Virus record (IMG/VR): IMGVR_UViG_2684623050_000001
Location: 53,698 to 117,697 of that record
DNA from: a virus
Lineage: Duplodnaviria > Caudoviricetes
Length of the DNA stretch: 64,000 bases
Reading direction: 5' to 3' (one strand)
Made by a program: the position numbers and the translations under genes. The notes below the pieces were generated by a model. That model had not been told where the DNA came from. It ran no database searches and saw nothing but the letters and a program-made list of their open reading frames with translations. Below, piece after piece: positions 1 through 64,000 of this stretch (positions within the stretch are counted from its first letter, which is position 1; each line of letters begins with the position of its first letter).

Positions 1-1
1 C

Positions 2-475
2 TTCCGCAAGCAGAACTTCTGCGACCTGCTCGATCCGTTCCAGGAGGAGTTCAACCGGTTCATGCTGGGCGAGCTTCTCGGCAGCGGGGAGAGCCGCGTC
101 GTCTACGCCCAGCCCGACGGCAAGAATCTGGTCTTCAAGGTCGAGGCCGGCTGGAACAAGGGCGAGTTCCACAACGTCCGTGAGTGGAACCTCTGGAAGG
201 AGCTTGAGGACTATCCCGACGCCCGCGCCTGGCTGGCGCCCTGTCGCGCGATCTCCGAGGGCGGGAAGATCCTCGCCCAGGCCCGCGTGCGCCCGCTCAA
301 GGGGATCGAGGAGCTCAAGGGCATCAAGATCCCCGACTTCCTCGGTGACTGCCACTGGGGCAACCTCGGGCACTACAAGGGCCGGATCGTCTGCCACGAC
401 TACGCCTACAACCGGGTCAGCGAGAAGGCGGCCCGCAGCTTCCGGCTCATCAAGAACCGGCGCGAGGACGGGTAG
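2..475 (+). CDS. Protein-kinase-like fold protein (probably 5' partial)
   Basis: Gly-rich loop LLGSGESRVVY, VFK lysine, DCHWGN catalytic-loop-like motif, HDY; frame open from position 2. Confidence 0.6.
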   Translation, partial: FRKQNFCDLLDPFQEEFNRFMLGELLGSGESRVVYAQPDGKNLVFKVEAGWNKGEFHNVREWNLWKELEDYPDARAWLAPCRAISEGGKILAQARVRPLKGIEELKGIKIPDFLGDCHWGNLGHYKGRIVCHDYAYNRVSEKAARSFRLIKNRREDG

Positions 476-568
476 CGTTCCGGGTCCGTTCCCTACCCGT
501 TAACCGGGCCTTAACGTAAGCATGGGCGAATCCGCTTGTCAGCGACTTCGCGAAACGGAAATCCGCCC

Positions 569-1249
569 ATGCTCACCATAGCTTGCCTCTCCCAGAAGGG
601 TGGCGTCGGTAAAAGCACCCTCACCCGACTGATCGCCCGCAGCTACGCGGCTGCCGGCTGGCGCGTGAAGATCGCCGACCTCAACACCAAGCAGAAGACG
701 TCCGTGGACTGGGCCTCGCTCCGGATGGAAGCGAACCTGGAGCCGTCCGTCTCGGCCGAGCCCTTCGCCAACGTGCGCCAGGCGCTCCTGCAGTCGATGA
801 ACTACGACCTCATGGTGTTCGACGGCCGCCCCGATTCCGAGACCGCGGGCCGTGACGTCGCCAAGGAGGCAGACCTCATCATCGTGCCGACCTCGGTCGC
901 GCTCGACGACCTCGCCCCGCAGGTGAAGTTCGCCCACGAGCTGATCTCCAACGGCATCGAGCGCAAGCGCATCCTCTTCGTCATCAACCAGACGGGCGAG
1001 AGCCAGGTCGAGGTCAACGACGCGCGCGAGTATGTCCGGGTCGCCGGCTACGGCGTCTGCGAGACCCACATCTCGGCCAAGCCCAGCTACCGGACCGCGC
1101 AGAACACCGGCCGCGCCCTGAACGAGACCACCTTCCCCTCGCTCAATGAGCGCGCCGACGCCCTGATGCAGGAGGTCGTGGATAAGGTCGCCGAGCTCGA
1201 TCCCCGCGCCTCCCAGCGTGCCTCCCTGATCGCCAAGGTGCCCGCATGA
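569..1249 (+). CDS. parA: ParA partition ATPase (short, type Ib-like)
   Basis: Deviant Walker A SQKGGVGKST, IADL, FDGRP; ATG at 569. Confidence 0.92.
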   Translation: MLTIACLSQKGGVGKSTLTRLIARSYAAAGWRVKIADLNTKQKTSVDWASLRMEANLEPSVSAEPFANVRQALLQSMNYDLMVFDGRPDSETAGRDVAKEADLIIVPTSVALDDLAPQVKFAHELISNGIERKRILFVINQTGESQVEVNDAREYVRVAGYGVCETHISAKPSYRTAQNTGRALNETTFPSLNERADALMQEVVDKVAELDPRASQRASLIAKVPA

Positions 1250-1674
1250 GCCGTCTGAAGATCGCCCCGCCTCCCATGCCGGCCGAGCCGGCGCCCGAAG
1301 TCGTTCCAGAGCCCGTAGAGGCGCCCTCCCCTGCTCCGGCTCCCAAGGTCGACGCGCGTCCCTCGCGGCTGTCTGCGGCCCCGCCCAAGCTCGCGCAGGC
1401 CCCGATCAACCTGCACCTGCCCAGCGAAGGCTTCGTCGACCTCAATTTCAAGGTCGAGCCCGAGCTGCGCCAGCGCTTCAAGCTCGAAGCCGTCCGCCGC
1501 GGCATGTCGAACAAGGAGCTGCTCGAAGCCTGCTTCACCGTCTACCTGGAGACGTTCCCCTCGGACGAGCCCATGCCGACCATCAAGCGTCCGACAGCAG
1601 AGACGCTCGCCCGGCGTCGGGAGAAGCGGCTGGAGCGCGAGAAGCGTCTCGAACGCATCCGGTCGCGCCAATGA
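1246..1674 (+). CDS. Ribbon-helix-helix partition adaptor (ParG-like) with Pro-rich flexible N-terminus
   Basis: LNFKVEPELRQRFKLEAVRRGMSNKELL RHH pattern; ATGA overlap with parA. Confidence 0.7.
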   Translation: MSRLKIAPPPMPAEPAPEVVPEPVEAPSPAPAPKVDARPSRLSAAPPKLAQAPINLHLPSEGFVDLNFKVEPELRQRFKLEAVRRGMSNKELLEACFTVYLETFPSDEPMPTIKRPTAETLARRREKRLEREKRLERIRSRQ

Positions 1675-1883
1675 GCGCCGGCCCCGAGGAGATCGACCTG
1701 CTGGAGCTGGCCCGCGAGCTCATGCGGCAGTTCACGCCCGAGGAGAGAACCGAAGTGGTCCGCGAAGCGGACCGTCTCGGGATCTCCGAGGAATACGTCG
1801 TCCTCGAAGCCATCCTGCAGCTCGATCTGTCCGAGTTCGCGCACGGGGAATTGGGGAGTGGGGAGCCTGGGACCCAAGGATGA
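1671..1883 (+). CDS. Hypothetical protein
   Basis: ATGA overlap with upstream gene, typical codon usage. Confidence 0.6.
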   Translation: MSAGPEEIDLLELARELMRQFTPEERTEVVREADRLGISEEYVVLEAILQLDLSEFAHGELGSGEPGTQG

Positions 1884-2017
1884 TCGCCGGGGATCTGGTG
1901 CCTCTCCCAAGGACCGGCCGGAGATGCTGGTGGACACCCGAGGCATAGCCCAGAGCGCGTGAGTGTGGCTCTAGGACATCACTGTGTCTCAAAAACTACA
2001 GTGACAAACGTGCAACG

Positions 2018-2054
2018 TGATGCGCGCGTGCATCAGTGTGTCACGCGCGCATCA
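2018..2054 (-). terminator. Hairpin after the GG/CC-free operon
   Basis: 13-bp inverted repeat TGATGCGCGCGTG / CACGCGCGCATCA, 11-nt loop. Confidence 0.55.
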
Positions 2055-2059
2055 GTGTG

Positions 2060-2440
2060 TCATGCTTGCTCGTCAAGCACTAATTCGACGCAATGCATAA
2101 GAAAACGCTTGAAGTCTGCGAAGTTGTCGAAGCGAAAACATTGCTTCTGCAATGTAATGTTTTCGTCAAAGTTAAGATCAGAGCATGCATAATGCGCATC
2201 GTTAAGCGTGCGCACAACGACGTGATGAAAGCTGTCGTGCTTGCGTTCGATGCGCACAGCGTCGATGTAGTGAAACTGCATCACAAGCATTTCAACGCGC
2301 TCGCTGTAAGCGTCAAAATCGTCGCGCGCGCTCATGTCAGTGCGATAGTCTGCGAAGCTGTCGAACGCGCTCATCAGCGCTTGCTCTTGCGCGAGCTTGC
2401 GTGTCTCAGCGTTCATCTCAGCGATATCTTGAAGCGTCAT
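2060..2440 (-). CDS. Hypothetical protein, 126 aa, no Gly/Pro/Trp
   Basis: ATG at 2440 preceded by ACACAGAGAG leader, promoter and operator. Confidence 0.75.
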   Translation of the reverse strand: MTLQDIAEMNAETRKLAQEQALMSAFDSFADYRTDMSARDDFDAYSERVEMLVMQFHYIDAVRIERKHDSFHHVVVRTLNDAHYACSDLNFDENITLQKQCFRFDNFADFKRFLMHCVELVLDEQA

Positions 2441-2500
2441 GACGAAAACTCTCTGTGTTGCTGACAAATGCTTGTCGCATGCGTTCGCATTGCAAGTCAA

Positions 2501-2692
2501 TCACTGCTGACTGACTTTTTCGAGCTTTTTGCGCGCGCGATGCTTCGCGACACGCAAGCGCGCATCTTCGTCTCTGTGCGACGCGACAAGCGCTAGATAA
2601 GCTTCGCGTGCGCGTTGCTTCTCTGTGCGAAGCTCGCTCAGACGCGCTTCGATTGACGCGATTTCAGCGCGCAGAGCGTCAGACTTGCACAT
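2501..2692 (-). CDS. Small coiled-coil protein, no Gly/Pro/Trp
   Basis: Heptad pattern LRAEIASIEARLSELR. Confidence 0.6.
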   Translation of the reverse strand: MCKSDALRAEIASIEARLSELRTEKQRAREAYLALVASHRDEDARLRVAKHRARKKLEKVSQQ

Positions 2693-2752
2693 AGCGTTTG
2701 CTTCTCATGAGAGCGTCGCACAGCGCGTTCGCGCGCTCTGAGCTAGTGAGAG

Positions 2753-2781
2753 CGCTAGAGACGCGCGAAGCGTCTCTAGCG
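2753..2781 (-). terminator. GG/CC-free hairpin
   Basis: 12-bp stem CGCTAGAGACGC / GCGTCTCTAGCG, loop TTCGC on the minus strand. Confidence 0.55.
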
Positions 2782-2794
2782 TGCGTCTGAGCGC

Positions 2795-3409
2795 TTAGAG
2801 CGCGACGTTCAGCGCTTTCGCGAGACGCTTCGTCGTCGTCGCGCTCAGATTGAGCTTGTAAGCGACTTTGTTCATGTCGTCGCGCGTCTCTGTCAGCACG
2901 TCGAACATTTGCAGCGCATTGATGCTAGAGCTTGACTGAGTGTCAGCAGTGCTTGCAGCGATGCTGCGAGCGTAGCGCGAAATCAGTTGCTCTTTCGTCG
3001 CGTCGCACTTGAGCGCGTCGCACAGCGACGCTTGAGCGTCAGCGTGCGTCATGCTCTTGTCAGCTTTCGTCAGATTGAGAGCAGTCAAGAAAACGTGCTT
3101 GCTGTAGACGTTCAGCGCTTCAGCTTTGACAGCAGCGCGCGCGACGTTGAACACTTTCTCAGCGCTGTAGACGTTGAAACGCTTGTTGCGACGCTCTTGA
3201 CGATTGATGAAGTCAGCAGCGACGTTCGCAGTGTGCATGACTTCGCAAACGACGTCTGACGCGAAGTCAGCGCGAAGCGACTTGAACGTCTTGAAAATGT
3301 TTTCGTTAGCGTTGTTCTCGCGCTCATAAGCTTCGCGAGCGTCGAAAGCAGAAGTGAGAGCGAGCTTGTAAGCAGTGACAGCTTCGTTCTTCGCGACGTT
3401 GTTGCTCAT
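2795..3409 (-). CDS. 204-aa Gly/Pro/Trp-free paralog of ORF 4666-5574 (putative winged-helix DNA-binding protein)
   Basis: FINRQERRNKRFNVYSAEKV vs FVNRTQHDGSRYNVYAIDKV; ASTADTQSSSSINAL vs ASTAPTQASSTMQAL. Confidence 0.8.
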   Translation of the reverse strand: MSNNVAKNEAVTAYKLALTSAFDAREAYERENNANENIFKTFKSLRADFASDVVCEVMHTANVAADFINRQERRNKRFNVYSAEKVFNVARAAVKAEALNVYSKHVFLTALNLTKADKSMTHADAQASLCDALKCDATKEQLISRYARSIAASTADTQSSSSINALQMFDVLTETRDDMNKVAYKLNLSATTTKRLAKALNVAL

Positions 3410-3444
3410 GTCTGTGTCTCTCTGTGTTTGTGTGCTGACAAGAG

Positions 3445-3488
3445 ACAATTTAGTCAGTTCGCATTGAGAGTCAATCAGCACTGAGTGA
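3445..3488 (-). promoter_or_regulatory. Sigma70-like promoter whose -35 overlaps an operator
   Basis: Minus strand TTGACT-N16-TAAATT; operator TCAATCA-GCAC-TGAGTGA at 3471-3488; similar arrangement at 2470-2514. Confidence 0.6.
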
Positions 3489-3684
3489 CTTTTTGCAGAA
3501 AATAGGAATTTTCTTCTGAGACGCATTCTTGCTCTTGACAGTAGCAAGCGAGCAACACGAGCGTGTGCGCAATCTACATGCGCACAATTCAATGATGCAC
3601 GATGTATTGCGCACGATTTAAGAGCGCTTGATCGAGTGATGCGCGAGCGATCGAGCCCGCGCCGCGCCATGGGTCTCTACCGAA

Positions 3685-3720
3685 GCCCGCCCCAAGCCGT
3701 TCCTAATTTCCGGAACCGGA
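3685..3720. repeat. 36-bp dispersed repeat, copy 1 of 3 (others 4557-4592, 5955-5990)
   Basis: GCCCGCCCCwrGCCGTTCCTAAwTyCcrGAwCmGGA. Confidence 0.85.
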
Positions 3721-3969
3721 TGGGTCAACGGCGTCCGCCCATGGCAGCCCGATCCCTCCCATGGCACTCCATGGGGCACCAATGCGAAAATATCGTCTCA
3801 GGAGGCCCGTGGAAGCCCGCGGCAGGCTCCGGAGCTGTCCACGGTGCTCCGGACCCTCCCATGGGGCTCCTGCGCGCCCCTGTGCGATCCCATGGGCTGA
3901 TCGAGCGCAACGATATGGGGCGCCCCTCGCGAGACGCCCCTCTGTGTGTCGCGCGTGCTGCGCTACCCC

Positions 3970-4290
3970 TTACGCGAACGCTTCCTCGCGCAGCTCCAGT
4001 GCTTCGGCGCGCTCGCGGGCCTTGCGGTCGATCATGCGCTTGCGCTCGGTGCGGCGTCGCGCGATCTCACGCTCCGCATCCTCGACGTAGAAGCTGTCGA
4101 GCTCTCCCTCGACGAACTCACGGTAGGGCACGCCCAGGGCCCGAGCGACACGCATTTCCATTTTCTCCTCTTGGTCGATGATCTTGCTGAGATGCTGCTT
4201 CTGGACGTTCGGAGCAGCGGCGAGGGCGGCATTCGTGAACTCGATCGCGTCGGCGAGGGCGTTGACGACAGAAGAAACGAGATGGCGCAT
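3970..4290 (-). CDS. Hypothetical early protein
   Basis: ATG at 4290; shares a 27-bp upstream sequence with ORF 4666-5574. Confidence 0.7.
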   Translation of the reverse strand: MRHLVSSVVNALADAIEFTNAALAAAPNVQKQHLSKIIDQEEKMEMRVARALGVPYREFVEGELDSFYVEDAEREIARRRTERKRMIDRKARERAEALELREEAFA

Positions 4291-4307
4291 TGGTTGATCT
4301 CTTGTCT

Positions 4308-4334
4308 TGTGAAGCGCTGCGCTTCGTTGCTGAC
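4308..4334. repeat. 27-bp leader direct repeat, identical to 5591-5617
   Basis: TGTGAAGCGCTGCGCTTCGTTGCTGAC upstream of two consecutive genes; contains the GAAGCGC-T-GCGCTTC palindrome. Confidence 0.85.
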
Positions 4335-4665
4335 AAGAATGACTATGCACTACGAAATGTATGGATAGAACTGGTGCGTTGTGGTGCAGTATGGGGCGAC
4401 ATGGATATTAGGATACGTCTCCGGCACGGGACGCGGCCCCACCCCACGGCCTCCCATGGGACCCCGCGGCAGGCCGTGGATCACCGGACCGTGCCCATGG
4501 GAAGCCGAGGAAAGCCGGACCGTGGAGGACCGTGGCCTGCCATGGACCATACCAGGGCCCGCCCCTAGCCGTTCCTAATTCCCAGAACCGGAAGCGCGGG
4601 CTCCCATGGGGCGGACCGAGGCAAGAGAAAGGGGCGCACAGGGCGCCCCAGTCTCGTCTCGGGTC

Positions 4666-5574
4666 TTAGGCGGCCTTCTGGATCTTCTCCTTGAGCGCCG
4701 CGGTGATCGGGGCGTCGGTCAGGGTGAAGGTGGGGTTGCGGCTCGATCCCTCGCGCTTGACAACCCCGAGGGTCTCCAGGGCCTGCATGGTCGAGGACGC
4801 TTGGGTCGGCGCGGTGCTCGCGGAGACCGTGTGGCGCGTCAGGTGCTTCCGGACCGCGATCTCGACCCCATACTTGTCCGAGGCGCACGCCTTGGCGAGT
4901 TCGAGGCTGAAGGCGTGCCCCGCGGCTTGCAGCGCGAAGATCGACTTGAGGCAGGCGCGGTTGATGGCGTTCTTGACCTCACCCGCGTCGCTGCCGAGGG
5001 CGCGCAGGATGTCGACCACTTTGTCGATGGCGTAGACGTTGTAGCGCGACCCGTCGTGCTGCGTGCGGTTCACGAAGGCGGTGTCGACAGCGGCTGCGAT
5101 CAGCACGCGGGCCGGAGCCTTGGAGACGCCCATGCCCTCCCGCGCCTTCTTCAGGGTGCGCTGGATGTTGTGGCCGTCGCCTTTCTTCTGGAGCTCGAAC
5201 TGGGCGCGCTCGTCGATCGCGGCGTTGATGGTGCGCTGGGCCATCTCGATGTCCGTGTCGTCGAGCAGGTCCATCAGCTCCCGGAAGCTCGGGCCGGTCG
5301 GGGTAGCGGGCGCTTGGAGCTCGTCGCGCATCTCCTCGGCAGCGATCTCCTGAGCCACGAGATCGAGGACCGCATCGGACGCCTCGGCCTCTTGGACCGG
5401 CAGGTCTGCGAAGGTCTCTTCGAGGCTCAGTTGGATCGCGGCGAGGCGCTCGCTCTCGGCAGCGGCGTCGCGGGTGGCGATCATGGCGTCGTGCTGGAGT
5501 TCTCCGAAGTTGACGTTGATCTTCGGGGCGTCGTTCTTGAAGGACTTGCGGGTGCGAGCGGTCTTAGCGGTCAT
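4666..5574 (-). CDS. Hypothetical protein, acidic N-terminus, C-terminal putative winged helix
   Basis: 302-aa ORF with strong codon bias; paralogous to 2795-3409. Confidence 0.85.
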   Translation of the reverse strand: MTAKTARTRKSFKNDAPKINVNFGELQHDAMIATRDAAAESERLAAIQLSLEETFADLPVQEAEASDAVLDLVAQEIAAEEMRDELQAPATPTGPSFRELMDLLDDTDIEMAQRTINAAIDERAQFELQKKGDGHNIQRTLKKAREGMGVSKAPARVLIAAAVDTAFVNRTQHDGSRYNVYAIDKVVDILRALGSDAGEVKNAINRACLKSIFALQAAGHAFSLELAKACASDKYGVEIAVRKHLTRHTVSASTAPTQASSTMQALETLGVVKREGSSRNPTFTLTDAPITAALKEKIQKAA

Positions 5575-5824
5575 CTGTCTGTCTTTCGTCTGTGAAGCGC
5601 TGCGCTTCGTTGCTGACGAAGACTAGAAACGATATTTAGGCTAGGGATGCTACTGGCACGTTATGGAAGCTCTAAGCTTCTGGATACACGCTCGCGTGCT
5701 CTATATACGTGAGAGCCGATCTCCGGGCGCGCCATGGGAGGCCGAGGAGCCCCTTGGGTCGCCGGTGCCTGCCATGAAATCCCATGGGAGCCCGTGGGTC
5801 GCCGGACGCTTGGAAATCCAAGAG

Positions 5825-5904
5825 CTCCAAGTCCGCGTTCCTGTAAATAGGTATATACAGGTAGATAGTAGGTAATAGGTTTTTACAGGAACGCGGACTT
5901 GGAG
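5825..5904. repeat. Perfect 23-bp inverted repeat around a 34-bp AT-rich spacer
   Basis: CTCCAAGTCCGCGTTCCTGTAAA (5825-47) / TTTACAGGAACGCGGACTTGGAG (5882-5904). Confidence 0.9.
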
Positions 5905-6614
5905 ATTTCCATGGGATCTCCGGCGACCCGAGGCGTTCCGTGGATCGTTCCAGGGCCCGCCCCTGGCCGTTCCTAAATTCCGGATCAGGAAGACAGACCG
6001 CTGCCGGTGCCCCTCAAGCGGTCCGGACGAGACCTCGGGGCACCGGTCAGCAGCGTCAGCAACAAGCAGGCACAGAGAGAGCCCAGAGGCAGCTGCGCGT
6101 CCGGCGCGCTGCGCTTGCAGTGATAGAGATACAGCAGCGATCGTGGCGAGGCTACCGGATGCGTGTGGGCGTCCAAGGTGTTCGGGGATCGGTGGACGTA
6201 GAGGGAAACGGGCGCCGCGCGGCCGTGTCTATCTGATCCCTCTCCCAGCTATTCCCCACTCCCCGGCTCTCTATGGGCTCACACACGCTGGCGTCTCTCT
6301 AGGGGCTGTCTCTCCCCTCCCCTACGCGCTCCCCACAGACGCTCTCTCGCTCGTGTCTCTCTGATGCTGATGCGCTCTATTCGTTGGATGCGTCGCTCGC
6401 TTCGCTCAGAGCATCACACAGCGCGTTTCGTTCGTTCTGTGTCTCTCTGACGCTCTCACATGCTTCCCGACGCTCTATGAGCTTCTCATGCGATTTGCCC
6501 CTAAGACGCTCTCGATCGGGTCCATGTCTCTCTAGAGCTGATTGATGGTTTTGGGCTGCGAAATCGGGCTGCTCGGGCTCATGTCCCCTGATGAGACATT
6601 TTCCGCAAAATCGC

Positions 6615-6762
6615 GTTCGCATTGGATTTTGATGGGACATCCATAGGACATCCAGGTGACATCCATGGGACATCGGTGAGACATTCGCGGCCCTCGCCCG
6701 ATAGTTCGCATTGAGGTTCGAGGGGACATGCAGGTGACGTCCATGGGACATCCATGAGACAG
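6615..6762. repeat. 11-bp-period tandem repeats (iteron/centromere-like)
   Basis: GACAT at 6636, 6647, 6658, 6669, 6680 and GACRT/GACAG at 6725, 6736, 6747, 6758; each block starts 21 bp after the start of a GTTCGCATTG. Confidence 0.85.
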
Positions 6763-6864
6763 GCCTGGCCTCTCCGGACCGTGGCCTGTGTGAGCCTGGA
6801 CCAGGCTTCCATGGACCGGGTGCTCTACGAAGAAGGGGCGCCCGTGGTGCGCCCCTGTGTGGTC

Positions 6865-7218
6865 CTAGTCCTCGCTCTCCTTCCGGAGCTGCTCACGGTC
6901 GTCGAGATCATCCACGATGTCCCAGACCTTCCCCTCCCAGTCGTCGTTGTCGTCGGGGAACTCGTTCTCGCCGAGCCTGCGGAACTCTTCGACATGCGCG
7001 TTCACGGGATAGTGGAGCTTCCGGAAGGCTCTCTTGAGCTCCAGCAGCTCCTCCTCGGTGGGTGGCGTGTCTCGATCGAAGTCGATGTCCCTGGTGTCGC
7101 CTCCCGAGCCCGAGCCGCCCCGTTCGTAGCCGAAGCGCGCCGCGATCTCCTCGATGTCGCCGTCGCTGCCCTCGCTGCGCTCGTAGGTGACTTCGAGGCT
7201 GTAGTTGATGCTGGTCAT
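6865..7218 (-). CDS. Acidic hypothetical protein
   Basis: ORF with upstream promoter motif and downstream hairpin at 6834-6856. Confidence 0.75.
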   Translation of the reverse strand: MTSINYSLEVTYERSEGSDGDIEEIAARFGYERGGSGSGGDTRDIDFDRDTPPTEEELLELKRAFRKLHYPVNAHVEEFRRLGENEFPDDNDDWEGKVWDIVDDLDDREQLRKESED

Positions 7219-7288
7219 GACGCTCTCGCTCTGTCGATAGATGCACTATGCGCGAGAGACGTCGGCATGTCGGTTGGGAGCTCGCGGC

Positions 7289-7711
7289 TCAATACCAATA
7301 CCAGTCCGCGGTCTGTGCGGGTCCGGAGAGCGGCGCCGTGGTCACGCTCTTGGTGTAGATGCAGGTCCGCTCGTAGTAGGCGGGTGGCTGGCCCTTGTAG
7401 CGCACGCAGTCGTAGACGCCGGTCCGCTTCTGCACCGTGACCACGGTCCCCTTGGGGATGACGACGCAGCGGCGCCCGGCCGTGGCTGGGATGGTCGGTC
7501 CTTCCGCGAGCTCGGCGAAGGCACGCCGGCCGCGCGCCTGCTCCAATGGGTTCTTCTTGTCGAGCACCATCAGCATGATGCGGTCAAAATCCGCGACGCT
7601 CTGGCAGGCAGGAAGATCCCGCTTGACCGTGTAGGGGCCAGGAGCCTCGGTCTCGGCATGGGCAGCCGTGGTGAGGAGCAGGGACGCGAGGATGAGGGCA
7701 TGTGTCTTCAT
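7289..7711 (-). CDS. Secreted Cys-containing protein
   Basis: Signal peptide MKTHALILASLLLTTAAHA; 4 Cys. Confidence 0.7.
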   Translation of the reverse strand: MKTHALILASLLLTTAAHAETEAPGPYTVKRDLPACQSVADFDRIMLMVLDKKNPLEQARGRRAFAELAEGPTIPATAGRRCVVIPKGTVVTVQKRTGVYDCVRYKGQPPAYYERTCIYTKSVTTAPLSGPAQTADWYWY

Positions 7712-7744
7712 GCCTTCGCATGTAGCTCGCGATCGTAGGGCCTG

Positions 7745-8275
7745 TCAGGTGGCGTCGGCGCTTTCGGCGCCCTGCTCCTTCAGCATCACCTGAATGCGCT
7801 CCCAGGTGGCCGCGTAGGTCTGTGGCAGCCGGTTCTGGTATTGGTAGTGGGCGGCGCGCTTGTAGAGCGGGTGAGCGCGGATCATGGCGTTCCTAGCCAT
7901 GCTCTCGGTCGTTCGCTTCTCGTAGATGCGGGTCGCGCTTGGGTCGGTCTGCGGCTTCACGCGACGGATGGCCGGGTAGTGGACGCCCTTCTCCTGGCGT
8001 TCGATGTGGAGCGCGCGCCTGGCAGCCGAACGGGCCTCTTTGCGCTGCCATGGCGTCGGCAGATGGCAGACGCGGAGCTCGACCTCTAGGAGCGTTCGCT
8101 GGCGAGCCGAGAGACCGGTGTAGGTGAGCCTCTGCTCGATCTCCTTGCGTCGCGCCTCGATCTGCTCGGGCGTGTCGATGTAGGACGCATCGGCGTGGAT
8201 GCGAGCCGCTTCTTCAGGGGTGAGACTGCGTGTGAGCGTGCGGCCGTCGGCGCGCGATTGACGCTTGATGGTCAT
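7745..8275 (-). CDS. Hypothetical protein
   Basis: 176-aa ORF in the minus-strand gene array. Confidence 0.6.
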   Translation of the reverse strand: MTIKRQSRADGRTLTRSLTPEEAARIHADASYIDTPEQIEARRKEIEQRLTYTGLSARQRTLLEVELRVCHLPTPWQRKEARSAARRALHIERQEKGVHYPAIRRVKPQTDPSATRIYEKRTTESMARNAMIRAHPLYKRAAHYQYQNRLPQTYAATWERIQVMLKEQGAESADAT

Positions 8276-8333
8276 GGCTGGTTCGCGGTATAGGGTCCGA
8301 ATCCCTACATCGCGAACCAGCGCGCAGGCGAAA

Positions 8334-8678
8334 TCAGTGCTTGAGACCGCCCAGACCGCGGGCGTGGTCGATCACCTGGTCGACGACGTAGGGGACGTGG
8401 CGCGCGTTCAGGGTGAGCAGGCGCTGGGCCTTGCGCAGCTTCTCCAGCCGGTCCTGGGGCTGCTGGAAGAAGGTCGAGGGCTCGTTGTCCAGGATCTCCT
8501 GGGCCGCGGCCTCGGCTAGGTCCGCGACCAGTTGCAGCGGGTCCAGCTCGTTCTGCGGCCGCAGGCCCTGATTGATGCCGAGCTCCTTGAGGATCTCCTC
8601 GCCTTTCATCACGGTGTTCCTTCTCGTCGTCGTCTCGTGGACGTCGCTGTCGAGAGTGAGGTAGCGGCCCGATGCCAT
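8334..8678 (-). CDS. Hypothetical protein
   Basis: Start MASGRYL, TGATG coupling with upstream gene. Confidence 0.65.
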   Translation of the reverse strand: MASGRYLTLDSDVHETTTRRNTVMKGEEILKELGINQGLRPQNELDPLQLVADLAEAAAQEILDNEPSTFFQQPQDRLEKLRKAQRLLTLNARHVPYVVDQVIDHARGLGGLKH

Positions 8679-9091
8679 CAACCCCTCCCCTTCAGCGCCT
8701 TGGCCTTCCGGCGCGCATGACGGTTGCCGGTCTGGGTTAAGGGGCGATTGAAGTTCAGGTAGTCGTCCACGATCGTTTGGGTCATCATGGTCTTCCCCTG
8801 CCGGCGCCCGTGCTCCAACGTGAGCTTCTCGATCTGCATGCGGGTGTTGGCGTCGACCCGGTAGGCGTTCGAGGCGATGTCGTGGGCCACCTGGTCCAGG
8901 TGGGCGCGGATCTCGACGGCGATGGTCTGGTCCTCGCACTTGATGTCGACGCCAACGCCGGCGCCGCGCATCAGCAGGAAGCGCACATGCTCCTCGGCCT
9001 GGGCCTTCACCCGCTCGATCTCGTCGCCGACGACCGTGATGTCGGTGTGGCCGTCGAGGATGCGGACGGTGATGTCGGGGCGCTCAGTCAT
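8678..9091 (-). CDS. Hypothetical protein
   Basis: Coupled ORF; contains GRRQGKT and NRHARR. Confidence 0.7.
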   Translation of the reverse strand: MTERPDITVRILDGHTDITVVGDEIERVKAQAEEHVRFLLMRGAGVGVDIKCEDQTIAVEIRAHLDQVAHDIASNAYRVDANTRMQIEKLTLEHGRRQGKTMMTQTIVDDYLNFNRPLTQTGNRHARRKAKALKGRG

Positions 9092-9362
9092 TGGGCATGC
9101 GTCCTTGGCTGCGCAGCACCCATTCGATCTGGAGCTCGTTGCGCAGGCGGGTGAGGTAGGCGAACACGCGGGCGTAGGTCCGCGCCCCGCCGCGGGTCTT
9201 GACGTGGACGTGGACGTTGCGGATGCCCTTGGCGAAGAGATCCATCAGGGCCTTCTCCGCGGTGATGACCGCGGTCCGCTCGGCGCCGGAGACCTTCAGG
9301 GCGCCGTTGGGTGTGGTGAGGACGACGTAGACGTCCTCGGGGAGCGCGAGGTCGCGGCTCAT
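9084..9362 (-). CDS. Hypothetical protein
   Basis: Overlap-coupled ORF. Confidence 0.65.
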   Translation of the reverse strand: MSRDLALPEDVYVVLTTPNGALKVSGAERTAVITAEKALMDLFAKGIRNVHVHVKTRGGARTYARVFAYLTRLRNELQIEWVLRSQGRMPND

Positions 9363-9685
9363 CGGGATGCCTCGGCGATGAACTCGCAGATCGCCCGTGC
9401 GGGATTCGGCAGCTCGGGCTGCATCAGAGCCTCGCGGGCCTGCTCCATCGCCGCATCGAACTCGGCGATTACATCCTCGGGGATGATGTCGTCGAACGCC
9501 TCGGCAACATCGAGCAGCGTCTGGAGCGTGCGCAGGTCGATGGTCACGGTGCCCGGCATGAGGCGCACGTAGTCGCTGCCGTCGAGACGCTGGATCGTCT
9601 GAGCGATCTGACCGCCCGGAGCATCAGTCTGCTCGATGATGCGCTCGCCCGGCAGCATGCGGGTGATGGTGTCTTGGTTCTGCAT
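9359..9685 (-). CDS. Hypothetical protein
   Basis: Start MQNQDT downstream of the promoter motif at 9721-9740. Confidence 0.65.
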   Translation of the reverse strand: MQNQDTITRMLPGERIIEQTDAPGGQIAQTIQRLDGSDYVRLMPGTVTIDLRTLQTLLDVAEAFDDIIPEDVIAEFDAAMEQAREALMQPELPNPARAICEFIAEASR

Positions 9686-9756
9686 GTCTCTGCTCGCTGT
9701 GTGCTCTGCGATGATTTGACTATCGCAGAGCAAATTCGGCATGTCGGCTGGAACGA

Positions 9757-10347
9757 CTAGGCGGCGTTCGTGCGGTAGTCTTTGACGACTTCCACGACGA
9801 CGCTGGATTCTGGGGCGCTCGCGGCGATCGTGACGGTCGTCAGGCCCCAGGCGGTGCTGTCCATCGACATCCAGCTGTTCTGCTCGGCAGTCTTGTTGGG
9901 GCTGAACTCGCTGTGGACATGCACGGCGTTGTTCGGCTCGGCGAGGAATGCAGCGGCGATACGCTCGGCTTCCTCGGAGATCTGGGCGCGCAGGGTCGGC
10001 TCGGCGCAGGCGGCGTCTCGCATCTGCTCCTCGCAGTCGAAGACGATCTTCATGGACGCACGGAACTGCTCTACGGCTTCGGCAGCGGTCTCGAACACGA
10101 GGACTGCGGTGATGTCCGGGCCGCAATCGGTGTAGGCGAACAGGGTCTTGCCCTGGCTCGCGGCGATCAGCGCGTGCGAGTGCTTGTCGGTCTCGTATTC
10201 GTAGTGGGTGTCCGGCAGGTCGGCATCGTCTGGCGCTGTGTCGCAGGTCAGGACCGGGCCGTTGTTGCTCTCGATCAGCGTCACGACGACGTGATCGTAG
10301 TCGATGGTCGAGGCGTCGCTGTGGCTGGTGATGTGTTGGATGGTCAT
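9757..10347 (-). CDS. Hypothetical protein
   Basis: 196-aa ORF, GG-free leader. Confidence 0.7.
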   Translation of the reverse strand: MTIQHITSHSDASTIDYDHVVVTLIESNNGPVLTCDTAPDDADLPDTHYEYETDKHSHALIAASQGKTLFAYTDCGPDITAVLVFETAAEAVEQFRASMKIVFDCEEQMRDAACAEPTLRAQISEEAERIAAAFLAEPNNAVHVHSEFSPNKTAEQNSWMSMDSTAWGLTTVTIAASAPESSVVVEVVKDYRTNAA

Positions 10348-10418
10348 CGCGTGCTCTCGCTAAGTCGTTGCTGACATTGCGTTTATAGCAATGTCAGCGC
10401 TGTCTGTGCGCGGGGTCT

Positions 10419-10856
10419 CTAGGCGGCGAGACGGTTCTCGTCGTGCCACTCGCGCTGCGCGACGCCGAGGTAGAGAACGGCCTTCCGGCAGAGCGGCGAG
10501 GCCGCCTGGCAGCTCCGGACGTGGCGCGCGGCGTCGTCGTCGGAGAGGAAGATCGGCAGGTCGTCCCAGCGCTGAATGATCGGGCCACTCTCCATTGTCT
10601 CGAACACGCCCCAGCCGCGCGCCAGCGCCGTCTCCTGGTCCTCGTTGGTCCAGGTGGGCATCACGTCGTCGATGGGCGTGTCGCCGATCCGCAGCGTGCC
10701 GGGGACCACGCAGTCGGCAGGGTTGCCGCTCTCGATCAGCGGTAGGACCACGGCGACCGCTCGGCTGGCCGGCGCTGGGGAAGTCGCGCCGTTCCTAAAC
10801 GGGTCGCTGACCTGACCCTCGTAGTCGCGATCGTCCTCGAACGGAGAGATGCTCAT
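10419..10856 (-). CDS. Hypothetical protein
   Basis: 145-aa ORF directly after operator 10859. Confidence 0.7.
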   Translation of the reverse strand: MSISPFEDDRDYEGQVSDPFRNGATSPAPASRAVAVVLPLIESGNPADCVVPGTLRIGDTPIDDVMPTWTNEDQETALARGWGVFETMESGPIIQRWDDLPIFLSDDDAARHVRSCQAASPLCRKAVLYLGVAQREWHDENRLAA

Positions 10857-10952
10857 CTTAAGTCACCCGTGACTTACTTGTTTCGACAAAACTATATTTA
10901 CGATTACTTGTCGGTTAGTCGGGTGGGGCTGTGTGGCCCCACCCTGGCGATG

Positions 10953-12569
10953 CTAGTCCCAGCGGTCGATCCGGTGGATGGACGAGCCGACGTTCGTCGT
11001 CACCCGGATCAGCGGCGACGGATGATTGTCGCCCACCCGCACGCCGTTGGCGCTCTGGTCGTCCTGGTTCTCCAGCGAGCCGTCATTGGAGAACGCCTCG
11101 ATCGTCGAGCGGATCTCGTGCAGGTCCCCGTGCAGGCACGAGGGGAACAGGGCGAGGCCGGAGCTCTTGGAATCGACCGCGCCGCGCAGCAGGAAGATCG
11201 CGGTCTTGCTATACTGCGGGTAGGCGTCCTCGCCCGCATACATGGGCGGCAGCAGGCTGATCCCCGGAACCTCGACCCAGGCGCCGACCGGCAGATTCCA
11301 GAACTCGGTGGCCTTGCCCCGCGGGTAGACATACCAGGCGATCGGGTTGCGGGCCTCCTCGCGGTCCCAGAGCAGGATGGGCGGACTGTCGGGCTCGACG
11401 GCCGCGGTCAGCCCGATCATCTTCATCATGGTCGCCGTGAGGACCTCGATCTTGAGGGCGTCGGGCAGCACGGTCCGGGCGAACTTCGACCAAGTGATCG
11501 GCGCCGGCGCGCGGGCGACCACATCGAGCGAGGCCATGCGCTGCGTGCCCTTGGCCTTGAGATGCCCGAACACGCCGCCCGCGGCCGGCGCCACCCGCAC
11601 GGCCTTCGGCTGCCAGAGCAGCGTCAGATCCTCGATCCGGGCGTGACGCCGCTTGAGCGAGGGAGCCAGGCCGAGCCGCTCGATCTTCTTCTCCGCGACC
11701 GCGATGTTGCCGGTCGTCGGCGCCACCTGGGCGCGCTGGTAGCGCAGCGGGGCGACCTTGGCGCCGAACTCCCGCTTGAGCTGCTCCACGTCCTTGCCGA
11801 TCTTGAGGGCATCGAGCAGCGTGCCGAGCATCGTCGAGCGCGGCTTCGCCCAGCCGGCCGGGGCCATCGCGACCGCCTTCCAGACCACGTTGTTCGCTGC
11901 CGCGCCGCGCTTGCCCGCACGGGTCGAGTGGAGCTCGTGCAGGAACTGGGCGGCGTCCACGAACTTCTCGGACGAGGCGAGCACGTCGGCCTTCAGGAGA
12001 TTGAGCGCCTGGGCCACGACGTCGGCCTTGTAGTCGATCAGCCCGTGCGAGAGCGTGCCGTAGTCCTGGCGCTTCTCGGCCATCGCCTCGAACGCCGACT
12101 TCGCCCGGTCCATGAAGACCTGCTCGCGATGCGGCTGGATGGCGAAGTGGGTGAATCCGCCCGCTTCCGGCGTGCCCCACATGCGCTCCTTGGACAGGAA
12201 CACGCCCGTCACCCGCGCCTCGCGGACCAGGACCCGCATGTGATCAACCGCGGCGAGATAGGTCTCGGGGGCCTGCTGGCTGCCCCAGATCGCCGGGAAC
12301 TGCCGGCCGTCGTCGGCGATATAGACCAGCCCGCCGAAGTTGCGGATGAAGGTCTTGCAGCAGTTGCAGGTGTGATACTGCCGCTGCCCGGCCGGCACCT
12401 TGGACAGGTAGGTCTCGTAGAGCGCGTCCGTGTCGACGTCGGTCGTGAACAGGTGCCGCCCGTGCTCCGTGAAGCCGGCGAGGAAATGCTTCTGGAGCGC
12501 TCGGACCATCGGGTCGAAGTCTTCGCCCGTGATGTGCGTGTGATGCTCGTCGGTTCCCGTGATCGTCAT
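10953..12569 (-). CDS. Large phage protein of unknown function with HxCxCC motif
   Basis: 538 aa, YHTCNCCKTFIRNFGGLV; operator at 12573. Confidence 0.8.
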   Translation of the reverse strand: MTITGTDEHHTHITGEDFDPMVRALQKHFLAGFTEHGRHLFTTDVDTDALYETYLSKVPAGQRQYHTCNCCKTFIRNFGGLVYIADDGRQFPAIWGSQQAPETYLAAVDHMRVLVREARVTGVFLSKERMWGTPEAGGFTHFAIQPHREQVFMDRAKSAFEAMAEKRQDYGTLSHGLIDYKADVVAQALNLLKADVLASSEKFVDAAQFLHELHSTRAGKRGAAANNVVWKAVAMAPAGWAKPRSTMLGTLLDALKIGKDVEQLKREFGAKVAPLRYQRAQVAPTTGNIAVAEKKIERLGLAPSLKRRHARIEDLTLLWQPKAVRVAPAAGGVFGHLKAKGTQRMASLDVVARAPAPITWSKFARTVLPDALKIEVLTATMMKMIGLTAAVEPDSPPILLWDREEARNPIAWYVYPRGKATEFWNLPVGAWVEVPGISLLPPMYAGEDAYPQYSKTAIFLLRGAVDSKSSGLALFPSCLHGDLHEIRSTIEAFSNDGSLENQDDQSANGVRVGDNHPSPLIRVTTNVGSSIHRIDRWD

Positions 12570-12629
12570 GTGTAAGTCACCTGTGACTGACTGTTGTTGA
12601 CAAGATTATATTGACGAAATCGCGTCGGC

Positions 12630-12821
12630 TTATCTTCTGGAAGCTTTCGGGCGACGACGGCGAGATCTGTCGCGCTGGGTCCAATCCTTGTCCCGGACCC
12701 AGTGCTTGCGCGGCCGGGCGCCGACGAAGATCGGCAGGTAGAGCGGCTCGATCGGGTTGACCAGGCGGATCACGTTGCGGAAGCTGCGAGCCCAGCCCGC
12801 CCGGTTGCGGTCGAGGCTCAT
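12630..12821 (-). CDS. Small basic hypothetical protein
   Basis: Start MSLDRN, ATGA overlap. Confidence 0.45.
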   Translation of the reverse strand: MSLDRNRAGWARSFRNVIRLVNPIEPLYLPIFVGARPRKHWVRDKDWTQRDRSRRRRPKASRR

Positions 12822-13126
12822 CTGGGGAAGGGCGGCTTGTCGTTCGGGTCCGTGACCTCGACGCAGATCACCTTGCCCTCGTCGCGCTGGGACCAGCGGT
12901 TGATCTCCCGAGCGCACGTCCCGCAGTAGTAGGCGCGGGTCGACGTGTTGAACCAGTTCTCGCCCTTGATGACCCGCTGGCATCGGGTGACGTTGCAGTT
13001 GCCGTCGAAGATGCCCTTGAGGATCGCCTTCTCGCGAGCCTCGGCGCCCTCACGAATCATGCTGACGGCCGCGGGCGGCAGCGGGTTGCGCAGACGGCGC
13101 TGCAGGTTCTTGGCGTAAGCGCCCAT
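12818..13126 (-). CDS. Small Zn-finger-like protein
   Basis: CNVTRC...YCGTC. Confidence 0.65.
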   Translation of the reverse strand: MGAYAKNLQRRLRNPLPPAAVSMIREGAEAREKAILKGIFDGNCNVTRCQRVIKGENWFNTSTRAYYCGTCAREINRWSQRDEGKVICVEVTDPNDKPPFPR

Positions 13127-13371
13127 CAGTCCCTCTCGTGTGGCTGGAGTTCGTCGTAGAGGTCGCACCAGTCCTGCCCGTTGGGGCCACGGGTGCCGCG
13201 GGTGTTCTGCATGACCTCGCTCTGATGCAGCGCGAGATCAGCGACGCTGCGAAAGCGGCGCGCGTGACGCCGATCCCGATCGTGAATGACATGCGCTGCG
13301 GCGAAGGTGATGACGGCGCCGGCCAGGGCGCCGAGCACGCCGCCGAGGGTGAGCCAGTAGGTCTCCATCAC
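13126..13371 (-). CDS. Small membrane protein
   Basis: N-terminal hydrophobic helix. Confidence 0.6.
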   Translation of the reverse strand: MMETYWLTLGGVLGALAGAVITFAAAHVIHDRDRRHARRFRSVADLALHQSEVMQNTRGTRGPNGQDWCDLYDELQPHERD

Positions 13372-13574
13372 TCGTCCTCGAACAGATCGGCATCGGTCAC
13401 GAGGCAGTCGGTGCCGCTGCCGATCGCGAAGAGGCCGTCGGACGCCTCCTTCAGCAGGTGGCGCTTGCGCGCGTCGGGCTCGGTCGCGACCATCTTCGCG
13501 ATGGTGTCGCCCGCGAGGGTCGCCGCTTCCGCCGCAATGACGGCGAGCGAGGGCGTGTAGTAGGAGCGGCTCAT
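13368..13574 (-). CDS. Hypothetical protein
   Basis: Start MSRSYY, overlap-coupled. Confidence 0.55.
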   Translation of the reverse strand: MSRSYYTPSLAVIAAEAATLAGDTIAKMVATEPDARKRHLLKEASDGLFAIGSGTDCLVTDADLFEDE

Positions 13575-14020
13575 TGATGCGCGTCCTTCTCGTCGATGAA
13601 GCGGCAGATCTCTTTGCGAGCGGCCTCGCACATGGTCTCTTCGAGATCCGAGCGGTCGAACCAGTCTTCGATCTCCTCCTTGGAGGGCTGATTGTCCCAG
13701 CCGTCCGTCATGGTCGCGATCTCTTCCACGTCGTAGATCGCGACCGCAGCCCCGCGCCGGCGCATCTCCTCCAGGCATCGCGTGAGCTGGATGTCGGTGA
13801 GCTTGCTGGCATCGAAGGGCTCGGCGAGGATCTCCCAGCGGTCCACGCCGATCACAAGGATCAGCGAGCGGCCGGTGTCCCACTTCACGCCGATCTGCCG
13901 GACGGTCTCATTGACGAAGGAGACGATGCCCTCGGTGCCGGCCGGGATCGGGCACGGGTCGTTCGGCATCTCGATCAGGCGAATGCGGTCGCCGATCTTG
14001 GGGAGCGATTGCTCAGTCAT
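13571..14020 (-). CDS. DUF4314-like protein
   Basis: GDRIRLIEMPNDPCPIPAGTEGIV...VKWDTGRSL. Confidence 0.7.
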   Translation of the reverse strand: MTEQSLPKIGDRIRLIEMPNDPCPIPAGTEGIVSFVNETVRQIGVKWDTGRSLILVIGVDRWEILAEPFDASKLTDIQLTRCLEEMRRRGAAVAIYDVEEIATMTDGWDNQPSKEEIEDWFDRSDLEETMCEAARKEICRFIDEKDAHQ

Positions 14021-14172
14021 TCGTGACTTACCCTCTTGCGTGTCGATTTCTGATGCTCTGACAATACGTTAGAGCAGTCGGCAACGCTTGCGGTGTGTGC
14101 TGGTAAGTCAGCTCTGACTGATTCGAGGCGCATGCGCAAGTGGCAAGAAAGTCACTGGTGACTGACTGCCCC

Positions 14173-14552
14173 TTGAAATCGCCCATGGATGCGCGATTAT
14201 TTGGGAGTGGACCGGACGGTGAACCGCCCGGCCCTTCTAGCGAGTGGCTACCCGAGCTTGCAGCGGAGGATCAGGGACCAGCTGGTCCTCCGCACTCGTT
14301 TCCACTTCACCAGAATGCTGATGCGTGGCTTGAACCACATCATCGGCTACTCCTTTTCGTGACCGAGCGATGCCGTCGCCCGCAGGCACCCAGCGGCTCA
14401 CTGGGCACGGGGCGTCTGGTCGCCCTGGCGTTCTCGCTCGATCACAAGCTCACTCTCGCACGCGTGCGCGAGGCTCTCAACTGGAGCCATGCGGCGGCAC
14501 GCTGCCATGGGTGACGCCTGAAACGAGAAAAGGGGCCCGAAGGCCCCTTCCC
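14173..14552 (+). ncRNA. Candidate structured ncRNA with its own promoter and terminator
   Basis: TTGAAA-N16-GATTAT at 14173; serial hairpins; terminator AAGGGGCC-CGAA-GGCCCCTT; no convincing ORF. Confidence 0.4.
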
Positions 14553-14731
14553 TACTCCTCGAACACCATCACGCGCCCTTCAGACCCAGCCAGCCGGAGA
14601 GCCAGGCGCTCGGCCTTCTTCCGTGTTCGCTTGTGGGCGACGACAGCGGGCACCATGAACGCTCGCCCGTTCGAGTGCTCCACCGTCACCGTCCAGCCCC
14701 GCTGGGTCTTCAGGATGCCGTAGAAGGTCAT
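14552..14731 (-). CDS. 59-aa hypothetical protein (below the ORF-track cutoff)
   Basis: MTFYGILKTQRGWTVTVEHSNG...; ATGA overlap with upstream gene. Confidence 0.6.
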   Translation of the reverse strand: MTFYGILKTQRGWTVTVEHSNGRAFMVPAVVAHKRTRKKAERLALRLAGSEGRVMVFEE

Positions 14732-14961
14732 GACTCGATCCGCTCGATGGTCTTGGCGACGTTCTCGGGGTCGGCGGCGATGAGCGCGGCCTTAATCGCG
14801 CGCATCATGATGGCCTGGTCGTCGGGGCTGTATTCCTCCAGGGGACGAACGGGGCATTCGCCCCGCTCGCTCCCGTAGCGACGCATCCAGAGGCGCCGCA
14901 GGGTCAGCATCCAGGCTCTCGTGGCAAAGAGAACCTGATCCGACGTGGGCTCGACGGCCAT
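14728..14961 (-). CDS. Hypothetical protein
   Basis: Coupled ORF. Confidence 0.65.
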   Translation of the reverse strand: MAVEPTSDQVLFATRAWMLTLRRLWMRRYGSERGECPVRPLEEYSPDDQAIMMRAIKAALIAADPENVAKTIERIES

Positions 14962-15995
14962 CAGGCCGCGAGCTGATCCGCGCGGCCGACCACACCGTTC
15001 TCGGACGGCGGGTTGATGCGCACGTCGTAGCGGACGCCGGCCTCGACCAGCGTGCCGGTCTCCGCAGGGGTCAGATCGAAGAACACGTTCTTCTCCACGA
15101 TCCGGGTGTGGAGCTTCACGAGCAGCGCATCGACCGCGGCCAGCCTGTCGGCGTAGCGATCGGCGTCGGCGCTGTCGTCGTTCGCGACGGTCTTGAGAGC
15201 GGCGAGCTCCTGCTCGACCATCGCCTTCTCCTCGCGCAGCTCGCCGATGACCTCGGCCTGCTGCTTGACCGTCTCGTCGAGCTCCTCGATCGTCGCCGTC
15301 TGGCTCTCGATCGCCAGGTTGCGGGACTGAAGCACGTCCATCAGGTGCCCGTGCTTCATCTGGCGATCTTCGATCTCGCCTTCGAGCAGAGCGGCGTGCT
15401 CCTGGAGCCCCTCGACTTCGCCGGTGAGCTTCTCGATCACGCGGGCGATGATGCCCTTCTCGTTCTCCTCGCCGCCGTAGGTGCCGACGAAGCCCGACGC
15501 GATGATCGCCTCGAAGATGGTCTCGATGACCTCGGCCGGGTCGTAGCCGTTCTCCGGCAGCTGCGGGTAGATCTTGCGGAGCGCGAGGTCGATCTCGGCG
15601 AAGGTCTCCTCGTCGAGCGCGAGCTCCGTGTTCTTCTCGCGGATCACCTGGCCGAGGTGGTTGATGGTCTCGGCCCCCTTGGCGAGCGTGCCGGCCGCGG
15701 CGTTCATGAGGAGCGCGCTGGTCTGCTCCTGCTCCAGCTTCTTCAGGAGCTCGTTGCGGTAGTGGTCGATGACGTCGTTCAGCTCGCGGATCGTGACGTC
15801 GCGGTCGGCGATCATCTGGAACTGGTCGGACTTGAGCAGGCTGCCCAGGTGCGAGGCGACGTTGACGGTGCGCTCGTTGGTCTCGGTCTCGGCAGCGCGG
15901 GCGCGACGGAAGGCGCGGATCGAGAAGCCACTCAGAAGGCCGGACAGGCCGAGCGAGGCAGCGGCGACGAGATTGGTGGTGCTGAGGATGTCCAT
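14961..15995 (-). CDS. Membrane-anchored coiled-coil protein
   Basis: Start MDILSTT; N-terminal hydrophobic helix, long heptad region. Confidence 0.75.
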   Translation of the reverse strand: MDILSTTNLVAAASLGLSGLLSGFSIRAFRRARAAETETNERTVNVASHLGSLLKSDQFQMIADRDVTIRELNDVIDHYRNELLKKLEQEQTSALLMNAAAGTLAKGAETINHLGQVIREKNTELALDEETFAEIDLALRKIYPQLPENGYDPAEVIETIFEAIIASGFVGTYGGEENEKGIIARVIEKLTGEVEGLQEHAALLEGEIEDRQMKHGHLMDVLQSRNLAIESQTATIEELDETVKQQAEVIGELREEKAMVEQELAALKTVANDDSADADRYADRLAAVDALLVKLHTRIVEKNVFFDLTPAETGTLVEAGVRYDVRINPPSENGVVGRADQLAA

Positions 15996-16059
15996 GTCGA
16001 TCTTTCTCTGTGTGCGCTCACTCAGCGCTGACTGACTATAGCGCTCGCGTGTCGGCGTT

Positions 16060-16962
16060 TCAGAAGAGAAAACGCACGAGCGCGAGGCAGATGACGACGG
16101 CGATGAGCGGGACGGCCGCAACACCCACCTTCGGCGCACCGGGGACCGCGATCGGTGCGGCCCCGGATTGGAGATCGTCCTCCCAGCTCTCGCCGAGCTG
16201 AAGGTGCTGCGTGTCGGTCGCGGCAACCTGGATGAGGACGGGAAGCTTGGAGATCGCGACCCCGAAGCCCCAGAACTGGCCGGGGTTGAGGGTGCGCAGG
16301 CCGAGTGCCTCGTCGCTTTTCAGCGGGAAGCCCAGGTTGTTCGCCGCGGCGTTGCGGTCGAGCACCTGCCCCACCCGGCCGATCAGCCAGGTGTTGCACT
16401 CGGACACGGCGCTCTTGGAGATCTTGGCGAGGCGCTGGGTCGCGAGGATACCCGTGAAGCCCCGCTTGCGCCCCTGGCTCATCAGGGTGTGGATCGAGGC
16501 GCGCGAGGCCGCCCCGCCGTCCTGGGGCGCGTAGCGGTGCGCCTCGTCGAGCACGATGAACACGGGCTGCCACAGCGCGCGCGGCGCGGCCATCAGGGCG
16601 TCGATCAGGCCGGCGATGATGCGGCGCTGGATCTCCAGATGCTGCGCGTCCTCGAACTGCAGGACGACGGACATCTGCCCCTTGAGGATGTCGTGGGCGA
16701 GGTTGGCGACGTTCTTGGGCGTCACCTTCATCTTCGAGCGCGGCCCGCCCACGATCACGTAGGGGTGAGCCTGGCGCAGGGTGTGGAACTCACCCTCGGG
16801 GTCGATGACGATGTGGAGCGCGGCGCCCCAGGTCTGCTCCAGGACCTTCCGGACGGTGTAGGTCTTGCCGCTGCCGGTGTTGCCGACGATCGCCAGGTGG
16901 GTGCCGATCAGCTTGCCCGCGTCGATGGCTATGTCGTTGCCGTCGTGCGTTGTCCCGATCAT
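16060..16962 (-). CDS. HerA/FtsK-family P-loop ATPase (DUF87-like) with C-terminal hydrophobic anchor
   Basis: HLAIVGNTGSGKT, IDPEGEF, LDEAHRYAP, GRKRG, ATQR. Confidence 0.85.
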   Translation of the reverse strand: MIGTTHDGNDIAIDAGKLIGTHLAIVGNTGSGKTYTVRKVLEQTWGAALHIVIDPEGEFHTLRQAHPYVIVGGPRSKMKVTPKNVANLAHDILKGQMSVVLQFEDAQHLEIQRRIIAGLIDALMAAPRALWQPVFIVLDEAHRYAPQDGGAASRASIHTLMSQGRKRGFTGILATQRLAKISKSAVSECNTWLIGRVGQVLDRNAAANNLGFPLKSDEALGLRTLNPGQFWGFGVAISKLPVLIQVAATDTQHLQLGESWEDDLQSGAAPIAVPGAPKVGVAAVPLIAVVICLALVRFLF

Positions 16963-17045
16963 CGCTAAGTCGCTCTCGCGCTGTTTCGCTGTTGAGCTAC
17001 ACAATGCGCGAGAGCAGTCGGCTGCGCTACTGGCGCAGCGTGGCG

Positions 17046-17618
17046 TCAGCTTTCACCAAGCTCGGCCTTGAGACGGGCCAATTGCGCCCGCTTGTCGGCC
17101 TCGGCTGCCGCGCGAGCCGCTTCCTTGCGCTGCGCGATGGCCGCACCGAGCCGTTCGCGCGTCTCGACCAATGCCGTCTCCAGCGCCGGGATCACGGTCT
17201 CGAAGCCGTGACTTTCGGACGGCAGTTCGGGCACAGCCTCATACTCACGCCGCAGCTCGATCCGGTAAGTCCCGATCTCGATGTAGGTGAGACCATTCGC
17301 CGGCGAACGGGCGATCTTGCCCGCGAAGTCCGTATAGCAACGATGCCTGTCAAGGTTGTCATACTTGAACCGTTCGAGATAGTGCGGTTCCGGCAAGTGC
17401 AGACGATCCCAGGCGTCCTTACTGCCCTTGGCCCAACCCAACACATGCTCGACCGCGAGAGCGCGGAGCTTCTCGGCCAGCTCCGGCAGCGTGACCGCAA
17501 CCAGCTCGCCCGTGTCATGCTTCTTCGTGTAGGCGTAGTCCCCGTATTCGTCCGAGACGATCTTGTAGGGGAGAACATGGACGGGATGCAGCTCCTCGCC
17601 CTCGTGATCGGTCTGCAT
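17046..17618 (-). CDS. Hypothetical protein
   Basis: 190-aa ORF with AGGAGG RBS. Confidence 0.7.
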   Translation of the reverse strand: MQTDHEGEELHPVHVLPYKIVSDEYGDYAYTKKHDTGELVAVTLPELAEKLRALAVEHVLGWAKGSKDAWDRLHLPEPHYLERFKYDNLDRHRCYTDFAGKIARSPANGLTYIEIGTYRIELRREYEAVPELPSESHGFETVIPALETALVETRERLGAAIAQRKEAARAAAEADKRAQLARLKAELGES

Positions 17619-17638
17619 GGTTTGATCCTCCTTCCTGG

Positions 17639-17971
17639 TCAGTCGACCGTGTAGCCCTCGACGCTCACGCCCTCGGCATCCGTGGCGTCACCCGTCGGCA
17701 TCCAGCCCTTCTGCACCGCCCCTGCTGCGGCGCCTGCGGCTGCTCCGACGAGGGCGCCGGTGACGGGGCTCGAAGAGGTCGAGCGGCTCGTCGTGGTCGC
17801 TGGCCGTGCCGGAACCGCGGGCCGCGCGATCGACGGCGCCCGCACCGAAATCGTCGGCGCCCGCACCGAGACCGTCGCCGGGAACGCCTCCCGCGAGGTC
17901 AGCATCAGCGTGGCGCCCGCGCACTGGATCACCAGGGCCGCGGTCAGCAGAGTAGACCATCCGTTCCTCAT
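17639..17971 (-). CDS. Hypothetical exported/membrane protein
   Basis: Hydrophobic N-terminus, low-complexity repeats. Confidence 0.55.
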   Translation of the reverse strand: MRNGWSTLLTAALVIQCAGATLMLTSREAFPATVSVRAPTISVRAPSIARPAVPARPATTTSRSTSSSPVTGALVGAAAGAAAGAVQKGWMPTGDATDAEGVSVEGYTVD

Positions 17972-18040
17972 CTTACTCTCCCTCGAAGGGACGGCTCTCG
18001 CCGTCCTCGATGATGGTTCCGTCGTCGGTGACGATGCGGC

Positions 18041-18496
18041 TCATGCGGCGAAGTCCCGCCAGTTGCCGGCGTAGTCGGTCGGCAGCGGCGCCGGGCCGTC
18101 CACGAGATCGGTCGAGCACAGGCCCTCGTCGATCTTGTGCTGATGGCGCTCCCGGAAATGCTCGATGGGCTTGGAGAGCACGCGCGCGACCTCGGTGGCC
18201 TCGCACTCGTCGGCCGACAGCTCGGCCGCGCCGCAATAGGCGAGGATCGCGATGCCGATTCCACCGACCTCCTGGGCCGGGTCGCCGGGCGGCCGGGCGT
18301 AGACCTTGGCAGCCAGGCGCTCGATGCGCCCGAGCGGGTAGCCCTCGGCCTGGGCCAGCTCGATCGCCTCCTCCAGGACCCGCTCGACGCGGACCTTGCG
18401 GGTGACGGGGCCGAAGGCGGCCTTGCACCAGGAGAACGTGATGGCCTGGCGCCGATCGCGCCCGAGGCCGGTGAAGAAGTTGATGACCTTGCTCAT
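18041..18496 (-). CDS. MazG-like (all-alpha) nucleotide pyrophosphohydrolase
   Basis: RVLEEAIELAQA...QEVGG acidic helix motifs. Confidence 0.55.
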   Translation of the reverse strand: MSKVINFFTGLGRDRRQAITFSWCKAAFGPVTRKVRVERVLEEAIELAQAEGYPLGRIERLAAKVYARPPGDPAQEVGGIGIAILAYCGAAELSADECEATEVARVLSKPIEHFRERHQHKIDEGLCSTDLVDGPAPLPTDYAGNWRDFAA

Positions 18497-18584
18497 GTCC
18501 CTCTCGTGTGTGGTCAGTCAGTCGTGACTGATGCGCGTGCATATAGCGATCCGGACGCGGCGCTTGCGTCGGGATCGCGTGGGC

Positions 18585-18863
18585 TCAGTTCGTGCGGCCG
18601 AGATCGACCGGATTCTCGCCGACGACGCGGGGATCGCGGCTCATGGTGATGAGGGTCTCCATGATCGTCGGATTCTTGAGCGCGACGGCCAGCGCCATCA
18701 GGAGCGTGCCCTGCTTCTGCTGCGCCTCGGTCAGACCGTCAGCGCCGAGCTTCGCGGTCGAGAACACCTTAAAGGTGCCGTCCTCCTTGAGGATCACGCC
18801 CGCGTCACCCTCCTCGATCGGGGCGGAAACGAAATCGTCAGCGGTCAAGAGGGCCTTGGTCAC
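18585..18863 (-). CDS. Hypothetical protein
   Basis: GTG start with AGGAG RBS. Confidence 0.65.
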   Translation of the reverse strand: MTKALLTADDFVSAPIEEGDAGVILKEDGTFKVFSTAKLGADGLTEAQQKQGTLLMALAVALKNPTIMETLITMSRDPRVVGENPVDLGRTN

Positions 18864-19375
18864 AAAGTTGCTCCTTCTGTGGAAAAGTCGGTTTTCATGC
18901 ACATCAATCCACAGCCTCGGGCTCGCGGATAGGCTTGCATTCCTGTCTCGGGTGCGGAACAAACAGGGAACGGAACGGAGTCGATTCGCCGCAATTAACC
19001 CACCAGAAAGTCAGAAGCCCCGGAGCGGGGCGTCCGGGGCTTCCTGCGGTAGATCTTCTTGCTCGAAACCACCTTTGGGCGGAAAGGGCCCTTGGTCAGA
19101 GCTTGAGCATACGGGTTTCGTTTCTTGAGCTTGTCACTCATGTTCCTATCTCGTCATCTGCACTCAATCTGTGTAGCACGCTGAACGCGGCGCTACACAA
19201 AAATGACACGGCAAGAGCTTGGCCGTGAGGGTGCGACACTCTGTCAGGGCGCCGTCGCAGTGAATGCCCGATTACAGGGCTGCCGCTGTCCAAAATTCGG
19301 ACACGGTTCATGTGGAAACGAACACAGAACCGTGACCCGGAGCACACACCTGGGCACGTATGGGGATTGGTCTCG

Positions 19376-20041
19376 ATGGCTGAAGTGGGTCACATTGAGT
19401 TCGAGGCCGCTGTCGATCGGATGAAGCTCAGGTTGAACCTGGCTGCCGCCGACGTCGTGCGGGAGATGGGTGGACAGTTCAATCCGGACGCCATGGTGCG
19501 GCAGGCTTCCCAAAGCCTCGACGAGGCCGCGCGCGAGCTTCTCATGTTCGGCGGCGACCTCTGGCCCTACGGCGAGGAGTCCCCTCCCCCGCTCTCCTAT
19601 GCGGACAACATCATCCCTTTCGCCAAACGCTCCGCGCGATCCGCCCTAACTAGGACCCGCGCGGCTGCCGGCGCCGTGGCCCGCAGCGTCGTGGTGATCG
19701 CCGGCATCCTCGTGCTGGCCGCGGCGACGACGGACAAGGTGAATCTGCCCGGCATGCCGGCAGTGGCCGCCTACATCTACTCCAAGAACCCCGATCCGCA
19801 GCTCGTCCGCTACGTCGAGCACAAGGGCAAGTTCATGCGGGTCGAGGCGCGCCGCGTGCCCGGCGAGCCCTTCGACGTTCTCCACATCACCGACATTCGC
19901 CCGAGCGAGGAAGCGGTCGCCCTCGACCTCGTGGCCGACCCGTTCGAGACCGACACCACGGTCGCGGGCGGCGACGTTCCGGGTTTCGACGGCAAAGGGC
20001 GTCGGCTCGCGCCCGACGCCCTAACCGCGAACCAGAGCTAG
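19376..20041 (+). CDS. Hypothetical membrane protein (one of few plus-strand genes)
   Basis: Central TM segment VVVIAGILVLAAA; good codon bias; start uncertain. Confidence 0.65.
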   Translation: MAEVGHIEFEAAVDRMKLRLNLAAADVVREMGGQFNPDAMVRQASQSLDEAARELLMFGGDLWPYGEESPPPLSYADNIIPFAKRSARSALTRTRAAAGAVARSVVVIAGILVLAAATTDKVNLPGMPAVAAYIYSKNPDPQLVRYVEHKGKFMRVEARRVPGEPFDVLHITDIRPSEEAVALDLVADPFETDTTVAGGDVPGFDGKGRRLAPDALTANQS

Positions 20042-20385
20042 AACATGCCCCACATATCCGCCCAGTCCGGGTCCTTGGCCTGCTTGTAGGCCGCGGCTCC
20101 ACTGGGCGCAGGTGTCTCGGGCGCCGCAGGTTTCTGCGCTTCGCCCTTTCGCCCGTTCGCTGCTTCGACCAGACGCTCCACGTAGCCGGCGAGCGCCTTG
20201 CGGGCCCGACGATACTGAGGCGGGGTCATGCGGTCGTCGTAGAGCGGGAGCTTGGCGTTGATGTCGGCAAGGAAGCCGGCGTCCGGACCGTCGCCGAACC
20301 CCTCCCCTGCCAGGCGTTTGATCGCCCGCTTCACCGCCTCGTCGTTGCGCTCCAGGAGCGCGAGGATCGTCTCCGACGTGTGCAT
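20038..20385 (-). CDS. Hypothetical protein ending in WGMF
   Basis: Start MHTSET, coupled. Confidence 0.7.
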   Translation of the reverse strand: MHTSETILALLERNDEAVKRAIKRLAGEGFGDGPDAGFLADINAKLPLYDDRMTPPQYRRARKALAGYVERLVEAANGRKGEAQKPAAPETPAPSGAAAYKQAKDPDWADMWGMF

Positions 20386-20666
20386 CAGCGGCCCTCCCAC
20401 ATCGCCTTGAGTTTCGCCACGCCGGCCTTGGCTTCGTCGTGGTCGTATTTCGGGTGGCGCTTCCAGAACTCCAGCTTCTTCTCGCACATGGTCAGCTCGA
20501 CCCGTGCGCGCCGCTGCTCCTCACGGTCCTTGGTCGACTTCGCGATGAAGTCGAGCATGAGGTAGTTCTCGTAGTGGCGCAGATAGGCTTTGGTGCCGTT
20601 CATGCGCCACACGTCAATCTTGACGCCTTCGCCGCTCTTGTTGTCGGCGTAGAAGATCGCAGCCAT
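20385..20666 (-). CDS. Hypothetical protein
   Basis: 93-aa ORF after promoter motif. Confidence 0.7.
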   Translation of the reverse strand: MAAIFYADNKSGEGVKIDVWRMNGTKAYLRHYENYLMLDFIAKSTKDREEQRRARVELTMCEKKLEFWKRHPKYDHDEAKAGVAKLKAMWEGR

Positions 20667-20735
20667 TGCTGTTCTCTCGTCTTGTTTCGACTGAGAGAAG
20701 ATCGCACGCAGAACTCGGCGTGTCGGTTGGCGCGT

Positions 20736-20951
20736 CTAGGAGGATGTGAAGCCCGCGTGTCGGAAGGCCGGGTGTTCCATGCCGGTCGTAGCTGTGGCGT
20801 GGTGAACCTGCTCGACGCTCTCGATCTTCGGGCAGCCATGCATGGTCGAGGCGGCCCGCTGGACGTTCGTGCCGGCGACCTCGGCCGACGGCGCCTCGAC
20901 CACGACGACGTGCGTGTGGCCAAGGCGCGAAAGGGTGACGCGGTAGCGCAT
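20736..20951 (-). CDS. Hypothetical protein
   Basis: GGAGG RBS. Confidence 0.5.
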   Translation of the reverse strand: MRYRVTLSRLGHTHVVVVEAPSAEVAGTNVQRAASTMHGCPKIESVEQVHHATATTGMEHPAFRHAGFTSS

Positions 20952-20960
20952 GATTCCCTC

Positions 20961-21209
20961 CTACTCGTCGTAGAGCTCGACCGCGAACACCGCGTCCAGG
21001 TCGATGAAGGTGCGCTGCGGCTCGGTCGTGGCCCGGCCGCTGGTGTCGGACGGCTCCTCGATCACGAGCACCGGACCGGCCTGGGTCGCGATCAGCCGAT
21101 GGGCGCCGGCGTGCTTACCGGCCAGCGTCGTGACCTCGATGTGGTAGCCCTCGCCCTCCTGGCGCTTCTCGATCTCGGCGATGATCGCCTTGAATTTGAC
21201 CGCGTGCAT
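20961..21209 (-). CDS. Hypothetical protein
   Basis: 82-aa ORF, GAGG RBS. Confidence 0.65.
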   Translation of the reverse strand: MHAVKFKAIIAEIEKRQEGEGYHIEVTTLAGKHAGAHRLIATQAGPVLVIEEPSDTSGRATTEPQRTFIDLDAVFAVELYDE

Positions 21210-21813
21210 GTCGCCCTCTCGCTCGGTAGCGATTTCGCTACCCTCACAAAAGGACGGGCGCCCAAGCCGTTAAGCCTGGGCGCCCGCGAAAGGTATGAGA
21301 GACAGGTGGTGTCCCGATTTCGACTCAGCGCCCTCGGGACCACGGACGGAGCGTCTGGTGCTGCCCTTCCCTCCCCTTGACGTGGGCGATCTCCGGCTGG
21401 GTTAAGGTCGTCAGCATCGACCCGCTGTTCAGCGATTCTTGGCGCAATCTCTGCCGGCCCCTCACGGGGATTCACGTTGGCGATCGCGTTGCCTGGCCCT
21501 GTGCTCGGGCCCTGTGCCTCCGTTCGAGGCGGGCTGTCGATTTCGTGCGGCAGGCTCACCGAGGCTGCAATGTCCTCGTCTCTCGCCTTGTGGGGCCGCT
21601 ATCGTAACTGGGTGATGCCGTCAGGCGCTGGTCAGAACTTCATGACGATCTCCTTTGCGTCTCGTGTTGTCGCGCTACACGTCACTGCCGAAGCTCAGTG
21701 TGTCTCTTGCGCGCTCGCTGTCGCTGTTGACTTAGACAAGATGCACTGACGAACGAGGGTAAGCTACTCGCTCATCAATGGTATCTCGCGTTCGCTAAAC
21801 CGCCCTTCCGCTG

Positions 21814-22197
21814 TTAGGCGGCGACGGGCATCGGGACCGACGTCGGGGCGGCGTAGGGCACGCTCACCGAGACGAAGGTGTAGAGGGTGCGCGGATCGAC
21901 GGCCTTCGCCTTGTCCGCGGCCTTGGCCTGGCGCGCTTCGAGCGCGTCGACCACGGTGCGCAGATCGGCGGGGCGGCCGACGTTGGCGACGAAGGCGCCC
22001 GGCTGGCCGGCGAGGAACTGACCGAGGAAGCCGATCTGCACGCTCTGCACGGTGCCCTTGACCTCGCCGTCGGTGCAGCTGACGGTCACGTCCTCGTTCT
22101 GACGGACGTTCACGAAGGCTTCGGTGCCGAGGAGCAGGTCGTAGAGGCCCATGCCGTTGGTGACGGAAGCCTTGGGCGCGTTCACGGTGATGTTCAT
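21814..22197 (-). CDS. Hypothetical protein
   Basis: Strong codon bias. Confidence 0.7.
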   Translation of the reverse strand: MNITVNAPKASVTNGMGLYDLLLGTEAFVNVRQNEDVTVSCTDGEVKGTVQSVQIGFLGQFLAGQPGAFVANVGRPADLRTVVDALEARQAKAADKAKAVDPRTLYTFVSVSVPYAAPTSVPMPVAA

Positions 22198-22211
22198 GTG
22201 GTCTTTCGCTT

Positions 22212-22724
22212 TCAGAGGGAGGCGGTGCGCATGATCTTGCGACCATACGCAGTGCAGGACGGGCGAGCGCCGATCCCGCGGTTATACAGGGAGACACCAG
22301 CGCAGCCGGCCCCTCCCCGATTGATGGCCGCGCGCAGGTAGCGCATCGCGCCCCTGATGTTGTCGCGGCAGTTGAAGACGTTCCGCACGCCCATCGCCCG
22401 AGCGGTGCCACGGGTGAGCTGGCCGGCGCCCGAGGCCGACGAGTGCGGATTCTTGGCGCGGCAGTTGTAGCCGCTCTCGATCTTGATGACGGCGTGGGCG
22501 AGCCGGTTGGGGACGCCGGCCGCGGCCGCTTCCTGGCTGACGATCTGCTGGACCGAACCGCCCTCGGCCTGGCCGGTGAGACGGTTGAGGCGGGTGTTGA
22601 TCCCGTGAACCGGCGCTTCCACACGACCGAGCAGGCGGTCGAAGAAGCTGTCCTGGGCCTGGGCCCCGGTGGCTGCGGTCAAGGTCGTCAATGCGACCAG
22701 GGCCGCGCTCATCGTAAGGCGCAT
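22212..22724 (-). CDS. Exported lytic transglycosylase (SLT domain)
   Basis: Signal peptide; IKIESGYN, ASGAGQL, NIRGAMRYL, YNRG motifs. Confidence 0.85.
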   Translation of the reverse strand: MRLTMSAALVALTTLTAATGAQAQDSFFDRLLGRVEAPVHGINTRLNRLTGQAEGGSVQQIVSQEAAAAGVPNRLAHAVIKIESGYNCRAKNPHSSASGAGQLTRGTARAMGVRNVFNCRDNIRGAMRYLRAAINRGGAGCAGVSLYNRGIGARPSCTAYGRKIMRTASL

Positions 22725-22983
22725 GGCCTTCTCCTTGTTGCTCTCCAGTGCGCTCAGTAAGTCAGCGCTGACTGATTATAGCAGTGCGCGCTTGGCGTTT
22801 TCAAAGCGATCGACACAGACCGGACTCAGAGGCGGCGTGGAATGCGCGACGTTGCTCTGTGAGACGCGCGAACGCTTTCGAGCATCGCTGATGCGTCGCG
22901 AGCGAACCGACGCTGTGCGAGCTTCTGAGAGCGTCGCAGATCGCGTCCTAGCGAGAGAGCGAAGTCGCTGTTTCGCGAAACGC

Positions 22984-23008
22984 AAAAGCCCCGCACGAGG
23001 GCGGGGCT
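22984..23008 (-). terminator. Rho-independent terminator
   Basis: AGCCCCGC/GCGGGGCT stem followed by TTTT on the minus strand. Confidence 0.7.
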
Positions 23009-23032
23009 TAGGGTCGTCAGCAGGGGAGGGCG

Positions 23033-23647
23033 CTAGGTGATTCCGAGCGCCCGATTGGCGTAGCTCAGGATGCGAGCCTGCCGGTCGGCGTCGGGCGGGT
23101 TCTTGGCCTCGTAGCGGATGACTTCGAGGACCTGGCGCACATCGTCGAGCGGGATCGGGTCGGTGCTCGGACCCTCGACCTCGATCATCTCCTCAAACAG
23201 ACCTTCCGACAGCATGCGAACCACGCCGAGCAGCCGGCGCCAGTTGGGGTTCTGATCCATCCAGCGCTCCGGGGAGGGGCCCTTCTCCTCCAGCTCGATC
23301 GCCCGCGTCACGAGCCGCGCCAGCGAACCCAGGCCCGAGGAATCGTCCTTGTAGCCCTCATGCCGGAACTGCGGCCCGCCGACGTAGCGGAAGCGCTCGG
23401 CCTTGCCGTCCTCACCGACGAGATCGAGGAAGCCGGGCCACTGGTTCTCGGGGCTGAACGCCAGCGAGCGAATCCAAGCATCGTCGCCCTCACCCACGAA
23501 CGGCTGGTAGACCACGAGCGGCTCCAGGGTCTCGCTGTGTCGGCCGACGGTCAGCACGGTGTAGAGATCGCCCGTCCTGAAATGCTGCCAGATCGAACCG
23601 TTGCCGGGCGCGTGGTCTGGAATGGGCGGAAGCTGCTTGACCGACAA
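23033..23647 (-). CDS. DUF1653-domain protein
   Basis: WQHFRTGDLYTVLTVGRHSETLEPLVVYQ. Confidence 0.75.
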   Translation of the reverse strand: MSVKQLPPIPDHAPGNGSIWQHFRTGDLYTVLTVGRHSETLEPLVVYQPFVGEGDDAWIRSLAFSPENQWPGFLDLVGEDGKAERFRYVGGPQFRHEGYKDDSSGLGSLARLVTRAIELEEKGPSPERWMDQNPNWRRLLGVVRMLSEGLFEEMIEVEGPSTDPIPLDDVRQVLEVIRYEAKNPPDADRQARILSYANRALGIT

Positions 23648-23679
23648 GAGATTTCTCCTTTCGCTAAGTCGCTGGGTGG

Positions 23680-23880
23680 CTATTTCGTGAAGACCAGGGT
23701 CCGGAAGACCTCGATCTCGGCGATGGCCGCTTCCATCCGCATCTTTGCCTCGGAGGAGAGGTCATTCATCTCCTGCGGGTCTTCCTCGTCGGTGAGGCTG
23801 CGCAGGGAAAGGATGGCGTTGTTGCACTGCCGGATGGCAGCGAGCCGGCGCTTCTCGCGCTCCTTCTGAGCGTCTGTCAC
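23680..23880 (-). CDS. Hypothetical protein
   Basis: GTGA-coupled ORF. Confidence 0.6.
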   Translation of the reverse strand: MTDAQKEREKRRLAAIRQCNNAILSLRSLTDEEDPQEMNDLSSEAKMRMEAAIAEIEVFRTLVFTK

Positions 23881-24311
23881 TCCGGCCGCTCCCAGTGCTT
23901 GATCGCCGCGTCGCCGATCAGCAGCGCGACCGAGCCGACCAGAACGTCGGACATGGCGACGAGGCCGTTGGGCTGTCGCGTCACAAGGCCGGACCGGAGC
24001 ATCGCCGAGGCCCAGAGCTTCGTGGCGATCATGTTGACCGGCCGACCCTCGACCTTGCCGTCCTCGTTGCAGAAGCAGCGGCAGGCCTGCGGCTCGGTGA
24101 TGATCGGCTGCGGCATCAGCTTCCGGACGCTCGCCTCGTCGGCGTAGGTCAGAAGCGCGATGTCCAGCTCGATCGTGTCGAAGCTGGCGACCGGCTCGAT
24201 GTAGCCGTCGACCGCCTTCTGAAGCTGGCCGAGATAGGGCTCGCCGTCGAGCGTGTCCTCGACCGTCACGCGGTTGTCGGGGTGGATGATGATGACGTGG
24301 CCGCTGGGCAT
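23877..24311 (-). CDS. DUF3846-like protein
   Basis: LQKAVDGYIE...CNEDGK...PVNMIAT. Confidence 0.65.
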   Translation of the reverse strand: MPSGHVIIIHPDNRVTVEDTLDGEPYLGQLQKAVDGYIEPVASFDTIELDIALLTYADEASVRKLMPQPIITEPQACRCFCNEDGKVEGRPVNMIATKLWASAMLRSGLVTRQPNGLVAMSDVLVGSVALLIGDAAIKHWERPE

Positions 24312-24360
24312 CTTGCTTCGCTCCTTCGCTTTTAGGCTGTTTCGCTAAATCGCGGCGTCG

Positions 24361-24933
24361 CTACTCTGCGAGGATCGCGGCGATGCGCTTGAACTTGTCG
24401 AGCGACACCGAGCCGATGCGCTCGACGTGAACGGTCCGGTTCGGCTGGATGCGGCCGTTGATGCCGTGCCCGTGCAGCCGGAGCTCCTCGTCGTCGGAGC
24501 TGCGCTCTGTGCGGAAGCCGAGGGCTTGAAGCTCGGGCTCCTGCGCCACAATCCAGGACTTCTGCTCCAGGTGGGCGGCGTAGTGCTCGCGTCGGTTCGC
24601 GAGAGCCCCGACCGACGCATCGAGAATCCGCTTCTGGACCTCGCGCACGATACGCTCGACGGGTCGGGTGATGTCGAATTTGCCGTGGGCGCACCGATAC
24701 TCGTCGCCCATCGGCATGTAGGGGTAGTAGGGAATCTCGTCCGGGAAGACGCCGATCTGAACGCGGCTCCCGCAGTTCCCGCAGTTCGTCTGCTCGGCGA
24801 CCCGCACGCGATCCTTCCCGATCAGGAAGGACATGCTCCAATGATGACCGAAACCCTCGTCCTTCCGGAGATCGGTGCCGCCCAGGTCGATACAGAGCGC
24901 AGCGACGAACTCCATGAACTGCTTCTCTTCCAT
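24361..24933 (-). CDS. Hypothetical protein
   Basis: 190-aa ORF. Confidence 0.7.
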   Translation of the reverse strand: MEEKQFMEFVAALCIDLGGTDLRKDEGFGHHWSMSFLIGKDRVRVAEQTNCGNCGSRVQIGVFPDEIPYYPYMPMGDEYRCAHGKFDITRPVERIVREVQKRILDASVGALANRREHYAAHLEQKSWIVAQEPELQALGFRTERSSDDEELRLHGHGINGRIQPNRTVHVERIGSVSLDKFKRIAAILAE

Positions 24934-25007
24934 CGCTCTTTCGCTCCTTCGCTGTGTGGCTGTTTCGCGATGTAGCGAAGGCGGGGATTGCTCCCCGCCC
25001 TCGTGAC

Positions 25008-25901
25008 TTAGAGGCTCATGAGGATCTTGAGCGCCGCGGCGAGCACGCTCTTGTCGTGGAGCTTGATCTTGTTGCCCGAGCGCACCGCGATCTTGAGCGC
25101 GGGGAACAGCGCCATCATCTGCCCCGACTGCGAGCGCGCGGTGCCCTCGCCGAGCCCCGTCGCCTTGAGGGCGTTCGTGAGCTCCACGCCCGTCATCTCG
25201 CCGCCCGGAGCGGCAGCCAGGGCCCGGAAGGCGATCTGCGTGTAGGTCGAGGGCAGACGCTCGTTGGCGACGCTCACGAGGAGATTCTCGAACTTCTCGC
25301 GGACCTTCTTCTGCGCGGGGCAGGCGGCGATCACGGCGGCCTTGTGGGCGGCGAGATCGGCCGGCGCCTCGCCGTCGGTGAGGACGAAGATCTCGGCCGG
25401 CAGGTCGTTGAGGCCCTGGCGCACGCGGCCGGTGCCGGCGCTCGTCTTCTTGACCGCCTTCGCGGGCTTGGCAGCCGCGGCAGTCGCAGCGGCATCGGCG
25501 TCGAGGCTGGTGTCGTCGGCCGGCTGCTCGGCGTAGATCGCGTCGCGCTGCTCCTCGACCTCGATCTCCGCGCCGATCGCGTCGGCCAGGTCCTCGGTCA
25601 CTTCGGTCTCCGGCGTGTCGGTGCCGCTCGCGACGATCGCCTCGTCGTCGCCGCCCTCGATCTCGGTCGCTTCCATCGAGACGGTCTCGGTGTCGGCCGC
25701 AGCCTCACCGGCCTCGATCATCTCCTCGACGGGCTCCTCGACGACCGGCTCCTCTCGGACCTCGGTCTGCTCGGGCGCGGCGTCGGCGACGGCCTCGATC
25801 TCCTGGATGTCGCCCTCGTCGATGTCGAGGTCGGCGAGGAGCAGGTCGATGTCGGCGTTCTGATCGACGTTGAGCGCGGCAGTGTTCGTGTTGACGTCCA
25901 T
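25008..25901 (-). CDS. Very acidic N-terminus plus putative winged-helix C-terminus
   Basis: D/E-rich first half; GLGEGTARSQSGQMMAL motif. Confidence 0.8.
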   Translation of the reverse strand: MDVNTNTAALNVDQNADIDLLLADLDIDEGDIQEIEAVADAAPEQTEVREEPVVEEPVEEMIEAGEAAADTETVSMEATEIEGGDDEAIVASGTDTPETEVTEDLADAIGAEIEVEEQRDAIYAEQPADDTSLDADAAATAAAAKPAKAVKKTSAGTGRVRQGLNDLPAEIFVLTDGEAPADLAAHKAAVIAACPAQKKVREKFENLLVSVANERLPSTYTQIAFRALAAAPGGEMTGVELTNALKATGLGEGTARSQSGQMMALFPALKIAVRSGNKIKLHDKSVLAAALKILMSL

Positions 25902-26043
25902 TGTATGTCTTCCCTCTGTGTGAGCGCTGTGTGCTGCGCTGTGCTGTTGACTATTACGTTATAGCTTCAGCAACTCGGCGTGTCGGCTGGAACACAATGG
26001 AAGACCAGCGGCTTTCGTGCTTCGCTAAACCGCTGGATCGCGA

Positions 26044-26361
26044 CTAGGCGACGACGCGCAGGTAGGGCGCGTGCTTCGGCTTCACCTTCGACGGCGGACG
26101 GTAGCCGGCGCCGACCGGGGCAGGGCGGTTCTCGGGGCACCAGGGATGGGGCATCGCCGCGGTCGGGAAGACCATGCGCTGGCGCTCCATCTTGTCGTGG
26201 AGCTTGGTCTCGCCGGCCCGCAGCAGCTCGAAATCGCCGGCCTTGCCGTCGAGCTGGTAGAAGGTGATGCGGCTCGCATCGAACTCGGCTCGGCTGACGC
26301 CCGGCTCCTCGTTCGCGTTGAACTGCGCGAGGGTCAGATTGTCGTTCACACCCACGAACAT
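26044..26361 (-). CDS. Hypothetical protein
   Basis: ORF directly after operator 26364. Confidence 0.65.
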   Translation of the reverse strand: MFVGVNDNLTLAQFNANEEPGVSRAEFDASRITFYQLDGKAGDFELLRAGETKLHDKMERQRMVFPTAAMPHPWCPENRPAPVGAGYRPPSKVKPKHAPYLRVVA

Positions 26362-26362
26362 G

Positions 26363-26656
26363 CTAACTCACCACTGACTGATTGTTGGAGGGACGGGTCT
26401 GCGGGCGCAGGTTGCCCAGAAGACCCATGACGACGACGCCGAGCTGCGCCACGATCCACATCGGGATGCCGATCACGATGAAGCCGGCGATGAAGCAGAG
26501 CACCAGGAAGGCGAATCCGAACAGGCGCAGAAACTCGGCCGGGGCGTTCCAGACGCCGCGCTCGAAGCCGAGCCAGACCGAGTTCAGGTAGCTCGGGTTG
26601 GGAGCGCCTTCGAGGCCGCGCAGCGCGCGGGTCTTGAACTTACGCGGCTGCCGCAA
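26363..26656 (-). CDS. Small membrane protein
   Basis: Two hydrophobic segments. Confidence 0.55.
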   Translation of the reverse strand: MRQPRKFKTRALRGLEGAPNPSYLNSVWLGFERGVWNAPAEFLRLFGFAFLVLCFIAGFIVIGIPMWIVAQLGVVVMGLLGNLRPQTRPSNNQSVVS

Positions 26657-27209
26657 GGTCGATCTCCGTCGTGTCGAAGGGGAGGGTGAAGCTCTGCCAG
26701 CGAACGCCCTTGAAGAAGCAGGCCATCATGACCTCGACGTCGTAGTCGGCCGCGTGAGCGGCGCCGGTGCTGTAGGGGACGTCGAAGGCCGCGCAGAGCT
26801 TGCCGAGGTTCGGGACCGAACCCTCGGGCGTCGCGCAGCGGCCCTCAAGCATGGTGTCGAACCAGGGCGTCTTGATCTCGGTGAGGCCGATCCGCTTCAG
26901 CTCGTAGTTGGTGAAGGGCGCATCGAAGCCATCGCCGTTGTGGGCGACGATCAGATCGGCGTCGGAGAGGCGCTTGTGAACCTCGGGCGCGACGTCCTTC
27001 CAGACCGGGCAGCCGGCAAGATCCGAGATCGAGATCTTGTGGACCTTCTGCGCTGCCGCGTCGATCGCGCGCTGCGGATTGATCCGCTGCACGTAGCGGT
27101 CGATCAGCTTCTCGGTGCGCAGATCGTAGGTCAGCAGCGCGACCTCGATGATGCGGTGATCGCCGGGCGCGAGGCCCGTCGTCTCGGTGTCGTAGCCGAC
27201 GACCTTCAT
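26640..27209 (-). CDS. dnaQ: DEDDh 3'-5' exonuclease (DnaQ/epsilon-like)
   Basis: YDTETTG, VAHNGDGFD, HAADYD. Confidence 0.88.
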   Translation of the reverse strand: MKVVGYDTETTGLAPGDHRIIEVALLTYDLRTEKLIDRYVQRINPQRAIDAAAQKVHKISISDLAGCPVWKDVAPEVHKRLSDADLIVAHNGDGFDAPFTNYELKRIGLTEIKTPWFDTMLEGRCATPEGSVPNLGKLCAAFDVPYSTGAAHAADYDVEVMMACFFKGVRWQSFTLPFDTTEIDLAAAA

Positions 27210-27721
27210 CACGCGGCGCTCCGGATGCTGTAGTCGCGGTGGCCGCGCCAGGCGTGCATCAGCTGCGCCATCGTCTCCTCGAAATCGTGGTTCTCGTGCT
27301 GGATCGCGATGCCGCCCATCGCCGTCCAGGCGTCGCAGTTGCGGTCCCAGTCGTCGATCAGGATGTCGCCGGGCGCGTGCATGAACAGCGGCTTGTTCTT
27401 GCCGCCCATGACCGGCAGGACCGTCACGTTGGCGCCCAGGTGCTCCCGGACCCACTCGCGCTTCTGGAGCGCGACGCGCTGGTAGTCGGAGCGCGGGCAG
27501 GCCGTCAGGATGATCGGCTCCATGTCGGCGATCTGCCGGTAGAACTCCAGCGCGCCGGGGCAGACCGGCATGTCGCGGAAATAGGTCCCGTGACCCGTGA
27601 TCTTGGCCCACATATCGTTGTCGAGCATCGACTTGTGGTCGACGCCGAACAGCGCCGGGAAATGCGCGTCGAAATCGGCCATCACGCCGTCGAGATCGAG
27701 GTAGAGGCGGCGGGTCGTCAT
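27209..27721 (-). CDS. HAD 5'(3')-deoxyribonucleotidase
   Basis: LYLDLDGVMADF, QKREWV, ILIDD. Confidence 0.85.
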   Translation of the reverse strand: MTTRRLYLDLDGVMADFDAHFPALFGVDHKSMLDNDMWAKITGHGTYFRDMPVCPGALEFYRQIADMEPIILTACPRSDYQRVALQKREWVREHLGANVTVLPVMGGKNKPLFMHAPGDILIDDWDRNCDAWTAMGGIAIQHENHDFEETMAQLMHAWRGHRDYSIRSAA

Positions 27722-28077
27722 TGCGGTGCGTGCTCCTTCAGTTCCTGACGGGCGCGGTAGATGAGCTGGGCGATGTCCCAGTCCACGAGCCCGGACACGG
27801 TGTCGTAGATGCCGTCCACGATGCACCAGAGCTCCCGCCCGGTGATCTGGCCGTCCGAGAATCGCAGCTGGGCGTCGGCGAGTGTGCCTAAAGCCTTGCG
27901 CGTGATCTCGTCTTTCATTGTCGCCCATTCGCTTTTCAGCGGCTTCGCGGGTTCGCGCTTGGGCGATCTGAGTTTCGTGGCGAGCTCCCGGAGCAGCCCC
28001 GAGGCGGGGTTGTCGGGCCTCAGTCGGTCCAGGGCCTTCGCCCCGGCCTCACAAGCGATTGCGTGACGCTCGCTCAT
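27718..28077 (-). CDS. Hypothetical protein
   Basis: First gene after promoter 28117-28136. Confidence 0.65.
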   Translation of the reverse strand: MSERHAIACEAGAKALDRLRPDNPASGLLRELATKLRSPKREPAKPLKSEWATMKDEITRKALGTLADAQLRFSDGQITGRELWCIVDGIYDTVSGLVDWDIAQLIYRARQELKEHAPQ

Positions 28078-28162
28078 TCATCCTCTCAATGTGCAAACGC
28101 TCTCGCGTCACTCTGTTATAGCGACGCGAGAGCGGCAGTTCAGTCAGTGCTGACTGGTTTCT

Positions 28163-29686
28163 TTAGGCAGCCTTCAGGTGCTTCGAGAGGGCCTTGCGGC
28201 ACATCTTGAGCTCCTTCTCGATCTCCCGCAGCGACTTGCCGGCCTTGTGGAGCTCGGTCGCCTTGAGGAGCTTCTCGGCGTAGGTGAGCACCGTGCTGAC
28301 CTCGGCCGGGGCAGGGGCCTTCTGGGCGAACGCCGGCTTGGCGACCTTCTTCGGCTTCGACTTGCGCTTGGGCGCGTTGACGATCTCCTTCACCAGGCTG
28401 TTGGTGATGGCGAAGTCGCCGAACTTCTTGGTGCGCAGCACCAGGCGCCCGGTCTTGCCGTCGTCACGGGTGGCCGCGACCTCGTAGTCGCCGTCGTCCA
28501 GCTTCTTCGAGCCCCTGATCCGCACCCAGTTGCCGGGGATCGCACGATCCCAGGCCGTCTGCGCCTTGGGCTTCTCGGGCACCACCGGCGCCGGGGCAGG
28601 GGAGGGCGCAGCCTCGGTGCCCTTCAGCTCCTCGCCGAGCTTGGCCTTGACCGCCTTGGCGTCGATCTTGGGCCGCTCCTCGATCTTGCGAACCGGGTTG
28701 AGCGCGGCCGGCAGACCAGGAGCGGCGCCGGTCTGAGTGACGGTGAGCGCGGTCTCCTTGTCCTTCACGAAGGAGCCGCCCACGACGACCTCTTCGAGCA
28801 CACCGACGTGATTGCCGGCGACGACGTTGGCGACGATGCCCCGCGCCTCCTTGGCAGTCAGCGCTGACTTATACTCCGAGACAGCCTTGTGAGCGGAGCC
28901 GTCGAGCAGCGCGACCAGGTGGTAGGCCGAGCAGCGCATCTTGCCGCCGTTGTAGTTCTCCGGGATCGCGATGACGTCGGCGGGATCGACCTTCACCAAG
29001 AAGACGGAATCGCCATACTGGCCGTAGCTCGCCGAGCAGACGTGCAGGCCGGAGCCGCACTGCGCACGGTCGACGCGGATCTTGTCGAGCGGCATCGAGA
29101 CGCGCGAGCCGAGACGCTGCATAACCCGGCCGGTGTGATGGTCGGCGAAGGTGTCGGGGCCCTTCTTGTCGAGGAACTTGTAGAGGACGATGCAGCCGTC
29201 GTCGGCGATCGGCAGATCCATCTTCTTCACGAAGGCGAGGAGCTCGTCCGCGGTGTGCTTGTGGTCGAGACGAGCGAAGCGCTCCAGGAACCGGGTGAGG
29301 CTGGTGCCGCCGTTCATCGCGGTGTCCTCGATCGCCTTCTCCAGCGCCGAAGCGTCCTCGATCTTGACGCCGGCAGCGGTCGAGATCGCGAGCTTGGAGA
29401 CGCCGTTCTCGACCTTCTCCTCGACCGTGACCGCGCCGCCCGTGACCTCGGCGATGCGCTTGGCGAGGCTGAACTGGTCGAGGTCGATCTCGATGCAGGC
29501 GCTCAGATCACTGCCGGACGCAGCAGCTTCGGCCGTCGCCTTGGCGAGCGGCACGAGCACCGCGTCCAGAATCGCCGCAGTGCGCCAGCTCTCCTGGCCG
29601 AACACCTGGCTCTTGCCGTCGGACGTGAAGAGAGTCACGCCGTTCTTGGAGACGATCGCTCCGGAAACGCAGATCTTGTTGCTCAC
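28163..29686 (-). CDS. rIIB: rIIB-like protein
   Basis: PIADDGCIVLYK, DHHTG, CGSGLHVCS, VKVDPADVIAIP; follows rIIA. Confidence 0.8.
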   Translation of the reverse strand: MSNKICVSGAIVSKNGVTLFTSDGKSQVFGQESWRTAAILDAVLVPLAKATAEAAASGSDLSACIEIDLDQFSLAKRIAEVTGGAVTVEEKVENGVSKLAISTAAGVKIEDASALEKAIEDTAMNGGTSLTRFLERFARLDHKHTADELLAFVKKMDLPIADDGCIVLYKFLDKKGPDTFADHHTGRVMQRLGSRVSMPLDKIRVDRAQCGSGLHVCSASYGQYGDSVFLVKVDPADVIAIPENYNGGKMRCSAYHLVALLDGSAHKAVSEYKSALTAKEARGIVANVVAGNHVGVLEEVVVGGSFVKDKETALTVTQTGAAPGLPAALNPVRKIEERPKIDAKAVKAKLGEELKGTEAAPSPAPAPVVPEKPKAQTAWDRAIPGNWVRIRGSKKLDDGDYEVAATRDDGKTGRLVLRTKKFGDFAITNSLVKEIVNAPKRKSKPKKVAKPAFAQKAPAPAEVSTVLTYAEKLLKATELHKAGKSLREIEKELKMCRKALSKHLKAA

Positions 29687-32060
29687 TTGCTGTTCTCCTT
29701 GCGGGAAATGTAACGCTGACCCAACTGTTCAGCGAAATCGAGGAAGTCTTCGCGCTGCGTCTGGGTCATCATGAGGAACTTCGACTTGTCGAAGACTTCC
29801 AGCAATCCCAGGTGCTCGACGCGGGTCTGAAGAGGCTCCCGTCCTTGAAGCCGGTGGCCTCAAGCTCGCAGACGATGTTGCGGTATTCCTCAACGAGCTT
29901 GAGGATCTCGGTGGACTCGGACTTGTCGAGATGGTCCGAGGAAGCCCAGCGCTGATGCAGGACGGTCTTCGCCATCAGCCACCAGGTCCAGGCGTCGTCG
30001 CGATCCGCGTCGTCGGTGTAGGGCTCACGCACAGCGGCGTGAGCGAAGCGACGCGAATGGGCGATCATCATGCCGGCGAGCTCCGAACCCATCTTGCTCG
30101 GGTTCGAGGCGAGCAGCGCCAGCTTCACGTAGAGGGCCTCGTAGGGCTTGTTCAGCGCGAGCCGGGCGCGGAGCTTCTCCAGGACCAGCGTTTCCAGACG
30201 CGGGATGTTCTGGCCCTGCAAAAAGTCCATGTCGGACCGCTTCCAAATCATTGCTACCTCGCCGATGTGCTTCTTGATGAGATCCAATACCAAATGCGCG
30301 TTGGGCGGCTGTCGGGTCAGGTAAAACGCGGGCTTGTAGTCGACAGATGTTGCCTTCACGCCGAAGTAGGCGGCCGGCATGAAGATGCGGGGAGAGACGT
30401 GGCACTCGCGGGTCGCGTAGAGCGTGATATCGTCCTTCGAGTAGGTCTCGCGGTCGCGATACTGGTCCCACGAAAGCTTGATGAAGCGAGGCGGGCAGGG
30501 CGGTCCGAACTGCTCCTTCGGCTTCTCGGCCTCGGGAATCACCTTCACAGCCGGCTTGAGGTCGATGACCTCGATGCCGAGCTTCTTCCCCTGCTCCAGA
30601 ATGACCTTGCGCTGGCTCTCCTTGAGCTTGCCGATCAGGATGTAGCCGCGCTCGGCCTTCCTCGCCTCGATCTTGTTCTGGGCGAGGAAGATGCGGGGCT
30701 TCCGCCAGCGGCCGTGAAAGCTGTAGGTGCGGTCCCGGTCGGGCTTGTTGGCCGCAATGGGCTTCTCGCGCTGCGTCACCTTGATGTGCAGGAGCTTCAG
30801 CACGTCGGCCTTGGTCGCGAGCCGCGCCACCGAGCGCTTGGCGTATTCGGTGGCGTCCCGCTCGAACGAGAAGCCCCGGCCGTGCTTGTGGCTCGCGATC
30901 TGCCGCAGGCCCCTCCGGCGATGCTTCATCGTGCCGAGGAAGATCTTCGCCTGCTCGCGCTCGGAGAAGCCGCGATTCGACATCACGTAGAGGGCGTAGC
31001 CGCGCGCGATCGCCTCGATGCCGGTGAGGAGCTTCTCGTTCTCGTTCTGCGCCTCGATATAGACCTTCTCGGCCGGCAGCTTGTTGCGCTTGGCGTCCTT
31101 GTAGGCCTCCTTCAGGAAGCCCTTCAGGTAGTGGTTCACCCGACCCTGGCAGCGGCCGACGACGCCTGCCAGCACCTTCTTGAGCGTGCCGACCGTCTGA
31201 TCGTTGTAGGACAACGCCTCGCGCGAGGGTGTGACCGAGATCGAGGACGGCGGGGCGTAGATGATGAAGGAGCGGTTGTTGAAGGTCATATCGCGCAGCC
31301 GCGAGATGTAGGCTTGAAGCTCCTCGTGCGTGTCCAGCGGGTAGAGAACGTTGGCGTAGAGGACCTGGACCTTCGCGATGTTGCGGCGCGACAGGTAGCC
31401 GAGGCCGAAGCCGTTGCGCTTGAGCTCCGTGTAGTCGGGCGCGCTGAGACGCTCGCCGTTGAGGTCGACGACCATGCCGCCTTCCTGAACGACCTGCTTG
31501 AGCGCGCTCTCGATCTTGTCGCGCATGCCGACGGCCAGCGGCACCGAGACCGTCAGGCCGGTCCCATCGGTGCGCGACTTCATCATGACCTTGGCGCCGG
31601 GCGTGCCGTTCGTGGTCGGGTCGCCGACGTGCATCGCGTAGAGGGTCGAGATGCCCTGGTGACGCGAGATCACGGTGAAGTGGTCGGAGATCGCGAACGG
31701 GGCCTTGGAGCCGAGGCCGAAGCCGCCCGTCTGGTTGTCCTGGCCCTCCTTCGTCGAGGCGAAGAGGGTGCAGTAGATGTCGGCGATGCGGTCGTCGGCG
31801 ATGCCGGGGCCCTGGTCCTCGACGATCAGCTCGTCGTCCGAGAGCGTCACCTTGACCGGCTCGCTCTCCTTGCCGACCATCGCGTGCGCGTCGATGGCGT
31901 TGCAGACGATCTCTCGGACCGCGGCACGCTCCTTGTCGCGGTAGAGGCTGTCGGACATGATCTTGAAGGCCGCAGCAGACGCCTTCACCTGGAAGGCGTG
32001 CGTCTTGCCGCCTCCGATGATGACGTGGCTGTCCGGCTCAGTGACGTGGGTCACTTGCAT
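29683..32060 (-). CDS. rIIA: rIIA-like protein (GHKL ATPase N-terminus) with apparent frameshift near 29840
   Basis: SLYRDKERAAVREIVCNAIDAH, DQGPGI, GGFGLGSKAPF; in-frame stop at 29769, alternative frame ends at 29683 overlapping the rIIB start. Confidence 0.8.
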
Positions 32061-32098
32061 GGGCGCGTCTCTCGCTCTCTGTGTGTGCGCTGCGCGTC

Positions 32099-32162
32099 TC
32101 AGTCAGCGCTGACTGACTTGTTATAGCGACAAAATCGCGGCGTTTCAGTCAGCGCTGAGTGA
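32099..32162 (-). promoter_or_regulatory. Type example: GCCG-N10-GCTATA promoter bracketed by two TCAGTCA-N4-TGACTGA operators
   Basis: Operators at 32099 and 32145; TATAGC at 32122, CGGC at 32138; family of 29 operators and ~16 promoters listed under findings. Confidence 0.85.
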
Positions 32163-32165
32163 TTT

Positions 32166-32768
32166 TTAATGGAGCGACAAGGACGCCTTCTCCTCGCCCC
32201 ACTCCTTCATCGAGCGGACGATGACCTCGGTGCAGTCCTTGGCCCGGTCCTCCAGATCCGTCCGGAAGATGTGGGCCACGTTGGCGTGGTCGATCATCAT
32301 CGCCAGGCCCTCGCAGACCATCTGGTGATGCCACTGGTAGCCGAGGTTCGCCGGCGCCTTGCCCTCGGCCTCCTCGTAGAAGGGGAGGGGACGCAGGATC
32401 AGCACCGTGTCGAAGAACTGGTCGGTCAGGTGGACGGCCCGATCGACGTAGGCCTTGACCCGCTCACCCAGCTCCGCGTGATCGTGCATGCGGATGTCGG
32501 CGAGCAGGTAGCCGGCGAGACACAGCGGCGTCCGGTCGGTGATCGCCGGCCGTGGCAGCTTGCGCATCATCTCCTCGTAGTGATCGAGGTAGGCCTCCTG
32601 CGCGTCGATGCGGACGGAGAAGGGGAGGGTGGGGTCGACGAGGTTGAAGCCCTTCTCCTTCATGATCTCGGCCGTGTTGAACGTGTGGTAGTGAAGGCTC
32701 AGGCCTTCCGAGAGCAGCCGGCAGAGCGTGGACTTGCCGGTGCGGCTCGCTCCTGCGAATCCGAACAT
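32166..32768 (-). CDS. P-loop nucleotide kinase-like protein (AAA_28-like)
   Basis: GASRTGKST, ITDRTP. Confidence 0.7.
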   Translation of the reverse strand: MFGFAGASRTGKSTLCRLLSEGLSLHYHTFNTAEIMKEKGFNLVDPTLPFSVRIDAQEAYLDHYEEMMRKLPRPAITDRTPLCLAGYLLADIRMHDHAELGERVKAYVDRAVHLTDQFFDTVLILRPLPFYEEAEGKAPANLGYQWHHQMVCEGLAMMIDHANVAHIFRTDLEDRAKDCTEVIVRSMKEWGEEKASLSLH

Positions 32769-33022
32769 GGTAAACCTTTGTATGGCTTGTAGAATTTCCC
32801 AAACCGCTTGGTTTGGATGAAGCGATTGACGGGCGTGAAGTCCTGCTCCCCGCCCGTCTTCGACGAGACGCGGGCGACCTCGACCTCGATCACACGCTGA
32901 AGACCGCACACCGTCTGTTTGCGGCGCACGGTCTCCAGTCGGTCGATGCGGACGAGCCGAAGCTCGTCCGTGTGACGTGGGTAGAGGTCGCGCCAGATCT
33001 GACCGACGCGAACCGGGGTCAC
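32699..33022 (-). CDS. Hypothetical protein
   Basis: VRVGQIWRD SH3-like start; GTGA coupling. Confidence 0.55.
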   Translation of the reverse strand: MTPVRVGQIWRDLYPRHTDELRLVRIDRLETVRRKQTVCGLQRVIEVEVARVSSKTGGEQDFTPVNRFIQTKRFGKFYKPYKGLPCSDSQERAAPASPRSAGCSRKA

Positions 33023-33693
33023 GCGGCGTTACCCTTCACGATGGCCGCAGCGGCTTCCTCGGGCTCGGCTTCGAGCCACTTGGTCCCGAGGCCACCCGGC
33101 AACGCAACGAACTCAGCAGCGCGATTATCGCAGCGACGCGCGAGCATGCCGCCCGGTCGCATCTGCTCGCGGATCACGTCGCCGACGAGACCCCGCGACG
33201 CGCCGTCGGCAGCGCGAAGGATGCCGCCCGAGGCGAACCCGCCGACGCCGGTTGAACCGAACCCACCGGTGCCGCGCTCCGTCTCGTCGAGCTCCTCGAC
33301 CTCATCGAAGATCGCGCGGTAGACAGGCACGATCACGCCCTGCGCGATGCGGTCGCCGGGCTTGACCACGAACTGCTGGTGCGTGGTGTTGTGGATCACG
33401 ACACCGATGCCGCCGCGGTAGTCCGCGTCGATCACGCCCGGCCCGTTGTGGACGGTGATGCCGGACTTGGCCGACAGGCCGGAGCGCGGGCAGACCAGCA
33501 GCGCCAGGCTCGCCGGCAGGGCGATCGCGATGCCGGTCGGGAACAGCTTGTGCTCGCCGGGCGCCACGACGCTCGCATGCGGGATGTCGGCGTGCAGATC
33601 CATACCGGCCGCGAAGTCGGAGCCGTAGACGGGCAGGATCGCGGTCTCGGTGAGACGCTTCACCTGGAGACGGAAAGGGGCGACGGCGTTCAA
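33019..33693 (-). CDS. dut: Trimeric dUTPase with C-terminal extension
   Basis: AGMDL, PRSGL, GVIDADYRG, GDRIAQ, RGTGGFGSTG. Confidence 0.95.
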   Translation of the reverse strand: MNAVAPFRLQVKRLTETAILPVYGSDFAAGMDLHADIPHASVVAPGEHKLFPTGIAIALPASLALLVCPRSGLSAKSGITVHNGPGVIDADYRGGIGVVIHNTTHQQFVVKPGDRIAQGVIVPVYRAIFDEVEELDETERGTGGFGSTGVGGFASGGILRAADGASRGLVGDVIREQMRPGGMLARRCDNRAAEFVALPGGLGTKWLEAEPEEAAAAIVKGNAA

Positions 33694-33974
33694 GCGGCTT
33701 CTCCGACGATGATCTTGGCGCGCTGCTCGGCGGCCTTGAGGGCGAAATCACTGCCGGCGAGGACGGCTTCCTCGTCGGTGTCGAAGGGGCCGTGCAGGAC
33801 CACCTTCATCTTGGTGCCGATGTCAGCGAGTGTGACCTCGGGCATGAAGAAGAAGTAGAAGCCCGCGGGCTGCTCCTCTCCTTGCGGGACCTCGGTGATC
33901 TGGACGGGGACACGGGCGAACGTCGCGCCCGTGCCCTCATCGACCAGCTCAACGAACTCGGTTCTCGTGCTCAT
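33690..33974 (-). CDS. Hypothetical protein
   Basis: HGPFDT motif; follows operator 33985. Confidence 0.65.
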   Translation of the reverse strand: MSTRTEFVELVDEGTGATFARVPVQITEVPQGEEQPAGFYFFFMPEVTLADIGTKMKVVLHGPFDTDEEAVLAGSDFALKAAEQRAKIIVGEAA

Positions 33975-34004
33975 TGAACCCTCGTTAGTCAGTAGTGACT
34001 GAAA

Positions 34005-34532
34005 TTACTTCTCGGCGTTGGAGATCACCAGCGGCTCCACGCGCAGCCGGATCGGCTTGTCGCTGTAGAGATACTGGCCGGACCACTGCCGATACTCGTC
34101 GTTGACCGTCCGGTAGAAGATGTATTCTCCGGACGAGCCCCAGGTGCCCTCGTCGGAGGGCGTCTGGTCGAGCGTGTAGGCGTAGCTCGGGCCGGCGTCG
34201 TTGCGCTTGATCGCCGTCGGCTTGGTCAGGCGCTTCGAGCCGGACGTCACCTTACCCTTCACGACGTCGTAGGCGATCGGCTGACCCGCCTGGTTCATCA
34301 GCACGATGTAGCCGATGGCGCCGGGCTTCGAGGTCAGCTCGATGCGCCAGCGGATGTTGTCGATCTCGGCGTTCTCGGTGAACGAGATGGCGTTGGCCGC
34401 TTCCTGGGCCTTGCGGGACTGCTCGTTCTTGACGGTGTTGGTCTGGGACGTCGCCGGCATATTGCAGGCGCCGAGGGCGAGAGCGAGGCTGGCGAGCGCC
34501 AGGCCGGGGAAGAAGGAACGACGGAACGGCAT
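34005..34532 (-). CDS. Lipoprotein
   Basis: Lipobox LALGAC. Confidence 0.75.
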   Translation of the reverse strand: MPFRRSFFPGLALASLALALGACNMPATSQTNTVKNEQSRKAQEAANAISFTENAEIDNIRWRIELTSKPGAIGYIVLMNQAGQPIAYDVVKGKVTSGSKRLTKPTAIKRNDAGPSYAYTLDQTPSDEGTWGSSGEYIFYRTVNDEYRQWSGQYLYSDKPIRLRVEPLVISNAEK

Positions 34533-34539
34533 GGACGGA

Positions 34540-34947
34540 TCAGACCTCGCAAGCAGCGGCGTTGAGGGATTCGGGCGCGTCGGCGCGGAAGATGGCCTTG
34601 TTCATCTTCGAGGCGTCGGCGTTGTAGCGGGCGGCGATGTCCCGGCAGGACTGCTGCTGGCCGAAGAACTCGGTCCGCAGGTAGACCCGCTCCTTCGGGT
34701 CGGTCTCGGCGTCGAGCGCCTTCTTGTGCGCCCGGAGCTGGGCGACGCGGGCGTCGAAGACCTTGTTCAGGTCGCGGAACCGCTCGTAGGACGAGATGAT
34801 GTTGTTGGTCTCCAGCGTCTTGCTGATGACCCGGCCGGGCGCCGTCGCGACGCTACCGATCGTGCCGACGGTCGAGGCGACGATGCCCAGACCGCCGAGA
34901 GCGACGATCCCGACGATGCAGTAGCCGAAAAGCTTGGTGGGGCTCAC
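34540..34947 (-). CDS. Membrane-anchored protein
   Basis: GTG start with AAGGAG RBS; N-terminal TM helix. Confidence 0.7.
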   Translation of the reverse strand: MSPTKLFGYCIVGIVALGGLGIVASTVGTIGSVATAPGRVISKTLETNNIISSYERFRDLNKVFDARVAQLRAHKKALDAETDPKERVYLRTEFFGQQQSCRDIAARYNADASKMNKAIFRADAPESLNAAACEV

Positions 34948-34972
34948 AGATTTCTCCTTCGCTAGATAGCGG

Positions 34973-35851
34973 TTAAGCGGCTTCGCGGACGTCGACGTTG
35001 CCGTCGTAGTCCTGATCGAAGACGGCCTCGTTCGCGAGAAGCTTGCGGTGCTGAATCCAGCCGCGCAGGTTCCCGTGAAGGTGCGGGTTCTTCCAGGGCC
35101 GCTTCGTGAGGCCGGTGGAAATGTCGGGCGTCGCCTGGTGCTCGGCCGGCGAGGCGTGAACGGGCTTCGAGACGACGAGACGCTCGTAGCGGGCGAGCTC
35201 GGCCTTGAAGTCGCCGTTGCCGTCGAACGGCTCGATCGTGAGCCGCGCGCAGCGGGCGGTGGAGAGGACCAGGAGCTCCTGCACCGTGAGCGTGCCGCGC
35301 TCGTTCTCGGAGCAGTAGGGCAGGTGCCACTGACCGTTCTGGAGCAGGCGCGGGCTCGACAGCGCCATCGCGGCGTCAATCTGGCCCGCAAGCACCTGGA
35401 TCTCGGGCTGGGCGCCGGCATCGAGACGCAGGGCGAAGAAATTCTCCCAGTCGGTCGAGGTCACGAGGACGTCGATCGAGCCGAACCATTCGAGCGGCCG
35501 GTTGGCCCACTGCTTATGCAGGCCGACGCCGGTCAGGATGCGCACGCCGAGCTTGGTCATGTGGGCCATGCCGAGCCAAGTCGCCTGGGCGACGAACTTG
35601 CGCCAGCCGGTCATCTTCTCGACCGAAGCCATGCCCGGACGGTTCATCTCGTAGCCGAGCGGCTGGACGATCGACTCCTGCAAGAGCCGCTTGACGGGCA
35701 CCGCGCGCGAGGAGCGGCCGTTCCGCGAGAAGACGCGGTGGGTCATGAACTCGGCGTGGATGAAGCGCGGGTAGCGCAGGTGAAGCGTGGTCAGACGAAC
35801 GCCGTCGGGCGACAGGCTGTCCTCGATCACGCGAGCAAAGATCGTGTTCAC
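34973..35851 (-). CDS. thyX: Flavin-dependent thymidylate synthase
   Basis: THRVFSRNGRSSR, HKQWANR, LRLDAGAQPEI, HASPAEH. Confidence 0.88.
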   Translation of the reverse strand: MNTIFARVIEDSLSPDGVRLTTLHLRYPRFIHAEFMTHRVFSRNGRSSRAVPVKRLLQESIVQPLGYEMNRPGMASVEKMTGWRKFVAQATWLGMAHMTKLGVRILTGVGLHKQWANRPLEWFGSIDVLVTSTDWENFFALRLDAGAQPEIQVLAGQIDAAMALSSPRLLQNGQWHLPYCSENERGTLTVQELLVLSTARCARLTIEPFDGNGDFKAELARYERLVVSKPVHASPAEHQATPDISTGLTKRPWKNPHLHGNLRGWIQHRKLLANEAVFDQDYDGNVDVREAA

Positions 35852-36023
35852 GTTGATGTCCTCTATGTGCGGGAAGGGGAGGAGCGTTGGGCCGAGGGCG
35901 CACCTGCAAACCCTCGCTCCTCCCCGGTGCCTGTTCCCAGGCAGCGCTGCGTGTCTCAGTCAGCGCTGACTGATTTGTTATAGCGAGCGAGACGCGGCGT
36001 TTCGCTCGAAAAAGTGCGGAAGC

Positions 36024-38612
36024 TTACGCTGCCGCCTTCTCGTCCTCGTCGCCCTCGCGGAAGTCGATCGGGCAGGCGCCGGCCCCGCAATCGACGTGCT
36101 CGAAGCCGATCTCCTCCTTGACCGCGTTGTCGTTCGCGATCTCAGCGGCGATCTTCTCGAACTCCAGCTTCGTGACCGGCTGCTCGGGCTGATACTCGTA
36201 GGCCGTGGTGTCGGACTGCGGCATCACCGAGCAGCAACGGATCGAGAACTGGCCCTCGATCAGCGTGGTCAGGAACTGGTCGAAGCTGACGGTCTTCGGG
36301 TCATACTTCAACGTGTAGCTGATCTGGTTCCCGGACTCCTCCAGCGGGGTCTCGCCGTCATCGTCCACGCCCGTGAGCCAATACTTCTCCAGCAGGCGCA
36401 GGAACTGATACTGCTCCTCCGGGGTCGCCTCGGCCGCGGTCACGACCCATTCCCCACCGTCCAGTTCGCAGATCGTGGGCTTGGTCGGGAAGCCGACGAT
36501 CGTGGTGCCGGAGTAGGACTTGAGCTCGCGAACCGGGTAGCCCTTCTCGCGATAGACCTGGATCAGCGGGTCATCGTGACGGAACTGCACCCAGCGCAGG
36601 AACTCGCGCATCGACGGCAGGTGCGCGCCCTCGGTCAGGCCGAACAGCTTCGACGTGGTGCCGGCCGGCTTGAACGTCGTGTTCGTGTGCGGCACGACCA
36701 CGCCGAGCTCCTCGGCATACTCCTCGGCCTCCTCGACGATCGCCCGCTTGAAGCGCGAGACGGTCTGCCAGAGCTCCTGCGACTTCTCCTCGTCGATCAG
36801 GTCGTGCCAGGTGAAGCCGAAGCGAGCGTAGGCCCACTCGTGGAAGCCCGTCATGCCGACGCCGATGCGGTTCGTGCGCTTGACCTCGCGGCCGTAGAGG
36901 CAGTCCATCAGGTTCGTGCGCATCAGCATGCGAACGGCCGTCCGGAAGGCGTCCTCGGCGTCGTCGTCCCAGGCCCAGAGCCGCTGATCGGCCGAGAGAT
37001 CCTGGTCGTTGCGCCAGAGCGTCCCGGCGTGGAACGGAACGACGTCCGCGATCACGCAGTAGGCGCCGAGCATCAGCAGGCAGATCTCGCCGCAGGGGTT
37101 CGTAATCATCGGCCAACCCATGCGGGCGCAGGCCATGACCAGATCCTTCATGAGCGGCAGGGTCTCGGGGTCGAGCTGGAACTTGGCGCTCTCGGCGACG
37201 AGACCGTCGAGGTAGCTGTCGAGCCCGTCCATCTTCCGGGTCAGCTTGTCCTGGTTGATGAAGCCCGGCTCGCCCGTGCCGTCGTGATAGGCGGCATGCG
37301 CAGCCGCACGCAGCACGCGGTAGGCGTGAGCCTCGTCCTCGGTGATGCGGGCGAAGAAGCCGAACGCCCGGCCCTTACGCAGAGCCTGGAGACGCGCTTC
37401 GAGGATCGGGCCGTCGGCGTAGCCGGCGCACATCGCATGGACCTTGCGGACCGCGGTCCGGAACTCCTCGTCGATCGTGACCGAGTTGTTCGAGCTCCAG
37501 AGGAAGCCGCCCCGCTTGATCGAGATGAAGTCGAGGACGGAGCGATCCTTCCAGAACTTCGTCGCCATGCGAGCAGCGCGACGGGCACCGCCCACGAGCA
37601 CGCACTCGGCCGCGTAGTGGTCGGCGTAGAGAGCGGCCAGCCACGGGGCCATGCCGGCGTCACGGACGGCCGCGATCGACTTCACCGCACCCATCAGCGG
37701 GCCCGGACCCGACGCGGGGCGCCCCTGCATACCCATGATCGGGGCGCCGTTCGGACGGACATCCGAGAAGTCGAGGATCAGGACCTCCTCGCGGCGACGC
37801 TCGAAGGCGAAGCGCTCGATGATCTCGATGGCCTTGGCCCAGCCCTCGCGGCTGTCGGGCACCTTGAACGTCGTGATCTTGCGGCCCTGGTAGAGATGAC
37901 GCGCGTCACGCTCGGTCAGGAAGCCGGTGATCTTGCCCGAGGCTACGTCGTCGTGACCCCAGCCGATGACCGGGACGACGATCGGCATCTGGTTGAGATC
38001 GGCGCGGATCATCGCGTCGGAGTAGTCGCGGCCGACGCCCGAGCCGTTCAGCAGCAGGTAGAACAGCAGGAAGGTGGTCGCCGAGGTCGAGCAGTTGGTG
38101 AAGACCTCCATGTTGCGCGTGCGCTGGGTCTCGTCGCCGTGCTGCAGGTGCCGGCCGGACATGAGCAGCGAGGCCTGGCGCAGGTGATGATGCGAGCGGT
38201 CGAACTCGCGCGCCCAGGCGGGCGGGTTGCTCGTCCATTCCTCGTTGGTGCTGGTCGCCTCGGGGTCGAAGTCGGGCGACAGCATCGCGTTGCCGATCGC
38301 GACGCGGCGCGCCACGTCGGCCCATTCCTCCATCTCGATCTTCTCGTGCGGGATGAACCAGCCCTGCACGCGCTCGCCGTCGCCCGAGTCCACGAAATAC
38401 TCGGTCGGCGTGCCGTAGCCCTGCGCCTTGGCGAAGCGGGCGATCTGGCTGTCGAGGGAGGTCTTGTCGTCGCGCGGGATGTCGAAGGTGACGACGGTCT
38501 CGGCCGAGACGGGCTTCTTGATCTTGCGGTTCACGGTCCGGTCGGCGACCGCCTGCCCCATGCCGGGGAAGTAGGAGCGCGCTTCGGGAATGAGGGTGTT
38601 GGTGGACGTCAT
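36024..38612 (-). CDS. nrdJ: Ribonucleotide reductase, probably class II (B12-dependent)
   Basis: TNPCGEI, KPAGTTS, GPGPL, C-terminal CGAGACP; no nrdB nearby. Confidence 0.8.
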   Translation of the reverse strand: MTSTNTLIPEARSYFPGMGQAVADRTVNRKIKKPVSAETVVTFDIPRDDKTSLDSQIARFAKAQGYGTPTEYFVDSGDGERVQGWFIPHEKIEMEEWADVARRVAIGNAMLSPDFDPEATSTNEEWTSNPPAWAREFDRSHHHLRQASLLMSGRHLQHGDETQRTRNMEVFTNCSTSATTFLLFYLLLNGSGVGRDYSDAMIRADLNQMPIVVPVIGWGHDDVASGKITGFLTERDARHLYQGRKITTFKVPDSREGWAKAIEIIERFAFERRREEVLILDFSDVRPNGAPIMGMQGRPASGPGPLMGAVKSIAAVRDAGMAPWLAALYADHYAAECVLVGGARRAARMATKFWKDRSVLDFISIKRGGFLWSSNNSVTIDEEFRTAVRKVHAMCAGYADGPILEARLQALRKGRAFGFFARITEDEAHAYRVLRAAAHAAYHDGTGEPGFINQDKLTRKMDGLDSYLDGLVAESAKFQLDPETLPLMKDLVMACARMGWPMITNPCGEICLLMLGAYCVIADVVPFHAGTLWRNDQDLSADQRLWAWDDDAEDAFRTAVRMLMRTNLMDCLYGREVKRTNRIGVGMTGFHEWAYARFGFTWHDLIDEEKSQELWQTVSRFKRAIVEEAEEYAEELGVVVPHTNTTFKPAGTTSKLFGLTEGAHLPSMREFLRWVQFRHDDPLIQVYREKGYPVRELKSYSGTTIVGFPTKPTICELDGGEWVVTAAEATPEEQYQFLRLLEKYWLTGVDDDGETPLEESGNQISYTLKYDPKTVSFDQFLTTLIEGQFSIRCCSVMPQSDTTAYEYQPEQPVTKLEFEKIAAEIANDNAVKEEIGFEHVDCGAGACPIDFREGDEDEKAAA

Positions 38613-38699
38613 CGTGTTGCTTCTTGCTCTCGGTTCAGAGGGGCACGCATCGTAAATAAGTCAGTGATGACTGACCATTCTTGACACGCGAAAAACGGC

Positions 38700-39266
38700 C
38701 TACGCTGCCATGCGGAATGAGCCGCGCATCATGGCGAGCGAACGCCGAAACTCGTCGGTGAGGACACCGGCTTCCGCCACGGCGATGGCGTCGGCCAGGT
38801 GCTCGTTGTCGGCGATCAGCGGACCGGTCGCCTTGCCGCGGGCCCGCAGCCAGTCGGCGTGAGGATACTTGGCGACCATCGCCTCGATCATCTCACCCTT
38901 GCTCGCGTAGGGCTTCACGACGGCCTTGGTCTCCAACGGCATGATCTGTGTCACCGGAATCGGCGACGAGGCCAGGATGCCGACGACGATGCCGAAGGCG
39001 CGGCTCGACTTCGCGTCCTGGGCGCCCGAGGGGACCTCGGTGAAGATCGCGCTGACACCGGCCGCTTCCTGAAGGAAGGCCGTGGACAGCTTCTGCGACC
39101 GCACGAGGTCGTCGGCCGTAACGCGGACGGTCTTGTTCGGGTTCTTCTTGGTCACGATCAGCCGCAGCCCGGTGAGTTCGAGCTCCAGGGTGTCGAGATC
39201 GAGCAGCATCCGAGCCATTCCCCAGTGGGTGAAGCTCGGATCGTTCGCAAGGATGGGGATCTTCAT
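38700..39266 (-). CDS. ruvC: RuvC-like Holliday junction resolvase
   Basis: ILANDPSFTHWG, FTEVP, ASKGEMI, EHLADA. Confidence 0.75.
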   Translation of the reverse strand: MKIPILANDPSFTHWGMARMLLDLDTLELELTGLRLIVTKKNPNKTVRVTADDLVRSQKLSTAFLQEAAGVSAIFTEVPSGAQDAKSSRAFGIVVGILASSPIPVTQIMPLETKAVVKPYASKGEMIEAMVAKYPHADWLRARGKATGPLIADNEHLADAIAVAEAGVLTDEFRRSLAMMRGSFRMAA

Positions 39267-39559
39267 GCGTATGCGCCCCAGTTTTCGGGGACGTCCTCTG
39301 GTTCGGGAGCCGGCAGCGGCGCCGGGTCCATGGGAAAATTGGGATACCGACGAATGGCCGGCGTCAAATCGGTCATGAACTCCCTGGAGTAGACTTCCAG
39401 GGTCATCGAGGCCGGACGGGTCACGACGCGATGAGGGGTCGCGTCGCCGCACTCCTCGAACCGCATCGTCTCAGCCGCACGCATCTCGCAGTTGCCGAGC
39501 TGGCCCTTGAAGACCGTGCCGTCGTCGAAGGTGATGGTGACGTTGGAGCCGGGGCGCAT
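39263..39559 (-). CDS. Hypothetical protein ending in WGAYA
   Basis: Coupled ORF. Confidence 0.6.
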   Translation of the reverse strand: MRPGSNVTITFDDGTVFKGQLGNCEMRAAETMRFEECGDATPHRVVTRPASMTLEVYSREFMTDLTPAIRRYPNFPMDPAPLPAPEPEDVPENWGAYA

Positions 39560-40134
39560 CAGAACATGCCCCAGCTGGCGTTGTCCTCGCCGAGATCCTC
39601 ACGGGTCACGACGATGGCTTCGAGCTCCTTGCGCTCGGCCTCCTGCGCCAGCCGGATCTGCTCGCGCTTGAACTCGACCCGCTGTCGGGCCTCCTCCTGA
39701 AGCCGCGGCTTGATCCGCTGCGCTAGGTCGGCGACCAGCATGTCGTATTCGTTCCGCCCGATGTAGTCGTTGCGGTCGCGCGCCTTCCACGGCTGGCTCG
39801 GGTTGAGCCTCTGATGCTGGTAGGCGGGGCCGGCATCGTCTCCCGTCCGCAGCCGGATGTAGATGACGTCCACCCAGAGATCCTGGATGTCGATGAAGTT
39901 GCCGTTCCCGACGATCATCACGCCGCTGGTGTCGGTGCTCGCCTTGGCGATCTCGTGCTCGGGCGTGTAGTGGACGTCGGACACTGCCATCAGCGGACCT
40001 CTGCGGCCCTCGATCGCGCCCGTCGTGACCTCGAAGGGCATCCCGTTGATACGAAACACCCGGCCGTTCTCGTAGACGCCCTGAAGGAGCGCCTCTTGCC
40101 CGATGAGGCCCTGGAACTCCTCGGCGAAGGGCAT
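39559..40134 (-). CDS. Hypothetical protein ending in WGMF
   Basis: Start MPFAEEF, TAATG coupling. Confidence 0.7.
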   Translation of the reverse strand: MPFAEEFQGLIGQEALLQGVYENGRVFRINGMPFEVTTGAIEGRRGPLMAVSDVHYTPEHEIAKASTDTSGVMIVGNGNFIDIQDLWVDVIYIRLRTGDDAGPAYQHQRLNPSQPWKARDRNDYIGRNEYDMLVADLAQRIKPRLQEEARQRVEFKREQIRLAQEAERKELEAIVVTREDLGEDNASWGMF

Positions 40135-40631
40135 TAGAACATGCCCCAGGCGTCGTTGTCCGCGTAGCGCTCCGACTGCTCGACCAGAGCCTCGGCCTCG
40201 CGCTCCGTCTCCTCGCGCTTGAGGCGGTCGAGGGTCTGAACGGCCAGGTAGTCGACGTAGGAGGAGAGCTGCCAGCCGGCCGTGTCGGCGTCCTCGAACC
40301 CACCGGCCTTGGCGCAGACCTGGCTCAGGCTGACGGCGAGCTTGGGCAGGAACCGATCCACGTTCTTCAACGGGATGTCGATCACCGGCCACTCGTCCGA
40401 GTCCATCAGCTCGAATTCGAGGATGTAGGGGTCACGCTTGCCGCGGCGCGCGCTCTTGAACAGCAGGTCGGTCCCGCCGTTGAAGGGCACGGTCTTGCCG
40501 CTCTTGGTCGAGCCCTCGCCGAAGTGAGCGTAGAGCTTGGTCGGGCCCGGCAGCATGTGAGCTTCGCCGGTCGCCGCCTTCTGCAGGATGGCGAGAACCT
40601 CGTCCGCCGCCTGCTCCTCGATCTCTGTCAT
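40134..40631 (-). CDS. Hypothetical protein ending in WGMF
   Basis: First gene after operator 40641. Confidence 0.75.
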   Translation of the reverse strand: MTEIEEQAADEVLAILQKAATGEAHMLPGPTKLYAHFGEGSTKSGKTVPFNGGTDLLFKSARRGKRDPYILEFELMDSDEWPVIDIPLKNVDRFLPKLAVSLSQVCAKAGGFEDADTAGWQLSSYVDYLAVQTLDRLKREETEREAEALVEQSERYADNDAWGMF

Positions 40632-40670
40632 CTCCGTTCCTCAGTCAGTGCTGACTTACTAGATATAGCG

Positions 40671-40874
40671 TCAATGAAGCGGCTTTTCACATCGCTTCAG
40701 TTGGGCTTTCACGTTGGCGAGGTTCCGGTGATCGGAAGGGGTCGCCGACGTGATGATGAAGCAGCCCGTCAGGACGTAGGTCCAGCGCAGGTGGTTCTTC
40801 TTCGTCTTCTCGATGGTCCAGCCCTCGCGCTTCTTCTGGCGCGCGAGAGCGTTCATGTCGCCCTTGAGGCTCAT
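40671..40874 (-). CDS. HicA-like small protein
   Basis: GWTIEKTKKNHLRW...SATPSDHR. Confidence 0.6.
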   Translation of the reverse strand: MSLKGDMNALARQKKREGWTIEKTKKNHLRWTYVLTGCFIITSATPSDHRNLANVKAQLKRCEKPLH

Positions 40875-41176
40875 GGCGTCACCTGCAAGCCGTAGCCCGC
40901 AAGGGCGGCGTCGATCTCCTTGATCTGGCGCTCGAAGTAGGTGCGCATCAGCGTGCGCAGAACATCGAGTTCCGGCTCCCCGTCGAGGACGATCATGTCG
41001 GCCTCGTCGCCCGGACGCTTGCGCGTGGCATAGTCGCGCATCGGGTATTCCAGCTGCACCCGCACGAACTCGGGTCGATCCCGACGGTTGAGAATGCCGA
41101 GCTGCGTCGCGTAGTCCTTGCGACGCCGCGTCATGGACGCGATGGCTTCGAGATCCCGGCTGCTGACGGACTTCAT
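40871..41176 (-). CDS. Hypothetical protein
   Basis: ATGA coupling. Confidence 0.65.
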   Translation of the reverse strand: MKSVSSRDLEAIASMTRRRKDYATQLGILNRRDRPEFVRVQLEYPMRDYATRKRPGDEADMIVLDGEPELDVLRTLMRTYFERQIKEIDAALAGYGLQVTP

Positions 41177-41460
41177 GCGGCGTCCTCGATCTCGACGCCC
41201 ATCTCCGCGAGCTCGTGCTCCGTGCGGTCAATGACCAGCTCGAAGTGACGCTCCATCGTGCGCAGCAACGCGAAGCCAAGGTCGGTGTTGAAGCGAGCCT
41301 CCTCGACGAACGCCTTGCGAGCCGCCGGCGAGAAGATCACCTTGGCATGAGCAAACTCTTTGGTCTGACCGCGCAGCTCTGCGGGGAGCCGTTCCTTGGC
41401 GTGCTTACGCTCGCTCGTTTTAACAGCGATCTTCTGGATCTGGTCAGTGGTGAGCTTCAC
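41173..41460 (-). CDS. Hypothetical protein
   Basis: GTGA coupling to sbcC. Confidence 0.6.
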   Translation of the reverse strand: MKLTTDQIQKIAVKTSERKHAKERLPAELRGQTKEFAHAKVIFSPAARKAFVEEARFNTDLGFALLRTMERHFELVIDRTEHELAEMGVEIEDAA

Positions 41461-43397
41461 GCTGCGATCTCCTCGATAACGCTGTCGCCGCGTGCCTTCT
41501 TGCGGACGACGATGGTGTTGCGGACCCAATCCTTGAGATCGGAGTGGCTGATGATGAAGACGGTCCCGCGCTCGCGAGCCTTCTCCTCCAGGATCATCGT
41601 CAGACGCTCGATGCCGGCCGGACACAGGGCGTTGTCGATCTCGTCGCCGATGAAGAGGTCGATCGGCTTCGTGGCGCGCGAGGCGACGAGATCCTGAAGG
41701 GCCATCGCCGCAGCGATTCGGACCTTGCGCTTCTCGCCGCCCGAGATGGCCGCGAACTCGTCGCCGCCCTGGTCGTGGGTGACGTCGATGGCGAACCGCT
41801 CCTTCAGGTTGCCCTTGGCGTCCTTGGTCAGGGTCGACCAGGTGGCGTGGCAGTTGCCGTCGGAGAGGGCGCCGAGATACTTGGCCGTCTGCGAGTTCAG
41901 GAACGGCGTGATCTCGTCCAGGAGCTCGGCGCGGGCGCCGGCCGGGGCGAACACCTTGGCAACCGCCTCGGCGACTTCGAGCGCCACGGTCGCCTTGCCG
42001 ACGTGCTCGATCGCGTCCTTGACCTCCTGCTCCAGCTGCAAGACCTTGGCCTCGGAGCGCTCCTTGGCCGCGAGATGCGGATTGACCTCGGCCTTGAGCC
42101 GGTCGATTCCCTCCTTGATCGTGCGCGCCTCGTGCGACTTGGCCCGGATGTCCGCCTGGAGCCGGTCGTCGTCGCGCAGGGATGCTCTCAGAGCGTCGCA
42201 CAGCGCGTTGGTCGCGCTGACGTCAGTCATTGATGCGCGATACGCTTCCAAGCGCTCAGTGACGCTCTGATGCGATTTCAGCGCTGTTTCATGCGCTGCT
42301 TTCGCGTCGCGCAGAGCGCGCAGCGCGTCGTTCAGAAGCCCCTGCTGCTTGGTCTGGGCCGGGGCGATGTCCTCGGCCGAGAACGGGCGGTCGCACGAGC
42401 GGCACGGGCAGCCGACCTGATGCGCCAGGCTGTCGAGGATCTCCTTCTCGCGCTTGGCGTCGCGGGCGAGCTGCCGGGCGTTGGTGTCGGTGCGGGCAGC
42501 CGCGATCGACGCCGCCTGCTCCTCCTCGATCAGCTCCCGCTCGCGCTTGCGCTCGATCTCGACCGCGGCGATCTGGGCCTCGGCCTCGTGGAGCTGCTTC
42601 TCGACGGCCGGACGGTCGATGGTCGCGCGTCCCTTGAGCGCCTTGACCTCGCCCACGAGGACACGGACCCGCGCGGTCTGGCCCTCGATGTGGTCCTTGC
42701 GCTTCTGCTCCCAGCGCTCGATGTCCGAGGTCAGGTCGAAGGCGATCCGGTCCTTCTCGTTCTCCAGGGCCTGCTGACGCAGCGCGAGCGTGTGTCCGGC
42801 CGCGGCGAGGTCCGCCTTGGCCTTCTGCACGTCGCCGAGCGCGATCCGGTAGCCCTTCTCCAGCACCGTCGCGCCGGCCGCTTCCTCGACCACGACCTTG
42901 AGATTCTTGTCGGTCATGCCCGGCAGGTCGGGCATCTGGTCCTGGCCGGCGTAGATCGCGCCGACGAAGACCTCCCAGGTGCAGCCGAGAATCTGGTTCA
43001 CGATCTCCTGGGTGAGCTTGTCGGTGCCCTTGGTCAGATCCGTGACCGTGCCGGCCTTGTCCGTGTGGACGACGGTGACGCGGTTCTTGCCGGCCTTGTG
43101 CTTGCGATGCCGGGCGATCAGGTAGCTGTCATCGCCATCGAGCACGGTCGCGGCGACGCGGCACTGCTTGCCGACCTGGTTGTTGATGACGGCATCGCCT
43201 TCGACGCCCCGCGCCGTGGTGCCGTAGAAGCACCAAGCGAGCGCATCCGGCAGGGTCGACTTGCCCGAGCCGTTGGAATCGGCGGACGTGTCGACCTCGT
43301 TGACGCCTTGGATCAGCACGAGGCCGCGGTCGGCGAGCGCGAGGCTCGCCTTCCGGATCGTGCCGAAGTTCTCGATCTCGATCTTGGGAAACTTCAC
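41457..43397 (-). CDS. sbcC: SbcC/Rad50/gp46-like ABC ATPase
   Basis: NGSGKST, CRSC zinc hook, SGGEK signature, IGDEI, IISH. Confidence 0.92.
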   Translation of the reverse strand: MKFPKIEIENFGTIRKASLALADRGLVLIQGVNEVDTSADSNGSGKSTLPDALAWCFYGTTARGVEGDAVINNQVGKQCRVAATVLDGDDSYLIARHRKHKAGKNRVTVVHTDKAGTVTDLTKGTDKLTQEIVNQILGCTWEVFVGAIYAGQDQMPDLPGMTDKNLKVVVEEAAGATVLEKGYRIALGDVQKAKADLAAAGHTLALRQQALENEKDRIAFDLTSDIERWEQKRKDHIEGQTARVRVLVGEVKALKGRATIDRPAVEKQLHEAEAQIAAVEIERKRERELIEEEQAASIAAARTDTNARQLARDAKREKEILDSLAHQVGCPCRSCDRPFSAEDIAPAQTKQQGLLNDALRALRDAKAAHETALKSHQSVTERLEAYRASMTDVSATNALCDALRASLRDDDRLQADIRAKSHEARTIKEGIDRLKAEVNPHLAAKERSEAKVLQLEQEVKDAIEHVGKATVALEVAEAVAKVFAPAGARAELLDEITPFLNSQTAKYLGALSDGNCHATWSTLTKDAKGNLKERFAIDVTHDQGGDEFAAISGGEKRKVRIAAAMALQDLVASRATKPIDLFIGDEIDNALCPAGIERLTMILEEKARERGTVFIISHSDLKDWVRNTIVVRKKARGDSVIEEIAA

Positions 43398-43585
43398 GGC
43401 TTGTCCTCGATCAGCTTAGGCGTGCCGGCGATGGTTCGCCCGATCACTTCCTCACTCAGCTCCGTCGAACCGACGGTCTCGCCTTCCTGGGCGAGTTCCG
43501 CGGCATCCTCGGGTGTGTCGGCGTCGACCTCGTAGAGACAGCGAACGCCGCGGGTCTCGAAGACCTCGATCTGGTAGCGAGCCAT
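43394..43585 (-). CDS. Hypothetical protein
   Basis: VDADTPEDAAE phage-type motif. Confidence 0.6.
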   Translation of the reverse strand: MARYQIEVFETRGVRCLYEVDADTPEDAAELAQEGETVGSTELSEEVIGRTIAGTPKLIEDKP

Positions 43586-43977
43586 CAGGCAGCGGCTCCC
43601 TTCGCGACCATCTTGTTCACGAGATCGGCGTAGTCGCCGCCGATGACGCCGGCCGGGGCAGGGGAGGGCGCCGCATCGTCCTTGATCGGCTTCTTCGAGC
43701 CGGGGAACGGATCGCGACGCTGCGCGGACCCCTTGCGCTCGCTGCCGGACGTGACGCGGGTGCGCGCCTTGGAATCGTAGCCGGCGTAGTCGTAGTCCCG
43801 CTCGATCACGGCGTCGGGCGCGAGCTTCTTGTAGGCGAGGCAGGTCGACATCGGCAGGCCGCCGTGGCTCTGCTCGATGAAGTTCTCCACCTGGCGCGTC
43901 GTCTGCTTCTTGCCCTTCCCCTCGACGATGGAGACGAACTGCTTGGTCTTGAACGTGACGCGATAGTAATCGGGCAC
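43585..43977 (-). CDS. Hypothetical protein
   Basis: Follows operator 43990. Confidence 0.65.
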   Translation of the reverse strand: MPDYYRVTFKTKQFVSIVEGKGKKQTTRQVENFIEQSHGGLPMSTCLAYKKLAPDAVIERDYDYAGYDSKARTRVTSGSERKGSAQRRDPFPGSKKPIKDDAAPSPAPAGVIGGDYADLVNKMVAKGAAA

Positions 43978-44045
43978 TCTGCTCTCCTGAAAGTCAGTGA
44001 TGACTTAATAGAATTTACGCGACAGAACGCGGGTAGTCTGCGCGA

Positions 44046-45122
44046 TTACTCGGTGGCTGCGCGGGCGTCTGTGATGATCTGCGCGGCACGGGCGGCGATG
44101 GCTGCCTCGTGGGGCGAGCCCATGCGCTTGATGAACCCGTTGACCGAGGTTTCGAGCGTGACACCCTTGGCCGCCGTCGTGCCGGTGCGGGCGCTCGCGA
44201 CCTTGCGCTCCACCTGGAAGGTGATGCCGGCCGCGCCCATCCCTTCGAGCCCGCGCCGGAAGGCGTTGGTCTCAGCGTCGTCGAAGGCGAAGCCCCGGAC
44301 CCGGACGTGGTTGTCCGCGACGATCAGCGGGATCTCCTCGCTCGGCGTGTCAGGCGTGACCTCGACGAAGGACGGGGCGCGCGAGGCGCGGTAGTTCACC
44401 CGCTTGTCATCGACGAGCAGGAACCCGGCCTTGGTGCCGATGTCCGAGAAGGTCTGGTGCGTCGTGGCGCCGATCGACCACACCTTGCCCGCCTCGAACG
44501 CGCAGTGGTGATGGTAGTGGCCGGCGAACACGCGCCGGAAGCCGAGCCCTGCCAAATAGGAAGGGGTGAGCCCGTGACCCGGCACGCCCGAGAGCACACC
44601 GTCGATGCCGGCATGGATCACGAGATCGGTCTCGGAGCAGTCGAAGCCCTTGCCGGGGACCTTGATCGTGCTCGCCAGCGCTTCGAGCGCCGCCTTGAGG
44701 TCGTCGAGCTTCGGAATCCACGGCACCATCGCCAGGCCGAGCGAAGCCAAGTGCATCGGCTCGGTGATGACGGTGAAGCCCTTGAGGCTCGACAGCGACT
44801 GAATGGCGTTGCCGAGCACCGTCGTCTCGTTGGACTTCAGGTCGTGGTTGCCGGGGATCGCCACGATGTTGAAGCCGTCCCAGGTGAGACCCTTGATCGT
44901 CTCCGAGACCGGGTTGAAGACCTCGGGGTCGATCGAGCCGCGCGAGTGGAACAGGTCGCCGGCGAAGACGATGGTGTCGCCGCCCGCCGCGCGCAGCTCC
45001 TGGGCGCCGCGCTTGAGCTCCGTCAGCATGTGGTCGAGGCGGGAGTTCAGCCCGCTCGGCAGCTTGGTGGAGTAGGCGCTCCAGTTGTGCGCGTGCTGGT
45101 CCGAGAAGAGAGCGTAGACCAT
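44046..45122 (-). CDS. sbcD: SbcD/Mre11/gp47-like metallophosphoesterase nuclease
   Basis: SDQH, GDLFH, GNHD, GHYH. Confidence 0.9.
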   Translation of the reverse strand: MVYALFSDQHAHNWSAYSTKLPSGLNSRLDHMLTELKRGAQELRAAGGDTIVFAGDLFHSRGSIDPEVFNPVSETIKGLTWDGFNIVAIPGNHDLKSNETTVLGNAIQSLSSLKGFTVITEPMHLASLGLAMVPWIPKLDDLKAALEALASTIKVPGKGFDCSETDLVIHAGIDGVLSGVPGHGLTPSYLAGLGFRRVFAGHYHHHCAFEAGKVWSIGATTHQTFSDIGTKAGFLLVDDKRVNYRASRAPSFVEVTPDTPSEEIPLIVADNHVRVRGFAFDDAETNAFRRGLEGMGAAGITFQVERKVASARTGTTAAKGVTLETSVNGFIKRMGSPHEAAIAARAAQIITDARAATE

Positions 45123-46249
45123 CAGCCGCGGCCTCCGGCGATCAGGCGCAGGCCCTGCTGCTGCTCCTGGGCGACCGACGAGAGCAGGTCGCGGTAGCCG
45201 TTGAGTGCCTTCGTGTTCTCGCCCACGAGCGAAATCATCTGCTGGAAGATGGTCGTGAACTGGTCGATGCGACCCAGCGCGGTGCCGAGCGCTTCCTCCA
45301 TGCGCTCCACGCGGTCGAACAGCTCGGTCGCGGTGCGCTTGGGCACCGCAACGGTCTCCTCGACGGGCTCCTCGATCACAGCCGGCGTCTCGGTGATGAC
45401 CGGGGCAGGGGAGGGCGCGAGATCGGGGACCGGCAGGGTCTGGCGCCAGAGCGCGATGACGCCGCGAATCTCCATGCGCATGCGGTCGAGCTCGGCGTCG
45501 GTCAGGTGGATCGAGTGACCGAAGGCAGCGGTAGCCTCGTTCAGCCGGTCGGCCTCGGCCGAGACGAACATGACGGCGCGACCGCCCCGGCCCGGCTGCC
45601 AGGCCGAGAGCGTGTCGGAGAAGCCGGCGTTGCGCAGGCAGCGGCCGGCGTTCATGTGGTGCTGGAGCTCGGGCCGGACGATCTCGTAGACGCCCTTCGC
45701 CTTCACGTAGAAGCGGCCGTCGAGCTCCACCGCAATCTGCTCGGCCGACGTGCCGCCGATCCGGAAGGTGATCGCCTTGAGCGGCTGATCGGTGCCTTCG
45801 AGGCGCATGCCGTCGAACGGGATGTAGACCGGCAGCGCGATCGGCGAGGGCGTCGGGGTCGGCGTCATGGTCTTCTCCTCGCGTTCCCGCACGAGCCTGC
45901 GGTTCTTGGCGATCGACTTGTTGCGGGTGAGATCCTTGCGGGCCTGCTCGATGAAGGCCTTGTCACGCACGACGCCGAGCATCGCGTCGGCCTTGTCCTC
46001 GTGCAGGTAGTAGCCCCAGGGGTGGACGGCGTTCTTCTTGACCAGGGCCCAGTGCCGGCCGGGGACGCGGTTGCGCGTCTCTGCGGCGATGGCTTGGCCC
46101 AGTTCCTCGTCGCCGATCACAGCGTCGGCAAGGGCGCGCCCCAGGTCGCACATGCGGACCGAGGGGACATAGGTGCCGTTCTTGTCGAGCAGGCCAACGC
46201 GGTTGTTACCCTTGACGCTCGGTAGCGGCTGGAAGCTCTCCATCTTCAC
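45122..46249 (-). CDS. Hypothetical protein (possible DNA-binding/antirepressor-like)
   Basis: 375-aa ORF after operator 46270. Confidence 0.65.
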   Translation of the reverse strand: MKMESFQPLPSVKGNNRVGLLDKNGTYVPSVRMCDLGRALADAVIGDEELGQAIAAETRNRVPGRHWALVKKNAVHPWGYYLHEDKADAMLGVVRDKAFIEQARKDLTRNKSIAKNRRLVREREEKTMTPTPTPSPIALPVYIPFDGMRLEGTDQPLKAITFRIGGTSAEQIAVELDGRFYVKAKGVYEIVRPELQHHMNAGRCLRNAGFSDTLSAWQPGRGGRAVMFVSAEADRLNEATAAFGHSIHLTDAELDRMRMEIRGVIALWRQTLPVPDLAPSPAPVITETPAVIEEPVEETVAVPKRTATELFDRVERMEEALGTALGRIDQFTTIFQQMISLVGENTKALNGYRDLLSSVAQEQQQGLRLIAGGRG

Positions 46250-46323
46250 TCTCGTCGTGCTCCGTGTGCTCAGTCATCGCTGACTGACTCGTTATAGCAG
46301 CGCACGATCGGCGTTTCAGTCGG

Positions 46324-46740
46324 CTAGAGCTTCAGGACGCCTGGCTTGTGAAGGAAGTGGTCGAGGGGCAGGAAGCGCTGGAGCGAGCCGCCCCGGCCGC
46401 GGCCCGTGTAGTTCAGGACCTTCGCCTTGTCCCGGTCGAAGAAATTCTCGATCCGGGTCAGGTAGTAGCCCTTGTCGTCGTCCTTGAGCTTCACGCCCAC
46501 GAACTTGATGCAGCGGGCGCGCATCTGGATCAGCGTGCCGTCGTCGATCGCCCAGCAGGCGGTTCCCGATCGCACCGCGTCCGAGATGCAGGCCTCGCCC
46601 GACCGGTAGATCTCCTTGCGGCTCCGGTAGGCGAGGTAGACGCGCTCCCCGTTCGGATATTGGTAAATGCCGCCGTAGAGACGGTTGCCCTTCTTGACCT
46701 TCTCAAGCAGCGTAACGAAGGTCTTTTTCGAGGATGCCAT
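46324..46740 (-). CDS. Basic hypothetical protein
   Basis: Start MASSKK. Confidence 0.65.
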   Translation of the reverse strand: MASSKKTFVTLLEKVKKGNRLYGGIYQYPNGERVYLAYRSRKEIYRSGEACISDAVRSGTACWAIDDGTLIQMRARCIKFVGVKLKDDDKGYYLTRIENFFDRDKAKVLNYTGRGRGGSLQRFLPLDHFLHKPGVLKL

Positions 46741-47164
46741 TGGGGTCCCACTTCCAAATACCCTGGGCACCACGCACCGGCACGGGCTCGATAAGCGGAC
46801 GATGATCGCGCAGACGCCAAGCGAAGCGACCGACTTCCCACCAGCCGTAGAGCTGCTCCTCCTCCGTGACGTCCTCGAAGTCCTCCTCGGTGATCTGGTC
46901 ACACGAATGGAGGAGCGCGGTGCCCAGGAGATAGCCGTTCGGCATATCGTCCAGGTGCCGCGGGAGGTTGGTCTCGAAGTAGTAGCGGGCGAAGGTCGGG
47001 TTCGCGAACGCCGCCCGCTGCTCTGCCTTGATGGTCTTGGTCGAGGCGATCCCGATGCGCTTGCCGATTAGGCGCTCCGGCGCGGGCCAGCCGCGGGTCT
47101 CGTTGAGCTTGAACCCGTGCGCGGCGAGCAGCGCATACGGGTTCCAGATTGAAATGACGTCCAT
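46703..47164 (-). CDS. ASCH-domain protein
   Basis: ISIWNPYA...GFKLNETRGW...PVRGAQGIW. Confidence 0.8.
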   Translation of the reverse strand: MDVISIWNPYALLAAHGFKLNETRGWPAPERLIGKRIGIASTKTIKAEQRAAFANPTFARYYFETNLPRHLDDMPNGYLLGTALLHSCDQITEEDFEDVTEEEQLYGWWEVGRFAWRLRDHRPLIEPVPVRGAQGIWKWDPNGILEKDLRYAA

Positions 47165-47237
47165 AGCTATCCCTCTGTATCACAGAGAGATAGCGGGTTT
47201 CGCGAAGCCGCTCTAGGGCGGCTTCGCTGTTTTGGCG

Positions 47238-48350
47238 CTACGCAGCGTCCGAAAGAAGCAGGGCGTTGTCGGCCTCGGTCTCGCCGGTCAGCTCGGCCGC
47301 GTCGACTTCCTCGGGCTCGTAGTTCTTCGGCAGCAGGTCGTGGAGCTTGGACAGCTCGCCGGCCTTCTCGATGTGCCGAGCCAGCTGCTCCTTGTGCCAG
47401 CTCTTGCCCTCGAACTCGACGTAGCCCGGCCGAGCCGTCTTGAGGAGCTTCTCGCCTTCGAGGAACTCGATCAGGCTCCGCTCGATGTCGAACTTGCCGG
47501 TGCCGTCGGGCTGGAACATGAAGCGCCAGGACGCCTTCTGGAACGGCCGGACGACCTTGTTCTTGGCCGTGGTCGCCGAGATCTCCATGCCGAGGATCTC
47601 GGCGTTCTCGCCCTTGCCCTTCGTGATCTTGGCCGCGGCGCCGAGCATCAGCTTCACGGTGTCGTAGTAGAGCGGCGCCTCGCCACCCGGCGTCTTGCGC
47701 GGGTCGCCGTAGACCACGCCGATCTTCATGCGGATCTGGTTCAGGAAGATGCCGCAGACGCCGAGCTCCTCCAGGTAGAGCGCGAAGGCCGGGAAGTGGG
47801 CCGAGGTCGCGCGGGCGAGCGCGGTGTTGTCGTTCATGTTGCGGTCGCCCATCGCCTTGTCCTTGCCCGTCTTCATGTCGAGCAGCGCGGACTGGGGCAC
47901 CATCGAGGCGAGCGAATCGAACACCCAGCAGATCGGGGCCGACGGCGAGATCAGCTTCTTGTCGCGGATCAGCGTCGCGGTCTCGACGCAGGCGGTCAGG
48001 CTGTCCTCGAAGGTGCGCGGCTTCTTGTAGACGAAGGTGCCGGGCTTGGTGGACAGGCCGATCCGCTCGCCCAGCGGCATCGAGTAGGCGCGCTCGTGGT
48101 CGGACAGGCCGGCGAACCCGCCCGCCTTCTGGGCGGCGATCATCGCGCGCGTGGCGATGGCCGTCTTGCCGGCAGCCGACGGGCCGGCGATCTCGACCAT
48201 GCGGGCGACGGGGAAGCCGCCGTCCCAGCGGCCGGACAGGGCGTAGTTGAGCGGCGCGTAGCCGGTGTCGAGGAAGCCGGTGACGGTGGATTCGGGGTCG
48301 CTCTGACCGAGCGCGCCGAGAGCCTTCGCGATTTCAGCAGCAGATGCCAT
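47238..48350 (-). CDS. recA: RecA/UvsX recombinase
   Basis: EIAGPSAAGKT, VFDSLASM, NQIRMKIGVVYGDP, TPGG. Confidence 0.93.
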   Translation of the reverse strand: MASAAEIAKALGALGQSDPESTVTGFLDTGYAPLNYALSGRWDGGFPVARMVEIAGPSAAGKTAIATRAMIAAQKAGGFAGLSDHERAYSMPLGERIGLSTKPGTFVYKKPRTFEDSLTACVETATLIRDKKLISPSAPICWVFDSLASMVPQSALLDMKTGKDKAMGDRNMNDNTALARATSAHFPAFALYLEELGVCGIFLNQIRMKIGVVYGDPRKTPGGEAPLYYDTVKLMLGAAAKITKGKGENAEILGMEISATTAKNKVVRPFQKASWRFMFQPDGTGKFDIERSLIEFLEGEKLLKTARPGYVEFEGKSWHKEQLARHIEKAGELSKLHDLLPKNYEPEEVDAAELTGETEADNALLLSDAA

Positions 48351-48362
48351 GTGTCTTGATCC

Positions 48363-48878
48363 TTATTCGTCAACAAAACCGACGCCATCGTCCAGATCAG
48401 CCGAAGCTGCGGGCGAGACGTCATCGTCCTCGTCGTCGATGAAATCGACGCCGTTGATGGTGGGAGCGGGCGCAGGACTGCTCTGCTGCCGCTCGAATTC
48501 GTCGCGCGCGTCCTTGCACATGCGCCCGCCGATCTCCGCGACGGTCAGACCGGAGCGGGTGGGCGCGCGGGAGCCGGGCTGCGGCACCTGGGTGAAGGCC
48601 GTGGCGCGGGCGCCGGCCGGGTAGGTCGGCACGCGATCGGGCAGGGGCGCCGGCGTGAGCAGGCCGGTGGGCAGCTCCATGTCGAGCTTGAAGCCCGTGG
48701 CCGGCGCCTGGGCGGCCGCGACGGCGTTCAGCCGGGCCGCCTGCAAGCGCAGGGCGACGTAGGTGAAGGCCTTCTCGACCTGCTCAACGCTCGCGCCGGC
48801 CTTGGTGAGCGACTTGTTGAGGGTGTCGCCCACCTTCGCCGCGCGGGTCACAGCACCTTCGATCGTCTCGGTGCTCAT
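48363..48878 (-). CDS. Hypothetical protein
   Basis: Coupled ORF with acidic tail. Confidence 0.65.
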   Translation of the reverse strand: MSTETIEGAVTRAAKVGDTLNKSLTKAGASVEQVEKAFTYVALRLQAARLNAVAAAQAPATGFKLDMELPTGLLTPAPLPDRVPTYPAGARATAFTQVPQPGSRAPTRSGLTVAEIGGRMCKDARDEFERQQSSPAPAPTINGVDFIDDEDDDVSPAASADLDDGVGFVDE

Positions 48879-49906
48879 GCTGCCTCCTTGTTGCAGTCAG
48901 TGCTGACTGACGTTTCGGGGTAAAAGGGCTCGACCCAGCGGTCGATGTCCTTCGTGATGGAGTTGAAGACCCGCTCCTTGCAGAACTCCTCGAAGGCTTC
49001 GAGATCGAACTGCCCCTTGTTGAGGCGCGGGCGCTCGGGCTGGGGAATGTCCGGATGGTTGAGGTCCATCAGACGCAGGTTGCGGTAGAACCGATCCCGC
49101 TTCTCCGGCTCCGAGCAGAAGTCGGCGAGCTTCTTGGGGACCTTGACCTTCTGGATCTCGACCGCCTCGAAGAAGCCCTTCACGTCGCCGAACTGGATGA
49201 CCAGCTCGATCGCGCCCTTCTCGCCGACGCCGCCGACGCCGGGGATGTTGTCGCCGGCATCACCCTGGAGCGCCTTGCATTCGAGGAAGGCGCGCGGGGA
49301 GGGGACGCCTCGCCACTCGACGTCCTCGATCAGGTCCGGCAGGCCGGCGCCCTGCTTGACCTTCTGGGTCTTCATGTAGCCGATCTTCTCGGAGAAGGTC
49401 GCCGACGTGATGCGCTTGTCCTGGATCGGGTCCCACCAGTTCACGCCCGGCTGGACGAGCTGGAGCCAGTCCTTGTCGCCGGAGCAGAGCACGACGCGCT
49501 GGCCCAGGGCCCGATAGCGACGCACCAGGATGCCGGCCCAGTCGTCGGCTTCGAGGTTGGCCGCGGTGAGCTGGGGCACGCCGAGCAGCGAGAGCGCCTT
49601 GCCGAGCACGGGCTTCTGCTTGCGCCAGCTCTCGCGCACAGCCATCTGCGCGATCTCGTAGGGCTTGACCGAACCGGACTTGTCCCGGTTCTCCTTGTAT
49701 TCCTCGAAGGCGTCCTTGCGCCACGTCGCACCGTCCCACAGGACGATGGGCTTGAGCATGGGGTAGCGTGCCAGCGCCACGCGGATCATCCGCAGGCCAC
49801 CGAACACGCCCTGAACCTCGACGTCGCCCACGGTGAGCTTCGTGGTCGAGGTCGCCGCGAACCCGATGTTGTTCGCGTCGATGAGCAGATAGCCGATCTT
49901 TTCCAT
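48875..49906 (-). CDS. 5'-3' exonuclease/flap endonuclease (T4 RNase H-like)
   Basis: LLIDAN, YKENR, EADD, SGDKD, GDAGDNIPGVGGVGEK. Confidence 0.9.
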   Translation of the reverse strand: MEKIGYLLIDANNIGFAATSTTKLTVGDVEVQGVFGGLRMIRVALARYPMLKPIVLWDGATWRKDAFEEYKENRDKSGSVKPYEIAQMAVRESWRKQKPVLGKALSLLGVPQLTAANLEADDWAGILVRRYRALGQRVVLCSGDKDWLQLVQPGVNWWDPIQDKRITSATFSEKIGYMKTQKVKQGAGLPDLIEDVEWRGVPSPRAFLECKALQGDAGDNIPGVGGVGEKGAIELVIQFGDVKGFFEAVEIQKVKVPKKLADFCSEPEKRDRFYRNLRLMDLNHPDIPQPERPRLNKGQFDLEAFEEFCKERVFNSITKDIDRWVEPFYPETSVSTDCNKEAA

Positions 49907-49999
49907 TTCTGAGCCTCCTGACGGGCAAAGGGCGTCAGCCGCTGCCGACTGACGCCCCATGTGAAGACGGGCGCTGACGCCCGTCCCGTGTGCCCTGGA

Positions 50000-50944
50000 T
50001 CAGGCGTCGAGGTCGTTGAGCAGGTCGGCGAGCTCGGAATCCTCGTCGACAGCGGCCGGGGCGGGCTTGGCAGCCGCCTTGGTCGGGGTCTTCTTGGGCT
50101 CCTCCTCGATCACCGCGTCCTCGACGTCGGGCTCCTCCTCGACCACGGTGCGGGTCGGGGCGGCACGACGCGGGGCCGGACGCTCCTCCTCGACCTCGGC
50201 ATCGGCCACCTTCGCCGAGCTGCCGGTCAGGAGACCAGCGGCGCGGGCCGGGGCCGCGAGGGCGAGCGAGATGCCGGTGATGCCGGAGATGGCATTCAGC
50301 GCCTTGTTCTCCTCGCCGCGGAAGAACTCCTTCTCGATGAAGGCATCGAGATCGAGCTCCTTGGCCTTGGTCATCTGGTCCTTGGTCACGCGCTCGGAGC
50401 CGCGGAGCTTCGGCATCACCTTGTATTCGGTGTCCTTGCCCTTGCCGGAGCGGGTGATGATGAAGTCCAGACCCTCCTCCGCGTCGAACGGGTCGACCTC
50501 GGAGCCGTATTCCTCGGCCATCGTCATCAGCGACCCGAAGGTCGTCGGGGTCAGTTCGAGGATCTGCGGGTCGGGCGAGCCGTCGGCGCCATCACGGATG
50601 ATCGCCTTCACCAGGACCGACTTGCGGGTCTTCATCTCGGCGACCAGCTTGAGGGTCTGGTCGTCGCCGACGTGCTTGGCCGCCTTCTCGATCGCGGCGT
50701 CGATGGGGCACGGCTTGTCGTAGACGACATCCGAGCAGCCGACGACCGCGAGCACCTTGCCGGCCTCGTCCTTGATCCAGTGAACGCCGAGGTCGCGCCA
50801 GAACTTGCCCTCGGTCTGGATGATGCGGACGGTGGTCCGGCCTTCCTTGATCTTGATCGTCTTACCCGAACCGCGGGAGTAGCGGTTCTTGGCGCCCTTG
50901 ATGAGCGCCATCATTTCGGGGGACATACCAGCCATTTTCGTCAC
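50000..50944 (-). CDS. gp32-like single-stranded DNA-binding protein
   Basis: G-TVRII, H...C...CP motif, G.DFII..SG.G..TEY, acidic tail DLLNDLDA; replication context. Confidence 0.65.
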   Translation of the reverse strand: MTKMAGMSPEMMALIKGAKNRYSRGSGKTIKIKEGRTTVRIIQTEGKFWRDLGVHWIKDEAGKVLAVVGCSDVVYDKPCPIDAAIEKAAKHVGDDQTLKLVAEMKTRKSVLVKAIIRDGADGSPDPQILELTPTTFGSLMTMAEEYGSEVDPFDAEEGLDFIITRSGKGKDTEYKVMPKLRGSERVTKDQMTKAKELDLDAFIEKEFFRGEENKALNAISGITGISLALAAPARAAGLLTGSSAKVADAEVEEERPAPRRAAPTRTVVEEEPDVEDAVIEEEPKKTPTKAAAKPAPAAVDEDSELADLLNDLDA

Positions 50945-51198
50945 ACTTTCTGCTTGCTAGGTGGGCCGAAGCCCTTGGTGCTGCTTGGATTGCTTGCTTT
51001 CGCTAAGTCGCTGTTTAGCGTTCGCTCTTGCTATATAGCGACTTCGCGTCGGCGTTTTCGTGTCTTGCGACAGGAAACATCAGCGCTTGCTGATCCGGTG
51101 ATACCCGCGCCATCCGCCGAAGCGGGGACGGTTGCGGGTGAGGTAGCCCCAGGTGCCGAACCAGCAGCACCCGAGGATGAGAGCGATGACGTCGGAGC

Positions 51199-51750
51199 TC
51201 ATGCGGCCTCCGCGTCGGTGGAGCCGGCCCGGCGAGCCTCGAAGCGGGACCGCTGGCGCTCGGCCGCGGACTGCATCTCGGCCTCGGCCGCCTGGCGCCG
51301 GGAGATCGAGACCTCGCCCTTCATCTCCTCGCGGGAGATCAGGCCCATCTGCACCAGCATGTCGCGCCGGTGCCGGAAGGCTTCGAGCGCGGCCTTCGCC
51401 ACGTTCTCGACCTGCTTGGCCTCGTTGAGCGCCCGCTTGGTGACGATGACCTGCCGCTCGCGCGCGACGCGACCGGCGATCGAGGCCTCGGTGAACTTCT
51501 CCCCGAGGTTGGTGAGGCGGTCGCGAATCTCGCGGCCGGCGCGGGCCTCCTGGTTCTCCAGGAGGAGCTTGAGGTCGTCGACCTGCTTCGAGGCGAGGGA
51601 CGCCTGGATGCCGTAGTGGACGAACAGTGAGGACTGCTCGACCATGCCGGACGTCAGGTCCGAGGGCGAGAAGCGGATGTCCCGCTTCAGCTCCTCGGCG
51701 TTGACGAACATCTTGACCTTGGGGACGGTGACGGTCGGTTCGTCCGACAT
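51199..51750 (-). CDS. UvsY-like helical recombination mediator
   Basis: KFTEASI..V, ALEAFRHRRDML; adjacent to SSB. Confidence 0.55.
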   Translation of the reverse strand: MSDEPTVTVPKVKMFVNAEELKRDIRFSPSDLTSGMVEQSSLFVHYGIQASLASKQVDDLKLLLENQEARAGREIRDRLTNLGEKFTEASIAGRVARERQVIVTKRALNEAKQVENVAKAALEAFRHRRDMLVQMGLISREEMKGEVSISRRQAAEAEMQSAAERQRSRFEARRAGSTDAEAA

Positions 51751-52013
51751 CACACGCGCTCCGGCCAGTGCCAGGTGCCCTCTTCGCCCGGCGCGCCCTC
51801 GCGGATCGCGTCGATGGTCGGATAGGGCGTCGCACCGGGCGGGAAGATCGTCAGGGCGCAGACGGTGCCGACGCCCTGCTTCTTCTCCGCGTCGTTGGGT
51901 TCGTAGACCGCGGTAATCATCGCGGCCCAGCGGACGCCGGCCTTCGTGCGACCGCACTCCCGCGTCGTGTAGTGGACCATGCGCCCGACGCTCGGGCGCT
52001 GCTTCTGAGCCAT
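51750..52013 (-). CDS. Hypothetical phage protein
   Basis: PSVGRMVHY...AAMIT...WHWPER. Confidence 0.7.
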   Translation of the reverse strand: MAQKQRPSVGRMVHYTTRECGRTKAGVRWAAMITAVYEPNDAEKKQGVGTVCALTIFPPGATPYPTIDAIREGAPGEEGTWHWPERV

Positions 52014-52077
52014 GTCTGCCTGTGCTCCTACTCAGTCAGTGCTGACTGATTTGTTATAGCGAAAAGAGAGCGGCGCT

Positions 52078-55000
52078 TCACTCGGTAAGCGACGCGGCGA
52101 CAGCGAAGACCTCATCGAGCTTGGCCTGCTTGGCGGGCTCGAAGAAGATCTCACCCGGAGCGAACCCGATCACGAGGTTGGCGTCGAGAGCCTTGGAATA
52201 GACGACCTCACCCGCGAACTCGGACGCCTTGCCCTTGAAGTCGGGGATGAAGTGCCGGACGGTCGAGGAGCCGAGCAGCACGATGCAGGGCGGCTTCAGG
52301 ATCTCGATCTCCTTCATCAGGTAGGGCGAGTAGGCGGTGATCTCCTTCGGGGAGACCTGCTTGCCCTCCTTGGGCCGCTTGATGAGGGCGGTCCAATAGG
52401 CGTCCTGCCGCTGAAGATCGGCTGCATCGAGCGCGGCCTTGATCCACTCGTTCATCGTGCCGCCCGTCTTCGAGCCGAGGAACGACATGAAGCCGCTCTC
52501 GTCCTCGCCCTTGGCCGGGCAGTCGGTGATGACCATGAACCGGGCCTTGCGGCCGATCGTGGGCTTAACGGGCATGCCGTCGTCATGGTGCCCGTCGCAG
52601 TAATCCGCGACCAGCGTGATGATCTTAGCCTTCTCGAAGGAGCCGATGTCCATCTCGCGCGCGATCGGGACGTGCGCCGTGATGAGGCCGGGGAGCAGCT
52701 CGCGCTGATCCTTGACCCGGCTGTCGTGCTTGGCCGGCAGCTGACCAGGCTCGATGCGCGCGAAGGCGCCCACCTTGTTCAGCGTCTCGACGTGCCGGAC
52801 GTTGCAGCGACGCCGCTCCACCCGGTCGGTCAGGTCCTGCATCGACTTGAACGGCCCGGCCGCGCGCGCCTTCAGAATCGCGTCCGTCGTGTTGGCCGAG
52901 ATCCCCTTGATCCGGTTGAAGGGCATGCAGAGCCGGGCATCGGTCACGATCTCGAACTGGCCCGTCGAGTGGTTGATGTCGGGCAGGTCGACCTCGATCC
53001 CCATCCGCTCGGCGTCCTTCATCAGGCCGGGCAGCTTGTCCTGACCCATCTGCGACAGCGCAGCCGCGAAGAACTCCACCGCGTAGTAGGTCTTCAGATA
53101 CATGGCCTGATAGGAGATCAGGGTGTATTCGACCGAGTGCGACTTGTTGAAGCCGTAGCCGGCGAAGCCCTCGATCTTGTCGAACAGCGCGCCCGCCCAG
53201 TTGGCATCCTGCTTGACCGTATCCACGCAGCCCTGGACGAACTTGCCGCGCTCCTTCGCCATCTCCTCGGGCAGCTTCTTGCCCATGATCTTGCGCAGCT
53301 TGTCGGCCTGGGGACCCGTGTAGCCGGCGATCACCTGGGAGATCTGCATGACCTGCTCCTGGTAGACCATCACGCCGAAGGTCGGCTTGAGGATCGGCTC
53401 CATGAGCGGGTGGTCGTATTCGACCTCCTCGATCCCCTGCTTGCGCTTCCAGTAGCTGTCCATCATGCCCGATTCCATCGGACCCGGACGGTAGAGCGCG
53501 GTCGCGGCCGTGATGTCGTCGAAGCAGATCGTGCCGTCCTTGCCGAGCTCCTTCAGCAGGCGCCGCATGCCGCCGCCCTCGAACTGGAAGATGCCTGTCG
53601 AGATCGCCTTGGCGAAATTCTCCAGCACCTTCGGATCGTCGAGCGGGATGCGCAGCAGGTCGACCGTCTTGCCGCGGCGCTTGCGGATGTAGTCGCGCGT
53701 GGCCTCGATCAGGTCGAGCGTGTTCAGGCCCAGGATGTCCATCTTGACCAGGCCCTGGTCCTCGACGATGCGCTTGTCCCAGCAGACGACCGGCAGCTCC
53801 GGAACCTCTTCCTCGCCCTCCTTGGGCTTGGCCGGGGCCTTGCGACGCTCGATCACCGCCCGCTCGACCAGATCGCAGCCGGCCACGACGACGCCGGCCG
53901 CGTGCTGACCCAGCGCCGACATGCAGCCTTCGAGCTCGCCGGCCGTCTTGGCGAGGAACGGGTTCTTGCTCGCCCAGTCGGCGATCTCCGGGACCTCCTT
54001 GATCGCCTCGACGAGCTTGACGGGCTGGCCGTGCTTCTTGGGCACGAACTTCGAGCAGCGGTAGTCGTCCTCGGGCAGGCGGAAGGACTTCGACACGCCG
54101 CGGATGGCCGACGAGGCGCCGAGCTTGAGGAAGTTCGACACGCCCGCGACGCGCTTGGCGCCATACTTGTTGATGAGGTAGGTGAAGACCTCGTGGCGCC
54201 GCGCCGACATGAAGTCGAGGTCGGCGTCGGGAAGGTCGAGACGCTCGGGGTTGATGAAGCGCTCGAACAGGAGACCGAAGCGGATCGGATCGCAGTCGGT
54301 GATCCCCATCAGGTAGGCGATCAGCGAGCCACCCACGGAGCCGCGGCCGGGCCCGACGGCGATGCCGGCGCCCTTGGCGAACTGCACCACGTCCTGCACG
54401 AGCAGGAAGTAGCCGCAGAACTTGAGGTTCTTGAGCACGGACAGCTCATACTTGAGCCGCGGCGTGTAGACCTCCTTGAGCTCGTCCAGGCTCGGCCGGT
54501 GCCCGAAGACCTGCGCGCCGAACCGCTTCGACCAGCCCTTCTTGCACTCGGTCACGACAGCCGCGAACTCGTCGGGCGCCATCACCGGCAGCGAGGGCGC
54601 GAACTTCTGCCACTCGTATGTGACCTTGGAGACCAGCGTCTCGGTGTTCTTGAGGCCCTGGAGGAAGGCCCCGCCCGCGCCCTTCACGCCGCGGAACTCC
54701 ACGAGCCGGCGCTGGCTCTCCTTGCAGAGCTCCACGAGACCCTTGAGCGAGCGCGGGTGCATGTCGCGCGCCGCGTTGATGTAGGCCCAGGGCTCGTCCA
54801 TCTTCACGTTGCGGCGGATTGCGTTCATGACGTCGGTCGCGTCGGCCCCGCCCTCGGGATAGAGGCTCGGGATCGTCGTGAGCAGCGGCAGGCCCAGCGT
54901 GTTCGCCAGCTCGATCGCGCGCGTGTTCACCGTGTCCCAGTAGGGCGTGTGAATGGGCGTGAGCGTGAGGAACACGTTCTCGCGCGTCACAGCGTCAGCG

Positions 55001-55482
55001 ATGCGCTGCAAGATGCTCTGCGCGTCAGCATGCGTTCCGACGCTGTATGCGTCGCTAGACGCGATTGCGACGTCATCCGCAGTGAGCGTGTCGAGCACTG
55101 AATAGAGATCAGCGAACGACAGCTTGGCGTTGTTGTAGAAATGGTCCTCGTCGTTGGCGAGCGACAGAAGCTTGTAGAGCCCCATCAGGCCCGCGCCCGA
55201 GAGCACGTAGTAGGTGACGAAGAACTCGGCCGGAGCCTTCTTGTCGTCCTTCGTCTTGCGCCAGGTGATGTCGTCGACCAGGCGCAGGCGGGCGCCGATG
55301 ATCGGCTTGATCCCGGCCGCCTTCGCCTTCGTCGTCAGCTCGGGCAAACCCGTGACGGACATGGTGTCGGTCAGCGCGATGGCCTTGGAGCCGAGCTCCG
55401 CGGCCTGCTTCACGAGCTTGCCGATGTCGTTGATGGATTCGCCGATCGAGAAGTTGGACCGGGCGGCCAGGATCGCGTGCAT
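52078..55482 (-). CDS. dnaE: DNA polymerase III alpha subunit fused to a C-terminal uracil-DNA-glycosylase-like domain
   Basis: PHP domain, GPGRGS, FERFINPER, PDADLDF, KMDILG, YGFNKSH; C-terminal KEIEILKPPCIVLLG. Confidence 0.93.
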   Translation of the reverse strand: MHAILAARSNFSIGESINDIGKLVKQAAELGSKAIALTDTMSVTGLPELTTKAKAAGIKPIIGARLRLVDDITWRKTKDDKKAPAEFFVTYYVLSGAGLMGLYKLLSLANDEDHFYNNAKLSFADLYSVLDTLTADDVAIASSDAYSVGTHADAQSILQRIADAVTRENVFLTLTPIHTPYWDTVNTRAIELANTLGLPLLTTIPSLYPEGGADATDVMNAIRRNVKMDEPWAYINAARDMHPRSLKGLVELCKESQRRLVEFRGVKGAGGAFLQGLKNTETLVSKVTYEWQKFAPSLPVMAPDEFAAVVTECKKGWSKRFGAQVFGHRPSLDELKEVYTPRLKYELSVLKNLKFCGYFLLVQDVVQFAKGAGIAVGPGRGSVGGSLIAYLMGITDCDPIRFGLLFERFINPERLDLPDADLDFMSARRHEVFTYLINKYGAKRVAGVSNFLKLGASSAIRGVSKSFRLPEDDYRCSKFVPKKHGQPVKLVEAIKEVPEIADWASKNPFLAKTAGELEGCMSALGQHAAGVVVAGCDLVERAVIERRKAPAKPKEGEEEVPELPVVCWDKRIVEDQGLVKMDILGLNTLDLIEATRDYIRKRRGKTVDLLRIPLDDPKVLENFAKAISTGIFQFEGGGMRRLLKELGKDGTICFDDITAATALYRPGPMESGMMDSYWKRKQGIEEVEYDHPLMEPILKPTFGVMVYQEQVMQISQVIAGYTGPQADKLRKIMGKKLPEEMAKERGKFVQGCVDTVKQDANWAGALFDKIEGFAGYGFNKSHSVEYTLISYQAMYLKTYYAVEFFAAALSQMGQDKLPGLMKDAERMGIEVDLPDINHSTGQFEIVTDARLCMPFNRIKGISANTTDAILKARAAGPFKSMQDLTDRVERRRCNVRHVETLNKVGAFARIEPGQLPAKHDSRVKDQRELLPGLITAHVPIAREMDIGSFEKAKIITLVADYCDGHHDDGMPVKPTIGRKARFMVITDCPAKGEDESGFMSFLGSKTGGTMNEWIKAALDAADLQRQDAYWTALIKRPKEGKQVSPKEITAYSPYLMKEIEILKPPCIVLLGSSTVRHFIPDFKGKASEFAGEVVYSKALDANLVIGFAPGEIFFEPAKQAKLDEVFAVAASLTE

Positions 55483-55964
55483 TAGCTTCGGGGTCTCCGA
55501 TTTTGAGCCTGCTGCACGGGCGTCGCCCAGCGGCAGTTGTCAGGCTCGTAGTTTCCGTTGGTATCCTCGCGGTCGAGGGTCTTGTTGGGCGGTCGCTCGC
55601 CCATGTCCGCGAGGAAGTTCTCGAAGCTGTCCCAGCGGGCGCAAATCGTGATGCCGCGTCCGCCGTAGTAGCTGTAATTCTCGGCGTCCGGATTCAGGCA
55701 GCGATTACGCATCATCTGCCAGGACGTATAGGTTCGATCGTGCGTCTTACCGTGAGTGCGGCGCTTCTCGCTGCGGAGCTCAATGGAGATGCAGCCACAA
55801 GACTGCACCTTTCCCCTGCGAAGACGATTGCCCGTCGTCGTGAGCTCCGACCCGCAGTCGCACCGGCACTTCCAGGCGGCTGCGGGTCCGATGTTACCGT
55901 CGCGCTCGATCACGGTGAGCTTGCCGAAGCGCTCACCACTCATGTCGGGAGCGACGTAAGCCAC
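55482..55964 (-). CDS. HNH-type homing endonuclease-like protein
   Basis: CRCDCG, SCGC, YGGRGITIC, LDREDTNGNYEPDNCRWAT. Confidence 0.85.
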   Translation of the reverse strand: MAYVAPDMSGERFGKLTVIERDGNIGPAAAWKCRCDCGSELTTTGNRLRRGKVQSCGCISIELRSEKRRTHGKTHDRTYTSWQMMRNRCLNPDAENYSYYGGRGITICARWDSFENFLADMGERPPNKTLDREDTNGNYEPDNCRWATPVQQAQNRRPRS

Positions 55965-56272
55965 TAATCCTCCAGGCTCATCCAGTTGACGACGGTCACG
56001 TTCTTGAACTCGCCGCTCTGCTCGATCAGGGCGACGGCGTTCATGATCTCGACCGCGGTGCGCAGCGTCGTGAGGCCGGACAGGATCTTCCAGCCCATGC
56101 GCAGGTCGCCGGCCTCGTCGACGTGGCTGAAGACGAGGTAGACCTTGGCGAGGGGCGGCTTGCGCTCCTCGGGCTTCTTCGCGTCCTTGGCCGCGGCGCG
56201 GGCAGCCGCGCGACGCTGGGCCCGGTTCGGGATCGGTCCCTCGGCCGGGGCTTCTTCGGTGCCAGTGGTCAT
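55964..56272 (-). CDS. Hypothetical protein with Arg-rich NRAQRR motif
   Basis: Coupled ORF. Confidence 0.65.
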   Translation of the reverse strand: MTTGTEEAPAEGPIPNRAQRRAAARAAAKDAKKPEERKPPLAKVYLVFSHVDEAGDLRMGWKILSGLTTLRTAVEIMNAVALIEQSGEFKNVTVVNWMSLED

Positions 56273-56817
56273 CAGTTCCTCATGAGTGTCAGGCGGCCAT
56301 TGCTGTTGGATGCTGCACCCAGGGCCTCAAGCGCCTGGAATGCCTGGGTCGCGTGGGCGGCCGCCGTGCCCTCGGACCAATTCAGCTTCTGCTGGAATGC
56401 CTTGATGAGGAGAGCGCGCTCGACGCCCTGGTCGAGCTTCATCATCAGGTGGCAGGCCACAGCGAGAAATCCGATCTTCGTGCCGGCGAAGGGGTTGCGC
56501 CCCTCGGCCAGCGCTTCCGTCACCTTGATCCCCATGCGCTCGATGCGCGCCAGGAGCTCGGCGACCTTCTTGGGCATCTCGGACGTCAGAGCGCCCGGAG
56601 CCGCGGTCGCGGCAGCGACGGGAGCGGGAGCAGGGGAGGGCGTGCGGGTCCGCTTGACCGGCGCCACGATCCCCAGCTCCGCGCGTCGGCGTGCCAGCTG
56701 CTCCGCACCGATCGCCTGACACCGGCCGGCGAACGGGCAGGTGCTGCACTCGGGCGAGCCCTCCTTGAACGAGAGCGCGAAGCCGTAGCAGCCAGGTGCG
56801 AGAGCAATGTCAGTCAT
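56272..56817 (-). CDS. Zn-finger plus putative winged-helix protein
   Basis: PGCYG...CSTCPFAGRC; WSEGTAAAHATQAFQALEALG. Confidence 0.7.
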   Translation of the reverse strand: MTDIALAPGCYGFALSFKEGSPECSTCPFAGRCQAIGAEQLARRRAELGIVAPVKRTRTPSPAPAPVAAATAAPGALTSEMPKKVAELLARIERMGIKVTEALAEGRNPFAGTKIGFLAVACHLMMKLDQGVERALLIKAFQQKLNWSEGTAAAHATQAFQALEALGAASNSNGRLTLMRN

Positions 56818-57443
56818 TACTGATTGATTTCCGTTTGCAGCACAACGGAGACCTCCTTGATCTCCGCGTAGATCCGATTGCGGCCCGCCTGCCCGATCCC
56901 CATGAAATCGAGGATCAGGTTGCCGGTGATCGCCTTGGGCGCCGATGAGGCGATGCCCCGCTCGCGCGCCGTCTTGGCCCGGCATTGGATCGCCTGCAGC
57001 TCCTCGAACAGGAAGGCAGGCGGGTTGTTCAGCAGCTTGACGAAGGTCGCCGCCTCGATCGAGAGCTCCGATAGGGCGCGCTCGAAGGAGTGCTTCTCCT
57101 CCAGGAGCTCGTCCGGCCGGGCGCTGTCGTCCGAGACCAGCCACTCGTGCGCCTCGGAACCCTCCTCGCTGTCGCCGCCCGCATCGAGCGACATGGCGTA
57201 GGCCGAGTGCCCGATCTGGTCGTCGATCCAGCGGTTGACGTGGTTCATCAGACCGCGGGCGAGGTAGGCGCGCCAGGGCACGCCCAGGCTCGCGTCGAAT
57301 TTCTGGCTGGCGATCGTCCAGGCGAGCGACATCTCGCCTACGACGTCCTCCAGGCCGACGCTGCGGGCGCCGGCCGCGTGAGCGCGCCGCAGGTAGCGGG
57401 GCGCCCACTTCTTCAGGGTGGGGTAGTCGTCCTCGAAGCGCAT
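56817..57443 (-). CDS. Phage sigma-factor-like protein (sigma70 region 2)
   Basis: EDVVGEMSLAWTIASQKFDASLGVPWRAYL resembles region 2; MSLD, PDELLE. Confidence 0.7.
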   Translation of the reverse strand: MRFEDDYPTLKKWAPRYLRRAHAAGARSVGLEDVVGEMSLAWTIASQKFDASLGVPWRAYLARGLMNHVNRWIDDQIGHSAYAMSLDAGGDSEEGSEAHEWLVSDDSARPDELLEEKHSFERALSELSIEAATFVKLLNNPPAFLFEELQAIQCRAKTARERGIASSAPKAITGNLILDFMGIGQAGRNRIYAEIKEVSVVLQTEINQ

Positions 57444-58642
57444 CAGCCGAAGATCCGCTGCGCGAACTCCTGCGCAGCCTTCTTGTCGATGCGGGTCATG
57501 CGGTTGATGAAGGCCAGCTGCATGCCGGCGCCGTAGTCGGAGCCCTTCATGATGCCGATCTTGCCGGCCGAGATCAGCTCGCGGGGCGAGATCGTGGTCG
57601 AGACCTTGCCGGCCTTGAACGCTTCGCGCCACTCGCCGGCGAACTTCACGATCTTGGCCGCGTCCTCCTTCTTGAGGCCCGCCTGGGACGCGACGATCGC
57701 CGTCTCGACCTTGGCTTCCATATACTCGACCTCGATCGTGATGCCGAAGCGCGAGTAGTTTGCGGCGTTCTGGATCTGCGTGCCCTGGTAGAGGCCCGTC
57801 TCGTCGCCCGAGCCGTTCGTGTTGCCGGTGCCGCAGATGCGGAAGTCCTTGTGGGGACGGATCACGCGATACTCGGGCGGCGCGTCCTTGACGACGAGCG
57901 GCTTACCTTCGAGCACCGGCTGGTAGACCGAGAGCACGGACGGCATGGCGAAGTCATACTCGTCGGCGCAGTAGACGTAGCCGTTGAGCATCGCGTCCAT
58001 CAGCGGGCCGGGCTGCCAGATGGTCGCGCCGTTCTGCACGACGAACTGGCCGACGATGTGGCTCTCCTCGGTGTTCGCGGTGTGCTGGATGCGCAGGAAC
58101 GGGCGGTTCGTGCGGGCGCAGACCTGCTCGAACAGCGACGTCTTGCCGGTGCCGTGAAAGCCCCAGGCGTAGACGTTGATCCGCATCTCGAAGCCCATGA
58201 GCACGTTCTTCACGAGCTCCAGGTCGAAGATGTAGTTCTTGTCCACGTCGGGCACGAGGAGCAGGCCGTCGCCGGTCGGCTGGCCCACGCTGACCTGGAT
58301 CGGCTGGCCGCGCTTGTTCAGGACGGCCGGCGCGCTCGGGTCGATGCCGAAGACCTCGTGCATCGGCTTGCGCTCGTAGACCATCTCGGCGCTCTTGGCG
58401 GACGTGATCGGCACGACCTTCTGCGCCTCCTCGGCGCGCTTCTGCATGGCGATCATCTCGGCGTAGGGCGAGAGCGTCTTGGCGCCGGGGAACTCGGCTT
58501 TGTAGCGGTCGAGCGACCAGTCGGGGTGGTTGTTCGCCAGGTGCGTCTTGATGACGTGGACCATCGCGCCGTCGACCAGGCACTCGATCTTGTCGGCCTT
58601 GGTCGGGACAGCGGCTTGCTGAACTGCGGTGGCAGCGGACAT
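57443..58642 (-). CDS. cobS: CobS/MoxR-like AAA+ ATPase
   Basis: GFHGTGKTS, CADEYD, TGNTNGSGD, SPREL. Confidence 0.88.
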   Translation of the reverse strand: MSAATAVQQAAVPTKADKIECLVDGAMVHVIKTHLANNHPDWSLDRYKAEFPGAKTLSPYAEMIAMQKRAEEAQKVVPITSAKSAEMVYERKPMHEVFGIDPSAPAVLNKRGQPIQVSVGQPTGDGLLLVPDVDKNYIFDLELVKNVLMGFEMRINVYAWGFHGTGKTSLFEQVCARTNRPFLRIQHTANTEESHIVGQFVVQNGATIWQPGPLMDAMLNGYVYCADEYDFAMPSVLSVYQPVLEGKPLVVKDAPPEYRVIRPHKDFRICGTGNTNGSGDETGLYQGTQIQNAANYSRFGITIEVEYMEAKVETAIVASQAGLKKEDAAKIVKFAGEWREAFKAGKVSTTISPRELISAGKIGIMKGSDYGAGMQLAFINRMTRIDKKAAQEFAQRIFG

Positions 58643-58799
58643 GCGTGTGTGGCTCCGTCTGTGTGCTGTGTGGGCGTGTGTGCGTCGTTGCGCTGTGCGC
58701 TGTTTGTAGAGTCAGTTATCACTGACTAAGCGCGGGAAAGCAAGTCACCACTGACTGACCTTCTCGCGCATGCGATCGTTTCGGATCGGGTGTGTCACC

Positions 58800-59006
58800 C
58801 TAGTAGTCGTGCCCGTCGTGACAGAGCGGCGGGAACCAAACGAGGCCTGCGCGCGAAAACGCGAGCCCCATCAGCTCCATTTCCAAATGATACGCGACAA
58901 TCTCGAAGTCGCGCCAAACACGATGAAATTCGTCTGGCTCGTCGGGGCCGGGGCCTCCCGGAATTGGATCGACGATCGGCACCTTCCGGTAGTCAAACGC
59001 CTTCAT
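58800..59006 (-). CDS. Hypothetical protein
   Basis: TGATG coupling. Confidence 0.45.
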   Translation of the reverse strand: MKAFDYRKVPIVDPIPGGPGPDEPDEFHRVWRDFEIVAYHLEMELMGLAFSRAGLVWFPPLCHDGHDY

Positions 59007-59254
59007 CACAGCGCTCCCAAAGTAAGACCAACGGCGATGCCGATCCCAAGCCAGGTGGCGCCGGTGAACACCTGGGTCGGCGAGCGCCAGTAAGCAGCCT
59101 CGGTGATGACGTTGGGCGTGTAGCGGTCGAGGATGCGCGCCATCCCGGCCCGCATCATCTTCTCGCCCTGGCGCGTCCGGTAGGGGTAGCGCCACTGGTC
59201 GTCGAGGAGCTCGGTGAGCACCTGAGCGACCTCGGGGTCCTTCGCGTGGATCAT
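59006..59254 (-). CDS. Small membrane protein
   Basis: C-terminal TM helix. Confidence 0.6.
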   Translation of the reverse strand: MIHAKDPEVAQVLTELLDDQWRYPYRTRQGEKMMRAGMARILDRYTPNVITEAAYWRSPTQVFTGATWLGIGIAVGLTLGAL

Positions 59255-59451
59255 GAACGGATCTCCTCGATCTTGTAGCTGCCCTTGTCCGCGAGGGCGT
59301 AGGCGAAATCCTCGGCCCACGTCCGCGCACTGATCGGCCCGACGACGAAGCCGTTCGTCGTGACCTCGCGAGGCGTGTCACCGAACTCGCGCTCGATGGT
59401 GATGTCCTCGCGGGTCTCGGGATCGGCGTAGGTGATGCGGAAGCGCTTCAT
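59251..59451 (-). CDS. Hypothetical protein
   Basis: ATGA coupling on both sides. Confidence 0.6.
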   Translation of the reverse strand: MKRFRITYADPETREDITIEREFGDTPREVTTNGFVVGPISARTWAEDFAYALADKGSYKIEEIRS

Positions 59452-60836
59452 GCCGACAGAATCCTCTTGAGTTCGTTCATCACGAGGCCGGGCAGCTGCT
59501 CGACCTTGTTGAGGATGAAATGCTTCGGGTAGAAATGCTTCGGCGCGTCCGAGAGGATGCCGATGCCGATGATCTCGACGCCCATCTTGGTCCCCGTCTC
59601 GATGACGCGGTGAAGGTGGGCGATCTGCTGATACATATCGCCGTCGGCCGCGGGCTGACCGTCGGAGAACACCATCAGCACCTTGCGCTTCTCGGGCCGC
59701 TTGAGCAGACGGGCGAGCGCATATTCGAGGCTCTCCGAATCCGCGTTGGCGTTCATGAAGTGCTGATAGGGCGCGCCCGCGAACCGCGTCTTGATCTCCG
59801 GGCCCATCCGCTCGTCGAAGCCCTTGTAGATGGGCATGTAGATCGGAGAGATGCGGCTATACTTGACGCCGACCCGCTTCGCTTCCTCCTGCGCCTCCTT
59901 CATCACCTTGTTGTCGTATTTCGTGGTGAAGCCCAGGACCTCGTGCTTGATCTGGACGCGCTCCAGAGTCGAGGACAGGGCGTAGGCGCCCGTCATCGCG
60001 ACCTTCATCTTCTGCCCGTGCATCGAGCCCGAGTTGTCGCAGAGCAGGCTGACAGCCGTGTCCTTCGACTTGTTCTCGTGCTTGCGACGGAACACGCGAT
60101 CGTCGCCGGCCACGACGCGGTGCAGAGCCGACGAGTGCAGCTTGCCCGTCCGGAAGCCGGGGATGCGCATGACCTGGCTGCGCGAGGCCATCATGCGGTC
60201 GATGTCCTTCTGCATGACGCCGACCATGCCGCGGGTCTCGTCTTCGAGCTGGGTCAGGTAGCTGTCCTGCCAGCGCTTGTTCTTCCGCGCGTCCTCGCCC
60301 GTGTCGATCTTGAGCGGCTCGATCACGTCGAAGTCGCGGGAGTAGATGATGTAGTCCGCATCCTTGGCGCAGGCCTTGGCGTCCTCGGAGATCTTCTGGG
60401 CAAGCGCCTCGTCGAACTCCGGCAGGCTCATCTCGACTTCGCCGGTCTCGCCGGCATTGTCCGAGCCCTGGTCGGCCGGCTCGTCGCCCTCGCCGTCCTC
60501 GTCCTCGATCGGCTCGTCGTCCTCGCCCGGCTCGTCGGAGCGGTTGGGCTTCTCCGGCTCGTCGTCGCTCTCCTCGTCGTTCTTGCTGCCGGCGCTCGGG
60601 GCGTCGTCATCGCCCTCCTCGTCGCCGTCGTCGGAATCCTCGTCGTCCTCATCCTCGGGCGGCTTGGAGGAGCCGGAGCTGTCCTCGTCGTCCTCCTCGG
60701 AATCCTCGCCCTCGGTCTCCTCGTCGTCGAACCAGTCGTCGAGCTCGCCGCCGTCACCCTCGCCCTTCGAGTTCTCGGCGAAGGTCTTGTAGCTGTTCCA
60801 GAGATGCTGGTCCTGGACTTCGATCGCGATCGACAT
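59448..60836 (-). CDS. cobT: CobT-like C-terminal half: acidic linker plus VWA domain
   Basis: MIDAS DNSGS, EVLGFTT, FSDGQP. Confidence 0.85.
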   Translation of the reverse strand: MSIAIEVQDQHLWNSYKTFAENSKGEGDGGELDDWFDDEETEGEDSEEDDEDSSGSSKPPEDEDDEDSDDGDEEGDDDAPSAGSKNDEESDDEPEKPNRSDEPGEDDEPIEDEDGEGDEPADQGSDNAGETGEVEMSLPEFDEALAQKISEDAKACAKDADYIIYSRDFDVIEPLKIDTGEDARKNKRWQDSYLTQLEDETRGMVGVMQKDIDRMMASRSQVMRIPGFRTGKLHSSALHRVVAGDDRVFRRKHENKSKDTAVSLLCDNSGSMHGQKMKVAMTGAYALSSTLERVQIKHEVLGFTTKYDNKVMKEAQEEAKRVGVKYSRISPIYMPIYKGFDERMGPEIKTRFAGAPYQHFMNANADSESLEYALARLLKRPEKRKVLMVFSDGQPAADGDMYQQIAHLHRVIETGTKMGVEIIGIGILSDAPKHFYPKHFILNKVEQLPGLVMNELKRILSA

Positions 60837-61876
60837 TAGGCGGCCTCCCCGAATCCAGTCTTGAGCTTCTGCATGGCGCGGTCGTAGATCTGCTCGACCT
60901 CATCGGCCGAGAGCTTCGCCTTGCGCGCGATGTCGTCCCAGGTCTTCTTGCGGTCGATGCGCGCGGTGAGCACGCGCCGCTCCAGCTTCGACAGCGGGTC
61001 CTTGTCGGAATCGCCCTTCTTGTCGAAGCGGCCATCCTCGTCGTCGTCACCGCTCGAACCCTTCTCGTCCGGGTCGTCGAGCTTCTCGGGCGGCGTGTCG
61101 TCCTCGGCCGGGCCCTCGCCCTCATCCTCGGGCGTGTTGCCCTTGCCGCCGTTGGGCTCGCCGGCCTCGTCGTCCGGCTCCTCCTCGGGCTCCGGTTCGG
61201 GCTCGGGCGGCTTAGGCGCGGGCGGCGCCTTCAAGAGCTCGGCGAGCTCGTGGGCGAGATCGTAGCAGTCCTTGCTCGACGCGAGCCCGGCGACCTTCGC
61301 CTCGATCGGCCGGATGCGGTCGATCTTGCCCTTGAGGGCAGGGTGGCTCCAGATGCCCTTGGCGTCGAGATAGTCCTTGAACACCGTCTGCCCGGACCAG
61401 GCGCGCGCGATCGGCACCATCATGATGCCGAACATGGTCGCCGCGTCGCCCTTGGCCTCGGCCATCTTGAACGCGGGCTCGGTGATCTCGGCGACGAAGA
61501 ATTCGTGGAGCTTCTTGAGGTTCCAGCCGGAGCCCTTGAAGGTCTCTATCTGCTTCCGCTCGATGAAGGTGTCCTCGAAGATGTTCCAGTAGGAACGCAT
61601 CTTCTCGCCCTCGTCCTGGGCCTTCTTGTTCCACTTGAAGTCGGTGTGGAGAATGTGCCCGACCTCGTGGTCGATGAAGCCTTGGATCGCGAGGATCAGG
61701 CCTTCGGTCGCGTTGTCGGGGATGTAGGGGATGTTCACGCGCTCGGGCTTGAGCGTCTTGGGGTTCGTCGCGACGTAGGCGCGCGAGCCGCGCTGCGTGA
61801 CTTGCAGCCTCTTGCCCGCGAGGAGCTGAGTGACAGTCACTACAGCTTCTCGCAGGATCGCGATTTCTTGGTTCAT
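60836..61876 (-). CDS. CobT-like N-terminal half (HExxH) fused to a sigma70-region-4-like HTH
   Basis: GFIDHEVGH, NIFEDTFIE; C-terminal LSKLERRVL...TWDDIARKAKLSADEVEQIYDRAMQKLK. Confidence 0.75.
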   Translation of the reverse strand: MNQEIAILREAVVTVTQLLAGKRLQVTQRGSRAYVATNPKTLKPERVNIPYIPDNATEGLILAIQGFIDHEVGHILHTDFKWNKKAQDEGEKMRSYWNIFEDTFIERKQIETFKGSGWNLKKLHEFFVAEITEPAFKMAEAKGDAATMFGIMMVPIARAWSGQTVFKDYLDAKGIWSHPALKGKIDRIRPIEAKVAGLASSKDCYDLAHELAELLKAPPAPKPPEPEPEPEEEPDDEAGEPNGGKGNTPEDEGEGPAEDDTPPEKLDDPDEKGSSGDDDEDGRFDKKGDSDKDPLSKLERRVLTARIDRKKTWDDIARKAKLSADEVEQIYDRAMQKLKTGFGEAA

Positions 61877-61931
61877 CTTGTGCGTGCCTTCAGTCAGTGA
61901 TGACTGACAATAGATAACAAAATAAAAGCGG

Positions 61932-62177
61932 TTACTGAACTGGAATGATGACGGAATCGCTGCTGGACGTGATGAGAATGATGACACGCCCGAGCGTCGG
62001 GTGGACGCCGGAATACTGCTCGATGCTTCCCATGATATTGAAGCGCTTGTCGGCCAGAACCATCGTCGCCTCCAGCGCCTCTTCCTGAGTGACGTGATGG
62101 ATCTTCGGGTCGAAGGCCGGCATCGGGGCGCTGATCGCGGCAGGCGTGGGGACGAGACGAAGGGAGTTGTTCGACAC
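61932..62177 (-). CDS. Hypothetical protein
   Basis: GTG start, flanked by operators. Confidence 0.55.
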   Translation of the reverse strand: MSNNSLRLVPTPAAISAPMPAFDPKIHHVTQEEALEATMVLADKRFNIMGSIEQYSGVHPTLGRVIILITSSSDSVIIPVQ

Positions 62178-62312
62178 GTTCGGTTCCTCGGGTGTGCGGG
62201 GTGTATTAGTCAGCAGTGACTGACCATTTCAAGGCAGAAAAAGGGCCGCATTCGGATGTGCGACCCTATGGCAACACCAGCTGGCGCGCGACCGCGCCGG
62301 CTGCCTTCGACT

Positions 62313-62759
62313 TCAGGAGTTCGCCGCCTTCTTGGGCTCGGCCATAAGCTCCTGGAGAAAGGCGGTCAGCCTCTTGCGCTGCTCGACGGACAACTTGACA
62401 TCGGCGCTGCCGACGATCTCGCGCCAGGGATCGAGCACCGAGAGCTTCTCGTTCTCCGTGGTCATCCGATCGGTGAGCTTCTGGACCGTCTGGGTATCGA
62501 AGCCACCCGGCTGATCCAGCTGCAGGCGCAGCAGGAAGACCGGATCGACTTCTAGGGCCGCGGCGATGGCCGGCACCTTATCGAAGGGGACCTTCGTGTC
62601 TCCATACTTGAACATGGAGAAAATGTTCGGTCGTTCGTAGCCCGCCTGCGCAGCGATCTCACGCTGGGACTTGCGGTTGGCAAGTTCTTCGATCCGCTTG
62701 CGGAGGAACTCTGCCATCCGGGTGTTCTCGAACGGCTTTGTTGGGGCGTTGAGCGACAC
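62313..62759 (-). CDS. XRE-family HTH repressor (candidate master repressor)
   Basis: SQREIAAQAGYERPNIFSMFKYG..KVPFDKVPAIAAAL; operators at 62206 and 62936. Confidence 0.75.
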   Translation of the reverse strand: MSLNAPTKPFENTRMAEFLRKRIEELANRKSQREIAAQAGYERPNIFSMFKYGDTKVPFDKVPAIAAALEVDPVFLLRLQLDQPGGFDTQTVQKLTDRMTTENEKLSVLDPWREIVGSADVKLSVEQRKRLTAFLQELMAEPKKAANS

Positions 62760-63068
62760 GTTATCTACTCCTAGACTGCTATGTAGATTGTTGATGTCAT
62801 GCGTTGGCTCATCTCTCTACATTCTTGTTAGTTTCGTCTTCGTTGAGACAGTGAGCATATAGCAGTTAGTTCTCGGGTCTTCGTATGCGTGCGACGCGCT
62901 TCCAGATGATGCCAGAGAATGCTCGCGCCGAATGATAAGTCAATGGTGACTTGTTATAAAAAAAATTCCCTTCATCCGGAAACGAGTGCGTGGGCGCCAC
63001 AGCACGATTCGGATTTGAGCCATAAACACAACGACTTGCTAACCCGACTGTGTTCGCATTGAACCCCA

Positions 63069-63389
63069 TTGCAACGCTTGCGCATACCGCGCAGGAGCCG
63101 TTGTGACGCAGTAGGAGAGGTTGTATTGCTCGCCGGGAGCCAAATTAGGATGGCGAGAGCGGCCCTGAGATGGTCTTTGGCAAAACTTGCGATTGAGTCC
63201 GGCATATCTGAAAAGACCATTCGTAGATGCGAGGCTCACGATGGTCGTCCACCCGCGACGGATGAAACGCTCGCCACGCTACGCGCCTGCTTCGAGCGGA
63301 ACGGTGTGATCTTCTTGTGCCCACCCGAGACGTTGGGCCCGGGCGCCTTCATTAACTGGGATCTAACGACCAAGGGTCGGCGCACCTGA
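63069..63389 (+). CDS. XRE HTH regulator, divergent from the repressor (start uncertain)
   Basis: QIRMARAALRWSLAKLAIESGISEKTIRRCE. Confidence 0.75.
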   Translation: MQRLRIPRRSRCDAVGEVVLLAGSQIRMARAALRWSLAKLAIESGISEKTIRRCEAHDGRPPATDETLATLRACFERNGVIFLCPPETLGPGAFINWDLTTKGRRT

Positions 63390-63729
63390 CAACGCTAGTT
63401 CAGGATTTGGATCCTATCAGCGTCGAGATCTGGTATTATGGAACCAAAATGCGGGCCGCTTGCGGCCCATTTTGCGTTGTGGCACCGTTACTTAGTGGGA
63501 AACGGGCTCAGGTTCCATAATCAAACTTATGCGAACAAGATCGCGGATATGACAAAGGCCCGCGCCGGGGTCTCCGAGGCGAGCCTTCCAAGGGTCGAGA
63601 GCACAGATAGGCCTGTGAATCCGGGCTGTCCACACGGAACCGCTCTCGCGTCACTCGTAGCCTGGCGCCCCTTAACGAACTCCTATTGCCCCGCTCATCC
63701 GAATCGGCCCACATGGGCTGTCACGTAGG

Positions 63730-63990
63730 ATGAATCGGATGGGCGATTCTCGGATGAAATCGGCAGAGGAACGTCTCCAGGAGCTCACGGCCGGTGATCG
63801 TCGTCGGCAAGCGCGTCGCCGCGAGGCGCTGCGCGAGAAAGGCATGAAGACGCAAAGCGTCTGGCTCATGCCCGAGGTCCGGGCTCTGCTCGACCAGGAG
63901 ATCGAGGCGGGGCGGTTCAAGAACCGCTCCGAGGCGATCAACCACGCCCTGACGACGCTCTACGGCGGCAAGGAGAGATCAATGTCGTAG
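63730..63990 (+). CDS. Ribbon-helix-helix protein
   Basis: SVWLMPEVRALLD...GRFKNRSEAI. Confidence 0.7.
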   Translation: MNRMGDSRMKSAEERLQELTAGDRRRQARRREALREKGMKTQSVWLMPEVRALLDQEIEAGRFKNRSEAINHALTTLYGGKERSMS

Positions 63991-64000
63991 CGGCAAAGCA

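What the first reader, a model, noticed from the sequence alone, without database searches (positions are those of the whole stretch)
7247..52074. Promoter family GCCG-N10-GCTATA, each followed by a GG/CC-free window
Seen: plus-strand TATAGC-N10-CGGC with exact spacing at 16037, 18542, 25960, 28117, 32122, 35979, 40664, 46293, 51034, 52055 (TGGC variant at 22777). Degenerate -10 variants occur at 7247, 9721, 14063, 17003, 20700. All lie just upstream of minus-strand genes, with no canonical -35. In nearly all, the conserved GG is the boundary of a 40-75 bp GG/CC-free stretch covering the -10, start site and leader (e.g. 15994-16053, 25915-25976, 32064-32138, 50989-51050); 18542 is an exception. 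Inference: a phage-specific promoter class in which one (possibly modified) CC/GG is the recognition mark while the melted and early-transcribed region must be free of it. The sigma-like gene 56817-57443 or a MotA-like activator could read it.
Basis: partly seen in the sequence, partly recalled or inferred. Interest (0 to 1): 0.85.

Follow-up and report, generated by a model that had tools for sequence, protein, structure and literature searches.

The report
Phage sigma-type promoters with GG/CC-free leaders
A 118-kb plasmid-like phage carries about seventeen copies of its own promoter signal, probably read by a sigma factor the phage encodes, and each copy opens a stretch of DNA that strictly avoids the letter pairs GG and CC for a reason still unknown.

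Summary
TATAGC-N10-CGGC occurs 10 times in the window (0.03 expected). The circular 117.7-kb contig holds 14 copies; the 5.4-Mb chromosome holds 6. All window copies lie upstream of minus-strand genes. The element is an SSU5/RHEph10-like phage-plasmid.

The same architecture, CC-N11/12-GCTATA, recurs in related elements from Methylobacterium, Rhizobium, Sinorhizobium and Shinella, and in 13 metagenomic viral contigs. Each carries an ortholog of window 56817-57443, which is a sigma-70-family protein.

The GG/CC-free stretch is real. It is present at 18 of 19 sites, against 0.58 expected from GC-matched background, and runs from the conserved CC to the Shine-Dalgarno or start codon.

Best reading (about 0.55): middle-gene promoters read by the phage sigma, with the CC box replacing a -35 hexamer. 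Main rival: host RpoD, because GCTATAAC matches an alphaproteobacterial -10 box.

The cause of the exclusion is unresolved. No DNA-modification enzyme was found. Other leaders are also GG/CC-free, as is a whole 1.68-kb cassette (window 1975-3656) encoding Gly/Pro/Trp-free proteins.

No transcription start data were available.

The parts
52055..52074 (-). Promoter box GCCG-N10-GCTATA(AC). GG/CC-free run 52028-52072. Palindrome 5 nt after the box. First gene downstream is 51199-51957.
51034..51053 (-). Promoter box. GG/CC-free run 50988-51051. No palindrome. Lies upstream of the SSB-like gene 50000-50944.
46293..46312 (-). Promoter box. GG/CC-free run 46263-46310. Palindrome follows. Upstream of 45122-46249 and the SbcD/SbcC-like genes.
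40664..40683 (-). Promoter box. GG/CC-free run 40640-40681. Palindrome follows. Upstream of 40134-40631.
35979..35998 (-). Promoter box. GG/CC-free run 35941-35996. Perfect palindrome follows. Upstream of the thymidylate-synthase-like gene 34973-35851.
32122..32141 (-). Promoter box. GG/CC-free run 32063-32139 (77 nt). Palindrome copies on both sides. Upstream of rIIA-like 29769-32060 and rIIB-like 28163-29686.
28117..28136 (-). Promoter box. GG/CC-free run 28083-28134. A palindrome overlaps the upstream GAAC. Upstream of 27718-28077.
25960..25979 (-). Promoter box preceded by CCGACAC (class B upstream box). GG/CC-free run 25914-25977. Upstream of 25008-25901.
18542..18561 (-). Promoter box whose spacer holds TCCGGA. 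This is the one site without a GG/CC-free run. Palindrome 10 nt after the box.
16037..16056 (-). Promoter box. GG/CC-free run 15993-16054. Palindrome 1 nt after the box. Upstream of the ORF starting at 15995.
22777..22796 (-). Variant GCCA-N10-GCTATA. GG/CC-free run 22746-22794. The only site with TTG at a -35 position. Upstream of the transglycosylase-like gene 22212-22724.
20700..20719 (-). Degenerate site CCGACAC-GCCGA-N9-GCGATC. GG/CC-free run 20664-20717. Upstream of the 93-aa ORF 20385-20666.
17003..17022 (-). Degenerate site GCCGA-N9-CGCATT. GG/CC-free run 16956-17020.
14063..14082 (-). Degenerate site GCCGA-N9-CGTATT. GG/CC-free run 14033-14080.
9721..9740 (-). Degenerate site CCGACAT-GCCGA-N9-GCGATA. 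GG/CC-free run 9677-9738.
7247..7266 (-). Degenerate site CCGACAT-GCCGA-N9-CGCATA. GG/CC-free run 7214-7264.
62858..62877 (-). GG/CC-free run 62807-62875. About 98 nt upstream of the XRE-family gene 62313-62759, so upstream of the sigma gene in the direction of transcription.
56817..57443 (-). Sigma-70-family gene (208 aa): a sigma region 2 domain plus a C-terminal helix-turn-helix domain. Placed between the cobS-like and dnaE genes, as in all relatives examined.
32099..32116 (.). Example of the 18-bp palindrome TCAGTCAGCGCTGACTGA. The contig holds 49 copies with up to 3 mismatches. In the window, promoter-proximal copies start at 52032, 46270, 40641, 35956, 32099, 22758, 18514 and 16018.
1975..3656 (-). 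1.68-kb cassette with 1 GG and 0 CC at 53% GC. It has sigma-70-like TTGACT promoters and encodes at least two proteins without Gly, Pro or Trp. It lies outside the finding's range but shows the same exclusion.

Best explanation
The window lies in a 117.7-kb circular phage-plasmid of the SSU5/RHEph10 kind.

The motif is the core of a phage-specific promoter with consensus (ct)GAAaC-(G/C)CCG-N10-GCTATA(AC). It drives the DNA-replication, nucleotide-metabolism, recombination and rII genes on the minus strand.

Inferred mechanism:
1. The phage's own two-domain sigma-70-family protein (56817-57443) joins the host core RNA polymerase.
2. Its region-2 domain reads the TATA-containing GCTATA(A) box as a -10 element.
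3. Its C-terminal helix-turn-helix domain reads the CC(G) box, 13 bp upstream of TATA, in place of a TTGACA -35 hexamer.

From that CC onward, the spacer, the -10 box, the start region and the 5' leader are kept free of GG and CC, as far as the Shine-Dalgarno GG or the start codon.

What is shown: the motif, its excess over chance, its position before genes, its conservation together with the sigma gene, and the GG/CC exclusion.

What is inferred: that these are promoters, that the phage sigma rather than host RpoD reads them, and any reason for the exclusion.
For: (1) Excess and specificity. There are 10 exact sites in the window against 0.03 expected. The contig has 14 (11.9 per 100 kb); the chromosome has 6 (0.11 per 100 kb). 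The composite signature (CC-N11/12-GCTATA plus a GG/CC-free 40-nt window) occurs at 14 of 16 sites in the element and at 0 of 39 sites in the chromosome.

(2) Position. 15 of the 16 sites are on the coding strand, 29-89 nt before start codons.

(3) No host-type -35. TTG is present at 1 of 19 sites. The best host tRNA upstream regions read TTGACA-N17/18-TAtAnn with GG/CC-rich spacers.

(4) The sigma protein.
- P0001 is 32% identical (E 2e-38) to the annotated sigma factor of phage RHph_X66.
- 64 of 64 aligned family members hit Pfam Sigma70_r2.
- The family profile hits cyanobacterial SigA at 3.7e-12. The 60 chains listed are all sigma factors. A second aligned stretch covers the region 3.2/4.1 linker.
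- The AF2 model has pLDDT 91.6. Residues 1-78 superpose on sigma domain 2 at 1.5-1.7 A over 69-72 residues, Z 8.3-9.1.

(5) Co-occurrence.
- The sigma gene follows the cobS-like gene in X66 and in the M. oryzae, Sinorhizobium, Pararhizobium, Shinella and Cupriavidus plasmids.
- CC-N11/12-GCTATA sites with free windows: M. oryzae 7 of 13, X66 13 of 21, pLM21S1 15 of 20, Shinella 14 of 22. Expectations are 0.2-2.0.
- All 13 IMG/VR loci found through the sigma protein hold such sites. In 20 of 21 distinct sites a CC lies 11-12 nt upstream, against a background of 0.114.

(6) Upstream box and sigma helix. The box differs by clade: GAAAC-(G/C)CCGA in the two Methylobacterium-type elements, gcaCTCCaa in X66 and pLM21S1, aaCCCttt in Shinella. 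The sigma C-terminal recognition helix differs in step: RNRIY, RKQIM, RTEIM.
Against: - No transcription start or expression data. No RNA run was listed.
- GCTATAAC (8 of 14 exact sites) equals the Caulobacter RpoD -10 consensus GCtANAWC (PMC8144410, passages). Host RpoD could therefore bind the -10 part.
- One copy (62858-62877) lies upstream of the sigma gene. X66 and pLM21S1 also have copies before their XRE-cobT-cobS-sigma genes. The sigma would then have to be autoregulated or first expressed from another promoter.
- The helix/box co-variation rests on three clades only. It did not hold in the metagenomic loci: helices with SK, VA, AA, KQ, HA or AE at the variable positions all go with a CCG box.
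- P0001 alone scores below Pfam's cut-off (18.2 against 24 bits). Foldseek gave no match at E <= 0.001. The aligner's own note says Z below about 13 for helical proteins can reflect only a common arrangement.
- The GG/CC exclusion is not confined to this promoter class, so it may be unrelated to recognition.
Confidence: 0.55

Rival explanations
1. The boxes are promoters read by the host housekeeping sigma (RpoD). A near-consensus alphaproteobacterial -10 (GCTATAAC) would make a -35 hexamer dispensable. The CC box would be either the site of a phage activator placed about where T4's MotA box sits, or a spacer feature. The phage sigma would serve other promoters, for example late ones.
For: - The -10 part equals GCtANAWC, the Caulobacter RpoD -10 (PMC8144410, passages).
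- The -10 core GCTAT is the same in elements from different alphaproteobacterial genera.
- Copies stand upstream of the sigma gene itself.
- Only three exact sites lie in the structural-gene half of the contig, so another promoter class must exist there.
- The CC box lies 13 bp from TATA. This resembles the MotA-box spacing of T4 middle promoters as I recall it; that figure comes from no call.
Against: - The host's own strong promoters depend on TTG at -35, which 18 of 19 sites lack.
- The chromosome shows no enrichment of the motif (6 sites) and none of the composite signature (0 of 39).
- No MotA- or AsiA-like protein was noticed among the window ORFs scanned. No dedicated search for them was run.
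- The motif and the sigma gene co-occur in every relative examined.
Confidence: 0.3
2. The GG/CC-free window is not part of promoter recognition. Two separate constraints would produce it. (a) The promoter-proximal elements themselves contain no GG or CC. (b) Selection keeps the 5' leader such that the Shine-Dalgarno is the first GG and no CC-containing stretch can pair with it. This reading can hold whichever sigma reads the promoter.
For: - In 11 of 19 sites the run ends at a GG. In 8 of these the GG lies in a Shine-Dalgarno-like context 6-15 nt before the start codon. In 5 sites the run extends to or past the start codon.
- Leaders behind other promoter-like boxes (4285-4370, 5560-5650, 10335-10420) are also GG/CC-free.
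- The palindrome and the GCTATA box fill up to 24 nt of the window.
Against: - About half of the free zone lies upstream of any plausible start site. 12 of the 14 N10 spacers lack GG/CC although their sequences vary.
- Sites without a palindrome have equally long runs (25960: 64 nt; 51034: 64 nt; 9721: 62 nt; 17003: 65 nt).
- The 1.68-kb cassette is free throughout its coding sequence and has no GGAG at all. Leader accessibility cannot explain that.
Confidence: 0.35
3. One reading: the phage DNA carries a modified base at CC/GG. The single CC is a modified recognition mark, and the melted and early-transcribed DNA must be free of the modification.
For: - The exclusion is strand-symmetric (GG and CC both absent) and starts upstream of the transcribed part, which fits a DNA-level cause.
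- The invariant CC sits at a fixed distance in all relatives.
- A whole cassette driven by sigma-70-like promoters is free of GG/CC.
Against: - No methyltransferase, glycosyltransferase, hydroxymethylase or deazaguanine-pathway protein appears among the 40 window ORFs scanned against Pfam.
- pLM21S1 is reported to have no DNA methyltransferase gene (PMC5537653, passages).
- The element is kept as a plasmid in its host, and coding DNA full of GG/CC is transcribed anyway.
- Many window ORFs remain without any family, so an unknown enzyme is not excluded.
Confidence: 0.08
4. The motif and the GG/CC-free runs are chance, or a by-product of lower intergenic G+C.
For: Intergenic DNA here is less G+C-rich: about 45-60% in the 40-nt windows against 65% overall.
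Against: - 10 sites against 0.03 expected.
- 18 of 19 windows free against 0.58 expected at matched G+C.
- The pattern recurs in four related elements and 13 metagenomic loci.
Confidence: 0.01

Closest known systems
Phage-encoded sigma factors with their own promoter consensus (SPO1 gp28 and gp33/34, T4 gp55, phiEco32 gp36). Recalled; only the SPO1 switch appears in a search listing (PMC13401047).
   Same: A phage gene of the sigma-70 family. A phage-specific consensus repeated before many genes and not enriched in the host genome. Use of the host core polymerase is inferred.
   Different: The -10 part is like the host's rather than unlike it. The upstream element is a short CC(G) box 13 bp from TATA. 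A copy precedes the sigma gene itself. The promoters carry a strict GG/CC exclusion. The element is a temperate phage-plasmid, not a virulent phage.
T4 middle promoters read by sigma appropriation (MotA box plus AsiA). Recalled from memory.
   Same: A good -10 element and no -35 hexamer. An activator-type box about 12-13 bp upstream of the -10 element.
   Different: No MotA or AsiA relative was seen. Here a complete small sigma is encoded, which could supply the box recognition itself.
Alphaproteobacterial RpoD promoters, TTGaCgS-N10-14-GCtANAWC (quoted in PMC8144410).
   Same: GCTATAAC fits GCtANAWC exactly in 8 of 14 exact sites.
   Different: The TTG of the -35 box is missing in 18 of 19 sites. 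A GCCG/CCCG box is fixed at N10. The composite signature is absent from the host chromosome.
Depletion of CC protospacer-adjacent motifs in Pseudomonas phages facing type I-F CRISPR-Cas (PMC12174588; title and abstract start from a search listing only).
   Same: Avoidance of the CC/GG dinucleotide by a phage.
   Different: That case is a genome-wide statistical depletion. Here the genome as a whole has ordinary GG/CC frequencies (0.080 and 0.085 per position), while promoters, leaders and one cassette show a local, nearly absolute exclusion. No Cas1 gene was found in this genome.
Promoter-plus-stem-loop cassettes between genes of T4-type phages, and the dispersed C1 operators of phage-plasmid P1. 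Both recalled from memory.
   Same: A short repeated palindrome placed next to many promoters and in most intergenic gaps (49 copies).
   Different: Which of the two this palindrome resembles (RNA stem-loop or repressor site) is undecided. Its arms differ between related elements while its symmetry is kept. Both readings predict that.

Membership tests
Canonical sigma-70 (RpoD) promoter | -35 hexamer TTGACA-like, 16-18 bp upstream of the -10 hexamer | tested here: not met
   TTG at that position in 1 of 19 sites; best hexamer match is 4 of 6 in 7 sites and 5 of 6 in one. The consensus scan found 0 sites in 25000-41000.
Canonical sigma-70 (RpoD) promoter | -10 element TAnnnT-like, or for alphaproteobacteria GCtANAWC | tested here: met
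   GCTATA in all exact sites by definition; GCTATAAC in 8 of 14. The consensus is quoted in PMC8144410. T at the last position of the E. coli hexamer is absent.
Canonical sigma-70 (RpoD) promoter | Transcription starts 5-9 nt downstream of the -10 element | not testable with these tools
   No RNA run was listed for this DNA.
Regulon of a phage-encoded sigma factor | The phage encodes a sigma-70-family protein | tested here: met
   64 of 64 family members hit Sigma70_r2. Profile against PDB: SigA at 3.7e-12, and all 60 listed chains are sigma factors. The region 3.2/4.1 stretch aligns. The sigma domain 2 superposes at 1.5-1.7 A. P0001 alone is below Pfam's cut-off.
Regulon of a phage-encoded sigma factor | A consensus repeated before phage genes and not used by the host genome | tested here: met
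   14 sites in 117.7 kb against 6 in 5.4 Mb. The composite signature is at 14 of 16 sites in the element and 0 of 39 in the chromosome.
Regulon of a phage-encoded sigma factor | The motif and the sigma gene occur together in relatives | tested here: met
   Five complete related elements and 13 IMG/VR loci. In the Pararhizobium element only 3 sites fit GCTATA (the rest read GCTATN). The Cupriavidus element has 0 of 4 free windows.
Regulon of a phage-encoded sigma factor | Promoter specificity follows the sigma's DNA-binding residues | tested here: inconclusive
   Three clades differ in both upstream box and recognition helix. The metagenomic loci, with varied helices, all have a CCG box.
Regulon of a phage-encoded sigma factor | Holoenzyme containing the phage sigma initiates at these sites | not testable with these tools
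   Needs in vitro transcription or a sigma-deletion mutant.
T4-type middle promoter (MotA/AsiA sigma appropriation) | Activator box about 12 bp upstream of a sigma-70 -10 element, with no -35 hexamer | tested here: met
   The CC lies 13 bp (or 14 bp in X66 and pLM21S1) before TATA. The T4 spacing itself is recalled, not taken from a call.
T4-type middle promoter (MotA/AsiA sigma appropriation) | MotA-like activator and AsiA-like anti-sigma encoded by the phage | not tested
   No dedicated search was run. None was named among the window ORFs scanned against Pfam and PHROGs.
CRISPR PAM depletion (CC of type I-F) | Genome-wide depletion of the PAM dinucleotide | tested here: not met
   Genome-wide GG is 0.080 and CC 0.085 per position. 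The exclusion is local.
CRISPR PAM depletion (CC of type I-F) | The host carries a CRISPR-Cas system | tested here: not met
   No Cas1 (PF01867) match in the 100%-complete own genome; the same search hit 7 of 14 control genomes. Other hosts of the element are unknown.

The most novel reading that the evidence does not exclude
Candidates are a frequent-cutting or nicking nuclease, a roadblock or coating protein, or a factor like T4 Alc (recalled) that stops unprotected host polymerase at GG/CC.

Under this reading, every promoter, spacer and leader, and one whole sigma-70-driven cassette, are kept as protected islands. The cassette's proteins have had to evolve without Gly, Pro and Trp.

The cassette constraint has been lifted in one relative. 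The M. oryzae homologue has 71 GG/CC in its DNA but still only 2 Gly, 1 Pro and 0 Trp. The constraint is therefore imposed on the nucleic acid, is actively maintained, and can be lost.
Probability: 0.25. Interest if true: 0.9.

Novelty: new variant of a known kind. Interest (0 to 1): 0.7.

Why it matters
If the phage sigma reads these boxes, this would define the transcription programme of a widespread group of phage-plasmids (SSU5/RHEph10-like) in soil and plant-associated alphaproteobacteria. I found nothing in print on that programme. The sigma family has at least 515 clusters at 50% identity. The work would yield a compact orthogonal sigma/promoter pair for high-G+C hosts.

The GG/CC exclusion is the more surprising part. 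It is a near-absolute dinucleotide ban. It spans promoters, leaders and a conserved gene whose protein family has largely done without three amino acids: 25 of 43 homologues have none. That points to an unrecognised process acting on a two-base word. The natural contrast between elements that keep the ban and one that lost it makes the question experimentally approachable.

Tried and rejected
Expression and transcription starts. The look-up of sequencing runs listed no RNA holder for window 25501-35500. This is no evidence either way.

Earlier notes of this scan.

Literature.
- Searches for the related phages' names, for SSU5 with sigma and promoter terms, for GCTATAA and the Caulobacter consensus words, for phage sigma, rhizobiophage and middle-promoter terms, and for GG/CC dinucleotide avoidance returned no paper describing this promoter family or a GG/CC-free gene.
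- The B1VFA/V1VFA-S announcement has no occurrence of promoter, sigma, palindrome or motif in its main text (PMC12509600, find mode).
Annotation tables of PMC5537653, or of the Rhizobium phage papers, could mention the sigma gene or repeats that I could not see.

More relatives.
- The sigma protein was not found in 100 related genomes of the held collection.
- The genome-contig scan with alignment A1 found nothing.
- Alignment A2 was too divergent for that tool.
- The metagenome scan was not used.

Fine co-variation between the sigma recognition helix and the upstream box was looked for in 13 IMG/VR loci and not seen.

Rfam gave no family at gathering score anywhere in the window.

Palindromes as intrinsic terminators. 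The terminator scan found 9 sites against 8.2 expected. The palindromes score only on the antisense strand.

A gene that would explain the cassette's exclusion. Comparing ORFs of this element with six relatives gave three genes present in all four cassette-bearing relatives and absent from the two relatives without a long GG/CC-free run: rIIA-like, rIIB-like and a 93-aa ORF. With five elements against two, all related, this is an association only and I draw no conclusion from it.

CRISPR PAM avoidance was considered. It was set aside because the depletion is local and no Cas1 was found.

Cytosine-deaminase erosion was considered. I judge it unlikely because the cassette protein family keeps intact, conserved ORFs without Gly/Pro/Trp down to 42% identity.

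My first palindrome scan used a wrong spacing and gave 2 hits. It was corrected. An upstream-run column was faulty and is not used.

Full report
WHAT THE DNA IS

The window is G000 contig C2, positions 54759-117697, and runs across the end of that contig into its start. C2 is therefore a 117,697-bp circle at 65.3% G+C. It sits beside a 5.44-Mb chromosome at 68.5% G+C.

Its DnaE-type polymerase (52078-55482) is 57-59% identical to those of Rhizobium phages RHph_X66, B1VFA and RHEph10. It is 35% identical to that of Salmonella phage SSU5.

Read on the minus strand, the gene order is:
- XRE-family regulator (62313-62759)
- cobT-like, split into two ORFs (60836-61987 and 59448-60836)
- cobS-like (57443-58642)
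- the sigma-like gene (56817-57443)
- HNH endonuclease (55482-55964)
- dnaE
- SSB, 5'-3' exonuclease, RecA, SbcCD-like, class II ribonucleotide reductase, thymidylate synthase, dUTPase, rIIA and rIIB

This matches the annotated order in RHph_X66. ParA and a ribbon-helix-helix gene lie at 536-1674. The element is an SSU5/RHEph10-like phage-plasmid.

THE MOTIF

The contig has 14 copies: 13 on the minus strand and one on the plus strand outside the window. The chromosome has 6. My hand estimate from base composition is about 11 for the chromosome, so the host shows no enrichment.

Aligned on the minus strand the consensus is longer than reported: (ct)GAAaC-GCCG-N8-c-GCTATA-ac. In the columns before GCCG, G is present in 11, A in 13, A in 12 and C in 10 of the 14 sites.

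The TGGC variant and the five degenerate sites are real. Four of the window sites (25960, 20700, 9721, 7247) share a second kind of upstream box, CCGACAY-GCCGA.

A relaxed pattern, CC-N11/12-GCTATA, finds 16 sites in the contig, 15 of them on the minus strand.

Every window site precedes a minus-strand ORF.

The -35 position holds TTG in only 1 of 19 sites. The standard sigma-70 scan finds nothing in 25000-41000. The best host tRNA upstream regions read TTGACA-N17/18-TAtAnn, with spacers full of GG and CC.

THE GG/CC-FREE WINDOW

The contig has 53 GG/CC-free runs of 40 nt or more. Among them, 18 of the 19 minus-strand sites own a run of 42-77 nt whose upstream end is exactly the CC of the box. 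Site 18542, with TCCGGA in its spacer, is the exception. Between +10 and +39 from the G of GCCG no site has a GG or CC, while the flanks have 0.12-0.24 per nucleotide.

Three controls were run.
- Mononucleotide shuffles of each 60-nt segment gave P of 0.001 or less for 12 of 19 sites.
- Windows of 40 nt at matched G+C from the rest of the element predict 0.58 free windows, and from the host 0.14. The observed number is 18.
- With sites defined without reference to the exclusion (CC-N11/12-GCTATA), 14 of 16 windows are free against 0.68 expected. In the chromosome 0 of 39 are free.

Lower G+C alone therefore does not explain the depletion.

The run usually ends at the ribosome-binding site or the start codon. 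It ends at a GG in 11 of 19 sites. In 8 of those the GG sits in a GGAG-like context 6-15 nt before the start codon. In 5 sites the run reaches or passes the start codon.

About half of the run lies upstream of any plausible start site. 12 of the 14 variable N10 spacers lack GG/CC. Part of the constraint is therefore on untranscribed DNA.

THE SIGMA GENE

Window 56817-57443 encodes a 208-aa protein, P0001.
- On its own it matches Pfam Sigma70_r2 only weakly (E 0.0022, 18.2 bits against a 24-bit cut-off).
- It is 32% identical (E 2e-38) to the annotated sigma factor of RHph_X66, which passes the cut-off.
- The family is large: 515 representatives at E <= 0.001 in the 50%-identity library.
- 64 of 64 aligned members match Sigma70_r2.
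- The family profile hits primary sigma factors in the PDB down to 3.7e-12, and the 60 listed chains are all sigma factors. A second aligned stretch corresponds to the 'SLD...LSPRER' segment that links regions 3.2 and 4.1.
- The AlphaFold model (pLDDT 91.6) has two helical domains joined by a low-confidence linker.
- Foldseek's top rows are all sigma factors, but none at E <= 0.001.
- VIA-align superposes residues 1-78 on sigma domain 2 at 1.5-1.7 A over 69-72 residues, Z 8.3-9.1. The tool's own caveat is that such Z values are common for helical proteins.

I take it as a small two-domain sigma factor (region 2 plus a region-4-like helix-turn-helix). This is the layout I recall for ECF-type sigmas.

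RELATIVES

Whole records were fetched for RHph_X66 and for sigma-bearing plasmids of Methylobacterium oryzae, Sinorhizobium sp. LM21 (pLM21S1), Shinella, Pararhizobium and Cupriavidus. In all six the sigma gene follows the cobS-like (MoxR/AAA) gene.

All four of the following alphaproteobacterial elements carry many GCTATA(A) boxes on the coding strand, with a CC 11-12 nt upstream and a GG/CC-free window:

| Element | Free windows | Expected |
|---|---|---|
| M. oryzae plasmid | 7 of 13 | 0.19 |
| RHph_X66 | 13 of 21 | 0.96 |
| pLM21S1 | 15 of 20 | 2.0 |
| Shinella plasmid | 14 of 22 | 1.2 |

The Pararhizobium element uses GCTATN boxes of the same build. The betaproteobacterial Cupriavidus element shows only traces.

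The sequence around the CC differs by clade:
- GAAAC-(G/C)CCGA in the two Methylobacterium-type elements
- gcaC(T)TCCaa in X66 and pLM21S1
- aaCCCttt in Shinella

The sigma C-terminal helix differs in step: RNRIY, RKQIM, RTEIM. That is three clades, so it counts as a hint only.

A scan of IMG/VR with a sigma alignment gave 13 loci. Every one holds GCTAT boxes with free windows. In 20 of 21 distinct boxes a CC lies 11-12 nt upstream, against a background of 0.114. In these loci the variable helix residues do not track the box, which is CCG throughout.

Two results stand out. The sigma gene and the promoter architecture travel together over a wide range. The CC at a fixed distance is the invariant of the upstream box.

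WHO READS IT

For the phage sigma:
- co-occurrence with the motif;
- absence of the host's TTG -35;
- absence of the signature from the chromosome;
- a sigma whose region 2 is closest to primary sigmas, which fits a TATA-type -10, and whose divergent C-terminal domain could read a non-standard upstream box.

For the host RpoD:
- GCTATAAC equals the Caulobacter RpoD -10 consensus GCtANAWC (PMC8144410, passages);
- copies lie upstream of the sigma gene in this element and in X66 and pLM21S1.

A mixed picture is possible: weak RpoD use plus positive autoregulation by the phage sigma. I put the phage-sigma reading at about 0.55 and the RpoD reading, with or without a phage activator, at about 0.3.

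THE PALINDROME

An 18-bp palindrome, TCAGTCA-N4-TGACTGA, occurs 49 times in the contig with up to 3 mismatches. Ten shuffles gave 0-1. The first megabase of the chromosome has none at up to 2 mismatches.

It follows GCTATA by 5 nt at five window sites, by 1 nt at two and by 10 nt at one. It also overlaps the upstream GAAC at two window sites. It stands in most intergenic gaps, with or without a promoter box, often just before the ribosome-binding site.

Related elements have their own versions: TAAGTAAGCRCTTACTTA in X66 and pLM21S1, and others in Shinella and Pararhizobium. The arms change together. Both an RNA stem-loop and a dimeric protein site predict that, so I leave the question open.

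The palindrome contributes up to 18 nt to the free window. Sites without it have equally long runs.

THE WIDER EXCLUSION

The exclusion is not limited to this promoter class. Leaders behind other box types are also free (4285-4370, 5560-5650, 10335-10420).

Most striking is window 1975-3656. It is 1,682 bp at 53% G+C with one GG and no CC. The longest run in the 5.4-Mb chromosome is 115 nt, at 35% G+C.

This cassette has sigma-70-like promoters (TTGACT, 16 nt, TAAATT) and encodes at least two proteins that contain no Gly, Pro or Trp.

Cassettes of the same kind exist in other elements:
- X66: 432 + 336 nt
- pLM21S1: 1,334 nt
- Shinella: 724 + 151 nt
- Pararhizobium: 899 + 137 nt

They are absent from the M. 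oryzae and Cupriavidus plasmids.

The 204-aa protein is conserved at 30-34% identity to those of pLM21S1 and X66. Of 43 homologues, counting the query, 25 have no Gly, Pro or Trp, and the most any has is six.

The M. oryzae homologue has 71 GG/CC in its DNA but still only 2 Gly, 1 Pro and 0 Trp. The constraint is therefore on the nucleic acid. The protein composition is its consequence, and the constraint can be lifted.

I found no DNA-modification enzyme among 40 window ORFs scanned against Pfam. No Cas1 was found in the genome. No paper on such a ban turned up.

VERDICT

It is a phage-specific promoter family, with a fixed CC as the core of its upstream box and a cognate sigma gene. The idea of a modified CC/GG has no support. 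The GG/CC exclusion is broader than the promoter family, and its cause is unknown.

As a promoter class this is a new variant of the known phage-sigma theme. The GG/CC ban is the part that would surprise a specialist.

Noticed in passing
window 1975-3656: A 1,682-bp stretch at 53% G+C with one GG and no CC. It carries sigma-70-like TTGACT promoters and at least two ORFs (2795-3409, 2060-2437) whose proteins have no Gly, Pro or Trp. Similar cassettes occur in four related elements. In the M. oryzae plasmid the homologous gene has regained 71 GG/CC but not the three amino acids.
   Followed up: partly
whole contig; in the window e.g. 32099-32116, 35956-35973, 52032-52049: An 18-bp palindrome TCAGTCA-N4-TGACTGA in 49 copies, in most intergenic gaps. 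Each related element has its own version with both arms changed together. Whether it is an RNA stem-loop or a protein site is undecided.
   Followed up: partly
window 28163-32060 and 20385-20666: The rIIA-like, rIIB-like and a 93-aa ORF are the only genes found in this element and in all four relatives that have a long GG/CC-free cassette, and absent from the two relatives without one. That is five related elements against two, so it is an association only.
   Followed up: partly
window 4285-4370 and 5560-5650: Two leaders share a conserved GG/CC-free motif GTCAGCAACGAAGCGCAGCGCTTCACA, with a GAAGCGC/GCGCTTC inverted repeat, behind non-GCTATA boxes. A similar leader is seen in the M. oryzae plasmid.
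   Followed up: no
window 7273, 9747, 20726, 25986 (minus strand): A second upstream box, cca(a/g)CCGACA(c/t)GCCGA, precedes four of the promoter sites, mostly those with a weak -10. It may be a separate activator site.
   Followed up: no
window 54970-55126 (inside dnaE) and 42249-42339 (inside the SbcC-like gene): Coding stretches of 157 nt (three adjacent runs separated by single GG/CC pairs) and 91 nt that are nearly or fully GG/CC-free. The dnaE stretch has a counterpart in the M. oryzae plasmid.
   Followed up: no
window 59448-61987: The cobT-like gene is one 778-aa CDS in RHph_X66 but two abutting ORFs here (383 and 462 aa). The first ends with a weak Pfam Sigma70_r4 match at residues 332-376 (E 3.4e-6).
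   Followed up: no
window 52078-55482: The DnaE-type polymerase carries a C-terminal uracil-DNA-glycosylase-superfamily domain at residues 979-1081 (E 3.5e-9).
   Followed up: no
window 1975-2075: Two direct repeats of CATCAGTGTGTCA, separated by CGCGCG, lie just after the parA/ribbon-helix-helix genes. This is a possible partition or iteron site.
   Followed up: no
window 55482-55964: An HNH endonuclease gene lies between the sigma-adjacent ORF and dnaE. A homologue was found in the M. oryzae plasmid only, not in the Rhizobiaceae relatives.
   Followed up: no
window 32099-32125 and 35956-35982, plus strand: Read on the antisense strand, the palindrome followed by the complement of the -10 region (TTTGTTATAG) scores as an intrinsic-terminator-like site. 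The total for the region is not above chance (9 against 8.2).
   Followed up: no
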